A stretch of 64,000 nt of DNA from Bilabrum cf. latius (Eukaryota): positions 558,001 to 622,000 of the forward strand of contig OZ237747.1 in the NCBI GenBank assembly GCA_965178125.1. The letters are read 5' to 3'. Of the stretch, positions 1 to 64,000 are shown in pieces. Positions within the stretch are counted from its first letter, which is position 1; every line of letters starts with the position of its first letter. Under the pieces are notes generated by a model. It worked only from the letters and a program-made list of their open reading frames with translations, made no database searches and was not told the origin of the DNA. A program made the translations under genes and the position numbers.

Positions 1-2
1 GC

Positions 3-1541
3 AGCGGCCGCGCCTCCAGAAGCACCCTCAGTCTTGCGAGGCGAATCCCACTGAACAGTTCGTTGGAACGAGACGGTTTCCAATCGAGCAGCGAGGCGAT
101 TGCCGGGACCAATCATCTCCTGGACGCGCCGACCACAATGACCACCCTTTCATCCGCGCGAAAACCCGCCGGTTAGCCAACCAGTTATGTTTTGGATGAA
201 GGCAGGGACGACCCGCCAGCCGCCGGATCGATCCCCTCGACCATCGCCTCTCTCAGCCGAAGCGTGCCTGACCTGGGTCGGGTCGCTGCTGCCCTGAGAC
301 TGGCCCACGACTCGCCCGCTGTGAGCAGAGACAACCGGCGGGCCGAGCAGGCCGCCGTGGATGCGGCGACGGACGAGGTGCTGAAGGAGGAGCAGCACCG
401 GAAGAGGCGAAGGGACAGAGACCAGATTGGCTCGCGTGTTGGGGACATGATGCGGAGCGTCTCTTCGTTTGACCAGGACGTGAGGGAGTCCTTGGGGATG
501 GGTGGTGACGCCAGGCGAGGCGGGGTGTACAGGAGGTCCGAAGTGGACCATGACGACAGAGACAGTCGCGTGGAGTCTGCTGCAGTGTTCATGCGCGCCA
601 GGGCGAGGCAGGGCGCTGTCGCGAACCAGATCAGGCGTATGCTGGAAGAGGTAGAGGACGAGGACGACAGGGCAGCGGCTGCGGCCCGCGTGTCTGGGCG
701 CGCCGATGCCCCTGGTCTGGCTGCAGGTGCGCAGTCCTAGGACGGCGAGATGGAAGACGTGGCGAGGAAGATGCCTGGGCGGATGCTGCTGGATGTGCCT
801 GCCTCGGCCATCGCGGGCTCGAAGCACGCGGCAGGAAGTACCGAGAAGCGGACTGGCGATAGTGCAGGCAAGAGCACCGGCCTATCGGATCGCCAGGCGG
901 GTACAACTACTTCCGCTGCAACGTCCACCGGCAAGACTGGTGTGTCTGGCACCGCTCCGCCAGAGCAGCTGCCCACCCCGCTGACAGCCGCCGCCTCCGG
1001 CTCGACCGCCTTCAGATCCACGAGCACGATGCGGGTCGCCACACCCGATTCTCGCATCCTCGTGTGGCCGCTCAAAGAGCTCAAGGAGTGCGTGGAGAAC
1101 GACAGGTCGCTGCAGTACCCGCTCATGTCTCTCGCCGCTGCCGAAATGGCGGGTAGGCTGCAGCTGGCCACGCAGCAGATGCAGCGGGTGCACCGGTATC
1201 GCGAGCGGTTGCAACTTATGATTCGGCAGAACGACGGCACGCTTCGAGGGGCAGACAAGCGTGAGCTGGCCGAGCTGAGGGAGTCGCTCGGCGTGGCTGA
1301 TGCCGAGCACTGGGAGGCCCTCCACGCCCTGGGCTGGACCAGGAAGGACTACCAGAACGGGTACTCCAGGACGCAGACGAGGGCGGAACGGGCTCGTGCC
1401 GCGAGGAAAGCCGTCAAGAGCGTTCGCAAGTCGCTGGAGGGAGCGGTCAACAGCCTCGCGGGGCTGTTTGGCGGCGGAGGATCAGGTTCCAAAGACGCGA
1501 CCGAGGCACGCAGAGAGCAAGAATCGCCGGGGCGGCAATGA
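3..1541 (+). CDS. 5'-truncated protein of uncertain family; the C-terminus resembles the tail of protist Popeye/cNMP-binding-type proteins (tentative)
   Basis: One frame is open from the window edge to TGA 1539-1541, apart from TAG at 174 and 738, joining ORFs 192..740 and 750..1541. C-terminal motif DG...DKRELAELRESLGV..AEHWEALHALGWTRKDYQNG. Confidence 0.6.
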
Positions 1542-1677
1542 TTCTAACCGACAGTCTAGTCCTGGTGGCATCTATTGCATGTGTATATACGCGGCAGATG
1601 AGCTAAGCAGCGTGTACAATATCAACAATACAGCCATGGCTGCCAATTCCTTAGGAGCCAGCCACCGAATTTTCGTC

Positions 1678-2001
1678 TCAAGTGCCACCCCGCTTCGTAG
1701 ATGTCAGTGTCCATGAGGGAACTTCCACACTCTTTATCCGATCAGTGTGAATGGCTGTAACACCCATGAATGGTTTGCTCTCTCGTTCCAACTGCACACT
1801 CTCGGTGCTTGGCTCGCTTTCTGAAACCTTCGATGCCGACTTGCCTCCAGACATCAAAGTGGTGCGAGCAAGCAAAATGTTGCTATCACCATCCACAGCG
1901 ATGAGATCCCCCTCCACAACACGCTCGTCCTCGAGCGTAAGGCGGACAGGCTCGCCCATCAAACGCTGCAGAAACAGCATTTCCTGTCCTGACTTGGACA
2001 T
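1678..2001 (-). CDS. NAA38: LSM-domain protein, NatC auxiliary subunit (NAA38/Mak31)-like
   Basis: Sm1 motif LMGEPVRLTLEDERVVEGDLIAVDGDSNILL and Sm2 motif FMGVTAIHTDRIKSVEV. TGA stop. Confidence 0.7.
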   Translation of the reverse strand: MSKSGQEMLFLQRLMGEPVRLTLEDERVVEGDLIAVDGDSNILLARTTLMSGGKSASKVSESEPSTESVQLERESKPFMGVTAIHTDRIKSVEVPSWTLTSTKRGGT

Positions 2002-2407
2002 TCCTCAGACTTATAGATAAGGACACAATTATGCACCGGTATGGACCTTCTTGGGCGTTTCTTCGTGTGGGTATTGCCGATCTGAAGTTTTGTGTGGCTG
2101 GCCGGCCGGCAGTGCAATGCAGTCTGCAGCTCGAGGCTCGATGATGAGCATGCTGCAAGAAGGCAGCAGTGCTCATGGCTGGTGGCATTGCAGCCCAACA
2201 GGCCAGTTGCCTGCCGATTGCGCGTGCCGTGTAGAGCGCATGCTCCCACCCAGTGTGGACTCGGATCGTGCATCAGCTCGAGACTCTGTTCATCAATCAA
2301 TATGTGGCACCCATCGACCTACCCCCACGGTTTCGGGTATACGCTAGAAGCCGGTTGCACCAGCCGCCTGGACACAGGTCAGGATGCCTCCTAGCGCACC
2401 ACCATCA

Positions 2408-3405
2408 TCAATCCACGATCTGCAGTTCCTCCTCCAGCTGATCGAGAGTGAGGAACCCGCCGAGCTTCTTGCCCTGGATGACCCACGCGGGCGCATCGAT
2501 GTGCTCCTGCTCGCACTTGCCCTCGGCCGTGGAGCAGTCCGTCTTCTGCACATACGACCACTGCTTGCCCAGTACAGTGGCCTGCTGACGAGCCACCACG
2601 TCGACAACGTCGCGCTGGTAGTACATGTGGGACACGGTGAGGAGCCGCCTCACAGCCCTGTCCTGCCTCTCGGGTCTCGAGAGCTCGGGCGGCCTCTCGT
2701 CAGTGATGGACATGGTCTTGCCATTGGGCAGGGTCAGCTGCAGGTAGTGGAAGTCGGAAGGCTTGTCGTGGCTGACCTCGGCCCACACGATGCCCCTGCC
2801 TCTGGAGGACTCCACGCCGAACTTGATCCTCGTGAACTTGTGGCCCTTACGCTCGTACGTGTAGCTCTTGATGTCGTGCCGCCTGCCCTCGGCGTGCCCG
2901 CCGCCGTCGACGCCGAACGACTTGGTCACCTCACCGAACTGCTGCTACACCTCAGGATCCGTAGTCAGTCGGTGAACCGCCAAATTCTTAATCGTGATTG
3001 CCGAGGTGGAGCTGCGAGGTTGCGAGAGCACGACAGGAAGAGCGGGACCGATAGGGGGCTTGTTGCGAATCAGCGGAAATACAGCTGGCTAGCACCTTAC
3101 GTAGGAAGCAACTCTCTAATAATATAAACGAAGAAGAAGCCGCACACGCCGACCAAAGTGAGAACCATGAAGACTTGCAGCCACGGCACGTCTTCCACGT
3201 CGACGTCTTCGTAATCCTCGTCCTCTTCCTACTCCTTCTTCTCATCACCCTCCTGATTTCCAGCTTGTGCGCCCTCTGCACCAGCGCCGCCACCTTCCGC
3301 TCCACCCTCCTTTGCCTGACGAACGGGGAGACTTGCGAGGAGCTGCCGCACGCCAGTGCCGTGCAGGGATCTTCGGCTTAGTCCCAGTTGCCTAGCTGGC
3401 ACCAT
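2408..3405 (-). CDS. TIM21: Mitochondrial import subunit Tim21 with a C-terminal thioredoxin-like domain
   Basis: Arg-rich presequence MVPARQLGLSRRSLHG, a TM helix ending IIRELLP, intron 3012-3100 (GTAAG..GCAG), and Tim21 domain DPEV*QQFGEVTKSFG...EGRRH. In-frame TAG at 3229 and 2945; TGA stop. The start codon is uncertain. Confidence 0.8.
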
Positions 3406-3604
3406 TGTACATACGCTTTCAAACTATTTCTAGACGCAGCTGCCGCTTCGGAATGATTCTGAACCGGTAGAGTAGGCAAAACGACCAGATGCAGACTGCA
3501 CTATAGCTAGCGACCACCTTTGAGCCGCAGCTCCTGATCGAGGGAGGACCAACGAAGAGGAAGATGAAGGAGAGACAATCCTACGAACTAATCGCTGCAT
3601 CGGA

Positions 3605-6600
3605 ATGATTCAGGATGCCTGGTTTCGGAACTATGGGCAGTGTTCGTTCCACCTGCGGTTCCTCCGACCGCACTCATCATCATCTACAAATATATTTGGC
3701 GGGAATTCACTTCTTTCATGTAGCAGCAGCGGTATGAACCGAGCCATTATACAAGAAACAGCTAGATTTACTCGTGCCGCACACAGGCATCCGGCTGTAG
3801 TTCATTTGTTGCTTTCGTCCAGCCATGAGATCTCTGCGGCGTGGGGCAAGTATGGCAGAGGTAAGGACAGCCATTGGCACCAGCTGGGAGTAGATCCGCC
3901 GGCACGAATAGGACGTTATTGGTATCAACGGTAGGAGACTCGCGATTCTGTAGCTGATTTGGACCTGATTATGAGATGGCGAGTCAAGCAGGGAGTTGGG
4001 GAGCAATCTTGGCTCCCGCCATCCTCCAGCCATGACTTGCAACGGCAGCAAGCGAAAGGAATGATAAGCCGTGGGCATATCTGCATCTCTTCCATTGATG
4101 CAGCGGCGGCCGTTGCTCGAGATGACGCACGAGTGCAGGTACTTGACTGTGAGGTCGAGCAGCGGCGCATCAGCTTGAGCGGCCGCTTTGCTGCGCTTGT
4201 ACTCCAGCCGTTCGGTGACGATAGAGCTATTCTCTAGCTATGGTAGTGTGGGCTTCAGACGAAGCAAGCGGGCCTTTTATGGTCTGCAGGGAACGCGCAT
4301 CGGGCATGCTTCGCGAATGGCGGAGCACTTGCACCAAATGCAACGGCGGCAGGAGCATCGCACGCTGAGGCAAAATAGTCCGTAGTGGTTTGGTCGGAAC
4401 TATATCATGATATGCTTGACGGTTAGCTGAGGGCAAGATCCGTTCGCTGGAAGCAGGCGGCGCAGGATGAAGATGGTGGAAGCACCGGCATCGGGTCAGG
4501 CGCACTCGTGGTGCCTTCAACCACGCAATTTTTGTCGCAGTCACCCGCAGGCCGCCTGCTATTTGCGGACTGCTCGTCCAGCAAAGACGAAGGATCGCTG
4601 TTTGTGTCTCTGTCAGACCGCACGACGATCGAATCGTGGGTCGCCATTGGATCCAGGTTCGAAAGCGCGCGAATACGCCTGCAGCCGGCAGGCCAGGAGC
4701 AGCGGCAAGACAACGGCGCCCGCAGGATGATCCGACTGCTGACTCGATCAATTGGCGGCCAGCTATTCCCGGAATCGACGGACAGTCACGTGTACGCGCT
4801 CACAGACGTCCCGGCCAGGGGCTCCACATCATGGAATCGAGCCCAGGCTAAACGAAGCCCGGCTGATGCAGGTAGGTCAAGCACTGCAGATGCAAGCATG
4901 GACGCAGAAGTGGCTCGCGAGGCACTGCGTGAGGAGCGGGCAGTGTATGGTGGCGCGGCACCCTTGCGAATCGTGAGGGCTTCGTTTAGCCAGATACTTG
5001 GGAGCGGATAGGTTCACACTGTAGGCTGTCCCGCCCCCATAGGGTGCGATGATGATCTTGAGTACGCCCCAGGCACCGTCGATTCAATGCTGCCGCTGTG
5101 GGATTGGGAGGAGTTGCAGGTGGTTGGCACGCACGAGCAGGCGGCTGCAGACTGGCAGACGGTTGACTACGACTTGTACAGCCAGCCAGCCACCGATGCG
5201 AGCACGCTCACAACATTGAAGCAAGCAGGTGCTGACCGGAGCCGGCTGCGCTGCAAGCCTGAGGCCCGCCCACCTGTAATGGTCCAGTATCAGCTGTGTG
5301 GTCAAACAGGCCGCCCCCGTGTCATCGCAAGCACGCTACCACCGCACGGAACAGAAGCAGATAGCGATTAGCTACAAGTACGGCAGCTGCAAGCTGTCGA
5401 GTTGCCGTCGATGGATGACGCCGTAGGGATCGAAGCGAGGTCGAACGACGACCCTTCCTCGCCTGTGGTTCGCTACATCATCAAACGCGGGGCTGGCTAG
5501 CAAGTGCCAGTCGATGTGGTCCTCTATTGCGATAGTAGCGGTGTGCTACGCAACTGTTCTCTACCAATGACGCGCTCTTCGACGATATTCGAGAAGACGA
5601 GCACTACTGCAAACAACACTAGCTCGGCCAAACCTACAAGCTTGCTTGGCCGTCTAGCATCGGCAGTATAGAGCGTGCTTCCAAACAACGACCAAGATGA
5701 CGTAGAGCGTAACATGTCGCTACAGCCACCGCGACTGGGCCGTGCCAGCACCGTTGCAACCGTGCACAGCCATAAAGCCTCCAGTAATCTTTAGCCAAAC
5801 GAGCTGGAAGTCATCGCTGCAGATGCAATCCGAGGCCATACGAAGCGGTCGCCGAAGTCATTTCAAACGGAGTGGGTCGCGCGGTAGGACCTGCAGCAGG
5901 CACGGGATACCATACCGCCCACGCAGCTGAAGCTGCAGACGAGATACGAGTAGCCTCTCGAGCTTGCTTCTCGAAGGCTGTCCGTGCCTGTTCGGTACGG
6001 AGCAGAGAACCTTGACTTCGGGATGTACGAATCCCTGCTCGAAAGGAAGGGAGCCCTCGCACCAGAAAGCGTACCGATAACTGTGACTGGACACCCGGAC
6101 GCACTGTCTTGCTTTGAGGACACCTTGCATAGGGGCTGTACGTCGCCGGAGAGTGAGTATGGCGCGGGTCACTTCCCCGTGGCGGTTAGCGTGTACGGGT
6201 GCTACGGGGTGTCATTGAACAACAGCTTTGACGTGGGGATGCTTCCGTTCTACCTTCGAGGCGGCGTGATGGTGTACGCACACGTGCGCGGTGGTGGTGA
6301 GCGAGGGCAGGCATGGCACGCTGCGGGTCGTGGCCCAGTGGGAAAGGCACTCGCTGCACACGATCTGGCAGCTGTGCTACGTATTGCCAGTGCTGCATGC
6401 GGTGATCATTCGGTCGGGTTGGTGGCTGAAAGCGCAGGCGGGGTCTTGGCTGGCTGGGCGCTTGCTTGCAAGGCATCCGGCGTGCACTCCCACGCCTGGC
6501 TGCCACCACCAGCCGCACTGCCTGCCATAGAAGCTGCGTTCTTGAGTTGTCCGTTTGTCGACTTGGGAGGGGCAGCGGCAGCTCACCGTGATGCGGCCAA

Positions 6601-7096
6601 TCGTGACAATACGAACACTACGTGCGCTGCCGGTGGTGCTGGATACGAAGGTATCGCAGGGGATGCCCTCTTTGCCCAGGAGCTATCCGAGTGGGGAGAC
6701 CCTGCGGCCCCAGGGGGTCAAGGAAATGAAGCCTTCGAACTCCTGCGTGGCCTTTGTCCAACTTCGACAGCAAGGCAAGGAAGGGTAAACAAAGGCGCTA
6801 CAGCCGATGTGACCAGCCAGCCTCGCGTGGTGCTGACTACTGGCGAACTGGACCTGCGTGTGCCGGCCGATACGGTGCTGCGATTCGGTGAGGCACTGCG
6901 TGGCGTCGGCTGCAACGTGACGTTGATTGGAAATAGTGGGCCAGGGTCAGGCCATTTGAACGACAATGGGGCCATAGAGATCGCAGATGGCGCATCAGAG
7001 GTGCAAGAGAAGGCGGTGAGGTCGGCATTCCTGTCGGCCGTGCTGAGTCCTGGTGCAAGCCAAGCGCATTGGCCGAGAAGCGGTTTCTCGAACTGA
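3605..7096 (+). CDS. Prolyl oligopeptidase family S9A (oligopeptidase B/PREPL-like), about 1163 aa
   Basis: ORFs 3605, 3959, 4508, 5087 and 5984 share one frame, separated only by 12 TAG codons. Motifs YGCYG and HVRGGGERGQAWH; catalytic AESAGG (Ser), DLRVP (Asp) and GH (His). TGA stop. Confidence 0.85.
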
Positions 7097-7180
7097 TTGC
7101 GCGGCCTGGCAACGGGATCCTTCAAAGATAGCGCCATGAACTCGTAGATCAACTTATCCCGTTTGGGTTTATCAATTTCA

Positions 7181-9610
7181 TCACCCGCACACCCGTTCCA
7201 CACATTCTCTAAGCACATCTTCAGGAGCATCTGGAGAAGCCGCAACCCCCCCCGTTCCGGCTTCCACAGCGGCGCCGTCTCCCGTGCCTCTGGACTTGCT
7301 ACCTCCTTCTTGCAGCCACGTATGCGCCAGCCTAGATCGCAGCACCGCCCGCGCCTTGTCGCCTGCAGCTGCAACCACAGCGAGCATTAGCAGCACGGCT
7401 TGCTCCACGACATTGGCCCGGACTGCCACGCTGGCTGCTACTGGAGGTGCTGACAGGAAGCCCTCATCACCATGACTGGCGTCACCCGTGAGCTCTGACT
7501 TCTTTGCCTCTTCCCCACTGCCTGCTTCGTCTGCCTTGCCAGCGCGCAGCCTGTACAGGACCTGGAGAGTGTGCCACTCCTGAGATGCATCCAAGTCCAC
7601 GAGTGCACCCCGTTTGCGGATGGCAGCTACGGCGGTCGCGAGTGTGGTTTCTAGCAGGATGCTATCTACAAGCAGGATGCCAGGGGCACCCAGCACCAGG
7701 GCACGCAGGCCTACCAGGCCGGTTTCCACGAGGGCAGCGTCGGTGCTGTCTGCAGCCATGCCGACGAACAAGGAATGCAGGCCATCCGCATGGCGGCCGA
7801 TCCTGAAGCCGAATGATACACACAGAGCGGGTATACACGCTGCGAGCGCCCGGCGCTCCCTTCTGTTCGTGGAAAGCTTAATGGCGTCAATCAGCTCACG
7901 CGTGGTGTCATCGTAGGCCACATGAGGGGGCGGGCCCCGTAGCAGTCTCAAGGAGTCGATGTTAGCCATTGTGCACAGCGCTCTGACGCAAGGTGAGTCG
8001 CAGGCGCTTGCTCTGCGCAACGCCTCCACTATCAGCGGGGCGTAGGGCAGGAGGGCGGCATCTGCTGGCCTCATCGAGATCACTCTGTAGAGCACGCTGA
8101 CGCCAGCGTATGCATTTGCGGGATCGGAATCAACCGAGAGGCCAGCAGCGACAGAAATGCAGCACGCAATCGTCTCTTTGGTGTTCATGGAGGCTCTCGT
8201 CTGGTTGCACGCGAGCCATGCCGCCCTCCACCTCGTGTGACCGTCGTCCTTCCACGCCTTCATCGCATCCCTCCCGAGCCGTACCAGGAGCTCTGCCCCG
8301 CACAGCTCCATCAGCATGGATATGCTTGCATCCAGTGATGAACGGGATGGCAGATGCGATGCTGGTGGCTCCGCAGACTTGCTTGATTCCATTGAGGCAG
8401 CCGCTTCGCTGCTACTGGCCGCGCGTTGGCCCGCTTCTTGCGAGCCCGGGCCACCAGCTGATCCTTCAAACAACTCAGTCGGTTTATCTGCCGCATCACC
8501 ACGCACTCCTGCCGCCAGACACGCGCACCACGCGGCTCTCCTCGCAATGGAGCGGCTTCCGAATGGCGTGCGAGGCAGAGCGATCGCGAGCGCTGGAACA
8601 AGCCATCGCGCGAGCTCGCCAGCGGTCGGCCAGGCCTCTCCCGGAGACACAGTAGTTTCATTGGTAGCTGTAGCATCGATTGCTCCAATGTCAGGTAGTG
8701 TTCCACCAGCCCCGAGCCCCCTGGCTTCGAGGCACCTCCTCACTGTATCCCACGCAGCCAGCTGCAAGCCGGCCCAGACGCTCGCACCTGTAAGTCGTTC
8801 CATGGTTTCTGCCATTTCCTCATCGTTTCGATACCTCCCATCAGTCTCGGGTGGACGCTCCTCGCCTGACTACGCCACACCTTCGAACCGGGCCGACTCG
8901 CGGGCAATCGCCGCGGTGGTGCCCGGTGTCACCGCAGCACCACCGCCAGTCTTGCCGCATCTTTTGGTGCACGGAGCTCCTCGCACGTGGTAGGCACCGG
9001 CTGGACCGAGAATGTCGTGTCCCCACTCGTCATCTTGTGCCCAAGTATCCGGCCCTGCCTTCGATGCCACACGGGGTGCATGCTTGCCGTCGTCCTGCAT
9101 GGCTCGTCTCCATGCGTGGTATACCGTACTTCTGGGGGGCCTCTCCCACCACCAAGCAAGCCCATCGTCTCCAAATGCAGTGAATTCGAGAGACCTTGCC
9201 AGCAGGATTGATTTGGAAGAGTCCTCCACAGAGTGCTATGGCGCTGTGATTCGTGTGACCGCCGCTGCAACTGCGTCTGATCCTGCAACCCAAATCGCCG
9301 CTATAGCATCTTTTTCGGTGATTTTACGCCCATCGTCATGTAGTACCGTATCAAACAAATGTGATCGCAGCCTTGGAATAGGAGCAACTGACCCTGCACC
9401 GAAATGGCGTAGGTCGGGCGGTGCACCTAGCCATTCCAATAGTCTACGAAGCAGTCTGGCAGTTGGTCTTGCTCGCTGCATCAGGCAGGAAATTCGTTTG
9501 ATGATCTAGCATGATACTTCTTGCACGCACTCAGTCGTCGGGGTCCACTCATTCGGATATAATGTGCGCAGGTTTCCCAACATATCATGGAGCTCGCTAT
9601 TGCCAGCCAT
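7181..9610 (-). CDS. TTI2: HEAT/ARM-repeat protein, TTI2 (TELO2-interacting protein 2)-like, about 809 aa
   Basis: ORFs 9236..9481, 8870..9229 and 7181..8815 are in one frame, joined by TAG at 9506, 9236 and 8870; ATG at 9610. The helical region AWKDDGHTRWRAAWL...SVDSDPANAYAGVSVLYRVI resembles Tti2. Confidence 0.6.
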
Positions 9611-9807
9611 TGTGGTTTCAGGCTCGCTCTAGTATGAGGAGCCGTATGAGAGTAACAAATCGATATGGCAAGGCTGCACAGCTCTGGATGTCATTCAAAC
9701 AGACGCTTTGATTGATCCTCGGCTGGCACTTGCCGCACTGGAATGCCTCATTTAGACCGGAGCTCCGTAATTCCCACATATTGTGCCGACCTAATTTCTC
9801 GATTGCC

Positions 9808-10823
9808 ATGGCATCATCTGCAGGAAGTGCTGTTCAAGAGTCAAAAGAAGATTCCAAAGAGTCTATTGTTGCAGAGATGGCCTCTAAACTACCCGATAAA
9901 GGATCCAAGTTGCCGATCGTATTCGGCCCAGTGCATTCACGCAACGTTGGAGCTGTGCGATTGCTTGTAGACCGTGTACTACCCGTTACATACAGCGATT
10001 CATTCTGGAGCAAACTTGTGCAGGGCACGAATGCCCTGTCCGTGATGGGTAAGGCAATAGCTACGGATGCCTTATTGTTCGAATCAGATTTGTCTGGCGC
10101 CTATGAACCAGCTGTCATTGTGCATTGCTTATTATCGCAGCTTATTTGTCTGATCTTTTTGTTGGTACCATTTGCACACGACTCGAGCGGCGGCCGGATG
10201 GCAAGAATAGAGCGTACATCATGATTCTTGCTGTGCTTCCCGCATACCGAACCATCGGAGTCGGCACGCAGCTGCTCAGGAGACTGATGCTAAAAGTAAT
10301 GGGCACAAAAGATGCATCAGCGAAGGATGAGGACTTTGGTACGATTGCCGCTGGCCTGGTTGGCAAGGATGGGAAGCCGACAGCACTGTCGCTCACCAAG
10401 TCATCCGGTGCTTCATCATCAGCCTCAGCACCAGCGTCAGCACCAGCACCGAGTGGAGGAGGAGGAGGTGGTGGTCGCCGCGGTCGCCGTCGCGGTGGTC
10501 GTAAGCGAGGAGGGGGTGGAGCAGCTGCCGCGGCAGCAGGGGGGGCCGCCAAGCCCGGGTCGGCAGGCTCAGCCGCTCCGAGCGCCGAGTGCGTGGAAGT
10601 CTACCTGCACGTGCAGAGCACGAACGAGGGCGCGCGCAAGCTGTACAGGAGCGCTGGATTTGATGAGGTGAAGGAAGTGAAGAACTACTACGGCAGGCTG
10701 GAAGACAAGGACGCCATGCTCCTGCGGTGGTGCGCTCCCGGGTCGGAGCCCAGCGTGGGCACGGGTGCGGACGGGGATGCGCCAAGCAAGGCAGCTGCCG
10801 GGGAGGGCGGGGCGGAGAGCTGA
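9808..10823 (+). CDS. NAA50: N-alpha-acetyltransferase 50 (GNAT)
   Basis: VLPVTYSDSFW, intron 10049-10140, AYLSDLFVGTICTR, AYIMILAVLPAYRTIGVGTQLL, VYLHVQSTNEGARKLYRSAGF, KNYYGRLEDKDA. TGA stop. Confidence 0.9.
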
Positions 10824-10898
10824 AAATAGTATTACTGCTCTATCCATCCTGTGAAGGTCACGCTGTACAAGTCACCTGAGTGCGTTTTAGAGTCCATC

Positions 10899-11278
10899 TC
10901 AAGGAATGAACCACAGCACGTCTCTCGCCACCGCCCCAAAGCAGTCCGCCAGCTCAAAGGGAGCAATGAAGAGCGGGCTAGCAACCAGGGCTGTTCCAAT
11001 CTGCACCCAGAAAGCCTGCCAAGGCGCTCTCTACTTCATGCCTAGCGACATGATCGCGACCGCTGCCACGGCCTGCAGCAGGAAGAACAAGAGCTGGCTG
11101 CCACCGCAGTCGTACTGCCTGCCTCCAAGCCACGGCACCTTCCGCCCCACTGCGCTGCATAGAGCCTCCGAGAATGACCAGCCCAGAGACCCCTCCGTTC
11201 CAGGGCTCAAGTCTGGCCCGATTCCGTCCCCAACCAAGTCAGATGCAGACAGACTCTCCCCCTCTCCGCCGGACCACC

Positions 11279-11311
<33 letters not shown>

Positions 11312-12452
11312 TTACAGGTGCTGCCGTGGGCAGTTTCGAGAGCGCAACGACGCAGACGAATTCGTGCCACAGACCAGATAGTATGAAAATGGCCACGGCG
11401 GGCCAAGGGCCGTCCCTAGTACCCACCATGCCTTGCACCATCCGTCCCACCCCAAGCTTCAGGGCCTGACTTACTGGCGCATGCCAAGAGTTGCCCCAGA
11501 AACTCCCGCGCCGCAGGATGCCCAGCCACCTCTCGTTGTCCTCAGTCAGCGATGGCACAGGCTCATATACGGCCAGAACCCGCGCCACGCCATCGGGTGC
11601 CTCACGAGCTCCGATCGTTGCGACCGGACCCAGCCCCTGTCTGCAGTCAGCGCCGGGGTCTACCACATAGGTGGCCCCGGTTGCGCGATGAATATCTCTG
11701 AAGCTGCCAGCCAGCTCTTCACTTAGAGCTTCGATCGAATCGTCATCGACCGCGTCATTCGATGGGTAGGACCCGAGGGGGTGGCGGGGTGGGGGCGGGG
11801 CCCGATTCTGCCTGTCACTGTGCCGTGCTAGTTGACATTTGGTCGTAGCCTATCTGGTAATGTACTGGTGCCTGAACTCTCCACGCACCAGAATACCAAT
11901 TCTGAAGCAGCTACCAACAGGAAAGAAAAGTCCGAATGGAACCTCGACTATTGTCGCTGGTTTTTCCAGCAGGTATCCGGCAACTTGTGGCGCAGTCTGA
12001 TTTGGAGCGGTGGCTAAATGTGTATAGGCACCGAACAACACAATGAATAAGCAAATGAGGTCCTCCATAAGCGCCATAGCTGCATACAGACTTGCACCGC
12101 GGCATACAATCCATAAGCATGTCGCTGGGACCGCAAGCAAAGGAATGCCAGCCAAGCTAGCAAACGGCATAATCTAGATGGAGGACAGCCAGCTTCCAAC
12201 CAGCATGCTCAGCCGGAACACGAGAGCGTGGCAAAGAAAGCGAAATAAAAAATACATAGTATTGCTTTCGAGGTACCCTCGCCAAAAGAGGCCAGGGCAA
12301 ATGTATCGGGAACTTGATTCCGGCCGAGTCGAGCTAGTTGGCTGTGGTCTAGATGCCCGCGTAATGGTTCCCCAGCCGACCACCAAAAACACCTGCAATA
12401 TCCATCGGAACATTGTCCATGCACCGCTGCTGCCAGCAGGTGTAGATGCCAT
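10899..12452 (-). CDS. MBOAT-family (wax synthase-like) O-acyltransferase, about 517 aa
   Basis: Single frame through TAG at 12174, 11850 and 11031 to TGA 10899. Motifs SFWGNSWH and FILSGLWHE (catalytic His); multiple TM segments. Confidence 0.75.
11281..11310. repeat. (GAC)10 trinucleotide microsatellite encoding poly-Ser in the MBOAT gene
   Basis: Perfect gac repeat read directly from the sequence. Confidence 0.95.
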
Positions 12453-13098
12453 CTCAAGCGCTGTTATTTGCAGCGGCGAGCTGAGGCGCTAGCCCTCACC
12501 CGCTGTCAAGCCGCTGCAATCAACCTCCTGAATGATTGCCTAACTCTTTGAAAATACAGCAAACAGCAACCCACACAGGAACATGTGAAACGCAGCTGAT
12601 TCGTACGTCACGCAGTACACCGAGACGCACGCAGCAGTTGCACTTGAATAGAGCAAGAGAATCACGTGCGATACAATTACCGGTGCCTTTCTCCTTTGCA
12701 CAATTCGAACCAGCGAGTGAAGCATAGGAATCCATAAAGTAAAGCAAACGAGAATCAGCACACCTGCAATCATCTTGTGGCGAAGATGTGCATTGTGGGT
12801 TGGTGCACTACAGTGCACTGCACGTCACACCACGGGTGGAGTGACTTATGCTTTGTCCAATTCTTGACCTTAGTCTCCGTACCTACACCACCTCCAATCG
12901 ATAAACAATCATCGTAATGCTGCACAGGCTTCTCGCCGCCGGCCTATCGGCGCGCCGGGTCTGCGAGCGCAGCATTTCCACGCTGGCGGGCACTCTACTT
13001 GCCATCAGGCTGCCAGAGAAACAGAAAGTACATCCAGAATCCATGCCCACCACCACAATCACCGCGCGAGCACCTCGAGTCGAAACCCAAAACCCACC

Positions 13099-15008
13099 TC
13101 AGCTTCCCCCGGGCCCACCGTGCGGCAGGGACACGTGCCCGGGCAGCGTCACGCCCTCACCGACGGCCCTCGAAACCGGCTCCGAGCTCCTGGCAGCCGC
13201 TGCCAAGCCCAACGAAGCCGCACCGCCACCGCTTGGGTCAGAGCGGGAAGTAGCGTCCTTCACCGTTCCTGCCTTGCTGGGCACCGCCTGCACCCCTGTG
13301 CCCTGGCTCAGGCCAGCCGCAGCGGCGATCGCAGGCGAGTTCTCTGCATCTGCCGCCGCCGAGCCACTCGCGCCCTCCTGCCCTTGGCCCCCAGCAACTG
13401 CGGCTCCGAGAGATGCTTTCACCGCGGGCGAAAGCACCCTGGACGGAGGCGACCGCACGTCCCTGTAGTTGGCCAGCACAACGCAGTAATCTCCCGCGAA
13501 CTCAGTGTGGCTCTTGTCGGTGAGTTTCCACCGCTGCGGATCTTCTCCCTGTGACACCGGCCCCAGCCCCGCCTGTCCCTGCCTCTCCGCCTCTTTGGCC
13601 ACCTCCTCCTGGCACTTGATGTACGGCTCCACAGGCAGGTCGGTCATCTCCTTGACTCCCTGCGCGTCGGCGAACAGGGTCAGGGTGAAGCGTCTGGGGC
13701 GGAACAGAGCCAGCACGGCCCGCACCAGAGGCCGCAAGGAACTTGCGCGAACGTTCGTCTCGAACGACGCGTAGCTGCAGTGCTTCTCTGGTGTCACGTG
13801 CACGGTCCAGTAGGAGCCGTCGAGCAGCCCATTCGCGCTGTACCCGCACGGCTCGAACATGTAGGCGTGGACCGTGCTGCCAGGGAGCACCGCCGTTAGG
13901 CCAGACCTCTGGGTCACGTACTAGGCCACTGCAGAGCTGGGGCCGGGGCAGGCCGCCAGTTTACCCAGGTCAGCGCGCGACTTGGCCTCCCCGGCCCCGA
14001 CCGCGGCGCCCTTCTCCTCTTCCTCTCGCTCGTCCGCGCCCTTGGGCTCGCTCCCCTCGCCCTCGCCCTCGGCAGGGGCCTCCTTGCTATCAGATTCGGT
14101 GGAAGCCGGACTGTCGCCGGCGACGCTTCCTTCTGATGCAGCCCCCGGCGAGTCTTCTTCTTCCTTACCGGATTTGGCAGAAGGCGCCTTGGCCTTGCTG
14201 CTCAGCTGCACACCGGCCTTCGCTGCCTCTTCCACCGCCTGGTCCTCGTGCAGCAGCCTGCTCATCCCGTCGCATATGTCAAACATCTTGATGTCTAGAG
14301 TCACATCCGTGCTCTCTGTGGGCGGCCGCTCGCAGTAGTCTGCGACGAAGACGACCCAGTGGTCCGACGTGAGAGGCCCGAGCACATGGGCGGAGCCAGT
14401 GGGGAAGAATCGGTGCAGGAAAGCGATCTGCGCGGGATCTAAAGAGAAGAGAATACTATACAATACAATGAATGGGTGAGGACAGGTATCAAGCGGCAAT
14501 CGCACACGCTATTCGTCGAGTGCTGATGGTGCAACGGCACCGACAATGCAGGCGAGCTGACTATCTCTGGCTCTCAACTGACCTCTTCGGTAGTGCTCCT
14601 GTGTGGAAATACCTGCTCCTACGGAAACAGAAAATCTTTGCGAGAGTATGCCACCCACTCAACTTCCATATTCTTGGCTGCCACCCGTTCCAGCAGCGGC
14701 GGCAGCATCCTGAGGAGGGTTGTCGTTCCGCAAGTCTTGGCGATTATTTTGTGCGAGTACACAAAGAGTGACGACTCGCTTAGCAAATATGCAGTACAGT
14801 CTTCATCCTAAATCTCTCCGAGTATTGAGCACTTCGCCTCATCGAGAATTGCTTGCCATTGGTCCTTCGAGATGCTTCGCATACCCTGCTTTGGCCCTTT
14901 GCTTGGCACAAAGTCAATTTCGAGATTCTTTTCCGGACCCTCGAAGCCAACCATTGCATCATCTGCCGACGATATAGCTGCGGTGCTGCCTGCTCCAGTT
15001 GATGCCAT
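13099..15008 (-). CDS. AMD1: S-adenosylmethionine decarboxylase proenzyme
   Basis: GFEGPEKNLEI, AYLLSESSLFVY (self-cleavage site), KTCGTTTLL, YSRKDFLFP*EQVFPHRS, intron 14428-14582, FEPCGYSANG, HVTPEKHCSYASFETN. In-frame TAG at 14808, 14619 and 13921; TGA stop. Confidence 0.95.
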
Positions 15009-15118
15009 GCTGCAGACGTATTGTCAAAGTAAGAACTGGCGATCGAGACACCTTGGTTGTAGAGCTGCAATGATGTCAATGAGATCCCCTACGTGCCGCT
15101 CCAAGAGGCACGTTTAGA

Positions 15119-15160
15119 TTAAGATATTCCCTGTGTTGATGATGGAAACGTCCTTCCCAT
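15119..15160 (-). promoter_or_regulatory. Candidate upstream ORF (MGRTFPSSTQGIS*) in the AdoMetDC 5' leader
   Basis: ATG at 15160 to TAA at 15121-15119, ending 110 nt before the AdoMetDC ATG. No other ATG lies in between. Confidence 0.35.
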
Positions 15161-15227
15161 GCAACAGCAGTTCGCTATGCTTGGAGTTGCCGTCGTGCCC
15201 TGTGGTGGTTCCGCAACACGATCATCA

Positions 15228-15238
15228 TGCGCGGCGCC
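15228..15238. promoter_or_regulatory. Recurrent intergenic motif TGCGCGGCGCC (copy 1; between the divergent AdoMetDC and NAL-like genes)
   Basis: Exact 11-mer also present at 16717, 23370 and 46879. Preceded by GTTCCGCAAC at 15208-15217. Confidence 0.5.
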
Positions 15239-15421
15239 GTGACGACGCACGAGTTTTCGATCTGGCAGTGAATGGCACAAAGAAGCGTTTCATCCATTGT
15301 GAGGCCGACCATTCGTTGGAAATAAGCTTAATTCGTGGCGAGCCTGTCGGATTCTCGTTTGTGGACCGTGTATCGTGCAAATACAGCTTTGGGTCTCGCT
15401 GCCAGCATCAATTGTCATCAT

Positions 15422-16588
15422 ATGGAAGCCGCTGTATCACTTTTCCACGCAGTCAGCTGTGGTACAATACGAATCGTACTGGCACTCATTGCTGCGGCAG
15501 CCGGCGTCAAAGCCCGATTCTTGGCTGTGGACCCGGTGTTCACACCGTTCAGGCGCGACAATGGCCACCTCAATCTAACAGCAGTACCTGGCATGGCGAA
15601 TGCCAGTCGCTCCCAGGGTGCTGATATTGTTTTATTGGGAGGCAGCACCGGCGATTGGCCGTCCTTGTCCGTTGATGAGCGCATCGAGCTGCTGAAGTCG
15701 TGGTCCGCAGCGCTTGATGCCATGCACGACACCGACGTCGGCACCGAGCGCCCTATGAAGCTCTTATTCCATGCAGGGCACACAGATGTCGAGCAGGCGC
15801 GGCAGCTTGCCGCGGCAGCAGAGGAACACGGCGCCGATGCGATCCTGGCAGTTGCTCCGGGCGTAGTGTACCGGCCACCACCCGGACTCGAGGGCGCCAG
15901 GCAGGTGGCGCAGCAGCTGGGATACATCGCTGCTGGGGCACCTTCTCTCCCTCTGTGGTACTACCATTTCCCGGGGCTGTACACAGTGGACGTGGACGTG
16001 CCTGCTCTCGTCAGCTATGCCCTCACCGGAGAGGCGCCGCCCTCGAGCGACACCCCCCTCGCCCTCGCTTCTGCTCCAAGGCCAAGATCCACCGCAACCA
16101 ACAGGACGGGGCGCCTAGTTCCGGTTTCTGCGACCACCGGGTCCGAGGCAAGTGCTCCGCTTGCACCCACCCTGCGAGGCATCAAGTACATCGACACGAA
16201 TGTAGACGACGTGCAGCGTGCACTGCGGGTCGCGAAAAGGGCCGGAGAGGGCAATTTTTCTGTCTACATCAAGAACCCGCTAGCTGTTGCCTGTCTGCCA
16301 ATTGGCTGCGACGGGGCTCCGGTGCAGACGCTGGGCGCCCGCGTGCAGGTCGAGCTGGGGCAGGCCTGGGACCGGGGGGACGTGAAGGGGGCGCTGGACG
16401 CGCAGTACAAGCTGCTGGAGCTGGCCGACGTATTCGGCAAGTACGGCGCGCTGCAGCTTGGGCGTGCTGCCTACAAGCTTCAGTATGGCGTGGATCTGGG
16501 TCCTCTGCGCCTCCCCCAGTATGACCTGCAGGGCGAGGAGAAGGAGGCCGGGCTCAAGGCGCTGCGAGCCATCGGGATCTTGAATTGA
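15422..16588 (+). CDS. DHDPS/N-acetylneuraminate lyase family class I aldolase with a hydrophobic N-terminus
   Basis: VFTPF, LGGSTGDWPSLSVDERIEL, HAGHTD, GADAILAVAP, LWYYHFP and Schiff-base Lys in LRGIKY. TGA stop. Confidence 0.85.
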   Translation: MEAAVSLFHAVSCGTIRIVLALIAAAAGVKARFLAVDPVFTPFRRDNGHLNLTAVPGMANASRSQGADIVLLGGSTGDWPSLSVDERIELLKSWSAALDAMHDTDVGTERPMKLLFHAGHTDVEQARQLAAAAEEHGADAILAVAPGVVYRPPPGLEGARQVAQQLGYIAAGAPSLPLWYYHFPGLYTVDVDVPALVSYALTGEAPPSSDTPLALASAPRPRSTATNRTGRLVPVSATTGSEASAPLAPTLRGIKYIDTNVDDVQRALRVAKRAGEGNFSVYIKNPLAVACLPIGCDGAPVQTLGARVQVELGQAWDRGDVKGALDAQYKLLELADVFGKYGALQLGRAAYKLQYGVDLGPLRLPQYDLQGEEKEAGLKALRAIGILN

Positions 16589-16716
16589 GGTCGATAGAAG
16601 TGCGTGTGATATTGCTGTTGCGTACAGTGCGTGTGTACCGATTTCATCTCATAACGGCCCAAGGCACGGCAATGCAATCCTGGATCCAGGCTCGGAAGAT
16701 GTTCCGCAACGAAGGT

Positions 16717-16727
16717 TGCGCGGCGCC
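16717..16727. promoter_or_regulatory. Motif TGCGCGGCGCC (copy 2), about 42 nt upstream of the PACRG ATG
   Basis: Exact 11-mer, preceded by GTTCCGCAAC at 16701-16710 as in copy 1. Confidence 0.5.
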
Positions 16728-16769
16728 GATCTAGCTGCCCGAACGGATAAACATCAGTTCGCCTGCAGA

Positions 16770-17905
16770 ATGGCTGCAGTAGGCGGCAGTGCCGGTCGTG
16801 ATGAATTAATGGGATTTACTGTCAAAGAGCTTGTCACTACGCTGCGAGAAGAGGAGAAAGCAGCTAGTGGGGCAGCCGCTCGAGGCAAGAGCGTAACCAA
16901 GCCGCACAACTTGCCTCATAGGGAGACTCGGTCTCTTTTTGACAGGACCAAGGTGAGGCCTGATATAATTCTCTTGCTACTGCAATCTTTCTGTGTTGTG
17001 ACTGCGTCACAGATTTTGTCGTTGCAGCAATAATTGATCCGATTTCAAGCTTTTGGTCGTACCATTCACTTTCACAGGTGTTGTCTTCAGCCGTGAGGCC
17101 TGCTGGGGGTCATCCGCATTCTAGAATGGATGATGATGGCAGCATGGAGGTAAATGCGTTCCGACCAGGTCTGGCGACCATGCGCCCTGACCCTGGCAGG
17201 TTTCTGCTGCGCGGGGGAGGCACCGGAGGAATGGCAACTACGGCCTTGAAAGCTCGAGCCCTGAAGGCTGACAGCGTGCCTTTGAAGCCCCCACCGAAGG
17301 CAGGTGCCATGAAGATTCGGCCGAATCCACCGAACACTTCGTTGAGGTTTTACTACGAGAGGGGCGACTTGCCGTGCAAGATCAGCCAGAAGGGCGTGAA
17401 AAACAAGCTTGCCTGGAAGCAGCCGATCGATACTTTGGATTTTAATTTCTGGCTCCCTGTGTTTATGGACGGCGTCCGCGAGGAGGAGGACCCTTACCAG
17501 TTCATTGCCATGGACGGCGTCACGCAGCTGCTCGACAACGGAGGCTCGAAGATCCTCCCCACCCTCCCAGTGCTGATCATGCCCATCAAGCAGGCGCTCA
17601 ACACGAGGAGGCCGATCGTCGTATGCAGGATGATGAAGGTCCTGCAGAGGCTGGTCACCGCGGATGCGCACACGAAGCGACCAACGATCGGCCGGGCGCT
17701 TGTGCCGTACTACCGCCAGATCCTGCCCGTGTTCAACCTGCTCGCCCTCAAGAACAAGAACCTTGGCGATGGAATTGATTATGCGCAGCGGAAGGGCGAG
17801 AACCCTGGGGATCTGGTGAGCCAGACGCTCGAGCTGTTCGAGGAGTTTGGTGGGGAGGAGGCACTGGTCAACATCCGGTACCTCGTGCCATGCTATCCCA
17901 TCTAA
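16770..17905 (+). CDS. PACRG: Parkin co-regulated (PACRG) family axonemal protein
   Basis: Intron 16953-17077. Motifs LRFYYERGDLP, LDFNFWLPVFMDGVREEEDPYQFIA, GRALVPYYRQILPVFNL, NLGDGIDY, GGEEALVNIRYLVPCY. Ends in TAA 17903-17905. Confidence 0.93.
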
Positions 17906-18148
17906 GGCACGCACGCGAAGTCGCAACGCTGGAGGAGCTGTGGCTAGGAGGCATTGCTCCGTGCCTATTTCCTCCGCATGGTTTGGCGCATTCCGTGTGG
18001 CCTCGCGGCCCCCGGCGTGCCGTACCCGCGGCTTGGTTGATTTGAATACTCGATTCACGCGACAACTAGCCGTGCCCGGGATATCTGGATTAATCTAGTA
18101 CGCGCAAACACTTAATGTAACCCTCAAGCCGGGCATCATCGGGATAGA

Positions 18149-21100
18149 TCAAGACAATGTGGCACCATCGAGCGATGGCACCGTGCACACCCCGGCCGCC
18201 GTCCGCAGAGGCTTGCCAGCGTAGCAAGCCTGCTTGTCTCCATCCGTGGACAGCTCCGGCACCACATCCTTCCAAGGGTTCTTCTTCTTCTGAGGGTTGA
18301 TCTTCTCGTCGGGATCCGCTTCCGAGCCGTCGATGACAACCCGCTCTCCGATGGCAGAGCCCGCGGGCGGGTCCACGAACTCGACTCTGTCGCCCTTGTT
18401 GGCGCAGAGGACCATCCCCTTGGACGTGAAGTCGCCCATCTTGCGGTCCTTCAGGTTGGCCACCACCACGATCTTCCTGCCTTGCAGCTCCTCAAGCTTG
18501 TAGTGCTCCCTGAGGCCAGAGGCGATCGTCCGTGGCGCGCCCTCGCCTACGTCCACCTCCTCGCAGAAGAGCCTGTCCTTGTCGGGGTGCTCCCACACCT
18601 TGGTGATCTGGCCCACCTTGAGGAGCAGGCGGCTGAAGGCAGGCACGTCGGACCTGTCGGCACCCTTCTTCTTCTTGCCTCCGCCGGCAGCGCCCCCACC
18701 GGCGGCAGCGCCCTTACCCTTGCCCTTGCCCTTTGCCTTCTTCGCCTTGCCCTTGGAGGCATCCGAAGCAGATACTGCGCCACCCGCTGCCGCCTCGGAC
18801 CCGCCAAACCTGGACCTCCACTCCTCCACCTACTCGGGCTGGATCTGCGTGAAGATGGGCCGCGGCTTCATGCCAAGCTTGTGCCCCTCCGGGATACACA
18901 CCTCGAACTTGTCTGGAATGTCCATGTGGGGCAAGCCGAGCTGGTGGCACACCCGGTCCGTGAATCCAGGCATGTAAGGCTCGAAGATGGCGGCCACGAG
19001 GCGCACCAGGGATACAGAGTATGCGATTGCAGTCGCCGACTCGTCCATCTTGCCCTGCTTCTTCTGCGATGCACGGTTGGGATACTTTGGGGTAATACGG
19101 GGAGCAGTGGCGGCAGCACATGGCAAAGCTCAGCGGACACGTTGATACACCAATACCAACGGAAGAAGCACAGCAAGAGCAATGGTCTCAGACACTTCCA
19201 AGGAATAGGATGAATATCGTCATAGATGCGTTCGCCTGGCGGGGCAATACGCTCCGTGCGAGATATATCGTCACCGACCGAAAACACACAACACTAGTGG
19301 GAACCTTGCCACAATGCTGCTGCTCTGCCCGCTGGCAGAGCGCTGCAAGCAGCAAAAAACCGACACAACAAGCCAGCAAACCGGCACAGCAAGCAAACCG
19401 ATACAAGCAAAAGTCACACTCACGAGGTCCCAGGGCGCCTTGTCCTACAGGTACGTGTTGCCTTCCCCGGAGACGAGGAGCGCGAGGCCGAGGGCGTGCC
19501 TGAGTTTCTGCTTGCCGACGTACTCGTTGTATTCTGCCAGCAGCTGGTTCACCCTGGTCTCAAGCGCCGCCTCCCTGTCCCCGGGCGCCGCCTTGATGCC
19601 GGGCACGGCCCCCTCGAACTGGGTGTACGACAGGTTGAGCGCCCTGTTGACGAAGTTGCCGAGGTTCTTAAGCAGCACGTTGTTGACGTTGTCGGCGAAG
19701 TCGCTCCAGCTGAACTCAGTGTCGCTGTTCTCAGGCCGCTGGGAAAGGAGATAGAACCTCCACACCTCGGAGGGGATGCCGGTCTCCTTGGCAGTGTCGC
19801 CAAAGACTCCCACGCCCTTGCTCTTGCTGAACCTGCCGGACTCGTACTGCAGGTACTCGGTGACCGAGAGGTCGCCCACCAGGGTCCATTTCTTCTCCGT
19901 GGCAATCAGGGAGCCAGGGAACACAACCGAGTGGAAGGGCACGTTGTCCTTGCCCATGAACTGCACGAGCCTCACATGGTCGGGGTTCTGCCACCAGGCC
20001 TTCCACGCCTCCGCGTCGAGGCCCCTGTCCTGCAGGTAGCACGAGGTCATCGAGATGTACCCGATGGGCGCGTCGAACCACACGTAGAACACCTTTTCGC
20101 TGAACTTTTCCATGGGGACTGGAGTGCCCCACTTGAGGTCTCGCGTGATGGGCCGGGGCTGCAGGCCGGCTTTGAGCCAGTTCTGCGTGATGGACACGGC
20201 GTTGCTCGTCCATCGGCCTGACTCGAAGCACTTGTTCAGCCACGCACGAAGCCGCTCGTCCTGCTTGGGCAGGTCCAGATACATGTGCTCTGTGTCCCTC
20301 ACTTCCAGCTTGTGCGCCTTGTCCACCATGCACCTGGGAGACTTGAGGTCGGTCGCGTTCAGCAGCGCGTCGCAGCTGGGGCACTGGTCCCCTCTCGCGT
20401 CCTCGTGCCCGCAGTTGGGGCAGATGCCCTCCACAAGGCGGTCCGAGAGGAACTTGTCGCAGCCCGTGCAGAACACCTGCTGGCTGCTCTTCTCCAGCAA
20501 GTTGCCCGCTTTAAGGCAGTCGGTGAAGATTTCCTGTCCAATGTCTGTCTGTGGCCAGCCCTTGCTGTCCTTGGGGGTAGCGTGGCTCGTGCGGCCGAAG
20601 TAGTCGAACCGGATGTCAAACCAATCGTAGATTGCCTTGTGCTTTGCATGGTACTTGTCGCACACCTGCAGGGAATGCACACACGAAATAACATAAATTG
20701 AATCTTACTGCATGAACTATCTGGAAAACCCAGCAGCAGATGGCAACGGCCTGATGCCAAGCGCAATTGCGGTTAGCTTACCTCTCGAGTGGTCAAACCC
20801 TCCTCCCTAGCTTTCGTCTCCGTTGCTGTCCCGTACTCGTCAGTACCGCAGATATATAGCGCATTTAGGCCGCGCTGGCGGCACCACCTAGCGTAAACAT
20901 CGGCTGACAGGACACATCCAATTAGGTTGCCAAGGTGTGGGACATTGTTGACGTATGGCAAGGCACTTGTGATAAGAATGTTATCACGTTCCTCAGCTGG
21001 CAGTACAGGTTCGCTTGGCTGCGATTGATGAACAGGATAAAATCAAGCTCGGATTGCAATGCGCTAATAGATCAGCCAAGCAGGGGGAGACAGGTGCGTA

Positions 21101-21560
21101 CAGCCACAGCATCTTACCAAGTCACTTCGACGCAATCTAGGGGTCTCTTCGACTGCTGCTACCCTAAACTTCTTTTTGCCAACCTTAGCATCTGCTACGG
21201 CTGGTGCAGCTACCGGGCTCGCCCCTGCTCCAGAAGCGGGCGGCCCTTTCTTCTTGCCTCCCTGTGCCTTGGGCTTGCTTGCTTTCGTACCAAATTGAGC
21301 TTCAATCCGCGCCGTTGGGTCCTTCAAAACCTGCAAACACAATAAATAAAATCAAAATGTGGGCCGTATCGCCGCAAATACACTAGTTGGGCTGCGATTT
21401 ACTTTTCTTGCAGCTTGGCAAGGAATACTCTGCTCACCTTTGAGAGTCCATTTCTAAGCAGTTGCAATCGCAGTCTAGTTGCGGTGTAGCTAGATAAAAA
21501 TCTATCCATTCCTCGCCTCGCTTGTGTTCGAAGAGATCCTGAAATGTGCTTTCTTAGCAT
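18149..21560 (-). CDS. MARS1: Methionyl-tRNA synthetase with a C-terminal EMAP-II-like tRNA-binding domain
   Basis: [26 protein letters not shown], Zn knuckles, [34 protein letters not shown]. Introns 21331-21437, 21019-21117, 20666-20781 and 19064-19423. In-frame TAG at 19445 and 18830; TGA stop. Start is 21560 or 21509. Confidence 0.95.
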
Positions 21561-21783
21561 AGGTTCTGCCCTTGGCGGCAGTGAACTTGAAATACGCAAA
21601 TGGCACCTTACCACAAAAATGGCTGCCGGGACTTTCGTCCGAGGCGAAGATCAACTAATCGTATCCGTTTTATTCCTTTCATCAATCAATACCATAGCTG
21701 TATGACCCCTGCATGCACTAGAGGTGCCAAGCAAGCAAGCGCTAAACGTTCACCTCGTCACGCACAGCACGCTCACCAGTGGC

Positions 21784-23318
21784 TCACCACTCGAACTTGT
21801 GGACGGTCGTGTGCGAGTACACCTGACCGGGCCTCAGCACGGTGGACGGGAACTCGGGCCGGTTCGGGCTGTCGGGGTAGTGCTGGGTCTCCAGGCACAC
21901 GCCGGCCCACTGCACGGGCTCTAGCCAGTTGCCGGTGTAGACCTGCACGCCTGGCTCGGTGGTGTCGACGTGCATCTGCCTGCCGGACTTGGGGTGCCCC
22001 AGGGTGGCGATGAAAGCCGGGTGCCCGCCCACGTGCCTAGCCGCTACTTCCGGTTTGTCGCTCCTGACGAAGCAGTGGTCCAGGCCGTTCTTGCCCCCGC
22101 CTTCGCCGCCGGCCTTGCCCAGGAGCTCCTCACTCAGGTGCACCCCATCCGCACTCATGGCAGACTCGGCAGGGGCGGGCGCGCTGGCTCCCTCTCCGCC
22201 GGAATCGCCGCCACTAGCGGCCGCTGCAGCCACAGCAGCCGTGTGGAAGTCCATGGTGGGGTGCCCATCCACAGAGACGTACTTGCCCGTTGGGATCTGC
22301 GTGTCGTCCACCTCCAAGAAGGCCTCGCAGCCCGTCTTGAGGGTATGTCCGCACACCGTCTCCTCCTTCCCGTCCCCACTCAGGTTCCAGTACGTGTGAT
22401 TCGTCAGGTTCACGAACGTCGGCTTGCTGGTCCGCGCCTCGTACGTCCACCCGAGGTGGTTCATGTCGTTGAGCCACACCCGGCACGTTGCCTCCAGCTC
22501 GCCGGGGTAGCCCTGGTCGCCATCAGGAGAGGTGAGCGAGAACTTGACCTGCTTGATGCCGTCCTTCTCCACGATCTCGCCCTCCCAGCGCCGCTGGTCG
22601 AAGCCGTCGTCGCCCCCGTGCAGGTGGTTCGGGCCGTTGTTCGTGGCCAGCTCCAGCTCCTCGCCGTCCAGCTCGCACTTCCCCTTGCATATCCTGTTTC
22701 CATACCGCCCTACTGTCATGCCCTTGTACGTGCCTTTAGCAGCGCTTACGACCGAGTCCAGCGAAGAACGGTCGTGCACGGTGATTTCCTCCGCTGGCCC
22801 GTCCGCGCTGGGGCAGCGAACGGAAATGATGCACACGCCAAGCTCCAGAACAGTTGCTGACAATCCTTTGGAGTTCCTGCGAGAAGGATGGAGGGAAGTA
22901 TGAGTGTATGTAGCGCGTTACTTCGGTGCGATGGCAGAATTTGGTGCGTGGGTCTGGCAATTGGCCCGACATCAGTCGGTTGTTCCTGCTCGCAGTTGCG
23001 ATGCCGGAAGAGGGGTGGCCGTCGGCGCTTACGATAATGTAAATGCGTGGATGTCCTCTGTTTTTCCATCAGCAGTCTCTCTGGAACCAAATACAGATTT
23101 CTGCAATATATTGAAGCACAAGACTACTTTCGCATGGGATCAACGAGCAGCTGCCGACCTCAACAATCGCGACGCGGAAACTACACGTAGCATCACAATC
23201 CATCTGTTCCGGTGTATCTCACCGAAACTCCAGCCTTAGTGGCTAAAGACCTCTTTCCTATTGCGCTACTTCCTGATGCTGCCGCCATTCTCAAGAAACG
23301 GGAGGTCGATCGCAGCAT
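21784..23318 (-). CDS. GALM: Aldose 1-epimerase (galactose mutarotase) copy 1, with a putative mitochondrial presequence
   Basis: N-terminus MLRSTSRFLRMAAASGSSAIGKRSLAT; introns 23101-23222 and 22877-23032. Motifs GRYGNRI, NHLHGG, GDQGYPG, NLTNHTYWNL, GLDHCF, CLETQHYPDSPN. TGA stop. Confidence 0.93.
22312..22880. repeat. Inverted repeat arm, near-identical to the reverse complement of 24171-24739; a second block about 21750-22090 pairs with about 25078-25418
   Basis: Direct comparison of the two GALM copies. Identity extends about 34 nt into the 3' UTR. Confidence 0.9.
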
Positions 23319-23369
23319 TTGTGTGTATCGACGAGCCGCCGCGATGCGAATACGGAACCACGAATCCAA

Positions 23370-23380
23370 TGCGCGGCGCC
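23370..23380. promoter_or_regulatory. Motif TGCGCGGCGCC (copy 3), about 51 nt upstream of the GALM copy 1 ATG
   Basis: Exact 11-mer in the divergent intergenic region; CGGAAC (reverse complement of GTTCCG) is nearby at about 23353. Confidence 0.5.
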
Positions 23381-23787
23381 GACGAACCCTTGCAGTAGGG
23401 AAACATGCTGCTAAACAGCCATGAGCTGAGGTGTTCGAACTAAATTAATCGTGACAATGTTTGCATTTGTACTCAGTATCTCCAACCATAATTAATCTTC
23501 AAAAGTCACGACGCTACGCTGGCTTCGCCGGGAATCATTCACACATATCACGTATCAAAAGTGCCAGTAGGAGCGATTCAATTGTTCAAATGCTAGATTA
23601 TTCTCAGTACGCCGTACGAATGGACATGAGGTATTCAACGGAGGTTCAACTTGAACGAAGTTCCGGGTACTACTGGCAGTTGCACTTGGGCTATTGTAGC
23701 CAAAAAACGGAAGCAGGCAGCGTTAAACAGATCTAAGCTATTGTATTTCAGAATTAAATACTAGAGAGATTTTCACCCTGGACTGGA

Positions 23788-25384
23788 ATGGCGTCAGTGT
23801 AGCTCAGTACCTCTAGTGGAGCCATGGGTTCAGACACTGACATCAAGGTATGCAGACACTGCGTTGCAGTTGATGGAAGCGCAGTACACGTGAATTAATT
23901 ATGATAATGTTTCAACTTAGGTGTTGGCTGATGCTGCAGGCTAGGGTGCTTCACGATCAATATGTCCATTACGCGCAGAAATTCGTATTTGGCACCCGTG
24001 AAGCTGGTAGCGCAAGCAAAGACGCAAAGAAGGAGACTATCCATGCTTTTTTGCTATCGTAAGTTCACAGAGTTTTGGGTTGTCGTGGGGTCTTGATTTC
24101 CTGGCGCCTCGCGTATCTTAGAGTGACAAAGTGGTAGCTCTACTTTTTGTGGGTAGGATCTCCAATGTGCGCAGGAACTCCAAAGGATTGTCAGCAACTG
24201 TTCTGGAGCTTGGCGTGTGCATCATTTCCGTTCGCTGCCCCAGCGCGGACGGGCCAGCGGAGGAAATCACCGTGCACGACCGTTCTTCGCTGGACTCGGT
24301 CGTAAGCGCTGCTAAAGGCACGTACAAGGGCATGACGATCGGAAGGTTTGCGAACCGCATATGCAAGGGGGAGTGCGAGCTGGACGGCGAGGAGCTGGAG
24401 CTGGCCACGAACAACGGCCCGAACCACCTGCACGGGGGCGACGACGGCTTCGACCAGCGGCGCTGGGAGGGCGAGATCGTGGAGAAGGACGGCATCAAGC
24501 AGGTCAAGTTCTCGCTCACCTCTCCTGATGGCGACCAAGGCTACCCCGGCGAGCTGGAGGCAACGTGTCGGGTGTGGCTCAACGACATGAACCACCTCGG
24601 GTGGACGTACGAGGCGCGGACCAGCAAGCCGACGTTCGTGAACCTGACGAATCACACGTACTGGAACCTGAGCGGGGACGGGAAGGAGGAGACGGTGTGC
24701 GGACATACCCTCAAGACGGGCTGCGAGGCCTTCTTGGAGCAGGATGACACGTGCATTCCCATAGGGGAGACAGTTGGGCTTCGTGCGCACCCGCTGCTTG
24801 GGGGATGCTATCAGGGCCAACCAAGACAAGAAAGCGCAGCTGCTACGGATAGCATAGCTACAGCCGGGGGTGAAAGGGCAGATGATAGAGCAATGGAGGC
24901 TGTGGGTAACAGCAAAGTGATCACAGAATCAGCTGGTAGTGCTAGCGATGCAGCAGGTGGTGGTGCACCGACAGATGACCTTGATGGTGATGGTGATGAT
25001 GGTGATGGTGAGTTTGGCGGGGGGCTCATGCTCTCCGCGGAGCTTCTCACCAAGATCGGCGATAAGAGCGGAGGCAGGAACGGCCTGAACCACTGCTTCG
25101 TCAGGAGCGACAAACCGGAAGTAGCGGCTAGGCACGTGGGCGGGCACCCGGCTTTCATCGCCACCCTGGGGCACCCCAAGTCCGGCAGGCAGATGCACGT
25201 CGACACCACCGAGCCAGGCGTGCAGGTCTACACTGGCAACTGGCTAGAGCCCGTGCAGTGGGCCGGCGTGTGCCTGGAGACCCAGCACTACCCCGACAGC
25301 CCGAACCGGCCCGATTTTCCCTCCACCGTGCTGATGCCCGGTCAGGTGTACTCGCACACGACCGTCCACAAGTTCGAGTGGTGA
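23788..25384 (+). CDS. GALM: Aldose 1-epimerase copy 2, lacking a presequence
   Basis: N-terminus MASV*LSTSSGAMGSDTDIK (TAG at 23800; alternative ATG at 23824). Introns 23848-23978 and 24059-24174 are at the same positions as in copy 1. Same motifs except GLNHCF. TGA stop. Confidence 0.92.
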
Positions 25385-25595
25385 GCCACTGGTGAGCGTG
25401 CTGTGCGTGACGAGGTGAGCGGGCGCTAAACGTGCGCTTGCATGCTTTGCCTACAGTTCAGTTAGTGCGCAACAGTAATTAACTCCAAGATAGATTCTGT
25501 GTGCCCCGAACACATTGAGTGGCGCTATATCCTGGATACGGCAGTGAACCGCGAGTGTGGAGCAGAGTTGCATGTGCAATGTGATGTCAACCCAG

Positions 25596-27748
25596 TCACG
25601 AAGATGACTCGGAGTCCACGAGGTCAGGCTCGCCCCCCCTGGCAAAGGCAGCCAGGCGAACTGCCACGTCCTCGGGGTCGCTGCCGGAGTAACGACCCAC
25701 CTCCTTGCCAGCATCATAGAAAATAAATGCCGGGATCTGCTTCACCGAAGACGCCTGCTTCTCTTGTTGCATGCGGTCCGCGTCTGCAAGGTAGAACCGA
25801 ATCGGGGCAAGTGCACTGCCGTCGGCGCCTGATGCGGGAGAGCCATCGCTGCTGCTGTCTCCTTTGTGCTCCTCTGCGATCATTTCGGAGCCCTTGGTGT
25901 AGGCAGGCAAGGCTCGCTTGCAGTACTTGCACCAAGAGGCCGCCCACATGATCACGCAGCGGCCCTCTGCCGCTACCGCCTCGGAGAGGGTTGGTGCATC
26001 CGATTCAGCCGTTGACTTGGAGGCCTCCGATTCTTCCTGAGGCCGTAGCAACCGAGCCTTCCCCGCCGTGGGCGGCAGAGGAGCCCCTTCTCCCTCCAGC
26101 GAGGGAGGCTTGTACCCGTCCCCACCGAGCGAGGCCCTCTCCTCCCAGTCGATGTAGTCGTCACCAGGCTTCAGGGAACACAAGTCGTAGAAACCGTCCT
26201 CGTTTACGAAGCAGATCTCGTACCCGTCCGGGTCGGCCAGGATGGTCACCACCACGTCAGCCTTGCCGGGCGTGGTCAGAGTGATCGGATCGTTGATGAC
26301 CCGGCCTCCAGTCTCTGCCTCCGCACCCTTAACTGCTTCCCAAATCTTCGTAGGGCCCTCCCTGGTCGCAAACGCAATGCGACCGAAAGCTGTTCCGTGC
26401 TGGACCTCCTCGCCCGTCTCCACTAGCTGCAGCGCAGGCACGCCGAGCTGGGATCGACCCGGACCCGGTGCACCATCCCCGTCACGACTGCCGGTGCTAC
26501 CGTCCAAATAGGCCAGGCACGCGCTCCGAAAGGTCCCTTCCGCCGAGCCAGCCCCGGATCTTGGCTCCATGCCGGCGGTCGTGAGTGCGGCCCTGGCTGC
26601 CGCAGCGCCTGCTGACCGAGCAGCGGCCTGAGCAGATGCTCGGCCCGTGCTCGCCCCCCTGTGGCCTCCCTCTGCCCCTGGAACGGCGGCAATGTCGACC
26701 TTCTGCATACCTAGAAGGTCCTTCCAGTATCTTAGCGATTTTGCGAGGTCTTTTACGCTGAGGCAAACGGCAAGGAACGGGTCGATGTCGAGCACTTGCC
26801 CACCCTTGGTCTTATCGTTCTCCTTCCCATCTGCACAGTCACTTGCGGCAGCAGTAGCCCCGGAGGTGTCTGCTAACTTGTACTTGATCTTGTCAGGACC
26901 GATGATTGAATCTGCGGAGAGCAGGACGTGATCTGGGATTGATGCCAGGCCTTGTTCGGTTCCTGCGTCTGGAATGCTAGCGGCTGAAGCAGCCACCTTG
27001 CCTAGCGTGTCCTCATCTGATTTCTGGCCCCTATCGGAGTCACTACCTGTTTTGGGCGGCTGTGGTTCCCCTGATGGATCGCATCCGTCACCACCTCTAC
27101 CACTTGTGCAGTCCAACGGGGGTCTGCAAGGATGCGCGGCAGCTGACTTGCCGCTGATCTTGCTTCCATCCACGGCTAAAACTGTCCACCCTTGCTCCAA
27201 AGCTTTCTTCACCTGTCGAGATCTACGAAACGGAGCGAATCTTGGGCCGGCGATGTCGCTGCGAACTACGATCTGGCGTAAATCGTCCTGCTTGTCGTAC
27301 TCGTGCACTCCATAGTTTGCCGTCAGCTCTAGAGCAAAGTTTTTATGCTCAGGCCCATACCCTACCATAGTTTTAGACCATCTACCACCGTACGGACCAT
27401 TGCACCTGCATTGTACGGCATACAGCTTGTCTGGTAGGCAACGATGCAATATAGCGACGATCTGCAAGTGGCGACGTGTCCCATTCCCAAAATAGCACTG
27501 AATTCATCTCACGTTGCTTCGCAGCCACTGTCAAATTCTTCGTGTCGCAAGACCCGCATCCCAAAGACCTGCTCGAGAATAAACCATGCAGCTTGGCGGA
27601 AGATGCAAGTTGACGTGGCGCGGCATTCAGAGATCCAACACTTGTTTGGACGGCTCACTTGCGTCATGAAGTCAATGGACCGCCTCAAATTCCCTACTTT
27701 CATTACCCAATGCAAAGATCTTCGCACATCTTTGCCTACTGCTGCCAT
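25596..27748 (-). CDS. GLOD4: Glyoxalase domain-containing 4 (GLOD4)-like protein fused to a C-terminal thioredoxin domain
   Basis: [80 protein letters not shown], then WAASWCKYCK...IPAFIFYDAGKEVGRYSG. Introns 27569-27658 and 27406-27512. TGA stop. Confidence 0.9.
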
Positions 27749-28062
27749 ACCAACGTCGGAATGCTGGCTTCGGAACGGTCGGAGTAGTGTTATCGTGCAG
27801 TGCAGCCAGAAGAAGCCGACACAAAACTTCATACGCCGGCGGTGTAGTGCAAAGTGGTCGTGGGGTGTGCGTGGTTGTGTTGCGCATTCGGCATAGCGGT
27901 GTAATGGCTGCAATGACGTCCAAGCAAATTGACTTGCGCAGCTGGCAGCAGCAGCTTGCAGTCAGAAGCATCACACGTATACACTCCCTGATAGTTCCAC
28001 TGTACCGGGCATACTATCGACTTGTGACAACGCATGGGAACCAGGCAGGACCGTCCTCATCC

Positions 28063-31000
28063 TTACTACGGGCACTGCATGCTGTAGGATGTGCGGTCAG
28101 GACACATGGGATGAAAGCTACCACTGGCAGGCCCTGCTCCTCCCCCTGGCACTCCCGCCCCTTCATCCGTGCATGTCTAGTTGACCACCTGCGCGAGCCG
28201 CGCGACCGCTAGTCGGTTATCAAGGTGACAGGCCAGCGAGAGTTCACTGCTCGTTTCGGCAGCGTCCTCGATTACCAGGAGGTAGGAGTCAACCCCTGGC
28301 ACGGGGGCCAGGAAATACGACCCCCGGAAGCACGTGGTCCTCACAGTTCCTGCCACCACCCCGCCAGCGGCTTGGATAGCAGTCGGTAGAAACTCAAGAG
28401 ATCGGACCTGCTGCACGCATCCGAACGTGTTGTCGAATGGATCAAAGTCACCGCGCGTGCGAGCAAACGTATCGGCTTCTGCTGCAGTCTACGTGATTCC
28501 ATCCAGCGTCACCGGGACTCTGTCTTGATCACGAGTCACGCTGCAGCTGCCCTGGTAGTCAATGGAATCGACCCGCCTCGCGTACCCGTGGCGCAAGAGG
28601 TCCAGCATCACTGGACCCGCCCTTTCGCCTAGACTCACGCTGGAGTAGTCTGCCTCAGCGGCGGCTTTAAAGTCTACAAACCCCGGGTCCAGCTGCAGCA
28701 GCCCAGCACTGTCCACCAGGAAACACCTAGTCTCACAGAAGAAATCCCCGTCCAGCCATCCCTCGGGGCAATCGTAGGTTTGGTAGCAACCCCTGTCCCC
28801 AATGGCATGACTGTCGGCCCACTTGAACATGGTCTGGGAGAGCATCGTTTGGAAGTCCTTGTAGATGAAATCGATCCCAGCTACGCCTTCCAGCTCTGTG
28901 GAAGAGCAGTGGCCTCCGTAGCACCTGCCGGACACGCACTATGCGCCAGAGGTGCAGGCGATTAGAGAGCCATTGTCTCTCCCCGCAAATACTGGGGATG
29001 CCAGCGTGCTGATTCTGTGGCCGGATGCGGCGTCCAGATACGGGGTAGTGAGTCCCAGCCTCCCTTGGCTGGCCAGTCCACGGCGGTACCAGGGCCTCGC
29101 CATTGGATCAAACGCATGCGGCATGCGGGTGCCGGGATAGATCCGGAACACTCCCTGAACTGTCGAAGTGTGCCGCCAAATGACATCACTCAAAGTACCG
29201 TCCAGTGTTGCCGCTGCGATCCACGCAGGCTCAACTGCATGGGTCAGAGCCACGTCAGGGCGCACCTGCTTCTACGTGCGAAAGTCAGCACTATCGGTGT
29301 CCACGCTGGCGCCAGGAACCTCTGCAGATGCGTTTGCCAAGCTGCATCCTGCATTTGGGTACTGGCTAGTAGTGCCTGCGTAGCTTGCTCGCATAAAGGC
29401 ATCGATGTAGGTGAAAGAACGGTCTGCAGTCACGTCCACAATGTACTCCTCTGCCTTACAGAAGGCAGAAGGTGCCAGCTTGTACGCGGAGTGCCGAGTG
29501 CTTATCTACATACTGGGGTAGAGCCTGTCGTCCCTGCCCTTAGTCTCAATGTGCAAATCATCGATTCGTGCCTGTGGAATGCGGCTGGAAGGATCTTGGT
29601 ACTTGTCGAGTCGGTGGTAAAACTCATCACCAGCTTGTGCCACCCTCCCGGCGTTGCCGTCCCCTGTGCCCACTGCCACGCGAAACTGCCCGTCTTCAGG
29701 GCCAAACACGTACGCGAAGGAAAAATCAGTGCCTGGAATGTTGCTGAAATAGTAAGTCTAGTCGCGTTCAACCACCGTGTTTCCATCCAGCTTGTCGCCC
29801 TTCGGAAGCCTCCTCTTCATGTTCGGGATGGTAACTTGGCCCGTGCTGCCAGTGAGCATGGGTGCTCTGACCTGCCGCATGAAGGCGTCGAACTGAACGG
29901 TGCCTGGTGTTGCCTCTAGCTATGCCACGTCGGGGTAGATCGGATCCGACCTAAGCTGGCTAGAGGGCCGCAGCAGAGGATGGACAATCGCGCGGCCTTC
30001 GCCGTTGATCAAGAAGGCATAGACCGTGCCCCACTTCTGACTCATGAGAGTGTTTTCCGCCTCTTGCAAGGTGGCATCAATGCCCACGATGCCCTGAAAC
30101 TCCTTTCCGATGTATACGGGCGCAGAGGCAGTCATGATGAGGCCAAGCCCGGAGGTGTCGATGTACGGGCGGCTCAGAATCGCCGTGCCACCTTCGATCG
30201 ATTCGCGCAGGTAGTCGAAGTACGGCCTCAACGCATCAAACACCGTGTTTCCAGACCACAGAGGAAGGACTTGTCCATGCGTGTCGCAAGCACCATCAGA
30301 AATCACGGTAGGTCCGCTGGGCCCCTGCAGATTGATAGCGAAGACGCGATGGCCCATCGATCCCACCTATCGCGCCACGTCTCTCATCTACTCGGCATCG
30401 AGGCCGGCATTCTTGCTTGAGTAGTAGTCGATGCACACCTCGTGCTCGTAGCACGTTTGGTTACCATCTGCGTTAGTGTAGCAAGTCTGCTCCATGTGGC
30501 AGTCTGTGTGCGAGTACGCCTGCACGCTGTTCGTATCGAGGTTGTCCGAATCGGTGATGAGCACCACGAGCGTGTCGCAAGCTCGAGTGCTGCCAAGGAG
30601 CAGCCTTTGAGTGAGATCGATTGCCTATGTCCAGTCCTGCTTCCCGTCGAAGATGCTTGGATTCAGCTTGTCCAACACTTGCTTCTTGTTCGCAGGAGTA
30701 GCAAACTGCACCGTATCTCCGCCGCACCCCAGTGCTCTAGTGCGCTTGGACCTGAATGAGATCTGCGACGACGTGCACACAGGACGGCCACATGATGCAT
30801 AGTGATAGGAGCCTTTCATGCACACCACATTAAATCTATCTTGCGGCGTGAGTGAATCAATGACAGCACGAGCTGCATCGAGCGCGGGTCCGCTCCTCCG
30901 GCTCATGCGCATGCTTGTGGTGCAGTCCATTAGAATTACCACATCTTTCTGCGACGAAGATGAACCGACGTACCACGGTCTTGTCAGCGGGTTGTAATCC

Positions 31001-33435
31001 TCCGTGAAACCAAAGTAGTTTCGCGCCCGGCGGCGGCCAGGCATAGACCGGAAAGTCCCCGTTCGGTGTCCCAAGTACGCCCAGCGCACGGCAGGGTCGG
31101 CCATGTGTGGGGCGTAAAGCTCTTCATCAAGGCTATTTGTTGCCCACGCAGCAGCCAAAGCCCCGGTCGAGGGGTTTGTGGCCGCCTGACTATTGGGGTC
31201 ACGATCAGCAAAGCTGGGGATCTTGACGGTCGAGTGGTCGAAGCTCACCCGCCGCTGATAGCGAGCGTCGAACCGCTCCCCGGGTACCTCTAGAACGATG
31301 TCGGTGTCGTAGAACGAAGGCCTTGCTACCATATTTTCCCGGGCAGTCGCCTACAACTTTGTGGCAACATCGGCTGCAAGCGACTGTACTAGCTAGATCT
31401 TGCCGTGAAAGAAGGTGGCAAGGCTGTCACGCACGGACTCGACCAGCTGGGTGCCGTTCCGCAGCTCAGTGGTGTAATTGGCAGCATCGTATATTGCCTA
31501 CACTTCGTCACGGCAAAGCTACGTGTCTGCAACAGAGTTCAACTTGTTGCTGATCGCTGATGCCAAATCTCTGGAAAGGGCAGGTGTAAATGACGTGGCA
31601 CTGGCATTACCCATCACACTGCACGCCACGACAGCAGCAATGACCACTGGCAATGCATGCCTCGACCAACCACTCAAACGGAGACCAAATGCACCAGACT
31701 ACGGTTCATAGGCACAGCCAAAGCTGGAAGCGGCAAAGAAGCCTGCGACCAGTATCGCAAAGCCACAGCTGACACTCCGCGCGATCTAGCGCGAGCCATT
31801 GGCGCTAGGCACGTTTCCTGAGAATACCCGGTGGTTAGCTTCCACCCCAAAGCATGTGGCCTTAGCACGCGCTTCTAGATCATTCGTGTTGCCATACCCC
31901 GACAAAGGTGGCTCATCGTGGACAGTGACAGGGGAGAAACCCATGGCCTGGCACAATGCGGTGCCGTTGCCGAACTGCGCTGTCACTGTGTCTTCCAGCG
32001 GGCCTGGCACCACAGCATTCTCGCACGCGCGATACATAACGTTGCAGTACCCCTCGCACACGCGCACCTGCTGCTGCTCGACCTCATGCCCAAGGAAGAA
32101 ATCGGCCTGCCTGGAGGAGCAAGGGGAGCAGGTTAGGTAGCTAAACGCAGCGGCGCAGTCCCGACCTGCTTGCAGCAGGCGCGGCGGGGCCTCGGTCATG
32201 GCCACCACTTCCGGGTTAGTGCAGCATGTGTTGTCTTGGAACAATCCACAGCCGCTGAGCTGGTAATTTGGAGCGGACACCCTGCCTCCACCGATGTAAG
32301 GACACGCGCGGCTCGACAGCTACCGACCTCGTGCGTCTGCTGCTGCGGCGAGCTACCCAACCTGCAGTGTTTGCTCCTGCACGGCCCCAACCGGCGGTTC
32401 GTACGCCTCCAATTTGCACTAGCCGTGATATGTGTGTGAGCTAGCTGAGACTTGAGGGGTACAGAGTGCGAGAAACACAACTGTAATTCCAGCGGCAACG
32501 GTAGCTTGGGGGCCTCCGGCGGAGTGTGGCGCTGACGACGACTGGCCCAGAAAGGCCCCCCTAGCAGCTGAGGCAAGCAGTCCTGCAGTGACAGCTGCAA
32601 AACCAGCGACTACACAGAATGAAGAACGCTGGTGCGTCGCGCGATGTGCGGATGAGTCGTCACGATGGTGTGGGAACAGCTCGTCGCCGGGCCTGACACC
32701 AAAGCACCCATACCGCTCGCCGGGGGTGCCCTCAGGATCGCCACCGGCTCCGGATGAGTCATCCACCACGGTGTATCCCTGTAGAGTACACATCAAGGAA
32801 CCAGACCCGAAAGAATCGCGCAGCGTCTTTCCCTTCCAGTCCGCGTTGCCGCAGACGTCAAACAGTGTATCGCACATCGACTTGCAGACCGCGACCTGCC
32901 TTCTCCTGAGGTCGTAAAAGTACTGGCTGTCTGGAGAACAAGGCCAGCAGTACATGTAATTGAGAGCTCGGAGGCAGTCAGCGCTTCTAGTCTTCAGCTG
33001 CGCGCGAAGATACAGACATGGCAGTGGCGATGATCGATCCGGACATACCGATACTACACGCGAAACAGTGATCGCCCGACGGATTATATTTGTCATCAGG
33101 GAATTCACTCAGTTGGTAAGGGGTGCGTTCAGTTTCATCTTGAGGTGGTAGTATGATTTCATCGGAGTGAAGGTGCGAGAATGGGCCGGAACTTCGCGGC
33201 TCACACTCACCGGTGACGAGCCGCTAGGCAAAAAGACTTGCATTTCAGTAGAACTACAGCAAGCGCTCGCGGAGTACCATTGTGAACAATTGCCTGACGC
33301 GAGCGGGGCCGGGGCTCTGTTGTTGAAGAATGGGCAAAACTAATCGTCCGCACTCTCTTCGTAGCTCAGCCAAAAGCCTTCAGATCGCGTTAAGAGTAGT
33401 TGAACAATAAGATGATACGCAGCACCGTGCCACAT
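28063..33435 (-). CDS. Secretory protein with two folate-receptor-like Cys-rich domains plus VWA and Cache domains (CACHD1/alpha2-delta-like), about 1719 aa
   Basis: Signal peptide MWHGAAYHLIVQLLLTRSEG and intron 32998-33210. One frame with 21 TAG codons. Motifs YNPLTRPWY, KDVVILMDCTTSM, SRPYIDTSGLGLIMTASAPV, FDPMARPWY, TTPYLDAASG. Ends TAG-TAA at 28068-28063. Confidence 0.85.
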
Positions 33436-33858
33436 AAGGTTTGATTCGGTGCTAATTCTGTTGGAAAAGGAAGCCGCCGTTTCTGTGCAGCAGTGCGCTG
33501 CATTTGCTGCGGTCGCACTCGGTTCTCTCTGCCAGTGGTCGCAGGGAGCGCTGCAGTAAATGCCCCGCCCGCAGCTGAATCTTGTCCTTGCCTTCCCTAC
33601 CAGCGGAAGTCTGATCGGTTTCATGGGTCAGTTTATAGGAATGGTGATCCAGCAGCATACCCACGTGCCCGTGCACATGCCGCGCCATCTGCATACAGCC
33701 AACCACGAAGTGCCTCCAACCTTGAACCTGCCCTTTTGGGCGAATCAAGCGGCGAGGTGGTCCACCAATTCGTGAATGTCTTCTTGTTTACGGTCTTTGC
33801 GGCCGGCTTGCTCTCATCCCGGAGTCATCCGATGCTGCCGTGCCCGCTGCTGCCTGAC

Positions 33859-34187
33859 ATCAGATCCCCCCAGACTGCACGCAGAGGGCAGTGCAGGTGG
33901 ACTTTGTCAGCCTGGCTGCAGGGGCAGCCGAAAATAACAACCTCGCCATGGCGGTTGCCAACGTCAAGGCAACACGGGGTACCGGCAGAACCACCAGTGG
34001 GCGCAGGAGGGAACGTGAACGCTGACGCTCTCCCTCCCGCGCCCACTGGTTGGAGCTCATGTGGTTTAGGCCATTGCAGCTGAAGTGTGAAGCCCAGTAG
34101 GTCCCGGGCCTTCGTTCCAGAAATAGTTTCGTGATAGCGTGTGCTTTTGAGTGGATTTTACAATTATCAGATCCCCCCAGACTGCAC
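33859..34187. repeat. 22-bp exact direct repeat ATCAGATCCCCCCAGACTGCAC at 33859-33880 and 34166-34187
   Basis: Read directly from the sequence; lies in the largest intergenic gap of the window. Confidence 0.85.
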
Positions 34188-34552
34188 TGCACGTGCCATT
34201 TCGTGGCTAGCCAACAACCAATACACATCTAGATAGCAGCTTCAATTGAGTGAGACCCGATGAAGACGCTGTGAACACGGTCAACAGTGACCAAATCCGC
34301 TGGCTTTGCCATTTGAATCAGCCTTATTTTGTAGTACCAGTCATCACCGCAGGGTGACACGTGCACAGGAGATCCGCCACTGTCGCTTTCCTGCCTTATA
34401 TAGGGAAAGATACGCATTTCTAAGCGTACTCTTGCATTTAAAACAACTTAATCCTGGCATTTAGCAGGGGATCGTCTGGGTTTGGGCCAACTTTGTAAGG
34501 TGGCGCGTGCCATCCCCAGAGCTCCTGCACTTGTCCACAACGCACGACTCGG

Positions 34553-37500
34553 ATGGCACTTCGCATGGTTTAGGCGCACGGGGCGCCGCGCGCGTCATGG
34601 CCAGAGCGAGTTTACACAAATCTGTAGCAGGGCCTGTTTGGGCTGGGATTTACCTTTAGCAAGGACGTGGCTGAGGATTCCAGGTGGATGTTCCTGCTGT
34701 TCGCCGCCGTCGCAGAGATGCAGACAATGAGCTTCGTCCTCAACGACTCTGGTATGCTACCATGGCGAGCATCAAGGGTCTTTGCACCTATTGTGTCGAG
34801 CATTAGCTTCCTCGGCGAGCCGTTTGATCCCGAGCGTAACCCTACGGGTTACTTTGTCGTCCTTACTCTAGGAGCTTCTTACGTGGCGGCTTTTCTTGCT
34901 CTCGCCGGCTCGGCTGCGCGCAACTTCGTCTTGGAGCAACCCCAGGCTCCGTATCTTATCAAGGCGCTACGTTTGGTCGCCTCCGCATCCACAGGAGTCC
35001 TCTTCCTGCCTATTTCGGGCTTCCTGCTTCGGGGCGCGTCGTGCCCCAACGAGGACCGCCAGTGGCTGCGCACTGGGATTGATTGCGGTTCGCCGGCGCA
35101 CATGGTGCTCTCTACGATATTTTCCCTCCTCACGCTCGGCTTCAGCGCGCTCTCTCTCTTTGTCGCCGCCGTGTTCGTGGACCGACGGCCTGACTCACCT
35201 GCGTGGGGGGCTATGAGCACCGGCAGGGCGGCCGTGATAAATTTGTTGATGCGACTAGGACTTTCCTTCTCCTTCTCCATCCTGCGGAATTAGGTTGTGG
35301 GTACGACCGGCTTTTCACTACTTTTGCTGTTCCTCGGGCTGGCGAAAGTGTACCAGTACGCCGTGTGGGCCCCCTACACGCACCGGGACATCAACTCCTT
35401 TTTTGCCGCCTCAGGAGCTGCATTTTCCGTCGCGTCGGGCAGCCTGCTGGTCGCGCAGTACGTGGGATCGGAAGCTGCTTCTATGGGTATCCTAGCGGCC
35501 GTCCCGCTTGCGGCCATCGCGACATTCAACGTCGTGAGTCGGAGACTGGATGCCGTGGGCAGGCAACCGCTTCAGAAATGTGCGTCTGTCACAGACATGC
35601 ACCTGTGGGGCAGGCGGCGGCTGCAGAGGCGGGCTGTCTTCAAGCAGGTGCTAGAGCGAGTGAGCACTGATGGGGAGGCATACCAGTCGCAGGTGCACGT
35701 ACCTGGCAGGCGCGGGGGAGGTGACGGGCTAGAGGCCAAGGCCGGTGCGGACTTGGATAGCGGGGAGCAGTACTCGGGTGGCGGTGGGTCAAGTAGCAGC
35801 GTGACGGGGGGAGGAAAAGACTCGGACACCGAAGACGGTGCAAGCATCATGTCTGCCGCCCCGGAAGGGGACGGTGCATCAGTCGGATCATCGCGCCGGC
35901 GGGTGGGGAGGGGGCACCGGGAGGCCGCGGGGGGCATCCCGGGGCGGCTTGGGGGTGCCGACTACCGCGGAGTGCATTTGTCGGGCGCCGAGCATCTTAC
36001 GGCGGAGCAGTTACGTGCAGAAATCGTGCTGCTGGAACAGGAGGCGCGAAGAGCCTACGAGGGGGCAGCGGAGACGTTTTCCACAGACGAACAGGCCTTC
36101 ATCGGGCTGTCAATCTTCGAGAGGTCGACCAGCAGGTACAGGTACCGCGAGTGCGTGGCGCTGTCGCAGGTTCTCAAGTGCTCCCCGCCTCTCGACTCGA
36201 GGTACTACATCGCCCAGCGAGTGAGGGACATGCGTGAGTCGGACGGCGTGGGATTGAGCTCAGTTGATCGAGTGCTCTTCGACTCTGCCCTGCGAGAGAC
36301 CTCTCAACTGAGGGTGGCGGCGTACCAGCTCCTGGTGCGCATGTTCACGCACTTAACCGTCGACTGCCCCGACCTCTCGGACCTGCTCGATACCAGCGTG
36401 GCTCTGCATACCACGGTGGAGCGCGCCGATGAGGCCTATCGCAGGCTCTTTAGCTTCCACAGCGACAATGCAACCCTGCTACGACAGTATGCCTCCTACC
36501 TTTCCGACTTCCGCGCTGATCAGACCAGGGTCACCGAGCTTCTTAACCAGGCTCAGAGGGTGCAAGAGCAGTCCCGCAAGCAGAAGTAGAAGGTGCTGAG
36601 GGCGGTCAAGTTTGGTGCCGTGCAGTAGGACTAGAGCCTGTTCGACGAGTCCGCCGCCATCATCACCATTTCTGCAGCTCCGTTCCGCCTCGGGCAGATC
36701 TTGCACGCCTCCCAGTCGGCCTGCCGCCTCTTCAACTTCGCTCCGCACCAGATCATCGGGCAGAACGTGAGCATCATTGTCCCTCATCCCCTGGACACCG
36801 TACACAACCAGATGCTGCAGGCATTCTCCAAGCGCAACCGCCGCAGTCGGGTTGTGGGACAGACCCGCCTGCTCTTCGGCCGCCGCAAGGGGGGCTCCAT
36901 CCTGCCCATTTACCTGGCTGTCAACGAGGCACCCCCCGACCAGGCCACAGCAGAGCCGCGCATCTCGGCAGAGATCTCTCAGGTCACCACGGAGCAGAAC
37001 TTCGTCCTATTTGGAGGATCGCAGCAGAACTTCTAGATCTATTCTGCAACCCCCGGATCTCTGGCCCTTATTGGCGTGGAGCCAGAGGACCTGGAGTAGG
37101 ACGTGATCAGCATGAGCCAGTACTTCCCCTCGGTAGAGTCCACTTTCCGGGAGCATGTGCAGCTGAGCACAGAGCACATCCGTGCGGTGGCCAACACACC
37201 AGGCGTGGTGGACCTCTTTCAGTGCCTGGGGAGGGCAGAAGTGCTGCGCAAGCACGCACAGGGGCACGGAGGACGAAGCAGGGTGAAGATGATGGGGGAA
37301 GTGGAAGCTGGTGGTCGAAATGCTGGTGCGGGTAGTGAAAGGACCAGGGATACTGAGTAGGCCCGCCACCATCCAAAGCTCCGGAGAGGAAGCAGTTCCT
37401 TAAAGGATCTTCGAGGCGGAGCGGCAGGAGGTGGAGTGCCCGTTGCTAGTGGCAGTTTTAGGTCAGGAGGAGGGGGGCACTTTGTTCAGGGCAGTGGAAA

Positions 37501-40500
37501 AACAGCCCAGATCAAAGAGGCCACTTCTGGTCCCTGCGCGAATGAGGCACTACTCCGTTCCATGCAACACCTGCACAAGCCAGGATTGATCCCTGTGCGG
37601 ACCAGGAGCGGAGAGAACCTGGTGGTAGGGTAGGTGCAGGTAGCTCGGGTGTCCATCTTCGGCACGCTCAACATCCTGGGCTGGCACGCGGTGCGCAAGC
37701 CGCAGGCAGCAGCTCAGATGAAGCGGGTGGTATCTCTCGTGGGCGCGGCAAATAAGATGCACAGCAGCGACGAAGAGAAAGGTACAAAAGCGTCTTCGAA
37801 TGATGTCGGAGATCTGGGCATCACTGTGCCAAGCCGGTTGGAGGCTGTCAGTCCTATCGTTGCTAGAGAAGGGGCAGGTGGGGCCTCAATTGTCTCGAGT
37901 GCGGCTGGAGTTGAAGGAGGCGCGCGCGTTGGCAAGACGCCAGACTCTGGCAGGTCTAACCCACAGGATAGAACCGCCAGGTCTGTCGGTGCAAGCCTGC
38001 CCGGGATGGTTGAGGAGGCGGATGTGGATGGCCATGGGGCAGTGCAAGGGCGGGAAGAGGAGGAGCTGTTGAGGGGCAGTCGCGGAAGTAACCAAGAAGA
38101 TCCTATGCGCGTGATTTCCTCCTTTGGAACAATGAAAGAGGGGATGGTAAGCAAAACCAGCAGAAGTGGCAGTGGAGATGAGGACGATGGAGAGGAAGAG
38201 GAGCGTGGAACCGGCCACAGAGCGCCAGGGTCGCGTGCTGTAGCTCAGGGTGAACGGGTCACACTGGCAAGATCCAGATGGCAGCAGGACGACGAGTTGG
38301 TAGACAATGGTGATATAGTGGCGCAAGAGGGTGACGAGGAGGCCACTGAGGCGGAAGAGAAGGGGGCAAGATGGAGTCGTGGAGCAGGTGCTCAGGGTGG
38401 GCGGGCCCTGCTCAGGGGCGCCCTGAGGCCGCACCACCGCCTTGTTGAATGGAAGCAGGGCAAGGAACCTGACAGCCCATCGCGCAGGTTGAGCGAAGAC
38501 GGGCAGTTGCTGGCTGCATCGGACAGCAAGCCCTCTCGCATGGTGGACATGAGTGAGGAGGCGCCTTTGAAGGGGCGCAGGAGGGACAAGTTGGACTCGA
38601 TGATGACCGACGGAGGTCGGCATCACGATGACGCTGACCCGGGGCAGGCAACGTCCGAGCATGGGGCGGCCTCCACTAGTGGCAGGAGTGCTCTAGGATC
38701 GGCTATGGCCATGGCGGGGGGATCCACCGAGTCCTAGATTGCCATCTCCAACAGGTTCTTGGGCATCCAGGCCATTTTCGTCATCATCATGGGGGTAGTG
38801 GTCACCGTTTGGACTCGCAACTTCGTGACCGTGCTCAACGAGATGACGAACGCGGCCTGGCTGGTGGGTCGCAGGCAGCTGGCACTCCTGTCGGCAGAAA
38901 ACAAGCTCGTATGGATGGCCAACAGGAATGACATCCCTTTCCTCTCCCACTACGAGCCCACAATTGACGGTAGGACCATCCAGCCCGCTGCTTACCTACA
39001 TGATGCAGCTGGGCCAGGCCGCCGCCTGAATAACTACAACCTGACGCTCGTCAACCGTGAAGCCCTCCACGACCCTATCGCGCTGCAGGGTCTCATGCTC
39101 ATAGACGCAGACGAGGTGCAGGACGCCAACGGAAGGCTCTACGTCGCTATTGACCAGGGCGGCATCCCAGACTATTTCGAACTCACGGCCAAGCTGCCCA
39201 TCCTGCTGCCAGAGGAAACGGGAGGGGGCAGTCAGACCAAGACGGTGGCCGAGCAGCTGCACGAGCTGGTGGCTGCCTACCGCCGCGTTGCAAAAGGAGC
39301 CGTCGCAGCAGTCACCAGGCGACTCCGTGACGTGCAGTTTGTGATGCAGAATGCGGAGGAATTGGACCTCATGATGTCATTTGCCACCAGGAGGCACAAG
39401 GTTCGGCTGGAGACGGACATCGAGGAGTACGGAATGCAGGTGCTGCTCTTCGGTGCCGTGACCACGGGGATCATGTTGCTGGTAGGTGGGTCGTCGTTCG
39501 TGGTGCTTTTACGGCAGCTGGGCTTGAAGACGGAGAGGGTTCTGCAGGTGTTCATGATGATCTCGCAGGCCCAGGCCAAGCGACTGACGCAGTACTCGCA
39601 GCGGAGTCTGCAGGGTGTGCTGAACGAGACGCAGCAGATTCTGGAGGATGAGAGCGGGGAAGAGTCGGATGGGCAGGATTTTGATGATGACGCGCTTGAG
39701 GACGGAGGATTAAGGGTCGGGTTTGCGGAGAGTGATGCGATGCTGGGGATGGACGGTGCGTCTGGGATCTATGGAGGAGCAGGAAAGGTATCCGGCAAGA
39801 TGGACAGCGGGGTCAGCCCTTTGTCTGGGGGCAGTGATAAGCCTTATCTGCAACTGCAGTCGGGGCTCAAGACATCTGAAGCCAAGGGTAGCGCAGTAGG
39901 ACGAGCGGCTCCACACAAGGGTGTGGGGGTCGCAGAGCGTGGTGACAGCGTGTACGTGGGCACCAAGAGCATGCGGCAGGCACGCCAAGACATGCAGCAG
40001 CGGGCGCTCGACAAGGCCAAGGCAAATCTCCGGCCCTACTCAAATTCCTCCACGTACGTGTGCAGGTCTATCATTTGCCTGTTGCTGCCTGTATCTACGG
40101 TGCTGCTCTTCGCCGGTGCCTTGTTGTTGATTCAGGTAGAGCTCGGGCGCGACATTGGGACGCTCGTGAAGAGGGTTGTGGCGGCCCAGTCGCTGCAGGG
40201 ACGCACACAGCTGCTATCCACCAGGATGCAGATCATGGCTGAGGACGTCTACAAGCTGCACCACGCTCCTGATACCATCGATACCGACGAGGTCCGCGCC
40301 AATATCGAGCGGCAGGCCATCAAGATTGCCACGGGCACTCGCATCATCGAGCAGTTGACCTCGATGGTGACGTTTGGCGGCGAGGCGAGCGCTGACATGT
40401 TCCTCTTTGCTGACGGAGAGCGCGGTGAACTGCTGTATAACACCACCCTGAGGCATACCATGGTGCGCGGGATCAAGGAAAAAGGTGGGTTGCCAACGGA

Positions 40501-41491
40501 GAGCGGGATCTACCACGTGCTACATCGCGACGGCTGCGCTCCTGTCAACTACCTTTAGGTTGATATCGAGAGCATCGTGAAGCAGACCACCAAGCAGGCC
40601 ATTGTGCCGCCCACCTCCCCTGCACATTACGTGGAGCAGGTGATGAGGGACTGCTATGCGCTGCAGGATGGAATCGTTGCGGAGGGGCTCGTAGCAGCCG
40701 TTACCTCGTGGACGTTTGAGGCTCGGGACTTTGCGTCGAAGGTGTATGGAAACGTGACGGGGGGCGGAAGGGTGCAAGACGTGCTAGAGGAGACAGACCT
40801 CAATACGCCTCGGTTTCTCAGGGAGATACTCCTTGGGGATGAGGATGCGGATACAAAAGATGAGCTTGTCGATACTGAAGGGGGAGGTGGGTGGTCGGGC
40901 CTTCTGCGGAGGGCCTGGCGGGGCCGGGTCGACAAGGCAGAAGCGGAGGCAGCGCGAGCCATCGAAGAAGCGCAGCCGAGCCTCTCGGTCGCAAGAGCCA
41001 GTCGATCTACCCGTGGACTGCAGCAAGCCGAAATCGGATCAGCTGACCTGCCAGTTGGTCGCAACCGTACGCTTGGCTCCCTGGACCTTGCGGAGTACTG
41101 CCTGTACGAGGCGGACAAGCTGCGGGATATGTTCTCGCCCTACATGCAACATGCAACAGATGTGGCCCACGCGCAGTTCTACATGAGCATGATGGCTCGT
41201 CTGCACGATACGGGCAGGAACAGCGAGATCGCGACGTGGGTCTTCGCCGGATTCTTCACGGTCACCACGCTCATTTACATGGCGCAGCTCAAGCTGCTGC
41301 AGCTGCCCCTGCAGTCTGCCCGTCAGATGCTGGTGCTGCTACCGCAGCCGCTACTTTAGACCCACATTGCACTGCAGGCTGCCGTGAAGGAGGCTACGAG
41401 GGAGATGCAGAGCGGGGCGGGGACGGACTTGAAGTCCGGTTCGGGCTCAGAAGGAGGGGCACTAGGGGGTCAAGCGGGCATGGGGGTGTGA
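34553..41491 (+). CDS. Large multi-pass membrane PAS-domain protein, TmcB/TmcC (tiny macrocysts)-like, about 2312 aa
   Basis: Nine ORF-track fragments lie in one frame, joined only by TAG (13 in total). N-terminal TM bundle, TPR-like DNATLLRQYASYL, PAS domain ACRLFNFAPHQIIGQNVSIIVPHPLDTVHNQML, further TM segments. TGA 41489-41491. Confidence 0.85.
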
Positions 41492-41700
41492 GGACTGTTC
41501 AGCGCTGCTGTTACACAGTTCCTGTGTGGCTAGCGCTGTTTCAAGGTATGAATGGCATGGATCTACTAGCAAATCCAGCTGCAAGCGCGAGTCAGTCCCT
41601 CCCCGACCGCGAGATTATGTTTGCGGCAGTGAACTAAAATCTGTATGATTGCATATGGGCCTTGCAACCTAGTGTTTCCGATTGCACATAGTAAACTCGA

Positions 41701-44004
41701 TCACGTGCCAGCAGTCTCTGTCTCAGGCTTAGCGGCACCAGCACCAGGCGACTTCGCCGCCACCTTCACGACAGGCATATCCTCGGCGCGCTCTGGTCGC
41801 AAGGAGCGCTGCAGGAAATGCACCGCCTCCAGCTGAAACCCGTCCTTTCCTCCCCTGTCAGAGGAGCTGCCCCCTCCATTCACCACCTCAGGCCCGGCCG
41901 AAAACTTGAACCCCCTCAAGGTGCCATCGAGGGACAGTGCCCAGAGCACGTAACTTGGCTTCGAGTTGCCCTAACTTGATGCCGAAGCCGTCTCCCGCCC
42001 ATGAGATGCATCTGACCTCTAAACTTTGTAGCTGCCGTCTGGGACCAGGGCCAGCGAGCAAACGGTTGATCTGGGCAGGTGCAGCATGCCTGGGGCAATC
42101 ACCAGGTCAGTGCCGCCGTCCAGCCCGCCCGTGTACCACCGCGGCGGCACTCCGGGCACCTTGCTGTCGAACCCGACGATCTCCCGCCCTATTTTAGATT
42201 CCGAGTCGGATTTGCCCAGTCCCCGCAGCACGCCGGATAGAGCGCCAAGCACTCCTCCGCCCGAGCCACCCCCTGCGGATGCACCCTTCTCCTCTCTCCG
42301 GCTCTCTCTCGCCTTGCCTTTGCTACTGCGTCCACTGGTGCCCCTCCCATCAGCACCACCATGGGATGCACCCGTCTCCACTGTTCCGAGCCTGCAGACA
42401 ACAACAGACCTTGCCCCTTCCACGCCTCCTGCCCGCATGGCCATACTGGCTGCCCCTTTGACCACCCGGGACAAGGAGGCAGAGGCCGAGACAGAGCTGG
42501 TGGACCCGGACCCTGCCCCTTCCTCGACCGTGGCATCTGAGCCTCTGGTGGAGCGGCTGGGCGGCCGCAAGCCAGAAGCGGTGGAAGCAACACTGGCCCG
42601 TCCTCCCAGACCCGTACCAATCGCGATGCCCTCCCCGGTTTGTTCCTCCCTCTCCTCCCGGGCAGCACCGGGCCCCGACTCAGAGGCCCTCGCGGACCGG
42701 CCTCCGCTGCTCCTGGCCCCCACCACGAATGGCCCGGTTTCGTGCTCCATGGCAGCCGCATAGGCATCTGCATCGGCCGATGCCCGCCTAGCACGTGCGG
42801 CATTCAGGGCGTCCATCGGGGACGAACGTTCCTTGGGCTTCGCGGCCGTGGCTGCCGCCAAAGGTGGCGTTGGCTGGCTGGGCGTGCCCGCTGCGTGGGC
42901 GCTGTCACCTGTCCTAGCGATCGTGCTAGCTGTCATACCCTGGAAGACCTGGGTGCTCGTGCGAGCCATCTCTTTGGGCAGCGCAAACACGTGGATGGTA
43001 CGGCCGTCGCTCGCTACTGCTAGCAGCTCGGGCCATGACTGCGCTCGGTTGGTCGCAACCACACCGGTAGATCTCCCGGCGCCTGGCACGAGGCCCACAC
43101 CCAGAGAGGCCCCACCTGGCCGTGTATCGCCCGTGCTTGATGAGCTGCCTGCGGAGGCGCTTGTTCCCTGAAGATTGCGTGTTCCCTCCGCATCGCCTGA
43201 CCCCTTTGGCTCTGCATCGTTGCCACGCGCACTGGCACCGGGCTCCTCCCCACGACCAGCGGTTCCTAGCCCAGTGGGCCACTTCACGAAGCTGATTGCA
43301 GTGATACGGGCGGCAGAAGAGCCTCTCCTGTAGGATGCCACCCTTCGGCCCGTGCGCAGGTCGAACACCCTGACGAGTGTGCCGCTCACCGAGGCGGTAG
43401 CGAGGTAGAGGCCGCTGGAAGACACCGCCATCGCGACAAGGGGAGAGTCGTGCGCGGAAATTATGGTTCGTATCTTCATTGTCATCGCATCGTACACCGC
43501 GAGCTCGCCTGACCTCGAGCTCGACGGCACAACTACCCAGGTGTGGGAACCTGCGCACGCCACCGCACCCAATCCGAGCGGGTTGTCCGGTGTGCTCAGC
43601 GCCAGACGAAGCTCCGCGGTTGCAGGGTTCAGCACATGCACCATGCTTCGCTACACGGCAAGCAGAGTGGTGGGGGAAGCGTACAAGGCCAGCACTGGCC
43701 TAGGAAACAGAATCTTAACGATAGCCTCGACACTGCGATCGTCCTGCATGCATAGCAACTGAACTGAGCAGCCCGTTGGTGACCCATCCTGGCTTGCATA
43801 CGCAATGGCCAGGAGAGCTGAGCTGCCAACAAAAGTGCAGCAAGTTGGCCAAACCAAGTCATGCGAGTGCAGCGCATGACTTGCATCGCCGCTGCCAACC
43901 GTTGCAGCGGCAACTGGCGACCTGCCTGGAAGCAAAGACACAATCCTAGTGCCGTCTGACGTCCCAAGCGTCACGAAATTTCCAGATTCACTAAACTGTG
44001 CCAT
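41701..44004 (-). CDS. ATG18: PROPPIN (Atg18/WIPI family) WD40 protein with a long low-complexity insertion
   Basis: TPDNPLGL, ISAHDSPLVAMAVSSSGLYLATASVSGTLVRVFD, YRRGSSAARITAISF, LAVASDGRTIHVF. TAG at 43651, 42019 and 41971; TGA stop. The start is uncertain. Confidence 0.85.
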
Positions 44005-44286
44005 GGTCCGACGCAAAGAACTTCTAGTTGTCGCAATAGATAGCTTCGGTGTAGAGGCCGAGCAATACACCGTGCGATTCTTCGCTCCAGAAGCTTTTCA
44101 AGACAACAGCCCCCCTCCCTCAGATGTATAGTCGCTATTTATGAATACGGGAAAGACAATGCGCCACAACTCAATCGTGTTTTGTGCAGGGCCTAGAACA
44201 AAAAGTCGGAGAAAAATAAAGATGAAGACTAAAATGACAACACATCCATCTCCCCGGGGATTTAAGCGCACTTCTAGTGCGAGGCA

Positions 44287-46773
44287 ATGGATTTGGACGC
44301 CTCGCTCTTGAATAGCAAGAAAGGCAGCTAGTCAATACCAACTCCGTATGCCTTTGCAGTGCTGCCGCCGTCGTGGACTGTTGCCTTTCATGTCGTTTGC
44401 TTTTCGACGGAGGCTGTTGGTCTCGTGTGGTCTGGCCTCGACATCATTTAGAGAGCCAAGAAAGGCGAGGACAACCCTTTCCCATTTGGATCTATGTATG
44501 TGTTTTTAACGGTGTGGAATCTGACAATCAACGCTATTTTCTTCCTGTTCAGCTCTGCTGTGTCGATCGGCATCTGCCTGGAGCTGCGCGATGCGGCAGA
44601 GTCGCGCGACTGGGCCGACAAGTCAGCAATCGATGGAAATTCCGGTACTGATCAGGCGCAGGCTCGTTCGTTGTCGGATGGTACTCAATCGATCGGTTTT
44701 CGGCAGCCTAGCGGATTCGACATGCTCGGGGGCTTGACGAGCGACTACGAGGACCAAACGGGCGTCCTTGGCTCCGAGATTGGCGGTTATGCAAGCAACG
44801 ATACGTTTGGAGGCTCCGCTACGGGAACTGGATTGAGCAGCGACGACGTCTTTGGCTATGGCGCAGGCGCGACTGCTGTCGCTCCCAGCCCGTACCGGAG
44901 GTCTTCCAGCGCCGCCGCTGGCAGTCGCAACCTCGGCGGGTCACGGCCCTCGACCACGGTGACTGCGAGCTCGTACAATGGCTGGGCTCCCAATGACGGC
45001 CTGGGCAGGTCCGGTCGGTTCCTCTCGGGTCTCACGAGGGGGGCGATCGTGGTGCGGGACAGGCTGTTCGGGCTGGCCGTGACCGTGGGCGTGATGGTGG
45101 GCATCGGATACTGGGGGGTGCTGTTCCCCAACCCGGCCTACACGGACAAGTTCATCCACCATCCGAACGAGGCGGGCAAGTCCTCCATCATGCACGGAGC
45201 CATGGCCCTCTTCATCGTAGCCGAGCTCCTCCTGGTCAGACACCGCTGGGCTGCGCAGTGGTGGCAGGGCATGGCAGGCACCATGGCATTCGCAGCCGCG
45301 TACGTAGGATGGAACGTGCTCACGTTTGAGGAAAACGGAGTGTGGCCATATCCCAGCGTGCAAAAGCTGCTCTGGCACAGTCCAGGCGTGGCAGCAGCAG
45401 GGTACGCCGGCATCGTTGTGCTCGTCGGGACATTCCATCTTCAGCTGCGGTGGCTGAGCCTGTGGCACTGGTCCGCGCTGGACGCGGGCACTTGCGCTGC
45501 AGTGCAGTGCTGCTGCCACGGTAGGAGACACGTGCCGCCCGCTTGCCACCGGGAGCCGTGCTGCTGCTGCTGTCCAGGGAACAAGGTGGGCGTGACCTGC
45601 TTCCCGAACGAAGACCCTTTCTCTGACGGCGTGCCGCCCAGTCGGGTGACGGCTGGCAGGGAGAGCGACAGGCGACGCAGCAGCGGCGGCCGCGGCGGGG
45701 GTGGGTCGAGTGGAGGCGACATATTCGGGTATGCGGGCGCTGGGGCGAGCGGGGTGGGGGTGACTTCGAGAATGGAACATGCCGGGAACGGTTTCGGAGA
45801 AAACGATTCGTTGGGCCAGTCTGCTTCCGCTTTTGGTGGCTTCACAGAGGCGGGGTCAGGCAAGGATGCCATGGGTTTTGGAGAGGGCAATGGGGGCACT
45901 GGTCGCGGTGGTTTCGCGCACTACAATGGTCGCGCCGCGGAGCAGGAGAGCAGGGCCAGGGCCAGGGAACAGAAGGGAATCCGCGTTGGTGAGGTGGGTG
46001 CGGAGGCTGATCACAATTTCGGGTTTGGCGGGGGCGCACACCAGCACCAAGAAGACGCAAGCGGGGTGCGAGCGGGAGACGTGCTGGCGCAGGACGCGTT
46101 CGGCGTAGGGGGGACACTGGGGGCACTGGGGAGCAGCAGCGCTGCCAGTGGTGAGGGCGGGATGGGGGGGTTATTCGACCAGGACGTGCCCGGTGGTGGT
46201 GCTGCTGCTCGTGCCTTTCTCAAGACGCAGCAGGCTAGCGATAGACCCCCGGTTGCTGGAGGCAAGGCTGCCGGGGCAATGAGGACAGGTGCGGGTGCGG
46301 GTGCGGATGAGGGTGTGGGTGTGGGTGTGCGAGGGCTGCCGGAGGAGTCGCTGGGCACTGCCGGGGGGAGGGTGACGGACGTCGCAGCTGGCGGGCGGCG
46401 GTTCGTGCGGCGCGCGGTGGAGGACGATGATGACGATAGCAGTAGCAGCAGTGACGATGGTGACGAGCAGGAGTAGCCCGCCACTTCGTTGAGGAACAGG
46501 ACCACCCGCTCGACCGTGCCTCGCTCGGAATCGCCGTTGCCTGCCAGTTAGGCAGTGGCATAGGCTTCTGAGCACCGAGTGGATAGCGGTACCGCCAACG
46601 CCAGCAACGACGATCCGTTTGGAGGAGGGGCGGCAGATGACCCCTTCGGTGGCGGTGGGGGCGTGTCAAGTGATGCGTTCGGGGGCGGTGATTCGTTCGG
46701 CGCAGCTGGTGCGGTAGAGGGTGACGCGTATGACGCTGCAGCAGGCGGTGGGATCGGGGGAGGTTTGTTCTGA
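44287..46773 (+). CDS. FAR-17a/AIG1 (ADTRP)-family membrane hydrolase with a long Gly-rich C-terminal tail, about 828 aa
   Basis: FGSMYVFLTVWNL (catalytic Thr), GIGYWGV, SIMHG (catalytic His), GVWPYP. TAG at 44329, 44449, 46474, 46549 and 46561; TGA stop. Confidence 0.8.
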
Positions 46774-46878
46774 TGCGGACTGATTATTGAAGCCAGTGTG
46801 ACTTGCTTCCTTGGCCTTGTAGATTACACTACAGCCAGCTCCAGATCCAACGTGCAACAGCGGAGCCGGCATGGCGAT

Positions 46879-46889
46879 TGCGCGGCGCC
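46879..46889. promoter_or_regulatory. Motif TGCGCGGCGCC (copy 4), about 61 nt upstream of the ATG at 46951
   Basis: Exact 11-mer within TTGCGCGGCGCCAA. Confidence 0.5.
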
Positions 46890-46950
46890 AAGGTCGGTAG
46901 CCGGCTCTAGATCTATGATCATTGATCAACACCCCGCCACCCGACACAAA

Positions 46951-47805
46951 ATGCGCTTTGTTGGCTTCTTGTCATGCATTTTTGCAGCTGCAAGCTTAGC
47001 TGTGGTGTCAAACGCAGTGATTCTCCGTGGCCAATCTGGCGTTCTCGATGCTGTAAGTTGAAACCAATCGTCTGCTGCCGAGCTGCAGACTTTGACCAGC
47101 CATCGCCCTAGAGCTAGGGCTCTACTGATAAATTGTGATGCAAATTTCTCCCTTTAGTGGGCCGAACCAATCGCCGAGTCGGATTGCATCCTCCCAATGC
47201 ACAAACTGTCGCAGTCCACAGGTGGGTTGGAATCAACGGGGGCTGCTGAGAGCGACGCACAAGGCTCAAGCAAGTCGATACAGGTTACACGGGTTATTCC
47301 TGGCAGGCGATTTTACGCTGGCGACCATGCGGCGAACGGACGCAAATTCTCTGTGAAGGTGTACGAAAGGACCAGGCGCGGCATGAAGCTCATTAGGACG
47401 GAGAGCCGGATGGCCGGGCTGAAAGTGAGCAACTTTTTCAGGGAGAATCGGAGCAAGGGGTCATCAAAGAGCTTCACCTCCACCTGCAAGGTGTACTTCG
47501 GCGAGATAACCAAGGGCGTGTCCTCCACGAGCAGCGGTGGCAAGAGCCCGTACATGGGCAAGACCTACCGGTCATACTCCATCGAGGTCAAGCGCAGCAC
47601 AAAATACGAGGCCCAATGCTGGCTGCAGCAAAATACAAGCGGTTCCCTCGTCCTGTACTACGGCAGCAAGTCCAAGACCATCTGCGGGACCGACAGCCCC
47701 AGTGGGTATGAGGTCAAGCTGGGACGTTACAGCGCAACCCAGGTGGACAGGAACGGCAAGGAGACTTGCGAGATCAAGAAGGCTTCGAAGCCAAGCAAGC
47801 TTTGA
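46951..47805 (+). CDS. Secreted basic Ser/Lys-rich protein of unknown family
   Basis: Signal peptide MRFVGFLSCIFAAASLAVVSNA; intron donor GTAAGT at 47053 with acceptor probably at 47214 (uncertain). Strongly G/C-ending codons in 47350-47805. TGA stop. Confidence 0.7.
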
Positions 47806-47998
47806 TCTTCCTATTGAGGAAATGCTGGCGCCCGACGGCTCATTCAGAGTGCTCGCTTTTGTGTCTGGGTTGGGTGGGGTGGGGTTTCCCTTTCGGTGGC
47901 CTTGCTTGGAGGCTTCGTGTTGCAGCGTCTTTCGCTCAGCACAATTTTGCTGAACTCGAGTATGCTTTCACATGGGTGCACGACCCACAAATCCTGCA

Positions 47999-50119
47999 TC
48001 ATACCTAGGCAACCGGTCTAGCTTCGGAGCTGGCAGCAGCCGGGCTGGCAGACAACTCGCTTGCATTCGCACCAGTCAAGCCAGCCACTATGCCATCTCC
48101 GCTCGTCTGTCTGCGTCCTGAGACACTCTTGGAACCAACCTGCTATTCAGAGCTACCAACTTGCCGTTGATCTTGCTCGACCTCCTCGTCGTCGTGCGTC
48201 TCCTCGAGCCACAGACGGTACAAGTAGCCCGCGCTTAGGATGGTGCAAACCATCAGACCCATGTTCGCGTTGAAGAACTGGCCATCATTCTCTTTCAGGA
48301 CCACCGCAGTGATCGGTGTGACCACCACAGCACAAAGCGCGCCGATGAGAAACAATAGACCAGCCAGCACACCAAAGCGAGACGGGCCGTACACGGCCAT
48401 CACGCGGGCCAGAATGATGGCAAAGATCGATTCCTGCTGCAGCGTGTACATCAAGAATGTCACGGGCTGAGCCTCCACCACGGGGACGAGGGTAAACGCC
48501 GAGTGCACGATCCCGAGGGCCACCACGAGCCCCATGCCCCAGAAGGCACCCAGACGGTCGTACGCCATTCCGGCCACTGCCGCCATAAACGCGCCGAGGG
48601 GCGCGATCCACCCTAGCAGCGCCAACCAGTCCTCCACCTCCGACTCCAGCCTGCTTAACTCAGCCTCAGCCGCCGTCTGTTGCGACTCACCGCTCCCTGC
48701 ATTGCCTGTCTCGCCCTCGCATCCCCCCGCTGCATCTGCCGCCACGTCCGCCCTCTCGCCGTCCACGTCCACCTCCCTCACCCCGAGCATGTCGCCCAGC
48801 TGCAACGCTGCCGTGCCAAGGTAAAACACAAGACGGAAGTAGGTCACAACGAAGAACAAGAGCAGGAACAGCGCTTGCGGCTGCGATGCCAGCGTGGCGT
48901 ATTCGAGGATACCTGCATTGAAACTCTTCCAGCAGGATGGGGGTTGGGACCCTGCTTCGCCAGATGCATCTACATCTGTTACGGCTGTTCCATCCGCGGC
49001 ATAACTTTTTTGCTATCCGCCTTCTTCCTCTTTGCTATCCTCTTTCGATTCTGAGTCTCCAGCAGCACCGCCCTGTCCCTGTCCCTGTCCCTGTCTCTGT
49101 CCCTGTCCCTGTTCGATCAGAACTACCTGCGAATCTCCCCGCGCGGGGGGCTCCTCCTTGTCCTACCCACCGTCGATATCTACTTGCTTTGCAACTGAAA
49201 CGCCCTGTGAAGTGCCATCGACACCACTATCGAAGTCGCACTTCCTGCCACCTTGTGGTATGGGCGTGCTGGGCAAAATCAGTCCAAAGGCTGCGAACAG
49301 CACCGCGAGCACCGCCACCGCAGCGTAAAGCGCCTGAAGAGTCGCCCCTGAGACGCTGCTGTTGACTGCAGAGAGGAGTATGGGGGTCAAAGCACTTCCA
49401 CCCATGCAGCCGCTGAGAATGCCCATGATCAAGCCTTCGTTGCCGGGAAAGAGGTTTGCTGTTGTGGCGTAGCTGAGTTGCAGACCGCCCCCCGCGAACG
49501 AGAGAACAGCAAACCCGACGACGAATAGGTCAGCAGATGCTTCTGTTGCACTATCGTCGTCCTTAAAGAGCGATACCATGAGTGCACCGGCCGCAATGAT
49601 GGCATTGGCAAGCACATTGAGCACACGAGGTCCGAACACGTCATGAATGGCTCCGAGCGGCATGGTGGATATCATCAGCGCCACAGTCGCCGTGGTAAAA
49701 GCTGAGCTAATGTGAATAGCACGAGCATCGCACTCTAGCGAATCTCCACAGCACAGTCCCGAGTAGACACCGTCATTTTCGAGTATCAACTGCAAAAAAA
49801 ACAGCATGAGCACACTCGGTGGGCTGTAGGGTACCAAAGAATATTATCAAAGATGCAACTGGGGATTTCGACATACTTATTGTACTACATAATGATGAAA
49901 ACCGACACTGCCACAGGAATGCAGGTTGAAATACGTGGCATAGGCCCTAAGCATGCAGTTTCCGTACACCCTCACTTGAATCCCTGACCAGCCAAGAATC
50001 TGCCCACCCAGAAGGAGCACGTTCAGGCTGCCTGATATAACATATACATATCTACTAACTAACGGGGACAGGTCTGGAATCGCCATGCTGGAGTTTGCCA
50101 GGTCAGCCGGAGACGTCAT
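47999..50119 (-). CDS. MFS transporter, SLC43 (LAT3/LAT4)-like
   Basis: LLLGGQILGWSGIQ|LILENDGVYSGLC (intron 49790-49975), PLGAIHDVFGPR, VYGPSRFGVLAGL; about 12 TM segments. TAG at 49163, 49013, 48143 and 48005; TGA 48001-47999. Confidence 0.85.
49071..49112. repeat. (CCCTGT)7 imperfect hexamer repeat encoding QG repeats in the transporter loop
   Basis: Read directly; one unit is ctctgt. Confidence 0.85.
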
Positions 50120-50267
50120 CCATGGATTATGGCTCCGAGTAACACATTGTAGCGTTCAAATATTTTGCAGTAATGTGAATAATTGGCAAGGTTGCCGTGG
50201 CCAAGCAAAGCACGACTCCGCGCTTATACTCTGTCTGTGCCTTGTGCTAGGATAATTTGGTAATTAT

Positions 50268-51642
50268 ATGGCGGCAGCTACATCGGCAAGTGGTCTCGCT
50301 ACGACCGCAGAAAGTGTCTGCAAGAAGGTCAGCGTCCATCGAGTGGTGAGGACTGCTGCAGCTCACGCATGGAACGCTGACATGACAGGTAAGAGTCATG
50401 AGTTAGTATCAATTGTCTATATTCTACGACTTTCTGGGCCCTGCATCGCTGAATGTAGCCGCACTGTCTTGCATTTCGAGGATCGCAGCCGTTGCTGTCG
50501 CTGATGGTTCCGAGAATGTCTGGATCTACGATAGAATCCGGGATACAGAGGCCGGCAAGGGGGCACCGGGCGCGTTCTAGTCGCTGAAGGATACGAAATC
50601 GTGGCGACTCGCCCACAAGCTGGAGGCACACACCCAGAGAGTTACCGGGCTCGACTGGTGCCCGATTACAAACAGGCTGCTGACTTGCTCCATGGATCGA
50701 AACGCGTACGTCTGGACAAAAGTAGACACAAAATCAGTCGTTTGGGCCAAGGGGGAGAAGGGCCAGGGTATCGCGTACACATGGAAGCCAACCATGGTGG
50801 AGTTGAACTTGAAGCGAGCAGCAACGGTATGCCGATGGAGCCCCACCGGCAAGACCTTCGCGGTGGGGGGTGGCGAGGGCGTCGTGCAGGTCTGCCACTA
50901 CGACGAGTCGGGGGACTGGTGGGTACCTGCCTGCATCGACGGCTTCCGTTCGGCAGTGCTCTCACTGGCGTACCATCCGAGCGGGCACTCCATCGCCATC
51001 TCCTCCGCCGATTCTAGGGTGAGAGTGAGCAGCTGTTTCTTGGTGGAAGCGGAGGGCGAGGGAACAGAGCAGGACGGGGGTGCATACTTGCCCGCCGAGT
51101 TCGCCACGACGTACGAAGATTTTAAGGACGGCAGGTCCTGGGCCCACGCGGTTGCCTTCTCGCCCGATGGCGCCTGTCTGGCGTGGGTGACCCACGACGC
51201 CTCCGTGTGCATCGCATCGCTCGGATCAGGGGACGGGAAATCGCCCGTGCATCAGCTGAGGCACAGGGGACTGCCGTTCACGACGCTGCAGTTCGTGGGG
51301 AGCGATGCCCTAGTGTGCGCCGGGTTCAGCTCCGGGCCAGTGCTGTACAAGCAGAGGGGCGACAAGGGCTGGGAGGAGGTAGGGTGCATCGATGGGGGCC
51401 GGGCTGCCAAGAAGAAGAAGGCGGGGGGCAAGGGCGGGAGCTTCGCGGCGAACCGGCAGATGTTTGCTGCTGCAGTGGACCTGGGCATGAAGGTCGGGCC
51501 CGACGGGGCTGCGAAGGGTGGGGCGGGCGAGTCGGAGGGACCTGCGCTCAGGCACGAGTCTGCCGTGGTGGAGCTGAGGAGCGTTCCGGGCGGCGTGTCC
51601 TCTGCTGGGGCAGATGGGCGGGTGGTTCTGTGGAAGATCTGA
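50268..51642 (+). CDS. ARPC1: Arp2/3 complex subunit 1 (p41-Arc, WD40)
   Basis: AHAWNADMT, intron 50389-50488, HTQRVTGLDWCPITNRLLTCSMDRNAYVW, WKPTMVELNLKRAATVCRWSP, SSAGADGRVVLW. TAG at 50578; TGA stop. Confidence 0.93.
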
Positions 51643-51786
51643 TATGTTTGCTGGTGATCCATGTTTATTGGCGCGTGCTATGGTACTCTGTACAGGTTCA
51701 ATCGGATGCGGACATCCTCCGGTTTGTGTTTGCTCCTCCTTCTCACTTGCAACGACTCCACGCCAACACTTTACACAACGAGCGCA

Positions 51787-53418
51787 ATGAGGCTCGCGCT
51801 GCAAGACGGATGCATTCTATGCACTGTGTTGGCTGGTCTTGCTTTGGCATCCACACCACCACCGTATGCCATCCCGTCTGATGGGCTGAACGCCTCGCGA
51901 AGCTTGTTCGTCGTGCAAGAGGCCAGTATTCCGACGGACGATGACAGGCTATTTGTCCAGTCCTTGCAGGGCCTACATGCTCGTGTGTCACCGAAGCTGT
52001 ACAGGAACATATCGAACAATGGAGCAGAGCTATGGCTACAGGAGATGGAAACGCTGTTCGGGCTGCAGTTGCGTAGTGCGCCGGGATCTGCCAAAGATAT
52101 CCTCAATCAGGGTGGAGAGCTCTCGGCACCTATCAAAGGGTATGTACTTGCAACAAACTCAAGTCATCCAGGGCCTGCAGTGCTGGCTGCAGCAGGGATG
52201 GAGGGAGCCGTCGTTGCAACCCCGGCAACTAGAGCATTGCTGGACTCGAGTGGTTTCACCATGCTGCTTGATTGCTCAACAATGACATATAGCTAGGTGC
52301 TAGACAGATTAAACGTTTCCAGCGATTCTCACCCCGAGGGGCCGTACGCAAGGCGTGTCGCGGCTCTCCAGGACGACAGCAAGAGCGCGGGATCTCTGAC
52401 CGATCTCGTGATCGCTTCTCGTGCGATCCAATGGTGGGACACCGACATGGGATCGCAGCTGTCCACCAGGGTGCTGCATTCACTGCACGATGGATCTGCA
52501 GTATTCGGCTGGGGCGCGGACGAGGGCAAGACTGTCGCCGCGATCTCGCCCGGCGGCAGCTTCGTGCACGCCTCTGACTACAGCTCCAACCTCGCCACTT
52601 TGAGCGCCTACAGGCTGCCTCCGATGACCAAGGCGCAGTCAAAGGATCCTGATCTGGCATTACAGGCCGGGAAAAAGCACACTGTCTGTTTCCTGATGAC
52701 AGATGGAGACAACTTGCAGTGGCTGCAGAACGATTTCGCCACCAACCCGCTGTGGTGGGCCAGCCCCCAGAGAGGCTCCTTCCCTCTCGGGTGGACGCTC
52801 TCGCCCGCCACCTACTACCTAGCACCTGCTCTACTGCACTACCTGCGGCGAACCGCCACCCCGAACGACTCCTTTGTCGCTGCTCCGAGCGGGGCAGGGT
52901 ACTCCAACCCGGACGTAATGGCGCAAGGCCCGGGCGGCGCTCACGCTCTGGATACCTTCTCCGATTTGACAGCGACCTATGCTGCAAACAGCGGCCTGGG
53001 GATTGTCAACGTGATCGGGCAGAACTACGACGCAGGTGCAGCGGCAGAGCTCCTCGATTCAGCTGACCTGGACGCGTTGTTCTGGTACAACTACCGCAGC
53101 TATAGCGACCTCCAGGGCAAGATCGACTTTGTGAAGACTCCGTCGGGCGATACCAAGCCGGTAATCGGTGGCAGATTCCAGCTCTGGACGGGCACGTTCA
53201 AGAACACAACCAGCTTGCTCACTGCCCTGGAATCGATGCCTGCTGACCCCTCCTCAGAAGATGGGTACTCACTCGTGCCCGTGCACGTGTGGTCGGATTC
53301 GGTGGGGCATGCCGCCGAAGTGGCCCAGGCACTCATGCAGCAGAGCAATAGGTTTGATGTTGTTCTACCTGGTGAGTTTGTGCGACGGATCCGCGCGAAC
53401 TTAGGGCCGGGCCGCTGA
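51787..53418 (+). CDS. Secreted GxGYxYP-family putative glycoside hydrolase, about 543 aa
   Basis: Signal peptide; VFGWGADE, VHASDYSSNLATLS, FLMTDGDNLQW, RGSFPLGWTLSP, SGAGYSNP, GYSLVPVHVWS. TAG at 52294 joins ORFs 51661 and 52297; TGA stop. Confidence 0.85.
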
Positions 53419-53540
53419 GGGCCACGAGCCGTACTGCGCTGCGGGCTTTTAGACGGGAGTGCCGCTGCCGCGACGTCGGCTGCTTTGCTTGAATCTGCAT
53501 GGCTTATTCGCTTATTCCTATGCTGCCACAATTGCCAAAG

Positions 53541-56500
53541 TCAGACATGTTTGCCATGAGTATCGCCAGCTGACGCAGCCGGTCCCACTGGCGGTACCAC
53601 GGGCCCGTTCAAAGGGTTCAAGAACAGCGTGGCACCCTGCTCTATTTGTCTGCCTTGTCGCGCTTGCTTGAGCGGACCTTGTGGCGACCACTCCTCGACG
53701 AGAGCTGCACGATCTACATCTGCTACATGGTATGATGCCGCCGCGTGGTTTACTGGCGGGGCAGATGAAGTATTGGAGACATCGTCGCCCGGATCGCCGG
53801 CAGCTTGGGGGATGCCAGGACCGATGCTCTCATTCCTATGCGGCGCATTACGCACCTCCCCCGGCACGAACCGCTGGATATTACCTTCTCTAGCGCGTGT
53901 CTCCCTAACTATCATTTCAACACCAGCCGAATGCCGCTGAGCGGAGGCCAGCCTAGATCGCCGATTGAGTCCCTCGATCCCCGACGTGCTCAGAAGAGCG
54001 GATACCAAATGCCGGAGCACATTCACTGCTGTGAATGCAAGCGCAAGCAGGCCAATCATGCTCACCCCGCGACGCTTCAAAGTCAGCGCCCAGATTTGCA
54101 CCACGAGCTGTACGGCGTCCTCCACGAACAGCTAGAACAAACCGAGTACCCTCACTCGATGCGATAGCTCCCGCCGAAGGGTCACGTCCTTGTCGCTGCC
54201 TGAGCTGTACAGTGAGAAAGCGGCTCGATTTCCCAGTTGACTTGTCAACAAATCGAGTGCCTTAACTCCGAAAATAGACAGAAATGCGACAGCGGACACC
54301 TCAGCAAAATGTCTAAACGTGTGGTCACGGACGCCGTCCACTGCCCACCACCGCAGCACCACCACAGCCAGGACCAAATTGATTGCAATAGATGCACCAA
54401 TAGAAGAAATTGCAACGTACACCAGTACAGGGTAGTCGCAGAGCCTCTCTCGCGTCAGCTGGTAGGCGAAGCTTGCGTCGCTCACCACGTCGAGAATCTG
54501 AAGGCCAACGCTGATTACAGTTAACGATCCAGAGAAGGAGACCCAATCGTTTATCCTAAGATAAACCCCAACACTCGGCACCAGAATTGCAATTGAAATG
54601 GCGCCGATCGTCAGGGCCCTTGCATTGACTTCAACAGTGGGGCAAGTCTACTGCCGTGACGGTACGATCCACTCACCTGGGTAGCAACGGCACGGCACTG
54701 CACTCTCAGCTCCCAGAGTGGCTACAATCTAGATACCAACGGTAGTATTAATTATATTTCTACCGCTATCAGCCTCTGCATGCTGCAGTAGCCTCTCGTT
54801 GACCAGCTGCCGCGTCCACTCCGAGGACGCGACGTTGTCGCCTGGTGTCGCTCCGCCGCCGCCGCCGAGCGGATCCTCTGCTCCCGGGCCAACAACCTCA
54901 ACCAATACTTGTACCTCTGGACTCTGGTTCGAATCTGAGTCTGGCTTTGCGCCAGCGACAGCGAGCCGATCGACCCAAGCACTGCCATCGGCAATCGAAG
55001 GCCTTGCCCGGACCTGTTGTAGCCCAGTTGCTTCCACAAGAGCCAGTGGCACACCTCGTCTTAGCGCCTCCAAGCTAGTCCCGGTTGCGCCATCATTTCT
55101 TGATGTACTGTCTTGCAGCACGCCCGCTACAGCAACTTGCATGAACACAGACCGAGTGCCAGCATCACCAGGTAAGCCGTCTGGAATGGTGCTCGGACTC
55201 GGAGATGCTGAAATGCTTGGCGAAGGAGTTGGGCTGACGCTTGGAGTCACGGAGGGACTGGCGGATGCCGACGCACTTGGTGTCGAGGATGTGCTGGGAG
55301 AAGAGCTCGGAGAAAGAGTCGGGGACACGCTCGGTGTCACAGAGGGTGTCGGGCTCGGCCTAGCTTGGTCGTCGTATGCCCACAGCTGCGTGATCCCAGT
55401 TCCGTTGCGAGCAGAAAAGTACAGCAGCTGCCTACCTAATCCAGGAGGCTCATATGCAGCAAAAGAGCCTGGCAATGAACTTTGATCTCCCGGCCAGATG
55501 TCCTGGGCCAGAAATGCGAACGGCTCTCCTGCGTAGTCATATCCCCACGGCTCCGAACCTGTCTAGCTCGAGAACGCTCTCAAATACACAACCCCTCGGG
55601 GCCCTAGCGTTACCAAGCTGGGCTAAAACATTTGGGAAAGGATAACTTGTGGGGTTGCATTCTGCTGGGCCACGTTCAGAGAAATGAGTTGGAGTGCCGC
55701 TGTCGCGGTCTCCTTGGACGCAGTGAGCACGATCGTGTCGTTGCTGACCTGCACGACACCTTTAGGTCTGAACCACCCGGATGAAGCGGGCAGCACGAGC
55801 TCTAGCGTGGGCTGAGAAGAACTGTCTGTGATGTTACTAACGACGTATAGCTCCGTCTATTGACTCCTCGCCTGCGCCTGGAGAAAGAGCCCTCGCGGCC
55901 ACACAGACAGCTCTCGCGGGGCAGACGATCCCGGTCCTGGATTCAAGTCTGCCACCATGGAGGGAAAACCCGTGCCATTGTACCAGTAGAGCTCGCGACC
56001 CTGAAAAAACGTTCGCGCCGAGAAGTATAGCCTTCCATCGAAGCTTGTAAGATCGCTTGGTTCCGAGGACCAGGAGCCCGGCTCGATGTCTGCCACCAGC
56101 GTACCAACCCCAGAGCCATTGTACCGAAACAGCTCGGTGCCGATGTCGCTTCCACCATACGCCGCAAAGTAGACAGTTTGCTGGCCGTTATTGGTCACTG
56201 TGCACGGTGCCTGCGCTCCTTCGGTGTTGTTGATGGTTGCGCAGGTTGCACTTCCGTCTGGTCTGAGGAGCCCAGCAACCCCGCATTCGTGTAGCGAAAC
56301 GCCGTTCGTGCTGGTTCTAGCACTAAATATTACTGTGGTGGAAAAATGCACCATGCCAATCGGATTTGAGCCTGTAGGACCAGGTTCCAGGTCAAGGGCC
56401 AGCCAAACTGAGTCTCCATCGCTTGCCCACAACTCGTTGCCATGCACGCCATCTTCGGCTCCGAAGAAAAGTGTGCGTTCGATCTCAACCGGTGTTGATC

Positions 56501-56768
56501 TCAATTGTATGTTTGAGATCGGTTTCGCCGCCCCGAGACGAGACGTGTTCGACAGCATCCTCGATGATGCGAGCGCGGGACAGTGCGTCGGGGTCATCGC
56601 TCTGTGCGATTCTCCTGCCATGCCTTGCGTGGATTGAGCGTCAACCGATTGAGATAATGTACCGCCCAAGCGAGAGCATCGCGCCATCACTACGCAGAAG
56701 TAAGTAGTCATGATTTGGAGTACCTGACGTACAGTGACCTGTTTGCGCTTGCCGAGGGCCATGCCCAT
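53541..56768 (-). CDS. Cell-surface protein: ELWxxDGT-repeat beta-propeller, Pro/Ser/Thr stalk and multi-TM C-terminal domain, about 1075 aa
   Basis: Repeats HGNELWASDG, GTELFRYNG, GRELYWYNG, VADIEPGSWSSEP; stalk (PSVTPS)n at about 55200-55360; TM region DVVSD...EDAVQLVVQ. TAG at 55857, 55623, 55563, 54729, 54648 and 54132; TGA stop. The start is uncertain. Confidence 0.75.
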
Positions 56769-57069
56769 GCTTGGAACAGGGATAGCCGTAGAATAAATCG
56801 AAAAATAATGATAAGTAGATGCGGACGAGGGGTAAATATTGTTAAAGTCGGCCAACATTGTTTTTCTCCCGTTGCGTCGTGCCCTGTTCCGGTTTGACAC
56901 AACCTCTTCGCCGGGCCGGCGGTGTGTTGGTTGTTTCTGCTGGGCGGTCCAGTCAGGTGTTGCTTTGTGCATTGTCTTGAATAACATTCTCCTTCTTCAT
57001 ACCTGGTGAGTGCGTGCTAGGAAAAGCATTCATGCTGATGCCAAGAGCTTCAAATGCATATCAAGCATG

Positions 57070-60000
57070 TCACTGAGGCATAACCCCAGCGCCGGCCCAC
57101 AGCTGAATCCCTGGTACCACCGCCTTGTCCGACGATGACGCCCACTCTGCAGCACCGACCGCCGTCCCCTTGACCGTAACCTCTGCAGCTCCCCCGCCCT
57201 CCCACTCAATCCGAACCGACCCTCGCATGTGCCTCGCAGAGTCACTTTGTGTTCGCGCATAGATCCAACCCGACCTGGACGCACCCGGCGCGATCGGCCC
57301 GCGGCCCAGCTCCACCCACAGGCCCGACCCGTCCGCTCGAGGCACCCTGCAGCTCCTCGCTGCGGCCCTCACCCTGAGCGGCCTCTTCGAGTGGTTCCGC
57401 ACCTGCACCCGCCTGCGCGCCAGCCCAGGAGCAGGCACCGATCCAAGGACCACCTGCCTGGGCCGTACCTCCACGACAGTGCCGCCTAACGGACCACCGC
57501 CGAGACTAGTTGCCCCTGCCCCAGTCCCAGCTCCAGCTCCAGCTCCACGGCGCTGCAGGGATCTCGCAGCTGTCAGACCCCCACCTGCAGCCCTCACAGC
57601 AGCATCCGCATCGCTCGAGGAAGTTGGAGCCACAGGGCCACCATCAGCAGTGGTCTGGCCGTATAGCGCCGCTTCCGGCTCCTCATCGCTGTCGGCCGGG
57701 AGCTGGCCCACGACGTCGCCCAGTGGCTCTGTGGGGCCGTACCGAGCAGGATCCGCGCTCTGAATGTCACGTGTTCCCTGGTCGTCACCTCCTTCGCGCA
57801 TGATTGCGGGGCGCTGCGCGGGTCGCGGCGGTCGGTCGCTAGCCACTGAAGCGAGAAGAGCTCCACTCCGACCCATGGGTGGCTGTCCGCCCCGGCGGTG
57901 CGCCTCGTATCTCTTCCTTGCCGCTCCTGTAGAGGACAGAACATGGCTGGAGGCAGCTGCTTGCGGGCTCACCACCCCGATGTGGTGCCTGCTAGAGGCA
58001 AGCTCATTGAGTGTCGGGTCACCGTTGGCTGCCTCTCGTGCGTCCTGTAGGGATGGATGGCCAGCACCCGCCAGGCCGGTTCTCGATCTCTCGTACGGAG
58101 TCTGTGCTGTGCTGCTGACAGGCGTGTTCACCCCACTGCTGCCTCGCTGTACTGCCTGCAGACCTGCCAGCTCTGCTCTCCGGAGCGTTTCCGCCCTGCT
58201 GCGGGACCCGCGGTCGGCCCGCCGGCCCGATGCAGAAGACGCCATGCGATCCGCAAGGGTGCCAGTCGCACCCACGGAGCCGTCTCGCTCAGCTGTCGTC
58301 GCCGATTCGGCCCTCGACACGAGCCTATTGATGTCCTCGGGAGCAGCGGTGGCCATGGGAGGCACTGCGAAATCTTCGTAGCCAGAGCGCATGCCAGGTG
58401 CATCGCCAACACCCCCGCCGTACTGACTCGAGCTTGCGGAATCATGCGACGCGTGACTGCTTCCCTGGAGTTGGTCGCTGTGGCTCGACTATCGCCGAGA
58501 TCCACCGTGCGCGTCACGAGGGGCTGTCTCCGTGTGAAGGGCGCCGGCTAGGTCTTGCTCCACCGTCGAAGGGGTACGCGGCCGCGGGATGGCCCCGTCG
58601 TCGTACCTGCCGGCCCTGCGGCCATCTCCATCTGAACCGGCAACACCTGGCTCTACCCACTCCTTCTCATGCATCTCTTCGGCGTCGCTTCCTGGTGAAA
58701 CGCTCGCATCCTGAGCTCGCGCAACAGGGATCCGACTAGCCGTGTTGCCGCTACCGTGCTACGTGCTAGTGGAGCCCGCTGCCGATCGTCTTGGTCCTGC
58801 AGATGTGCTAGACTAGCCCAAGACGCGAAGAGGGGCTGCCACTGCCGTCGTCTGCTCGGCGTTAGGGTGCCTAGCAGCTTTCTCCTCGGCCCTTCGCATG
58901 GCCTCTGCTCGGGTCTAGCTCTCCTGAATCCCAAGCAGTGCACCGAGTGACATGCCACCGCCCTTGTCCTCCTCGCCCGCCTGCACCTCGATTCGCACCT
59001 TTTCCTCGAACGGAAGGTCTTCCTGATCCTGCAGCTGCTCGAGCTGCTCGTCCAGTTTGCTCTCCGGGCCCTAGATACCCTTGCGGGCAAGTCTGCGGCG
59101 CTCTCGTTCGAGTTGACTGGCTTTCCTGCGACGCTCCTTTGCAGCTTGCTTGCGAATGGCGTCATCCTGCGCTTGAAGCTTGCCAACCTGCTTCCGCAGC
59201 TTGCGGCCGAATCGCGCCAGCCGCCGCCGCTGTCGTTCCACCCGCTTGGCTGCCGCAATCGCCAACGCCTGGCTAGCAGGGTCAGCATCGAGCTCTTGCT
59301 TGCTCTCGCTGTGCTGCTGCTCCTCCTCCTCTGTGACCTTGAGTTGTCTCAGTGCCTGCATGGTGGCTTCGCTCCTCTGCCTGCGCCAGTCTGCTAGTCT
59401 CTAGGCTGCAACGCTCAGCCCAATGATGGCCTCAAGCGATGCACCGGCCGAGTGCTGAGACACCGCAGTCACCACGGTCACCGTAGAAGAGGCAGAGAGA
59501 GGCTGAAGCCTGGAGGCAGCGTTCGAGTTGTGCAGCGGACAGCTGTCGGCCAGCGGCGGGGCCAAGCCCACTGGCCTTGGGCTGATTCGCTCGCACGGCC
59601 AGTCTCCATCAAGGTCATCCGCAGGCGGTGCCTCCCCAGCGAAGCCAAAGGAAGGCCTCCCCGCTCCAGCCCCGGCTCTCGTGGCCACTGCCTTTGCTGC
59701 AGTGAGCGCAAGGTCCGCCGCCCCGTCCTCGTTGCTTGATGCCTGCTGGCCCGCCCGAATGGTGCCAGCCAAGTCGGCGCCTCCAGCATTCAAGTGGCCC
59801 GTCACGCTGGGCAGTACACCGATGCCGCGCATCACCACTGGGTCCGGGCGACCAGCTGCGGCCAACACACGCCGCCACTTGCGCCGCTGTGCCTCCAGTC
59901 CGGGCTGTGCATTGGCTCCAAAGACCTCCCTCTTCGTTCCTACGCTTGGCCTCGTGGCAATCCTCGGCCGCAGCCAGCCGCCGCCAGGTGCCAGCAGCAG

Positions 60001-63000
60001 CAGCGACCCGACGTCCCTCCCATTCCTGTCGCCGCCCAGCCCGAACCTGGCGCTGCCGATCAGCTGCTCCCGCTCCGTACCCAGGATCCTCGTCCCCGCC
60101 ACTCCGTGCCCGGGAAGACCGTCCCCCGGGCTACCGCCATCCGCCACCAAAACGCCTGGGAAGCGGGAGGCCAGCACGCTCTGCAACAGCAAGAAACCAT
60201 GGCTCGAGCTGGACCCACCGGAAGCCTTCCCATGCCCATCAGCGAAGCGCACTCGTGTGGCGGTCTTGCCCCTGGACAGGCCGGGGCTGCGCAATGTAAG
60301 CGCCTGGCTACCCTGCTTGTTTCCCGGAGGCAATTGCCCCTGCCCTTCGAAGTCGGCCCTGTCGTCCACAGCTCCAGCAGTTGCAGCCGGCATGGCCACT
60401 ATCCGAGCCGCATCTACAATCGGCAGCCCCCCATGTTTGGCCACATTAGGAGTGCCCGGGTCGCAGTACTCCCGGAGTGCCGTGGCCTGCGCATCGGAGA
60501 GCCATTCTTCGGCTTGCAAACCCCCCCGACCTCCCTTTCTCTGAGTGGCTGACGAAGGTGGAAACACAAACATGCGTGGCTCCGGGGCGTCGCTAAGGGG
60601 GGGTGCCACCGTCCTGGTTCTTTGCTCGGATTCGGTGATGCCAAGGCGGGCTGCGGCAGCGATGGAGGTCTGTGAGACCTCGATGGTCCCACCAATTCTA
60701 ATCACTGGGGGTCTTGATACCTGTTCCGTCTGGGACTCGGTCCCCGCGTCGAGTAGAGATGCGCGCTCGCCCCTCGAAGGCCCCAGACCAAACGCGAACA
60801 CCGAGCTCTCATCGTCCTCCATGCGCATCCAGGGACCCGCGCCGCTCTCGCGCCACTCAGCTTCTTCCTAAACGTCAGTGGACGACGTGCCGGCGTCGGA
60901 AGCCACCGGCACCCATCCCAGCATGTCAAATGCCACCGTCCCTGCCGACCGACGAGAGGCTGCGGCGCTTGGCTCGTCTGTTGTGGGCGCGTGCTCGGCG
61001 GTAGATTCCGTGCCGTTGGCAACCCCGCCCACTACTCTGGCGTCTGCACCGCACCCGCGGCCCGGGGGTCGCACTACCCATATCCCGTCATCACCCCCTT
61101 CCAGCACGCCACCGGTCGCCCACATGACGCGTGCCGCCCAGCTTCGATTCGCCACGCGGCTGCCGCTCCAATCGCAGCAGATGCGGTCAAGGAACGGGGT
61201 GGTGACCACGCGCACAGTTCTCCTCGGCCCGCCAGCCGCAACAGCAACGTCGGGAGGGATCCGGGCTCCAGTGGCCTCGCAGCTGGAGGCGATCAGCGCA
61301 ACTCTCGCAGCCTCTTCGTCGGTCTCAACGCACAGGCCTGCCGTTCCATCTGGCAGCATGGGGCGGCTAGCGGAAGCGGGGCTCCCCGGTGCCCCCATGC
61401 CGGGCGGCGCCCTGGTCCACAGCGTCCTCCACCTGACGCGAGCCGCCTCGATGCCCAACCGAGCCTCTTCCTCGTCCTCGTCCTCGTCGGCCAGACCATC
61501 TTCGTCTACACCTTTCTTTGCACGGCCATGGGTGCCCTTTTTGCCCGCATCAGCAGCACCCGTGATCACTTCCTCCCTAGTAGGGTATCGCGCGACCACC
61601 GTGCCGCACCCAAATGCGCAGCCACTTAGACCGCCCCTGTCGCCCACACCCCACGCAACGACCCGCCCAAGCTGCCCAGTGGCAGTTCCGCCCGAACCAG
61701 GAGCCAGCACCCAGCCAAGACGAAGTGCACGGGACTGCAATTCGTTCGCCACCGCACGCGTCCCACCCTCAGTTGCCATAGTGGCTGCGGTTGCCCCGCT
61801 TGCAGCACCAGCACCAGCAGCATCCGCCGTCTCCCTTGATTCAGCTACACCCGCTGCTGTCGGGGTAACCCGGGATTGCGCACCAGCCGACTTAGCATCT
61901 GGGAGCACCAGCGCCCCCACTACACCAACAGGCGTTCCATCCTCATCAGCGGCTGCACCAGTGGCAACTCCTCCCCGCATGCGCACGTCAAGCTGCGCCC
62001 TCTGCAATTCGATCGAGATCTCGCGTTCCTGCAAAGCCCGGGCGTTTCGAGCCTTGCCGAATCGCGGCTTTGGTAGCTTTGCGATCGCATCTCGGGCCCT
62101 GGCTGCAGCCCTGACGGCTTTGACCGCGCCTGGGTCGGGCACGGGGCATCGCTCAAGCCTTGTAGCCACATCCTCCGAACCGGATTGCACGAAAACAGGA
62201 ACCGAGGGCAGCTCCGTTTCCGCTACCACTGCGCCGCTCGGGCCATCGTCGCAGCGCTGCAAGGTCCTGGACCCATTGGGTGCCGTCACAATCCAGAAGC
62301 CCCCAGTACCGCTGCTTGCCGCGGGCTCAGAGCCCGGTGCAGCGCTATCTGGCAGCCACCAGCTTGTCGCTCCGGACCGGTAGAGCACGCATCGTAGGCC
62401 ACCAGCGAACGAACGGACGCACGTGTTCCCGCTACCCTGCAAAGGGAAGCGCACGGACGTCTCCACAAGCCACTAGGGCCACCGGCACGACCTTGCGTCA
62501 ACAGCCTAGGACAGCTCAGGGGATGGCTGCGCTGCCGCCTCGGCCGCATGCTCCATGGCTCTTGCCGTTTGCTTGCGGCCGATCACAGACCGCAGGGTGC
62601 TTTCCAAGGCCTCGCCGCGCCGAGCCGCGAGCAAGTGCTGTTGCAGGCGCTGCCGAGCGGTCAGACTAGATGCATCTGCGACCGACCGGGGTACCCACGC
62701 GATGCTCCCATTCGCATCCATGTGTATGCGACAGCCGCCGCCGTACTGCAGAGACAGGTCCCAGCTGCCATCTGCCCTCCGTCTCGTGCTGGGCGTCTTG
62801 CCAGACGCCTTGACGCGCCCAAGGAAGTCCCTTCGGCTTGCTTGGCTGCTCACAGACAGCAGTGCCGGCGGCCTGCCGAGCCCCATGGTTGCCCCTGCCG
62901 GCGCCCTGGCTATCGCAGCCAGCTCGATTTCGCCGCGCAACCGTCGGCCGGGGTGCTGGCTGTAAGTGCGCCTGATGGCGTGTTCCGTCTCGAGAGTGCC

Positions 63001-63999
63001 GGCCTCGCCGTCGCCGGGCCTGAACAGCGTCAGCTATGTCCTGTTTTCACTGTCCCTGACACCGGGGCTTGTGCCGCCCTGGCTGTTTCTGCGACGGAAT
63101 CCGAGCACACCGAAGGGGGCGCTCATGGTTACATTGCGGCCGATGAGCCCGCCTTGCCTGCCCTCGGTGCATTCGATCTGCACGCTTCCTGCAGCGTGCA
63201 TCCGCCACTGCTGCTGCTCCAAGCCCTAGATTGCCTCGGATGGCAGAGATGACACCAGCAAGCAGGCCGGCGACGGATTTGATGCCTCGGGCGTCGCGGG
63301 TCCACGACTGCGAGCACTCTCGCTTGGCTCACCGCTGGCTACTGAAGGTCGCACGCGCTGCCACACAAGAGCCTCGAGAACACGCTTGTACTGCTCAGCA
63401 GCAGCTGCCAGCCTCTTCTCAAGCTCTGGGTCAGTCTTCTCTGCAACCGCCTTGCCCTTTCCTTTGCCTTTCCCCTTTCCTTTAGGTTTGTCAGCCTCTG
63501 CCCTTTCCTGCAGCTCCGCAGCACCGGGCAGCCCGGCAGCTTCATTTGCATCCTCCTTGGCCTTAGCAGCAGCCTCCAGCAATGCATCCACTCCCTCTAT
63601 GGATCCAAGCTGCTACAGAAATACTCTGTCTTGCTCTAACGTCTCTTGCGCAAACGCGCTCGCGGATGTAGCCATGCCTCGAAGGAGAACAGCGGAACTG
63701 CCGGGACCGCCGCGCCTTTCCACGCGGGCGCGTGGCACCGGCTTGTTCGCTACCACAATCGCGCTGCCGGTCAGCGGCTCGCGACCCACATCGATTCGCC
63801 ATCCCTGCGATCTCAGCGCCGCGATCTCCGACAGTACCCCCCTGCGGGTCAGCCTACGTCGGTGGGACCGGAGGCACAGAGGCACCTGAAAGGCAGGCGC
63901 ATCCTTCGCAGCCTTGGCCTGGTGCGCTACCTGCCGCGCAGCAGCTGCGTTGGCGTCGAGTGGGATGATGCCCCACGGCCGAATCCTCCGGGGCCCCAT
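57070..63999 (-). CDS. 5'-truncated protein of more than 2300 aa, SPAG17/PF6-like flagellar central-pair protein (tentative) with a C-terminal PapD/ASH-like domain
   Basis: One frame from the window edge to TGA 57070 with 12 TAG (63613, 63226, 63034, 62506, 62473, 60868, 59401, 59071, 58915, 58813, 58759, 58489). Beta-hairpin DG/NG repeats; C-terminal VRPRQVVLGSV...VQVRNHS...GPIAPGAS. Confidence 0.65.
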
Positions 64000-64000
64000 T

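Follow-up and report, generated by a model that had tools for sequence, protein, structure and literature searches.

The window, by which we mean the whole stretch of 64,000 nucleotides that was analysed, has a GC content of 59% and contains genes with spliceosomal introns on both strands (Table 1). It is nuclear DNA of a GC-rich, intron-poor, flagellated microbial eukaryote, the presence of the axonemal protein PACRG indicating that the organism is flagellated. We modelled 21 genes, built from 22 ORF segments with 17,318 codons in total. Homologues in Pfam or the PDB support methionyl-tRNA synthetase (MetRS), S-adenosylmethionine decarboxylase (SAMDC), ARPC1 and the PROPPIN, which all contain in-frame TAG codons, and Pfam matches further support PACRG and the peptidase S9-like, GxGYxYP and VWA/Cache genes. 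The GNAT exon begins in the middle of the domain and is probably preceded by another exon. Antisense ORFs that lie opposite supported genes and lack family matches (19146-20693, 21706-22857 and 17090-18148) were dropped, and the unsupported ORFs at 2021-3124, 33445-34080, 47062-47802, 22904-23440 and 16584-17030 were left out.

Table 1. Genes and other features of the window. Runs X1 and X5 to X7 are described in the text.
Feature	Position	Strand	In-frame TAG	Remarks
ORF, no family match	3..1541	+	2	5' end open; TGA stop
Peptidase S9-like	3605..7096	+	12	1163 aa; Pfam Peptidase_S9; TGA stop
ORF, no family match	7181..9694	-	4	837 aa; TGA stop, then a second TGA
GNAT acetyltransferase exon	10107..10823	+	0	
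Multi-pass membrane protein ORF	10899..12773	-	5	TGA stop
S-adenosylmethionine decarboxylase	13099..14658	-	2	
DHDPS-family gene	15332..16588	+	0	
PACRG	16964..17905	+	0	Axonemal; Pfam ParcG, E 2e-63
Methionyl-tRNA synthetase	18096..21538	-	2	5 exons; 892 aa from first ATG; TGA stop
MetRS introns	19064-19423, 20664-20779, 21019-21117, 21329-21435	-		Joints in X5, X6 and X7, absent from X1
Aldose 1-epimerase, copy 1	21655..23302	-	0	Introns 22876-23031, 23101-23222
Aldose 1-epimerase, copy 2	24170..25384	+	0 in duplicated arm	Inverted duplicate of copy 1
GLOD4-like glyoxalase fused to thioredoxin	25596..27900	-	0	Introns 27403-27509, 27567-27656
Folate-receptor / VWA / Cache protein	28063..33400	-	20	At least 1655 aa; Pfam; ends TAG-TAA; intron 32998-33210
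TmcB-like TPR/PAS membrane protein	34553..41491	+	13	2312 aa; 5'-region intron 34250-34352; TGA stop
PROPPIN (WIPI/Atg18-like)	41701..44004	-	3	
FAR-17a/AIG1-like membrane protein	44287..46773	+	5	
MFS transporter	47999..49807	-	4	Ends TAG-GTA-TGA
ARPC1 (Arp2/3 complex subunit)	50398..51642	+	2	TAG in poorly conserved N-terminus
GxGYxYP putative glycoside hydrolase	51661..53418	+	1	
Protein with weak XK-related match	53541..56987	-	6	1148 aa
ORF, no family match	57070..63999	-	12	2309 aa; extends beyond window edge; TGA stop

When both strands were read with TAG as a sense codon, the longest ORFs reached 2330, 2309, 1681, 1190 and 1151 aa. Under the standard code the longest ORF was 674 aa; treating TAA as sense brought no gain over this (674 aa), and treating TGA as sense gave 844 aa. 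The gene models contain 93 in-frame TAG codons in 15 of the 21 genes, or about 5.4 per 1000 codons by our own arithmetic; across the 17,318 codons TAA and TGA are absent from the frame, which follows from the construction of the ORFs. Read in the two alternative frames, the 22 segments contain 50 and 62 TAA, 317 and 329 TGA, and 131 and 136 TAG codons; the frames of the genes themselves are interrupted by TAG exclusively. The Gln codons CAA and CAG occur in a ratio of 143:474 in the window genes, from which about 28 in-frame TAA codons would be expected if TAA were also read as Gln, and since none is present TAA is not a Gln codon. A looser set of models gives 95 TAG codons in 17 of 21 segments, the two additional codons lying upstream of the duplicated epimerase arm, in sequence that is probably non-coding. 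The initial annotation had reported about 90 in-frame TAG codons in 17 of 24 genes, with neither TAA nor TGA in frame; the codon counts hold, whereas the gene figures differ. Its counts for the TmcB-like gene (13 TAG, 34553-41488) and the peptidase S9-like gene (12 TAG, 3605-7093) were reproduced, and of the 21 codons that it assigned to the VWA/Cache gene 20 are firm; the other lies in an ORF that precedes the first ATG of the spliced model and counts only if that ORF is coding.

The TAG codons are retained in contigs that appear to be transcript-derived. Contigs of runs X5, X6 and X7, which come from two studies, contain GT..AG joints that are absent from the DNA run X1, and from these joints we infer that they derive from RNA, the records themselves carrying no statement of it. 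Among the 32 TAG codons at positions 18000-37999, 29 are covered in X5, 20 in X6 and 12 in X7, and the listed pieces, which are contigs and not raw reads, show no other letter; no T>C change was reported at these sites. One X5 contig (27896-32080) spans 17 of the 20 TAG codons of the VWA/Cache gene, again with no other letter. The contigs continue unspliced through TAG codons, and X1 has the same letters as X5, X6 and X7 at every covered site. The ORF lengths and the unchanged TAG codons in spliced contigs thus confirm that TAG, and only TAG, is read as sense in the window, as had been proposed for the whole stretch. Run X5 carries the automatic label 'probably DNA'.

Comparison with homologous proteins indicates that the residue encoded by UAG is most likely Gln, the identity given in the initial annotation. 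At the TAG sites of the VWA/Cache gene, Gln is found in the homologue P0001 (59% identical) at 7 of 15 aligned positions, a share close to the 22 of 40 at ordinary CAG/CAA sites of the same gene, and the log-likelihoods (Q 8.28, K 1.65, E 1.49) place Gln 6.6 units ahead of the next residue; the window's own support for Gln comes mainly from this one gene and this one homologue. A TAG codon of MetRS (ORF residue 420) aligns with Gln in human MetRS (5gl7) and with Asp in two others, and TAG 761 of the peptidase S9-like gene corresponds to Gln in P0006. The likelihood test on the window gene and the human MetRS site are joined by a second likelihood test on a metagenomic relative. Two such relatives, L001 and L002, likewise contain in-frame TAG and no other stop codon in frame, at sites other than those of the window orthologue, where the window residues at four TAG codons of the relative are Q, Q, L and T. 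L002 encodes a dynein heavy chain of 2026 aa with 13 TAG codons, of which 11 fall in well-covered columns of an alignment with 120 homologues. Four of these columns are dominated by Gln (110/115, 77/113, 77/113 and 101/111), and no other residue dominates more than two. The log-likelihoods are 4.63 for Gln, -6.45 for Asn and -14.25 for Glu, so that Gln leads by 11 and 19 units, respectively. In a calibration with random sets of 11 known columns, the true residue was recovered in 496-500 of 500 trials (at least 99%), and 41% of true Gln columns had a Gln majority. At least one other related organism, seen in metagenomes, shares the sense reading of TAG. Fragments of a close relative (P0004, P0005 and P0007) are 74-88% identical to the peptidase S9-like gene, and P0007 terminates immediately before TAG 469 of that gene.

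We propose that in this nuclear genome UAG encodes Gln, UGA is the terminator and UAA is avoided within reading frames, and we give this reading a probability of about 0.88. UGA is the working terminator: TGA stands at 19 of 20 gene ends and TAA at one, and both terminators seen in L002 are TGA. UAA is kept out of the reading frames and is either a stop or unassigned; as a functioning stop it is represented by one gene end, that of the VWA/Cache gene, where it directly follows a TAG. The earlier statement that no gene needs TAG as its terminator therefore stands, with the TAG-TAA terminus of this gene and the TAG-GTA-TGA terminus of the MFS gene as caveats. These two cases bear on an ambiguous code, in which UAG would specify Gln inside genes and also terminate near the 3' ends of some mRNAs. 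Context-dependent codes of this kind occur in Condylostoma and karyorelict ciliates, and UAA is read in a comparable way in Blastocrithidia. A TAG lies within the last two codons of 2 of 20 genes, against about 0.2 expected by our own arithmetic, which is what such a code might produce. However, every gene ends in TGA or TAA, and TAG is evenly distributed along the genes (12, 14, 11, 11, 10, 5, 9, 7, 6 and 9 per decile) and shows no depletion towards their 3' ends. Both terminal cases would equally fit relics, that is, former TAG stops at which translation today continues as far as a back-up stop. We regard an ambiguous code as unlikely for the window, although TAG may have an additional role as a terminator.

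A possible mechanism for the reading of UAG as Gln follows the argument of PMC5304391, as far as that account goes. UAG would be decoded by a tRNA-Gln with the anticodon CUA, described there as the sole anticodon that reads UAG without also reading UAA and as lying a single mutation away from tRNA-Gln(CUG), and eRF1 would have lost or weakened its recognition of UAG while keeping that of UGA. A search of 77 kb, comprising the window, L001 and L002, gave no tRNA gene and hence no tRNA(CUA); the eRF1 gene does not lie in the window. The lack of a tRNA(CUA) in this sequence would also fit a code without a suppressor tRNA, in which a near-cognate tRNA-Gln(CUG) reads UAG and eRF1 is blind to that codon, and PMC5304391 points out that for most variant nuclear codes the tRNAs responsible are still to be identified. 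Against near-cognate reading, of about 700 Gln codons 93 are TAG, with as many as 20 in a single gene, and according to the same source Tetrahymena, Condylostoma and Spironucleus, UAG/UAR-to-Gln lineages with genomes, possess tRNA-Gln(CUA). We regard near-cognate reading as improbable, to much the same degree as the ambiguous code.

A sense codon for another residue (Glu, Lys, Leu, Ser or Tyr) would be in keeping with several single sites. TAG at residue 149 of the PROPPIN aligns with Leu of human WIPI2 and that at residue 246 of SAMDC with Lys of the human enzyme, TAG 783 of the peptidase S9-like gene is Lys in P0005 and Asn in P0006, and two of the L002 dynein TAG columns are dominated by Glu (109/120, 91%) and Asp (85/100, 85%). 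The lead of Gln in both likelihood tests, the calibrated recovery of true residues and the predominance of Gln among the dynein columns make any of these residues very improbable. That the TAG codons are untranslated, whether through faults of sequencing or assembly, because they lie in pseudogenes or overlooked introns, or through U-to-C editing, can be dismissed, since nothing was found in its favour, the unchanged TAG codons in spliced contigs exclude editing, introns and assembly errors, TAA and TGA never interrupt the frames, the DNA run concurs with the spliced contigs of X5, X6 and X7, which stem from two further studies, relatives from independent metagenomes have TAG alone in frame at other sites, and the 74%-identical metagenomic fragment stops right before a window TAG.

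The reassignment of UAG alone to Gln is rare among changes of the genetic code and already known as a type. In the account of PMC5304391, the fornicate Iotanema spirale reads UAG as Gln, uses UAA and UGA as stops and has the eRF1 change T32G. The window resembles Iotanema in that UAG alone has become Gln and UAA has not turned into a sense codon, and the predicted mechanism, tRNA-Gln(CUA) with an altered eRF1, is the same. UAA is the dominant stop described for Iotanema, whereas UGA predominates here, and the Iotanema code comes from a fornicate transcriptome, in contrast to the present genome, which is GC-rich, has spliceosomal introns and has a TAG-sense relative whose dynein groups with stramenopiles. 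UAG alone is also Gln in phyllopharyngean ciliates, through two independent changes, and in Protocruzia tuzeti (PMC11687900); the initial annotation had named the same lineages except for Protocruzia, which this source adds. Unlike those ciliates, the window combines 59% GC with GT..AG introns of 90-360 nt and long contigs, with Logan records of the DNA run reaching 212 kb. Ciliate macronuclear genomes are not known to look like this.

The dynein of L002 falls in a metagenomic clade adjoining the labyrinthulomycete Hondaea, within the stramenopiles and apart from Chromera, Vitrella and Plasmodiophora, in a midpoint-rooted FastTree tree of 38 sequences that represents one protein, of L002 only. 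The window is linked to L002 by one 46%-identical orthologue and the common code. The introns, GC content and long contigs do not look like those of a ciliate macronucleus and the L002 dynein groups with stramenopiles; it is plausible that the change in this lineage is independent and possibly undescribed. This agrees with the earlier suggestion, independence being plausible and not proven, and no published description for this lineage was found in the non-subscription literature searched.

Other codes share parts of this arrangement. UAR encodes Gln (NCBI table 6) in many ciliates, Hexamita, Streblomastix, ulvophytes and Amoeboaphelidium (PMC11687900), and a change from stop to Gln is common to those codes and the present one, although TAA is not sense here; table 6 was rejected for the window on the count of 0 in-frame TAA in 17,318 codons. 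The same source lists UAG as Leu in the rhizarian exLh, as Ser in Scotinosphaera and as Glu, with UAA as Lys, in the ciliate PL0344, so that UAG and UAA are decoupled there as in the window, while the residue differs. Code-15 phages have the same table as that proposed here, with TAG as Gln and TAA and TGA as stops, but they are viral, whereas the window, with its spliceosomal introns and housekeeping genes, is part of the nuclear genome of a cellular organism.

Reading TAG as a sense codon raised the longest ORFs of the window from 674 aa under the standard stops to 2330, 2309, 1681, 1190 and 1151 aa. The same treatment of TAA left the maximum at 674 aa, and that of TGA brought it only to 844 aa despite TGA being the most frequent stop triplet on the two strands (TGA 1628, TAG 1026, TAA 452), so that codes with TAA or TGA as sense are ruled out by ORF length. 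Our models of 21 genes, made up of 22 ORF segments with 17,318 codons in all, contain 93 in-frame TAG codons in 15 of the 21 genes and, by construction of the ORFs, no in-frame TAA or TGA, while the remaining two frames of the same segments hold 131 and 136 TAG, 50 and 62 TAA, and 317 and 329 TGA; a looser model set gave 95 TAG. The codons are spread evenly along the genes, and their neighbouring bases at -1 and +4 do not differ strikingly from those around CAG. The core observation of the initial annotation, that TAG stands inside reading frames, is thus borne out by both the ORF test and the gene models. Its example counts were also reproduced, with 13 TAG in the TmcB-like gene, 12 in the peptidase S9-like gene and, for the VWA/Cache gene, 20, or the 21 originally given if the ORF 5' of the first ATG is included.

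The window has a GC content of 55–65%, and its genes are closely spaced on both strands and are eukaryotic housekeeping and cell-biology genes (see the table). The presence of PACRG among them backs the earlier description of the organism as a flagellate, and a bacterial or phage origin is ruled out by this gene content together with spliceosomal introns. With the 2330-aa TmcB-like protein as query, no homologue at E 0.001 was obtained among 8000 scored candidates, low-complexity words having probably crowded the candidate list.

Positions of the features discussed, and GT..AG joints found in contigs of runs X5, X6 and X7
Feature	Sequence	Position (strand)	GT..AG joints
Peptidase S9	window	3605-7096 (+)	
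Aldose 1-epimerase, duplicated arms of the two copies	window	21747-22881 and 24170-25421	2 (copy 1)
GLOD4-thioredoxin fusion	window	25596-27900 (-)	2
Folate-receptor/VWA/Cache protein	window	28063-33400 (-)	1
End of the VWA/Cache gene	window	28063-28068	
Unit of ~310 bp	window	33857-34190	
Hairpin within this unit	window	33987-34057	
TmcB-like TPR/PAS protein	window	34553-41491 (+)	1 (5' region)
MFS transporter	window	47999-49807 (-)	
End of the MFS gene	window	48002-48010	
Methionyl-tRNA synthetase (MetRS), EMAP-like C-terminus	window		4
S-adenosylmethionine decarboxylase (SAMDC), eukaryote-type	window		
ARPC1, Arp2/3 subunit	window		
PROPPIN	window		
PACRG, axonemal protein	window		
GxGYxYP hydrolase	window		
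FAR-17a/AIG1 protein	window		
VWA/Cache orthologue	L002	10001-10408	
Coiled-coil-like ORF	L002	6962-9052 (+)	

Four sequencing runs were used to follow the TAG codons into transcripts. The DNA-type run X1 carries the window sequence completely, and X5 and X7, from a second study, and X6, from a third, match 49–86% of the sampled words. When contigs of all four were compared with window positions 18000-37999, those of X5, X6 and X7 were found to have joints that skip 90–360 nt with GT..AG ends on the strand of the gene, none of which occurs in X1. Because of these splice joints we infer that the X5–X7 contigs are transcript-derived; their records have no RNA label, and X5 was flagged by the tool as 'probably DNA'. 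Among the 32 in-frame TAG codons of this region, 29 are covered by X5, 20 by X6, 12 by X7 and all 32 by X1, and the listed pieces of X5–X7 have no other letters and no gaps. The only coding differences listed are at 29816 and 29825 in a single X7 contig, in an AAG and a CCG codon. As far as contigs can show, the letter-identical TAG in spliced contigs rules out that these codons arise from sequencing or assembly errors, lie in pseudogenes or hidden introns, or are changed by U-to-C editing. UAG lies inside the spliced messages of real genes, and that it is translated is as good as certain.

In order to identify the residue, TAG was entered as X in the queries of the homologue searches, which therefore had no built-in preference for Gln. 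For the VWA/Cache protein the comparison was made with P0001, a metagenome homologue of 1628 aa that shares 59% identity with it and at 15 well-aligned TAG sites has Gln seven times, Glu and Ser twice each, and Asp, Gly, Lys and Tyr once each. Of 40 ordinary CAG/CAA glutamines in the VWA/Cache gene, 22 are Gln in P0001 as well, so that 7 of 15 is what would be expected of a Gln codon, and the log-likelihoods, calculated with the substitution pattern of the same alignment, favour Gln (8.28) over Lys (1.65), Glu (1.49) and Ser (0.75). Elsewhere in the window, a MetRS TAG is matched by Gln in the human enzyme and by Asp in two others, peptidase TAG 761 by Gln in the homologue P0006, peptidase TAG 783 by Asn in P0006 and by Lys in the homologue P0005, the SAMDC TAG by Lys in the human enzyme, and the PROPPIN TAG by Leu in human WIPI2. 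The two TAG sites of ARPC1 lie outside the aligned region and the C-terminal TAG of MetRS is absent from the printed alignments. By our own tally, with the best homologue taken per site, Gln is found at 9 of 20 informative sites. In such comparisons UAG behaves like a Gln codon, and we place the probability that TAG encodes Gln at about 0.9.

A scan of JGI metagenome contigs identified two loci with the same property, L001 and L002, which come from two different metagenomes and each encode an orthologue of the N-terminus of the VWA/Cache protein at 46% identity. The in-frame stops in these alignments are exclusively TAG, at four distinct sites, opposite which Q, Q, L and T stand in the window. 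The longest ORF of L002 is 2026 aa with TAG as sense, compared with 487 aa both under the standard code and with TAA as sense, and 539 aa with TGA as sense; this 2026-aa ORF encodes the C-terminal half of a dynein heavy chain of the axonemal type and contains 13 TAG. Comparison with 120 full-length homologues (the best 120 of 1724 hits) gave 11 well-covered TAG columns. Gln dominates four of them (110/115, 77/113, 77/113 and 101/111), Lys two (51/112 and 85/119), Pro two (46/110 and, in a near tie with Ser at 32, 33/109), and Glu (109/120), Asp (85/100) and Ser (46/112) one each. Since only 41% of the true Gln columns of the same query have a Gln majority, 4 of 11 is as expected. The column likelihood again favours Gln (Q 4.63, N -6.45, S -11.46, E -14.25), and in calibration random 11-column sets of a known residue returned that residue in 496–500 of 500 trials. 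L002 also carries a 696-aa coiled-coil-like ORF without Pfam matches, whose 11 in-frame TAG make up 1.6% of codons, denser than in any gene of the window.

If TAA were also a Gln codon, used at the CAA:CAG ratio of 143:474, about 28 would be expected in frame; since there are none, TAA is either a stop or unassigned. The original reading of TAG as Gln in a UAG-only reassignment is therefore supported both by this absence and by the likelihoods. TGA terminates 19 of 20 gene ends in the window and both complete ORFs of L002, and UGA is almost the sole terminator. The one TAA gene end, and with it the direct evidence for TAA as a terminator, is that of the VWA/Cache gene, which reads TAG-TAA, and the MFS gene ends in TAG-GTA-TGA. 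TAG thus occurs within the last two codons of 2 of 20 genes, above the ~0.2 expected. These two terminal TAG codons may be former terminators, relics that are now read through to a back-up stop, or they may still terminate, TAG having kept a residual terminator role.

With UAG as a Gln codon and UAA not, the decoding tRNA would have the anticodon CUA, one change from tRNA-Gln(CUG), and a change in the N-domain of eRF1 would accompany the reassignment. PMC5304391 makes the same anticodon argument and states that efficient reassignment usually goes with eRF1 N-domain changes. We think it probable that this mechanism applies here. ARAGORN found no tRNA genes in the 77 kb made up of the window, L001 and L002, the eRF1 gene also lies outside these 77 kb, and Rfam gave no matches at the gathering threshold in the three sequences.

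Nuclear codes that give UAG and UAA different meanings are very rare. About half a dozen such lineages in total are named in PMC11687900, which lists UAG-only reassignment to Gln in Iotanema spirale, in Protocruzia tuzeti and, on two occasions, in phyllopharyngean ciliates, UAG as Leu in one rhizarian and one ciliate, UAG as Ser in Scotinosphaera, and UAG as Glu with UAA as Lys in one ciliate. Going by those cases, the codon table of the window is of the known 'table 15' type, but it occurs in another lineage and in a GC-rich, intron-bearing genome; UGA is the main stop, whereas UAA remained dominant in Iotanema and exLh according to PMC5304391. We found no description of UAG as Gln in a stramenopile or other non-ciliate, non-fornicate flagellate in the main text of open-access articles, and the supplements of PMC5304391 and PMC11687900 could name further taxa; the chances that the code is truly undescribed, as first proposed, are slightly under even. 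The change is probably independent in origin and common to a clade seen in metagenomes.

The relative L002 was placed by means of its dynein in a FastTree phylogeny (LG+gamma model, rooted at the midpoint) of 38 of the 120 sequences over 1993 columns. The L002 protein falls within a clade of metagenomic sequences and P0154, a homologue labelled Symbiodinium sp. KB8, adjoining a group that contains the labyrinthulomycete Hondaea, among stramenopiles and apart from Chromera, Vitrella and Plasmodiophora. P0154, from a dinoflagellate assembly, is the closest named homologue among the matches listed (64%), and our guess is that it comes from a contaminant flagellate in the Symbiodinium culture. As one protein of one relative is involved, with a risk of paralogy, 'stramenopile-affiliated' is a lead and no more. 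Tentatively, and with the odds somewhat against it, we suggest an entire, as yet undescribed clade of GC-rich heterotrophic flagellates, probably deep-branching stramenopiles, in which UAG became Gln independently of fornicates and ciliates, UGA is nearly the sole terminator and ends of the TAG-TAA type are fossils of UAG stops, and whose members occur both in data sets derived from cultures and in at least two metagenomes from the environment.

Decoupled codes bear on why UAG and UAA are nearly always coupled and on how eRF1 drops one stop codon while retaining others, and the existing genome and transcript data from this GC-rich genome, with UGA as the main surviving stop, would allow the tRNA(CUA)-plus-eRF1 model to be tested independently in a new case. 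Standard-code annotation breaks the genes of this organism into fragments, so that catalogues of its genes and metagenome bins from this clade are in error as long as table 15 is not used. Pieces of this kind that belong to close relatives are already in public protein collections: the short ORFs P0004, P0005 and P0007 are 74–88% identical to the peptidase, and the last residue of P0007 is the one directly before peptidase TAG 469. The P0001 model begins at the Met right after an in-frame TAG site of L001/L002 (query residue 105) and is without the N-terminal folate-receptor half, but is uninterrupted over 1628 residues; it looks as if the prediction was cut by an in-frame stop, and the organism behind P0001 may share the code while using TAG sparingly.

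The VWA/Cache protein itself has an unusual domain order, with two folate-receptor-like cysteine-rich domains before an alpha2delta-like VWA/Cache body. This architecture is common to the window, P0001, L001 and L002, and the next-best match in a large protein collection is 27% identical. Between this gene and the divergent TmcB-like gene is a unit of ~310 bp flanked by a 21–22-nt direct repeat and holding a ~70-nt near-perfect hairpin, which had only sub-threshold matches to miRNA families. Several X1 contigs fit it with some letters changed, and there is an abrupt rise in summed word depth, which suggests a dispersed repeat, perhaps MITE-like. X1 contigs also break at the aldose 1-epimerase copies, which form a head-to-head inverted duplication with arms 95–97% identical. 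The GLOD4-thioredoxin gene encodes a single protein of 680 aa in which a GLOD4-like double glyoxalase domain is followed by thioredoxin at the C-terminus.

Follow-up and report, generated by a model that had tools for sequence, protein, structure and literature searches.

In-frame TAG codons in an S-adenosylmethionine decarboxylase gene point to a nuclear code in which UAG encodes glutamine

The gene for S-adenosylmethionine decarboxylase (AdoMetDC) in the 64,000-nucleotide stretch analysed here (the window; G000:C13:558001-622000 of a 48.6 Mb assembly in 111 contigs, window GC about 59%) is crossed by three in-frame TAG codons, which raises the question of whether this enzyme is made by read-through of its own stop codons or whether TAG is simply not a stop in this genome. 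The sequence data argue strongly for the second answer: AdoMetDC is very probably an ordinary gene in a nuclear code in which UAG specifies Gln, with UAA and UGA as the sole stops. At the sequence level, TAG is in frame genome-wide, falls on invariant Gln positions, persists in spliced contigs and stays off gene ends.

AdoMetDC lies on the minus strand of the window as two exons and one intron (Table 1). The first-pass annotation, made from the letters alone, had reported the three TAGs with their flanking peptides, all of which we recovered on that strand; the intron was absent from its account. The gene has two candidate starts, both in frame (ATG at 15008 and ATG at 14954), and the profile alignment which that annotation had proposed gives an in-frame match to Pfam SAM_decarbox (PF01536; E 4e-47 and 1e-39), with the motifs FEG, LSESS, TCG, PCGYS, HVTPE and YASFE all found. 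As in the eukaryotic pyruvoyl S-adenosylmethionine decarboxylases of the same family (human 1jl0 and 1jen), the fold-defining motifs and the ESS site are intact; unlike those enzymes, the protein has an insertion of about 100 low-complexity residues and a long C-terminal tail, both in exon 2, and three of its Gln codons are TAG. The earlier proposal that each TAG accounts for exactly one residue, leaving no room for micro-introns, is borne out at TAG 1 and TAG 2, where the alignment to 120 homologues and to the human proenzyme stays in register on this assumption, while TAG 3 adjoins the low-complexity insertion and is gapped there in the multiple alignment but ungapped against the human alpha chain. 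TAG 1 had been described as standing just before the self-cleavage site; it lies 12 codons upstream of the pyruvoyl serine rather than adjacent to it, and nothing points to a special role. Since the columns at the AdoMetDC TAGs are variable, this gene alone cannot tell which residue the codon specifies. The leader contains a short upstream ORF, which ends in Gly-Ile-Ser-stop, an ending we take to be like that of the mammalian polyamine-sensing upstream ORF; its ATG sits at the edge of the transcript contigs.

Table 1 Features of the AdoMetDC locus and other TAG-containing frames of the window
Feature	Position	Strand	Evidence or remark
Upstream ORF, 13 codons, TAA end, in AdoMetDC leader	15119..15160	-	X6 and X8 contigs end at 15159, X7 at 15176
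Coding portion of AdoMetDC exon 1 (beta chain, first part of alpha chain)	14583..15008	-	Pfam PF01536; zero differences in spliced contigs X6, X7, X8
TAG 1, read as Gln	14808..14810	-	Column variable: S in 78/120 homologues
Glu-Ser self-cleavage site within LSESS, intact	14772..14777	-	Alignment with human proenzyme
TAG 2, read as Gln	14619..14621	-	Column E31/Q23/D17/H11 among 120 homologues
GT-AG intron, 155 nt, between TAG 2 and TAG 3	14428..14582	-	Exactly skipped in X6, X7, X8 contigs; kept in X5
AdoMetDC exon 2, TGA end at 13099	13099..14427	-	Continuous in spliced contigs
TAG 3, read as Gln	13921..13923	-	Opposite Lys of human AdoMetDC
Methionyl-tRNA synthetase, in-frame TAG	19445..19447	-	Kept in spliced contigs
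Methionyl-tRNA synthetase, second in-frame TAG	18830..18832	-	Kept in spliced contigs
Frame, 1190 codons, peptidase S9 domain; 12 TAG, 0 TAA/TGA	3524..7093	+	
Frame, 1681 codons, folate-receptor and Cache domains; 20 TAG	28066..33108	-	
Frame, 2330 codons, TmcB TPR and PAS; 13 TAG, 0 TAA/TGA	34499..41488	+	
Frame, 1151 codons; 6 TAG	53544..56996	-	
Frame, 2309 codons, no Pfam match; 12 TAG	57073..63999	-	

The TAGs are also present in spliced sequence. We compared contigs from four of eight runs that hold most of AdoMetDC (X9-X17, which hold small shares of it, were not counted), and took X6, X7 and X8 as transcript-derived from their spliced joints alone, no run being recorded as RNA. These three contigs, which come from two studies, skip the predicted intron exactly and carry all three TAGs with 0 other letters and 0 gaps; the X5 contig of a third study, which retains the intron, agrees with them at every TAG. 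Counting the two in the gene for methionyl-tRNA synthetase (MetRS), five TAGs are thus unchanged in spliced contigs from two studies. Since spliced and unspliced contigs alike keep them, error, editing and splicing can all be dismissed as explanations of the TAGs, except that minor edited forms would escape, because contigs leave out rare variants. The earlier argument against a pseudogene also stands, the catalytic motifs being intact and the gene single-copy: a second, TAG-free copy had been named as the finding that would overturn the reading, and all three PF01536 matches in the genome proved to lie at this locus.

AdoMetDC is not alone in its use of TAG. When TAG is read through, the window yields frames of 1,151-2,330 codons with 6-20 TAG each and no TAA or TGA, and in-frame TAG is found also in PRP8, eRF1, glutamyl-tRNA synthetase (GluRS) and many GTPases. 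Across the genome, 12 of 28 matches to the dynein AAA_6 domain contain stops, and these are 20 TAG, 0 TAA and 0 TGA; under the standard code, the pattern in AdoMetDC and the dyneins is far beyond chance. Eighteen dynein pieces totalling 42,235 codons have 180 TAG among 2,006 Gln-type codons, and a random sample of 18 segments of 10 kb plus the window has 127 among 1,479 (CAG 1160, CAA 192), with TAG present in 33 of its 54 coding segments, so that TAG makes up about 9% of Gln-type codons genome-wide. The base following TAG has the same distribution as that following CAG, with no preferred next base, and TAG takes a larger share where GC3 is lower (rho -0.82, n = 18). UAG would on this evidence be a minor synonymous Gln codon, commoner in genes of weak codon bias. 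Two individual sites may be mentioned here: the gene for cytosolic GluRS (L250, G000:C15) carries a TAG just ahead of the EFSRLN motif, within a conserved stretch, and a kinase-armadillo-repeat frame with a long Gly-Ala repeat (L240, G000:C11:500001-510000) has a TAG where its sister repeats carry Gln. A further feature of the window is a pair of near-identical, inverted aldose 1-epimerase genes with a common 3' flank (21787-22917 on the minus and 24002-25381 on the plus strand).

The codons that end genes give a complementary picture. Of 30 GTPase loci, 10 were uninformative and 20 end in a prenylation motif that is followed by TGA (16) or TAA (4) and never by TAG; dynein ends (n = 9) are TGA in six cases and TAA in three, PRP8 ends in TGA and eRF1 in TAA. 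Among these 31 homology-defined ends there are thus 23 TGA, 8 TAA and no TAG, a result with a probability of 0.001 if TAG accounted for 20% of stops, although at a share of 10% TAG would be missing from 4% of samples of this size. A weak coding-potential scan of 54 segments for TAG-terminated genes had 20 of them running to TGA or TAA. The single candidate for a TAG end in the random sample turned out to be an off-frame repeat, and was discarded as an artefact. The frame at 28066..33108 has a TAG directly before its final TAA, to be read either as a terminal Gln or as a tandem stop, and occasional terminal use of TAG may therefore occur. UAA itself does not behave as a sense codon, in that no TAA lies inside the 28 dynein matches and TAA ends 8 of the 31 genes.

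Which residue is inserted can be inferred from alignments, and these point to Gln. An initial tally over 120 inner-arm dyneins, which represent one subfamily and over-counted Glu, gave Q 14, E 6 and other 8 at the 28 TAG columns with at least 90% conservation (a larger proportion of Glu than at CAG columns, 19 of 290). In a second tally, based on 270 homologues (the top 25 per gene) for the 18 dynein pieces, the four pieces with orthologues gave Q 12 and E 1 at TAG columns with at least 80% conservation, where the controls gave Q at 38 of 44 CAG columns and E at 84 of 91 GAG columns; over all 18 pieces, TAG columns were Q 23, E 5 and other 14 (n = 42). The Q:E ratio at TAG does not depart from that at CAG/CAA (p 0.1-1.0) and differs sharply from that at GAG/GAA (p < 1e-12), and over 141 TAG columns Gln is ahead of Glu by 73, of Leu by 244 and of Tyr by 285 log-likelihood units. 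The same answer comes from invariant positions: of 18 small-GTPase loci, nine write the G3 Gln as TAG and nine as CAG/CAA, four of the nine TAGs directly follow a splice site, such that the frame survives only if the TAG is kept as coding, and a TAG in eRF1 falls at human position 44, which is Q in 116 of 118 homologues. The proportion of TAG at the G3 site (loci L088-L117) is far above the genome share.

A candidate decoder is present. A tRNA gene with anticodon CUA (G000:C23:907607-907679, minus strand; 69.8 bits) has a normal cloverleaf, is single-copy in that a DNA search with it matched itself only, and lies on a contig that also bears TAG-containing genes. Nine hits of a pattern search for CUA and UUA anticodons included no tRNA(UUA), leaving tRNA(CUA) as the sole suppressor; of the 780 candidates from the general tRNA search, 63 were scored, and the list of tRNAs is hence incomplete. 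ARAGORN labels the gene 'Pyl', by its anticodon. Of 31 further nuclear tRNAs obtained from the genome, tRNA-Tyr(GUA) is most similar to tRNA(CUA), agreeing at 12 of 15 positions of the acceptor stem plus position 73 (all others at most 6) and at 10 of 14 of the anticodon arm (Gln-CUG 9); no pair among the 231 compared has a better stem match than these two (10 of 12 positions), a rank shared with the two Lys tRNAs. The variable loop has 5 nt and the D arm resembles those of Glu and Gln(UUG); the discriminator base, like that of the genome's tRNA-Gln(UUG), is G73 and not A73. In a comparison with phage tRNAs, the top score among the matches listed was a tRNA-Gln, and the majority were tRNA-Arg. 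The gene has U35, A37, G10, G2:C71 and G73, which are among the bacterial Gln determinants given in PMC9976931, while it is without the U38, G36 and G3:C70 of the bacterial set and retains the Tyr-type C1:G72; for eukaryotes, the same source gives A73, C1-G72, G34 and U35 as Tyr determinants, and its Table 1 has no validated Gln determinants.

One glutaminyl-tRNA synthetase (GlnRS) was found in the genome, and we infer that tRNA(CUA) is a Tyr-derived or mosaic suppressor which is now charged by this enzyme. Charging would be aided by the five Gln-type features together with the loss of the TyrRS determinants A73 and G34, and the tRNA would read UAG while leaving UAA unread, since A does not pair with C34. 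Mutants of supF tRNATyr that insert Gln provide a precedent. Amber suppressors made from other tRNAs are likewise described as being charged with Gln (PMC9976931), and the Gln-inserting amber suppressors of E. coli treated there (from tRNAfMet, tRNATrp and tRNASer) would share with tRNA(CUA) a non-Gln body, U35 and changes at the acceptor end, although those are engineered or selected bacterial mutants, whereas the one proposed here would be a natural eukaryotic case. Another possible tRNA recruitment was seen at L039 and L046-L048, which comprise copies similar to tRNA-Met(i) but changed in the anticodon loop, and a tRNA-Pro(UGG) with a body closely like that of tRNA-Met(i).

The release factor also carries unusual substitutions. 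The genome has one eRF1, a second match to the eRF1_1 domain being pelota instead. The protein keeps GTS, E55, NIKS, S70 and the Y, C and F of YxCxxxF, and it shows S60V (in TASNIKS), K130H (inside YxCxxxF) and TKAD in place of ARGN before GTS; V60, H130 and the T, A and D of TKAD occur in none of 118 homologues. Position 69 is, by the predicted exon joins, itself a UAG codon, where 117 of 118 homologues have Leu and none has Gln, so that this site taken alone would suggest UAG = Leu. In yeast, eRF1 L69A is described as giving more read-through at all three stops, slightly more at UAG (PMC4381064), and the eRF1 of a rhizarian with UAG = Leu bears L69A (PMC5304391). S60V, L69Q, K130H and the change from ARGN to TKAD may together make eRF1 a poor reader of UAG. 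The stop-recognition domain of this eRF1 contains two UAGs, at the end of exon 2 (L053:1417-1420) and at position 69 (L053:1585-1587; G000:C35), a possible feedback on termination.

How do other explanations fare against this evidence? The first-pass annotation had taken the three TAGs as calling for read-through in AdoMetDC, and a programmed event confined to this gene, for instance as a polyamine sensor, could draw on the upstream ORF in its leader and on translational control, which is established for AdoMetDC mRNAs. The gene, however, uses TAG at the genome-wide rate of the reassigned Gln codon, 3 of its 20 Gln-type codons being TAG (P(≥3) = 0.24-0.27 under the genome's own usage), the TAGs stand in variable columns, with G, G and T as the next bases, and the same codon without a favoured next base recurs in MetRS, GluRS, PRP8, eRF1, dyneins and GTPases; we therefore consider a gene-specific mechanism extremely improbable. 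We give just as little chance to RNA editing or tiny introns that would take the TAGs out, and to assembly errors or pseudogene lesions. Minor edited forms may have been missed in contigs that drop rare variants, but the spliced contigs have neither other letters nor gaps over the three TAGs, an independent unspliced contig agrees with them, and the TAG columns are Gln-type rather than Trp-type in a genome with a single, motif-intact AdoMetDC.

Alternatives that accept UAG as a sense codon deserve somewhat more weight. It could serve as both sense codon and stop depending on context, an option in keeping with the frame that ends TAG-TAA and with the conserved GTS, E55, NIKS, S70 and YxCxxxF residues of eRF1; the complete lack of TAG at the 31 homology-defined ends, and the collapse of the lone sampled TAG-end candidate into an off-frame repeat, make such a code unlikely, though the least unlikely of these alternatives. 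About half as probable, in our estimation, is that UAG is ambiguous or encodes another residue, whether Tyr through a Tyr-like tRNA, Glu, Leu or pyrrolysine. The Tyr-like acceptor and anticodon stems of tRNA(CUA), the minority of Glu columns, the Leu column at eRF1 position 69 and the ARAGORN label would each favour one of these, yet Glu, Leu and Tyr all fall far behind Gln in log-likelihood, the catalytic G3 Gln is encoded by TAG in nine GTPases, and the tRNA has G73 for A73 and has lost G34, both of them Tyr determinants according to PMC9976931.

With UAG = Gln as the preferred reading, the closest known parallels are other nuclear codes in which UAG alone is reassigned to Gln, as described for Iotanema spirale (PMC5304391) and for Hartmannula sinica, Trochilia petrani and Protocruzia tuzeti (PMC11687900). 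Common to Iotanema, the three ciliates and the present genome are UAG = Gln, UAA and UGA as stops, and in-frame UAG at conserved Gln positions. The settings nevertheless differ: the main stop is here UGA (23 of 31), whereas the five recoded phyllopharyngean ciliates of PMC11687900 use UAA to end 86.9-98.3% of their genes, the GC-rich composition contrasts with that low-GC, UAA-dominated background, a candidate tRNA(CUA) is at hand where the accessible text of PMC5304391 and PMC11687900 identifies none for Iotanema, H. sinica or T. petrani, and eRF1 position 32 keeps T, as opposed to G in Iotanema. The rhizarian exLh (PMC5304391) resembles our case in reassigning only UAG and in a change at eRF1 position 69, but there UAG = Leu and the change is L69A, while here the residue is Gln, position 69 is itself UAG, and S60V and K130H are added. 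In the UAR = Gln code (NCBI table 6; many ciliates, ulvophytes and hexamitins), UAG is also read as Gln via tRNA(CUA), from which the present code departs in that TAA stops 8 of 31 genes, is absent inside dynein frames and has no UUA tRNA found for it.

The organism appears, on a one-gene placement, to be a bicosoecid-like stramenopile related to Cafeteria. The best named dynein match is to Cafeteria roenbergensis (64% identity), and a dynein tree (39 rows, one gene, quick search without bootstrap) places it as sister to the Cafeteria clade with an SH-aLRT of 100. The code change would, in a stramenopile, have an origin independent of Iotanema and the ciliates. Among the metagenomic dynein loci listed, at least 80, none shows the TAG-only pattern, and at least 27 carry both TAG and TAA, the ciliate type; the four closest of those listed have 0-1 TAG in 3,700-4,750 codons, and the closest (L118), within the Cafeteria clade, has 0 TAG in 3,706. 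With a TAG-free dynein in the Cafeteria clade and no TAG-only locus among the matches listed, the change is lineage-specific among the sequences sampled. The mitochondrial contig (G000:C111; L049-L052; 38.4 kb, 24% GC) has UGA = Trp, and nearly all of its long frames end in TAA; mitochondrial UGA = Trp is shared with Cafeteria roenbergensis (PMC6972860) and Cafileria marina (PMC6723347), for which the accessible portions of the two papers describe a non-standard code in mitochondria only. No report of a nuclear reassignment in a stramenopile or bicosoecid was found in the freely accessible literature, and the accessible parts of PMC13524828, PMC12152300 and PMC12153298 name no stramenopile nuclear case; with this coverage, a prior report in print or in a database annotation is possible. 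A second 18S rRNA gene (L057, G000:C95:6099-7900), 79% identical to that of the C12 rDNA array and located on a 17.9-kb repetitive contig, probably stems from another eukaryote in the assembly.

Mobile elements carry the codon as well. The genome has 28 matches to protein-primed polymerases of Polinton-like elements, and in two AT-rich (35-37% GC) polymerase genes (L251, G000:C12:912949-914379; L252, C22:753827-754438) TAG is the only in-frame stop. The frame of the first extends over 1,189 codons with 24 TAG against 16 CAA/CAG and no internal TAA or TGA, and Polinton-like elements thus appear to follow the host code. A potential host with TAG = Gln would therefore exist among organisms related to a known giant-virus host.

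One could also speculate on how these parts belong together, although the combined account is tentative, and we hold it to be rather less probable than not. It would be the first nuclear code change in a stramenopile, in which a duplicate of tRNA-Tyr acquired the anticodon CUA, gave up A73 and was captured by GlnRS, eRF1 lost UAG partly via residue 69, whose own codon is UAG, a circumstance that could lock the code in, Polinton-like elements adopted the code, and such lineages become candidate hosts for giant viruses with TAG = Gln. If true, the tRNA route would be one not yet described in eukaryotes, and UAG at residue 69 could make the synthesis of eRF1 dependent on suppression.

Few codes give UAG and UAA different meanings, the cases described in PMC11687900 being a rhizarian, Iotanema, Scotinosphaera and a few ciliates. 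The genome studied here would add an independent split in a major eukaryotic group, in a GC-rich, UGA-dominated setting unlike that of the ciliates. Annotation under the standard code would cut short many of its genes, as the 33 of 54 sampled coding segments with TAG indicate. How a release factor can give up UAG yet still recognise UAA is an old question, and a 48.6 Mb assembly that offers a single tRNA(CUA), a single eRF1 and relatives with the standard code would make it directly testable, through S60V, L69Q and K130H.

Follow-up and report, generated by a model that had tools for sequence, protein, structure and literature searches.

The nuclear genome sampled by our window, a stretch of 64,000 nucleotides (G000:C13:558001-622000) within a eukaryotic assembly of 48.6 Mb in 111 contigs, uses UAG for glutamine and UAA and UGA as stop codons, three codon meanings that we establish by comparing gene sequences. 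We consider it highly probable that UAG became a third glutamine codon in this nuclear genome through a tRNA with a CUA anticodon and an altered eRF1, with UAA and UGA left to terminate translation. To our knowledge UAA and UAG have nearly always been reassigned together, the few exceptions coming from uncultured or poorly sequenced organisms. Here the tRNA, eRF1, and GlnRS all lie in one assembly, which makes UAG reading alongside UAA stopping directly testable.

UGA and UAA terminate genes

The window has about 59% G+C and is tightly packed with long frames once TAG is taken as a residue. Gene ends in the window comprised 22 TGA and 2 TAA codons over 24 genes (23 tabulated plus a gene ending at 2408), as an earlier note on this DNA had counted. 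That note took UGA to dominate termination and proposed a genome-wide count of terminal codons; we made this count at the C-termini of marker genes, where 45 dynein and Rab/Ras ends yielded 38 TGA, 7 TAA, and 0 TAG codons, extending the dominance of UGA to the genome and confirming UAA as a stop codon. Dynein heavy chains with a clear last motif (n=18) ended in TAA three times and in TGA 15 times, one TAA directly following QLDD as TGA does in a paralog, and Ras-family genes (n=27, from 30 loci minus L092, L095, and L101, whose matches end in or near an intron) gave 4 TAA, 23 TGA, and 0 TAG. Small GTPases with a terminal motif of the CC, CXC, or CaaX type (n=20) carried 4 TAA and 16 TGA, and the eRF1 gene itself terminates in TAA.

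We also ran a self-trained coding model on 137 stretches that total 797,879 bases and in which dynein, GTPase, kinesin, kinase, and tRNA loci are over-represented. It retained 80 of 289 frames, 65 ending in TGA and 15 in TAA (one being the in-frame case on C2 described below). The remaining 209 lay at an edge (62), were not coding-like at the end (34), or carried a donor-like word (113), and this census overlaps with the marker-gene sets. Sequence 3' of TAA was as non-coding as sequence 3' of TGA (medians -11.3 and -12.3, p=0.25). Overall, about 15-19% of genes end in UAA and the remainder in UGA. The UGA share was 81% as observed versus 69% as predicted by flanking triplets (p=0.02), a modest excess, and base composition probably accounts for most of the dominance of UGA.

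Table 1. Coordinates in the window of the two genes that end in TAA.
Feature	Position	Strand	Basis
PACRG exon 1	16809..16952	+	Joint 16950-17076, GT..AG, in X1, X2, and X4; joined frame open
PACRG intron, GT..AG	16953..17077	+	Spliced contigs
PACRG exon 2	17078..17905	+	Pfam ParcG domain to at most 2 residues from stop
CAG, Gln233 of the 259-aa PACRG frame	17822..17824	+	TAG at the equivalent site in L102
PACRG TAA stop	17903..17905	+	Follows ...IRYLVPCYPI; within unbroken spliced contigs 17076-18065; TGA in the L102 ortholog
PACRG 3' untranslated stretch	17906..18065	+	Contig-covered; differs from L102 flank
VWA/Cache-domain frame, 20 in-frame TAG	28063..33096	-	Pfam and frame listing
VWA/Cache TAA stop	28063..28065	-	Aligns with TGA of L164; X1 contig covers 27896-29900 ungapped
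Last sense codon of VWA/Cache gene, TAG (Gln)	28066..28068	-	Paralog L164 has a residue there

Both TAA ends in the window withstood closer inspection (Table 1). The earlier note had PACRG ending in TAA where the family domain ends, and we find ...IRYLVPCYPI-TAA two residues past the Pfam ParcG match, which spans residues 71-257 of 259 and profile positions 1-181 of 183; the gene starts in an upstream exon (16809-16952) that had gone unnoticed. The C-terminus is 4-5 residues shorter than in distant homologs, so the domain end alone is insufficient proof of a stop and a test was needed. This shortfall would fit a genome in which UAA and UAG both encode glutamine and TAA ends are read through, as in the UAR code that the accessible text of a ciliate study gives as the commonest variant (PMC11687900).

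Contigs from X1 and X2 cover 17076 to 18065 and 18059, respectively, with neither a gap nor a differing letter. We took X1, X2, and X4 as transcript-like because their contigs skip GT..AG introns; none is recorded as RNA, and such contigs cannot show transcript ends or poly(A). Since the X1 and X2 contigs run ungapped across 17903-17905, an intron concealing the PACRG stop is ruled out. In L102, a metagenome-derived relative with 89% identity, PACRG ends at the identical residue but with TGA, the 3' flank is unrelated, and TAG stands for the CAG of Gln233, so that a single gene displays both a TAA-TGA swap and a TAG-CAG swap. Two database proteins (P0001 and P0005) are truncated precisely at this Gln233 site, a practical sign that gene callers cut proteins of the host lineage short at TAG.

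For the VWA/Cache gene, reading the frame directly returned the CCG-TAG-TAA end (28068-28063, minus strand) reported earlier. In the paralog L164, two residues separate the last Cys from TGA, and in the window a Pro is followed by TAG and TAA, so that the window's TAG is a residue and its TAA a stop. The frame also begins with two folate-receptor-like stretches, and of the gene's two paralogs one bears a longer hydrophobic tail.

These TAA codons occupying the TGA positions of paralogs and orthologs, together with flanks as non-coding after TAA as after TGA, refute a UAR=Gln code, to which we attach practically no probability: UAA stops translation here and is not read as glutamine as it is in NCBI table 6.

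UAG lies within genes as a glutamine codon

The absence of TAA from the window's frames is circular, as those frames were cut at TAA, and we therefore turned to profile matches and to the coding model. Across 333 profile matches (25 Dynein_C, 65 Ras, 95 kinesin, and 148 kinase), we counted about 206 in-frame TAG (by hand, 13+48+60+85), 4 TAA, and 13 TGA codons, and all 4 TAA and 12 of the 13 TGA were intronic, lying beside GT donors or AG acceptors. The earlier note had named in-frame TAA at conserved Gln positions elsewhere in the genome among the observations that would count against it, and none of the four TAA was exonic. Its wider statement that CAA is used and TAA never appears in frame was correct for CAA (469 CAG, 144 CAA, and 91 TAG in 23 window frames) and, within the profile matches, for TAA, with one candidate exception outside the window.

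This candidate emerged from a flanking test on codons preceded by 40 coding-like open codons, in which the coding signal continued past 215 of 464 TAG and 267 of 549 CAA, versus 2 of 51 TAA (4%) and 14 of 274 TGA (5%). One of the two TAA lies in a doubtful frame. The other, at G000:C2:428541 (L169:1541-1543), sits midway in a single-copy frame of ~520 codons that is coding-like on both sides, the open stretches flanking it being about 220 and 300 codons long, and searches for a paralog, homolog, or Pfam match of this orphan frame found none. This TAA may be a nonsense allele, an assembly error, or a site of readthrough. It is also what speaks for a dual meaning of UAA set by context, as in Blastocrithidia or Condylostoma, with UAA acting as a stop at gene ends and, rarely, as sense inside genes. 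We regard such a dual meaning as very improbable, given that TAA and TGA fare alike in the flanking test, that no TAA in the profile matches is exonic, that an incomplete tRNA census found no UUA tRNA, and that a similar lone exception exists for TGA (L128), as broken alleles or assembly errors would give. Nor do the codons follow the pattern of context-dependent codes, since TAA is not found inside genes and TAG is both absent from gene ends and undepleted near them.

The TGA exception is a kinesin-like frame (L128, G000:C14:146677-146928) that carries an in-frame TAG-TGA just before the P-loop with no clear intron; its TGA may reflect a broken allele, an error, or readthrough.

At conserved columns of paralog alignments, TAG stood opposite Q in 13 of 15 cases and opposite Y in none, compared with 12 of 14 for a CAA control. 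Pairwise alignments placed TAG against Q of the relative in 4 of 5 places and, over 38 places in paralogs, against Q 16 times, TAG 8, E 7, other residues 7, and Y 0. Column 44 of eRF1 is TAG where 115 of 117 homologs have Q. TAG makes up about 11-13% of glutamine codons and stays at a share of 0.08-0.12 toward gene ends, without depletion; single frames bear 12-20 TAG codons, and TAG is scarce in GC3-rich frames, which are likely highly expressed.

A single CUA tRNA resembles tRNA-Tyr

The earlier note predicted a suppressor tRNA with a CUA anticodon, and we found one nuclear gene for it, a single copy with a clean cloverleaf at G000:C23:907607-907679, in addition to one tRNA-Gln(UUG) and two tRNA-Gln(CUG) genes. 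It also proposed a check that tRNA-Gln(UUA) is absent. We combined two anticodon-loop patterns with an Rfam search that gave 48 matches and scored 63 of its 780 candidates, and no UUA-anticodon tRNA turned up in this census; the patterns miss intron-bearing or atypical tRNAs, and tRNAs for His, Trp, and Leu were not recovered either, so absence is unproved. A 'tRNA-Stop(tta)' candidate reached only a relaxed score, was flagged as a possible pseudogene, and recurs as a string at three places, and we rejected it, as we did a second Tyr tRNA candidate (C14:1156686) that does not fold.

We then asked which tRNA of its own genome the CUA tRNA most resembles. The best overall score was to Tyr(GUA) (50), followed by Glu (44), Gln(UUG) (43), and Gln(CUG) (42), so tRNA-Gln(CUG) is not its closest relative there. 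We then compared it arm by arm with the rest of the nuclear tRNAs, 28 once Phe and long Ser had been set aside. It matched Tyr at 12 of 14 acceptor-stem and 8 of 10 anticodon-stem positions, with one compensated pair change in each stem. The resulting 20 of 24 stem identities compare with 12 for Gln(CUG) and 6 for Gln(UUG) and exceed all 355 different-isotype pairs, which are non-independent and reach 17 at most. The C1-G72 pair and the 5-base variable loop are likewise common to the CUA tRNA and Tyr but not Gln. The D region, by comparison, scored 16 with Glu(CUC), 15 with Gln(UUG), and 11 with Tyr, and Gln(UUG) shares with the CUA tRNA both G73 and 13 of 17 bases in the T arm.

The accessible table of a review lists A73, C1-G72, G34, and U35 as eukaryotic Tyr identity elements and includes G73, G2-C71, U35, and A37 among the bacterial Gln elements, its eukaryotic Gln entries being blank (PMC9976931). 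Of the Tyr elements, A73 and G34 are gone from the CUA tRNA, in which G73, G2-C71, and A37 occur. Because it retains C1-G72, a mark of eukaryotic Tyr identity, charging with glutamine is not obvious from its sequence. Since TAG sites are glutamine sites, however, we infer for this one genome that the tRNA is Tyr-derived or mosaic and would now be charged by GlnRS.

An E. coli tRNA-Tyr suppressor bearing G73 inserts glutamine; our literature search returned no paper on it. Bacterial amber suppressors derived from tRNA-Trp, tRNA-fMet, and tRNA-Ser that GlnRS mischarges offer a related precedent in the accessible part of the review, in that a non-Gln tRNA carrying U35 takes on the identity of a Gln tRNA. 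The bacterial Gln determinants G73 and G2-C71 are both present in the CUA tRNA at places where the host's tRNA-Tyr has A73 and U2-A71; unlike the host's natural tRNA, those suppressors are laboratory mutants (PMC9976931).

We are evenly poised on a fuller proposal, in which a stramenopile lineage (the host and at least one relative ~11% apart in PACRG protein) would have gained UAG as a glutamine codon by co-opting a tRNA-Tyr copy, with G34C producing an amber suppressor and A73G, a G2-C71 pair in place of U2-A71, and a D-arm of the Gln type moving it from TyrRS to GlnRS; this code would also be the first uncoupled one with UAA as a minor stop. If true, a nuclear code would have changed in nature by a switch of tRNA identity rather than by an anticodon change in tRNA-Gln, and a suppressor of tyrosine ancestry would reveal a second route to UAG=Gln.

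The CUA tRNA may instead descend from tRNA-Gln, the source that has been predicted in other UAG=Gln codes, with its likeness to Tyr arising by chance, convergence, or a later patch. Its D region, T arm, and G73 favor such an origin, as do the absence of Trp and His tRNAs from the census and the strong dissimilarity of the two Gln tRNAs, which indicates that tRNAs drift fast in this genome. Against it stand the stem identities, higher for Tyr than for either Gln tRNA and above the best pair of other isotypes, the compensated nature of both stem differences from Tyr, and the C1-G72 pair and variable loop that Gln lacks. Descent from tRNA-Gln is in our judgment a serious possibility, if a somewhat doubtful one.

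The two Gln tRNAs (L013 and L140) agree at 7 of 14 acceptor and 2 of 10 anticodon-stem positions, with G73 in tRNA-Gln(UUG) and U73 in tRNA-Gln(CUG). A set of tRNA-Met(CAU) genes (L025, L135, L139, and L145-L147) has an acceptor stem and D region like those of tRNA-Pro(UGG), some with C73, and may be a further instance of a tRNA taken over from another amino acid.

eRF1 has changes beside the GTS loop and GlnRS shows no obvious oddity

The genome holds one eRF1 gene on C35 (L001, G000:C35:454483-457782), the remaining matches being Pelota-like. Compared with 117 homologs and numbered by the human chain, conserved columns are changed by A27T, R28K, G29A (A29 depending on an exon 1/2 junction placed by GT-AG alone), N30D, I35V, S60V, L84Q, E107Q, and K130H, and G31-T32-S33, E55, NIKS, S70, Y125, C127, and F131 are kept. 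Two TAG codons fall in the N-domain, at columns 44 and 69; column 69 is L in 111 of 117 homologs and Q in 4, and Q69 also occurs in PDB chain 8ip8. In yeast eRF1, according to the available portion of a mutational study, L69A raised readthrough, slightly more so at UAG, and N30A had no effect (PMC4381064). There is one GlnRS locus and one GluRS locus, and an alignment of the GlnRS to solved GlnRSs showed no obvious oddity.

From these sequences we would expect the single-copy CUA tRNA to decode UAG and the sole GlnRS to charge it with glutamine. The same tRNA should not read UAA, its C34 being unable to pair with an A, and UAA would be left to eRF1. The eRF1 changes A27T, R28K, G29A, and N30D beside the GTS loop, with S60V, L69Q, and K130H, may weaken the reading of UAG, reading of UAA and UGA being kept.

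The earlier note held that eRF1 must reject UAG. Because single frames hold 12-20 TAG codons, such rejection is likely, although the tRNA might instead outcompete a partly weakened eRF1. At the far end of the latter idea, eRF1 would still read UAG and the CUA tRNA would mostly win, making UAG a leaky sense codon. The lone CUA tRNA gene, the unaltered T32, NIKS, S70, Y125, C127, and F131 of eRF1, and the scarcity of TAG in GC3-rich frames are consistent with such leakiness. We nevertheless think it unlikely, as frames so rich in TAG demand near-complete reading, the eRF1 N-domain itself requires two TAG to be read, the TAG share of glutamine codons does not fall toward gene ends, and none of the 45 marker genes ends at TAG. 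Those two TAG codons, in a gene that ends in TAA, could provide feedback on UAG termination.

Relation to known codes

The same code, UAG=Gln with UAA as a stop, is described in the accessible texts for Iotanema spirale (PMC5304391) and for the ciliates Hartmannula sinica, Trochilia petrani, and Protocruzia tuzeti (PMC11687900). Iotanema spirale shares all three codon meanings with our host and likewise leaves UAG unused as a stop, but belongs to an unrelated lineage, the Fornicata, and terminates mostly at UAA (104 of 119 ends) where the host does so at UGA (PMC5304391). Its eRF1 carries T32G where the host keeps T32, and both proteins leave the consensus at positions 28, 29, and 130 (PMC5304391 and supplement), a weak lead because the Iotanema spirale eRF1 is divergent throughout. 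Within the available part of each report, the suppressor tRNA was not identified in Iotanema spirale, where an origin from tRNA-Gln(CUG) was predicted (PMC5304391), and was not found in the ciliate UAG=Gln cases (PMC11687900).

The rhizarian exLh and the TARA phyllopharyngean ciliates (UAG=Leu) and Scotinosphaera (UAG=Ser) have uncoupled UAG as the host has, but for other amino acids. The CUA tRNA known from two genomes of the UAG=Leu ciliates derives from tRNA-Leu, whereas the stems of the host's tRNA point to tRNA-Tyr. The UAR=Gln codes of Tetrahymena, hexamitids, and ulvophytes resemble the host's in reading UAG as glutamine and possessing tRNA-Gln(CUA), but differ in that UAA is also read, by a UUA tRNA.

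UAA is the main stop in exLh (56 of 71 ends) and, in the portion of the ciliate study available, in all of its species (PMC11687900). With UAA ending only ~1/6 of genes here, the published argument that UAA survives as an entrenched main stop is not the whole story. We located no published stramenopile or bicosoecid nuclear UAG=Gln case and no literature on a Tyr-derived UAG suppressor in searches that left most subscription papers outside, and an unindexed report may exist. As far as these searches reach, the code itself is already known, and what is new is its occurrence in a stramenopile, probably bicosoecid, lineage, with UGA as the main stop and a Tyr-like suppressor.

Host organism and window content

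The best named protist match of PACRG was Cafeteria (56%). In a quick tree, for which 53 rows were picked among the top 45 matches and the named ones, the window and L102 joined Cafeteria with an SH-aLRT of 97 at a point where long branches meet. The mitochondrial contig (G000:C111, 38,401 bases) reads UGA as Trp (code 4), has a UCA tRNA, and terminates all complete frames listed with TAA; accessible descriptions of Cafeteria and Cafileria mitochondria report code 4 and tRNA-Trp(UCA) likewise (PMC6723347, PMC6972860). For cox1 the sole named match was an oomycete (78%), with two other cox1 relatives at 94% and 89%, and neither cox1 nor eRF1 searches returned a close named relative. The host is likely a stramenopile and, on a placement by the PACRG tree and the mitochondrial code, probably a bicosoecid.

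The labels TIM21-like and MBOAT-like and the motif names given to the PACRG C-terminus are putative and go beyond Pfam support. Positions 21784-25384 of the window contain two aldose 1-epimerase genes in inverted orientation with near-identical ends. Gene order is conserved between L102 and window positions 7181-17905 apart from two genes, at 10899-12773 and 15422-16588, that L102 lacks a match for.

Follow-up and report, generated by a model that had tools for sequence, protein, structure and literature searches.

The stretch of DNA analysed here, 64 kb in length and in the following called the window, appears to derive from the nuclear genome of a GC-rich protist in which TAG would be an ordinary Gln codon, while TAA and TGA would act as stops; from the genes and their alignments we put the probability of this reading at roughly 85%. 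The gene for methionyl-tRNA synthetase (MetRS), which had drawn attention to the codon, encodes an intact, expressed, spliced and full-length enzyme of the cytosolic type, and its two in-frame TAGs belong to a large set of such Gln codons. A code in which UAG alone means Gln ('table 15') is already known from a few eukaryotes, namely Iotanema spirale and some ciliates, and the window evidently represents a further case.

The MetRS gene consists of five exons on the minus strand (18149–21509), with a coding sequence of 892 codons that ends in a TGA (18149–18151) ~53 nt upstream of the mRNA end. Exon 1 (21438–21509) begins with an ATG at 21507–21509, an inferred choice of start codon; the transcript contigs extend only to ~21538. 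Exon 2 (21118–21330) encodes a Lys-rich N-terminal extension, and the catalytic domain, with an HLGN motif, begins in exon 3 (20782–21018). Exon 4 (19424–20665) carries the catalytic core, the zinc knuckles and the KFSKS motif and runs into the anticodon-binding domain. The remainder of this domain, a Lys/Gly-rich linker, an EMAP-II-like domain and the TGA lie in exon 5 (18149–19063). The translation contains HLGN, KFSKS and CxxC...CxxC signatures, which we take to be the HIGH-type motif, the KMSKS-type motif and the zinc knuckles of this enzyme. Both in-frame TAGs reported in the initial annotation are present on the minus strand and the peptides quoted there match: the first (19445–19447, codon 581) lies in exon 4 within the motif GNTYL-TAG-DKAPW, and the second (18830–18832, codon 666) in exon 5.

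Four GT..AG introns (19064–19423, 20666–20781, 21019–21117 and 21331–21437) are skipped in the contigs of the sequencing runs X5, X6 and X7, whose nature as RNA is deduced from these splice joints only. The joints 21018|21118 and 21330|21438 define the borders of exon 2, and the latter, found in the contigs of all three runs, also that of exon 1. Intron 4 (19064–19423, 360 nt), absent from these contigs, is present in those of the DNA-like run X1, which are colinear with the window. Across the window, GT..AG introns measure 99–360 nt; it holds ~20 genes at a G+C content of ~59%, and the encoded proteins are rich in Ala, Gly and Ser.

Lone nonsense codons in draft genomes are, as a general expectation, usually alleles or errors, and the TAGs might accordingly belong to a pseudogene or null allele, arise from sequencing errors, be changed by RNA editing or lie within introns. 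Whether cDNA would show the TAGs to be spliced out had been posed as a check on the initial reading; the spliced contigs of X5, X6 and X7, three runs from two studies, retain both. The contigs that cover the TAG-bearing exons 4 and 5 show no other letters anywhere in these exons and no variants were found in any of the four runs. The same bases recur in genomic and spliced sequences, and the introns lie elsewhere. Moreover, beyond each TAG the MetRS frame remains conserved in the anticodon-binding domain and on into the EMAP-II-like domain, and the genes examined together contain 89 in-frame TAGs and no TAA or TGA. An explanation of this sort, with TAGs that are never translated as sense, is in our view practically excluded.

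Exon 4 matched human MetRS (5gl7) with an E-value of 2.5e-133 and exon 5 matched residues 520–606 of the same chain, while the C-terminal domain matched AIMP1/EMAP-II chains with E-values of 4e-37 to 2e-36; PF01588 is annotated on most of the top MetRS homologues. By these alignments, the window MetRS is a eukaryotic cytosolic-type class I enzyme with a predicted C-terminal EMAP-II/Trbp111-like tRNA-binding domain, an arrangement of the plant/protist type. Human MetRS has GNQYIQVNEPW opposite the sequence around the first TAG, GNTYL-TAG-DKAPW, and the Trp of the PW motif is located five codons past the TAG. By analogy with work on E. coli, this conserved Trp would serve in anticodon recognition.

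The initial annotation had placed both TAGs on conserved Gln residues, which holds for codon 581 and fails for codon 666. We read both columns from pairwise local alignments, since they were illegible among the gaps of a MAFFT alignment of the 151 MetRS sequences. At column 581, Gln occupies 118 of the 120 full-length eukaryotic homologues; in the set of 150 representatives, 132 aligned at this position, with Q in 90 of them, E in two and L, Y, W or K in none. Column 666 is variable, with Glu the most common residue: the 105 aligned representatives have E in 25, Q in 16, K in 12, M and L in seven each, and others, and the 118 aligned full-length homologues have E in 49, K in 24, Q in 18, M in 11, and others. 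The human-type alignment does show Gln at both columns without gaps, as had been described, but for codon 666 this is a coincidence of the human sequence. Taken alone, the two columns give a posterior of ~0.87 for Gln, 0.035 for E and 0.034 for T, almost all of it contributed by codon 581. In methodological terms, the inference of Gln from MetRS was thus carried by a single near-invariant column.

The preference for Gln over Leu, Glu, Tyr, Trp or pyrrolysine that had been drawn from MetRS is supported, although it needed more evidence than the two columns could supply, and we obtained it from a likelihood over 24 TAG sites. The largest contribution of sites from a single gene comes from an alpha2-delta-like gene (28069–33096, minus strand; Folate_rec, VWA and Cache domains in Pfam) with 19 in-frame TAGs, which provides a test independent of MetRS. 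The search retrieved a single homologue, P0272, at 57% identity. In the protein atlas, P0272 is assigned to an alpha2-delta/VWA/Folate_rec-like family; it is an uninterrupted protein of 1628 amino acids, and its source may be a relative that has kept the standard code. Opposite the 19 TAGs this homologue has Q seven times, G three times, K, S and E twice each, and T, L and D once each. In the same alignment, the glutamines that the window encodes by CAG or CAA face Q in 52% of cases, followed by E, D, T and K, and its leucines face L in 64%, followed by I, M, F and V. Judged by this alignment, the fate of the 19 TAG sites is that of window glutamines and not that of leucines.

Summed over the 24 sites, Gln scores highest of the 20 amino acids, ahead of Glu by 10.2, of Lys by 13.3 and of Ser by 14.1 natural-log units; Leu does not reach the top eight. 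With MetRS left out, Gln is still ahead of Glu by 7.0 and of Lys by 7.2 units. It therefore seems very unlikely that TAG is a sense codon for Glu, Lys, Ser or Leu, an assignment against which the scarcity of E (2 of 132) and the lack of L and K at column 581 and the Gln-like substitution pattern of the 19 alpha2-delta-like sites speak as well. Several individual sites do point toward such an assignment. Glu is the most frequent residue at MetRS column 666, the TAG of a SAM-decarboxylase gene aligns to a Lys of the human enzyme, and the TAG of a PROPPIN gene (43653) faces a Leu in yeast Atg18, though this alignment is weak (domain E-value ~0.03) and only Atg18 chains were retrieved for it. There are also published precedents, with UAG read as Leu in a rhizarian, as Ser in the alga Scotinosphaera and as Glu in ciliates (PMC5304391, PMC11687900).

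Further genes added little to the identification of the amino acid. A TAG in the GxGYxYP gene (52294) aligns to a Trp of a bacterial homologue within a gappy stretch of low identity, and in the ARPC1 gene neither TAG falls within the part that could be aligned with solved structures. For a TmcB/PAS-like protein of 2312 amino acids with 13 TAGs, no homologue within the searched range of lengths reached E ≤ 0.001. A comparison of the mean hydropathy of residues next to TAG with that of residues next to each amino acid could not tell Gln from Leu, as its error was too large.

In the 21 gene segments examined, comprising 16,172 in-frame codons, we counted 89 TAG, no TAA and no TGA, whereas their remaining two frames contain 127 and 128 TAG, 49 and 58 TAA, and 295 and 309 TGA, a contrast beyond what chance would produce. 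The in-frame TAGs are spread over 15 of the 21 segments with up to 19 in a single gene, and they make up ~13% of the Gln-type codons in the genes examined. The absence of TGA is circular, since the genes were selected as TGA-free open reading frames, and that of TAA is partly so, since 5′ ends were trimmed behind upstream TAAs. TAG is tolerated in frame genome-wide, unlike TAA and TGA.

The joint reassignment of TAG and TAA to Gln (UAR = Gln, NCBI table 6), with TAA rare merely as a consequence of a GC-rich genome, is a rival reading. Among eukaryotes it is by far the most frequent change of a stop codon, and as a rule UAA and UAG are reassigned in concert (PMC5304391, PMC11687900); the window is, at ~59% G+C, indeed GC-rich. 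The glutamine codons permit a quantitative comparison. As CAA and CAG occur in a ratio of 135:453 (CAA is 23% of CAR), ~27 TAAs would be expected beside the 89 TAGs if TAA also encoded Gln, and none was seen among the 16,172 codons (P ~8e-11), while TAA is frequent in the other frames of these very genes. One gene end also backs TAA as a stop, that of PACRG (17126–17905, plus strand), and it is the only one to do so. The PACRG protein aligns to solved structures until five to seven residues from their C-termini, and in the window two further residues follow before a TAA (17903–17905), the likely stop. TAA is not a sense codon in the genes of the window, and we consider the joint reassignment improbable.

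Six gene ends, a small sample, were supported by homologues, five of them at TGA (MetRS, ARPC1, GxGYxYP and two aldose epimerases), one at TAA (PACRG) and none at TAG. We do not read the TAG-TAA at the end of the alpha2-delta-like open reading frame as a TAA stop, since a likely GT donor overlaps it and the homologue extends beyond this point into a hydrophobic C-terminal tail.

These gene ends bear as well on a dual meaning of TAG, by which it would be Gln inside genes yet would still terminate some of them. Context could decide between the two, or tRNA-Gln(CUG) could read TAG as a near-cognate codon in a leaky fashion. Codes with such dual meanings exist, for example in Condylostoma and Blastocrithidia. 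In the window, an MFS-type gene has a TAG two codons ahead of its TGA, and no tRNA with a CUA anticodon is encoded in the 64 kb. The base following TAG, tallied over 90 sites, is A in 28%, C in 27%, G in 31% and T in 14%, and shows no special context, which argues against context-dependent read-through. Leaky read-through could not sustain a codon that accounts for 13% of the Gln-type codons and occurs as many as 19 times in a gene. None of the six homologue-supported ends is a TAG, and the terminal TAG-TAA of the alpha2-delta-like gene overlaps a likely donor where the homologue runs on. A dual meaning has only a slight chance of being correct.

If TAG is an ordinary Gln codon, UAG would, by analogy with other reassigned codes, be read by a tRNA-Gln that arose from tRNA-Gln(CUG) and now bears the anticodon CUA. 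On the same analogy, the eRF1 of the organism would have lost efficient recognition of UAG and kept that of UAA and UGA. The 64-kb window itself contains no tRNA gene detectable by ARAGORN and no match to Rfam, and none of its genes was assigned to eRF1 by Pfam.

The closest described counterpart is the fornicate Iotanema spirale. According to its description (Panek et al. 2017, PMC5304391), UAG encodes Gln and never ends genes, UAA and UGA are the stops, and UAA terminates 104 of 119 genes. Its eRF1 is reported to carry a change in the GTS motif (PMC9161772). Both systems have UAG alone reassigned, to Gln, with UAA kept as a stop, and for Iotanema, too, conserved columns together with likelihood had served to identify the amino acid. 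They differ in the preferred terminator, which is mostly UAA in Iotanema, whereas in the window nearly every gene whose end was seen stops at TGA, at ~59% G+C. Among ciliates, UAG alone means Gln in Protocruzia tuzeti and two phyllopharyngean lineages (McGowan et al. 2024, PMC11687900). The code table, with UAG as Gln and UAA as stop, is the same, but judged by what is generally known of ciliate genomes the window does not resemble macronuclear DNA, with 64 kb of sequence, ~20 genes, 59% G+C and introns.

The more widespread UAR = Gln code is found in many ciliates, in the ulvophyte groups Dasycladales, Cladophorales and Trentepohliales, and in hexamitids, oxymonads and Amoeboaphelidium. It likewise turns a stop into Gln, presumably by a mutated anticodon of tRNA-Gln, and it differs from the window in the use of TAA as sense, for which we found 0 of 16,172 codons instead of ~27. 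The rhizarian with UAG = Leu and Scotinosphaera with UAG = Ser resemble the window in giving UAG and UAA separate meanings in the nuclear genome of a non-ciliate; the amino acid differs, and both Leu and Ser are strongly disfavoured here. The same change from codon to amino acid is also known from crAss-like and other gut phages, where TAG = Gln is called 'code 15' (PMC9523058). That code is viral and linked to the lifecycle, with a phage-borne suppressor tRNA, whereas the window is eukaryotic nuclear DNA with spliceosomal introns. Beyond Iotanema, the ciliates, exLh and Scotinosphaera, we found no fitting described case in the literature covered, which lay for the most part outside subscription journals and supplements.

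In a FastTree phylogeny of 37 MetRS sequences, read without support values and with no fornicate included, the window sequence grouped with Cafeteria, Blastocystis and other sequences, which hints at a possible stramenopile affinity, though too weakly to name a lineage. It is conceivable, though we hold it for rather doubtful, that the window represents an independent and undescribed origin of the code with UAG alone as Gln and UAA as stop, in a GC-rich and TGA-terminating lineage outside ciliates and fornicates. UAG and UAA would in that case come apart more easily than the handful of known cases implies, and in a wider range of genomic settings. Nuclear codes that split UAG from UAA are few: one fornicate, one rhizarian, one green alga and some ciliates are named in two papers (PMC5304391, PMC11687900). 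Such codes bear on how eRF1 discriminates UAG from UAA and on the capture of stop codons. A further GC-rich lineage that terminates with TGA, and for which DNA and RNA data are public, would make a useful comparison, and these data can be used to look for changes in tRNA and eRF1. There is also a practical consequence for annotation: with TAG present in 15 of the 21 segments, gene callers set to the standard code will cut short roughly two in three of the longer genes of the window.

The methionyl-tRNA synthetase (MetRS) gene lies on the minus strand (18149-21509) and consists of five exons (21438-21509, 21118-21330, 20782-21018, 19424-20665 and 18149-19063), separated by GT..AG introns of 107 nt (21331-21437), 99 nt (21019-21117), 116 nt (20666-20781) and 360 nt (19064-19423). 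All four introns are skipped by contigs from three public sequencing runs of two studies (X5 and X7 in one, X6 in the other), and because such joints arise only from splicing, these contigs represent spliced transcripts; apart from the joints, the RNA nature of the runs is a guess. Contigs of another run, X1, are colinear through all four introns. The joined exons yield a frame of 892 codons from ATG, the presumed start codon, to TGA, which is free of stops except for TAG at codons 581 (19447-19445; GGCAACACGTACCTG TAG GACAAGGCGCCCTGG) and 666 (18832-18830; CAGCCCGAG TAG GTGGAGGAGTGG). Read-through translation of the minus strand reproduced both positions and the peptides quoted in the initial annotation.

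Both TAG-bearing exons are covered without a single deviating letter by contigs of X5 (records 10 and 12), X6 (record 15) and X7 (record 20), and none of the runs showed a variant letter or an indel. Since the spliced contigs of all three runs retain both codons, the TAGs are, in these data, not removed by splicing, not edited and not allelic. One low-depth X5 contig (19034-19453; depth 14.6 vs 334-381 for the spliced contigs) spans the fourth intron and is either unspliced precursor or contaminating DNA. The transcript ends at ~18096, about 53 nt past the TGA. PACRG on the plus strand converges with MetRS here (17900-18104); with contig ends at ~18059-18104 and ~18096-18098, respectively, the 3′ ends of the two genes meet or share a few bases.

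The product is a MetRS of the cytosolic type with all its parts: the HLGN motif, zinc knuckles and a KFSKS motif (human MetRS match, E 2.5e-133), an anticodon-binding domain that runs on past the first TAG and the intron, and an EMAP-II-like C-terminal domain of the tRNA-binding type (AIMP1 match, E about 4e-37). An N-terminal extension of ~95 residues (21118-21509, minus strand) consists of a short Arg/Leu-rich start and, after it, a Lys-rich segment.

Reading the window with TGA as the only stop produced very long ORFs rich in TAGs. Genes confirmed by Pfam among them encode an S9 peptidase, a Folate_rec/Cache (alpha2-delta-like) protein, a TmcB-TPR/PAS protein, a PROPPIN, an AIG1-like protein, an MFS transporter, a GxGYxYP protein, a SAM decarboxylase and a WD40-repeat protein that, among solved structures, matches ARPC1 best. 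Across 21 gene segments (16,172 codons) we counted 89 TAG, 0 TAA and 0 TGA in frame, the zero for TGA following by construction and the segment starts having been trimmed behind upstream TAAs; the other two frames contained 127/128 TAG, 49/58 TAA and 295/309 TGA. The absence of TAA from more than 16,000 interior codons is not circular. Given a CAA:CAG ratio of 135:453, a TAA that also encoded Gln should have appeared about 27 times alongside the 89 TAG, and the probability of finding none is about 8e-11. Homologue-supported gene ends are formed by TGA in MetRS, ARPC1, the GxGYxYP gene and two aldose 1-epimerase genes, by TAA in PACRG, and by TAG in none. The PACRG alignment to solved PACRG chains stops 5-7 residues short of their ends, and the window gene continues for 2 residues to its TAA. 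UAG is a sense codon in the mature mRNAs of this organism and behaves as Gln, with UAA and UGA kept out of the reading frames. That TAG alone is reassigned and TAA is still a stop is the more interesting point, and it was absent from the initial annotation.

The assignment to Gln had been proposed because both MetRS TAGs were thought to fall on conserved Gln residues. An exhaustive search with exon 4 gave 150 representatives; a MAFFT alignment of the 151 sequences was too gappy and was replaced by pairwise alignments with X at the TAGs. Column 581 aligned in 132 of the 150 (Q 90, T 13, D 9, S 8, N 4, A 3, H 3, E 2; no L, Y, W or K), and Q accounted for 68 of 101 when only ungapped flanks were considered. 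Column 666 aligned in 105 (E 25, Q 16, K 12, M 7, L 7, R 6, V 6, F 5, D 4, T 4 and others). Among the best 120 full-length homologues from a word-indexed search, a redundant set with many plants, fungi and animals, column 581 held Q in 118 and E in one (one unaligned), whereas column 666 held E 49, K 24, Q 18, M 11, D 5, R 4, T 4, H 2 and A 1 (two unaligned). The human-type sequence has Q at both columns, and Q occurs at 666 in 4 of the 12 sequences closest to the window MetRS in the tree. Column 581 hence bears out the proposal, but column 666, where E outnumbers Q, is not a conserved Gln; with one of the two columns not conserved, the observation holds with only half of its stated strength. 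The two profile columns alone give Gln 0.87, Glu 0.035 and Thr 0.034.

UAG is also known to encode Leu or Ser in other protists (PMC5304391, PMC11687900), so a test beyond MetRS was needed. For the alpha2-delta-like protein (28069-33096, minus strand), a collection of 5.8 billion proteins contained one homologue, P0272, with 57% identity. Opposite 19 TAG sites (the query lacked the 20th, at the extreme ORF end), P0272 has Q 7, G 3, K 2, S 2, E 2, T 1, L 1 and D 1, the lone L lying in a poorly aligned region (flank identity 2/12). In the same alignment, Gln encoded by CAG or CAA is met by Q (52%), E (9%), D, T and K (7% each), and Leu by L (64%), I (10%), M (6%), F (5%) and V (4%). Against solved structures, the PROPPIN TAG is opposite a Leu of yeast Atg18 (weak alignment), the SAM decarboxylase TAG opposite a Lys of the human enzyme, and the GxGYxYP TAG opposite a Trp of a bacterial protein (gappy stretch). 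Conditional log-probabilities derived from BLOSUM62 at these 22 sites were added to log-frequencies from the profile at the two MetRS columns, presuming site independence and a single meaning of TAG throughout; Gln ranked first, ahead of Glu (-10.2 natural-log units), Lys (-13.3) and Ser (-14.1), and Leu was not in the top eight. With MetRS left out, Gln was still 7.0 units ahead of Glu and 7.2 ahead of Lys, which supports TAG = Gln independently of the gene on which it was first proposed.

The alpha2-delta-like ORF ends in CCT TAG TAA GGC TGA (28060-28075), where TAG-TAA overlaps a possible splice donor, GTAAGG. Because of this donor, and because P0272 goes on for ~35 residues past the ORF end, among them a hydrophobic tail, the gene is likely to have another exon downstream.

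If Iotanema spirale and other reassigned codes are a guide, UAG would be decoded by a tRNA-Gln with a CUA anticodon, one mutation from CUG, and eRF1 would have lost UAG recognition; the 64-kb window contained no tRNA gene or Rfam match. The composition and gene structure of the window are presumably unlike those of ciliate macronuclear DNA. In the UAR = Gln code of Amoeboaphelidium, ulvophytes, hexamitids and oxymonads TAA is a sense codon; it is not one in the window, which therefore does not use that code. UAG = Gln with UAA and UGA as stops is described for I. spirale (PMC5304391), where, however, UAA ends 104 of 119 genes, in contrast to the dominance of TGA here. The same table occurs in the ciliate Protocruzia and two phyllopharyngean ciliate lineages (PMC11687900). 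A MetRS tree of 37 sequences, a set without ciliates, fornicates or aphelids, grouped the window with sequences of Cafeteria and Blastocystis and with unnamed ones, a weak hint from a single gene at such an affinity. The literature searched, mostly open-access and without supplements, held no description fitting such an organism, and the producers of the 2025 genome and transcriptomes may well be aware of the code already. We give an undescribed, independent origin of the UAG-only = Gln code about one chance in three.

TAG use is uneven. The base following in-frame TAGs is unremarkable; short, strongly biased, CAA-poor genes (aldose epimerase, GLOD4/thioredoxin-like, DHDPS-like, PACRG) have none and longer genes 1-19, which recalls the rhizarian exLh, whose reassigned codon is reportedly avoided in highly expressed genes (PMC5304391). 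In the MFS-type gene a TAG stands two codons ahead of the TGA (48002-48010); this single case may be what is left of an ancestral TAG stop, with translation now continuing to a back-up stop. An ORF of 2309 codons with 12 TAGs (57073-63999, minus strand), rich in Ala, Gly, Ser and Arg and without a Pfam match, extends beyond the window end. The two aldose 1-epimerase genes (21747-22881 and 24170-25421) stand head to head as an inverted duplication with arms of 582 nt at 97% and 383 nt at 95% complementarity and a diverged middle part; the coding parts of both copies are free of in-frame TAGs. Amid typical eukaryotic genes lies the GxGYxYP-family putative glycoside hydrolase gene (51661-53415, plus strand), whose only solved relative is the bacterial 3sgg (E 4.5e-34).
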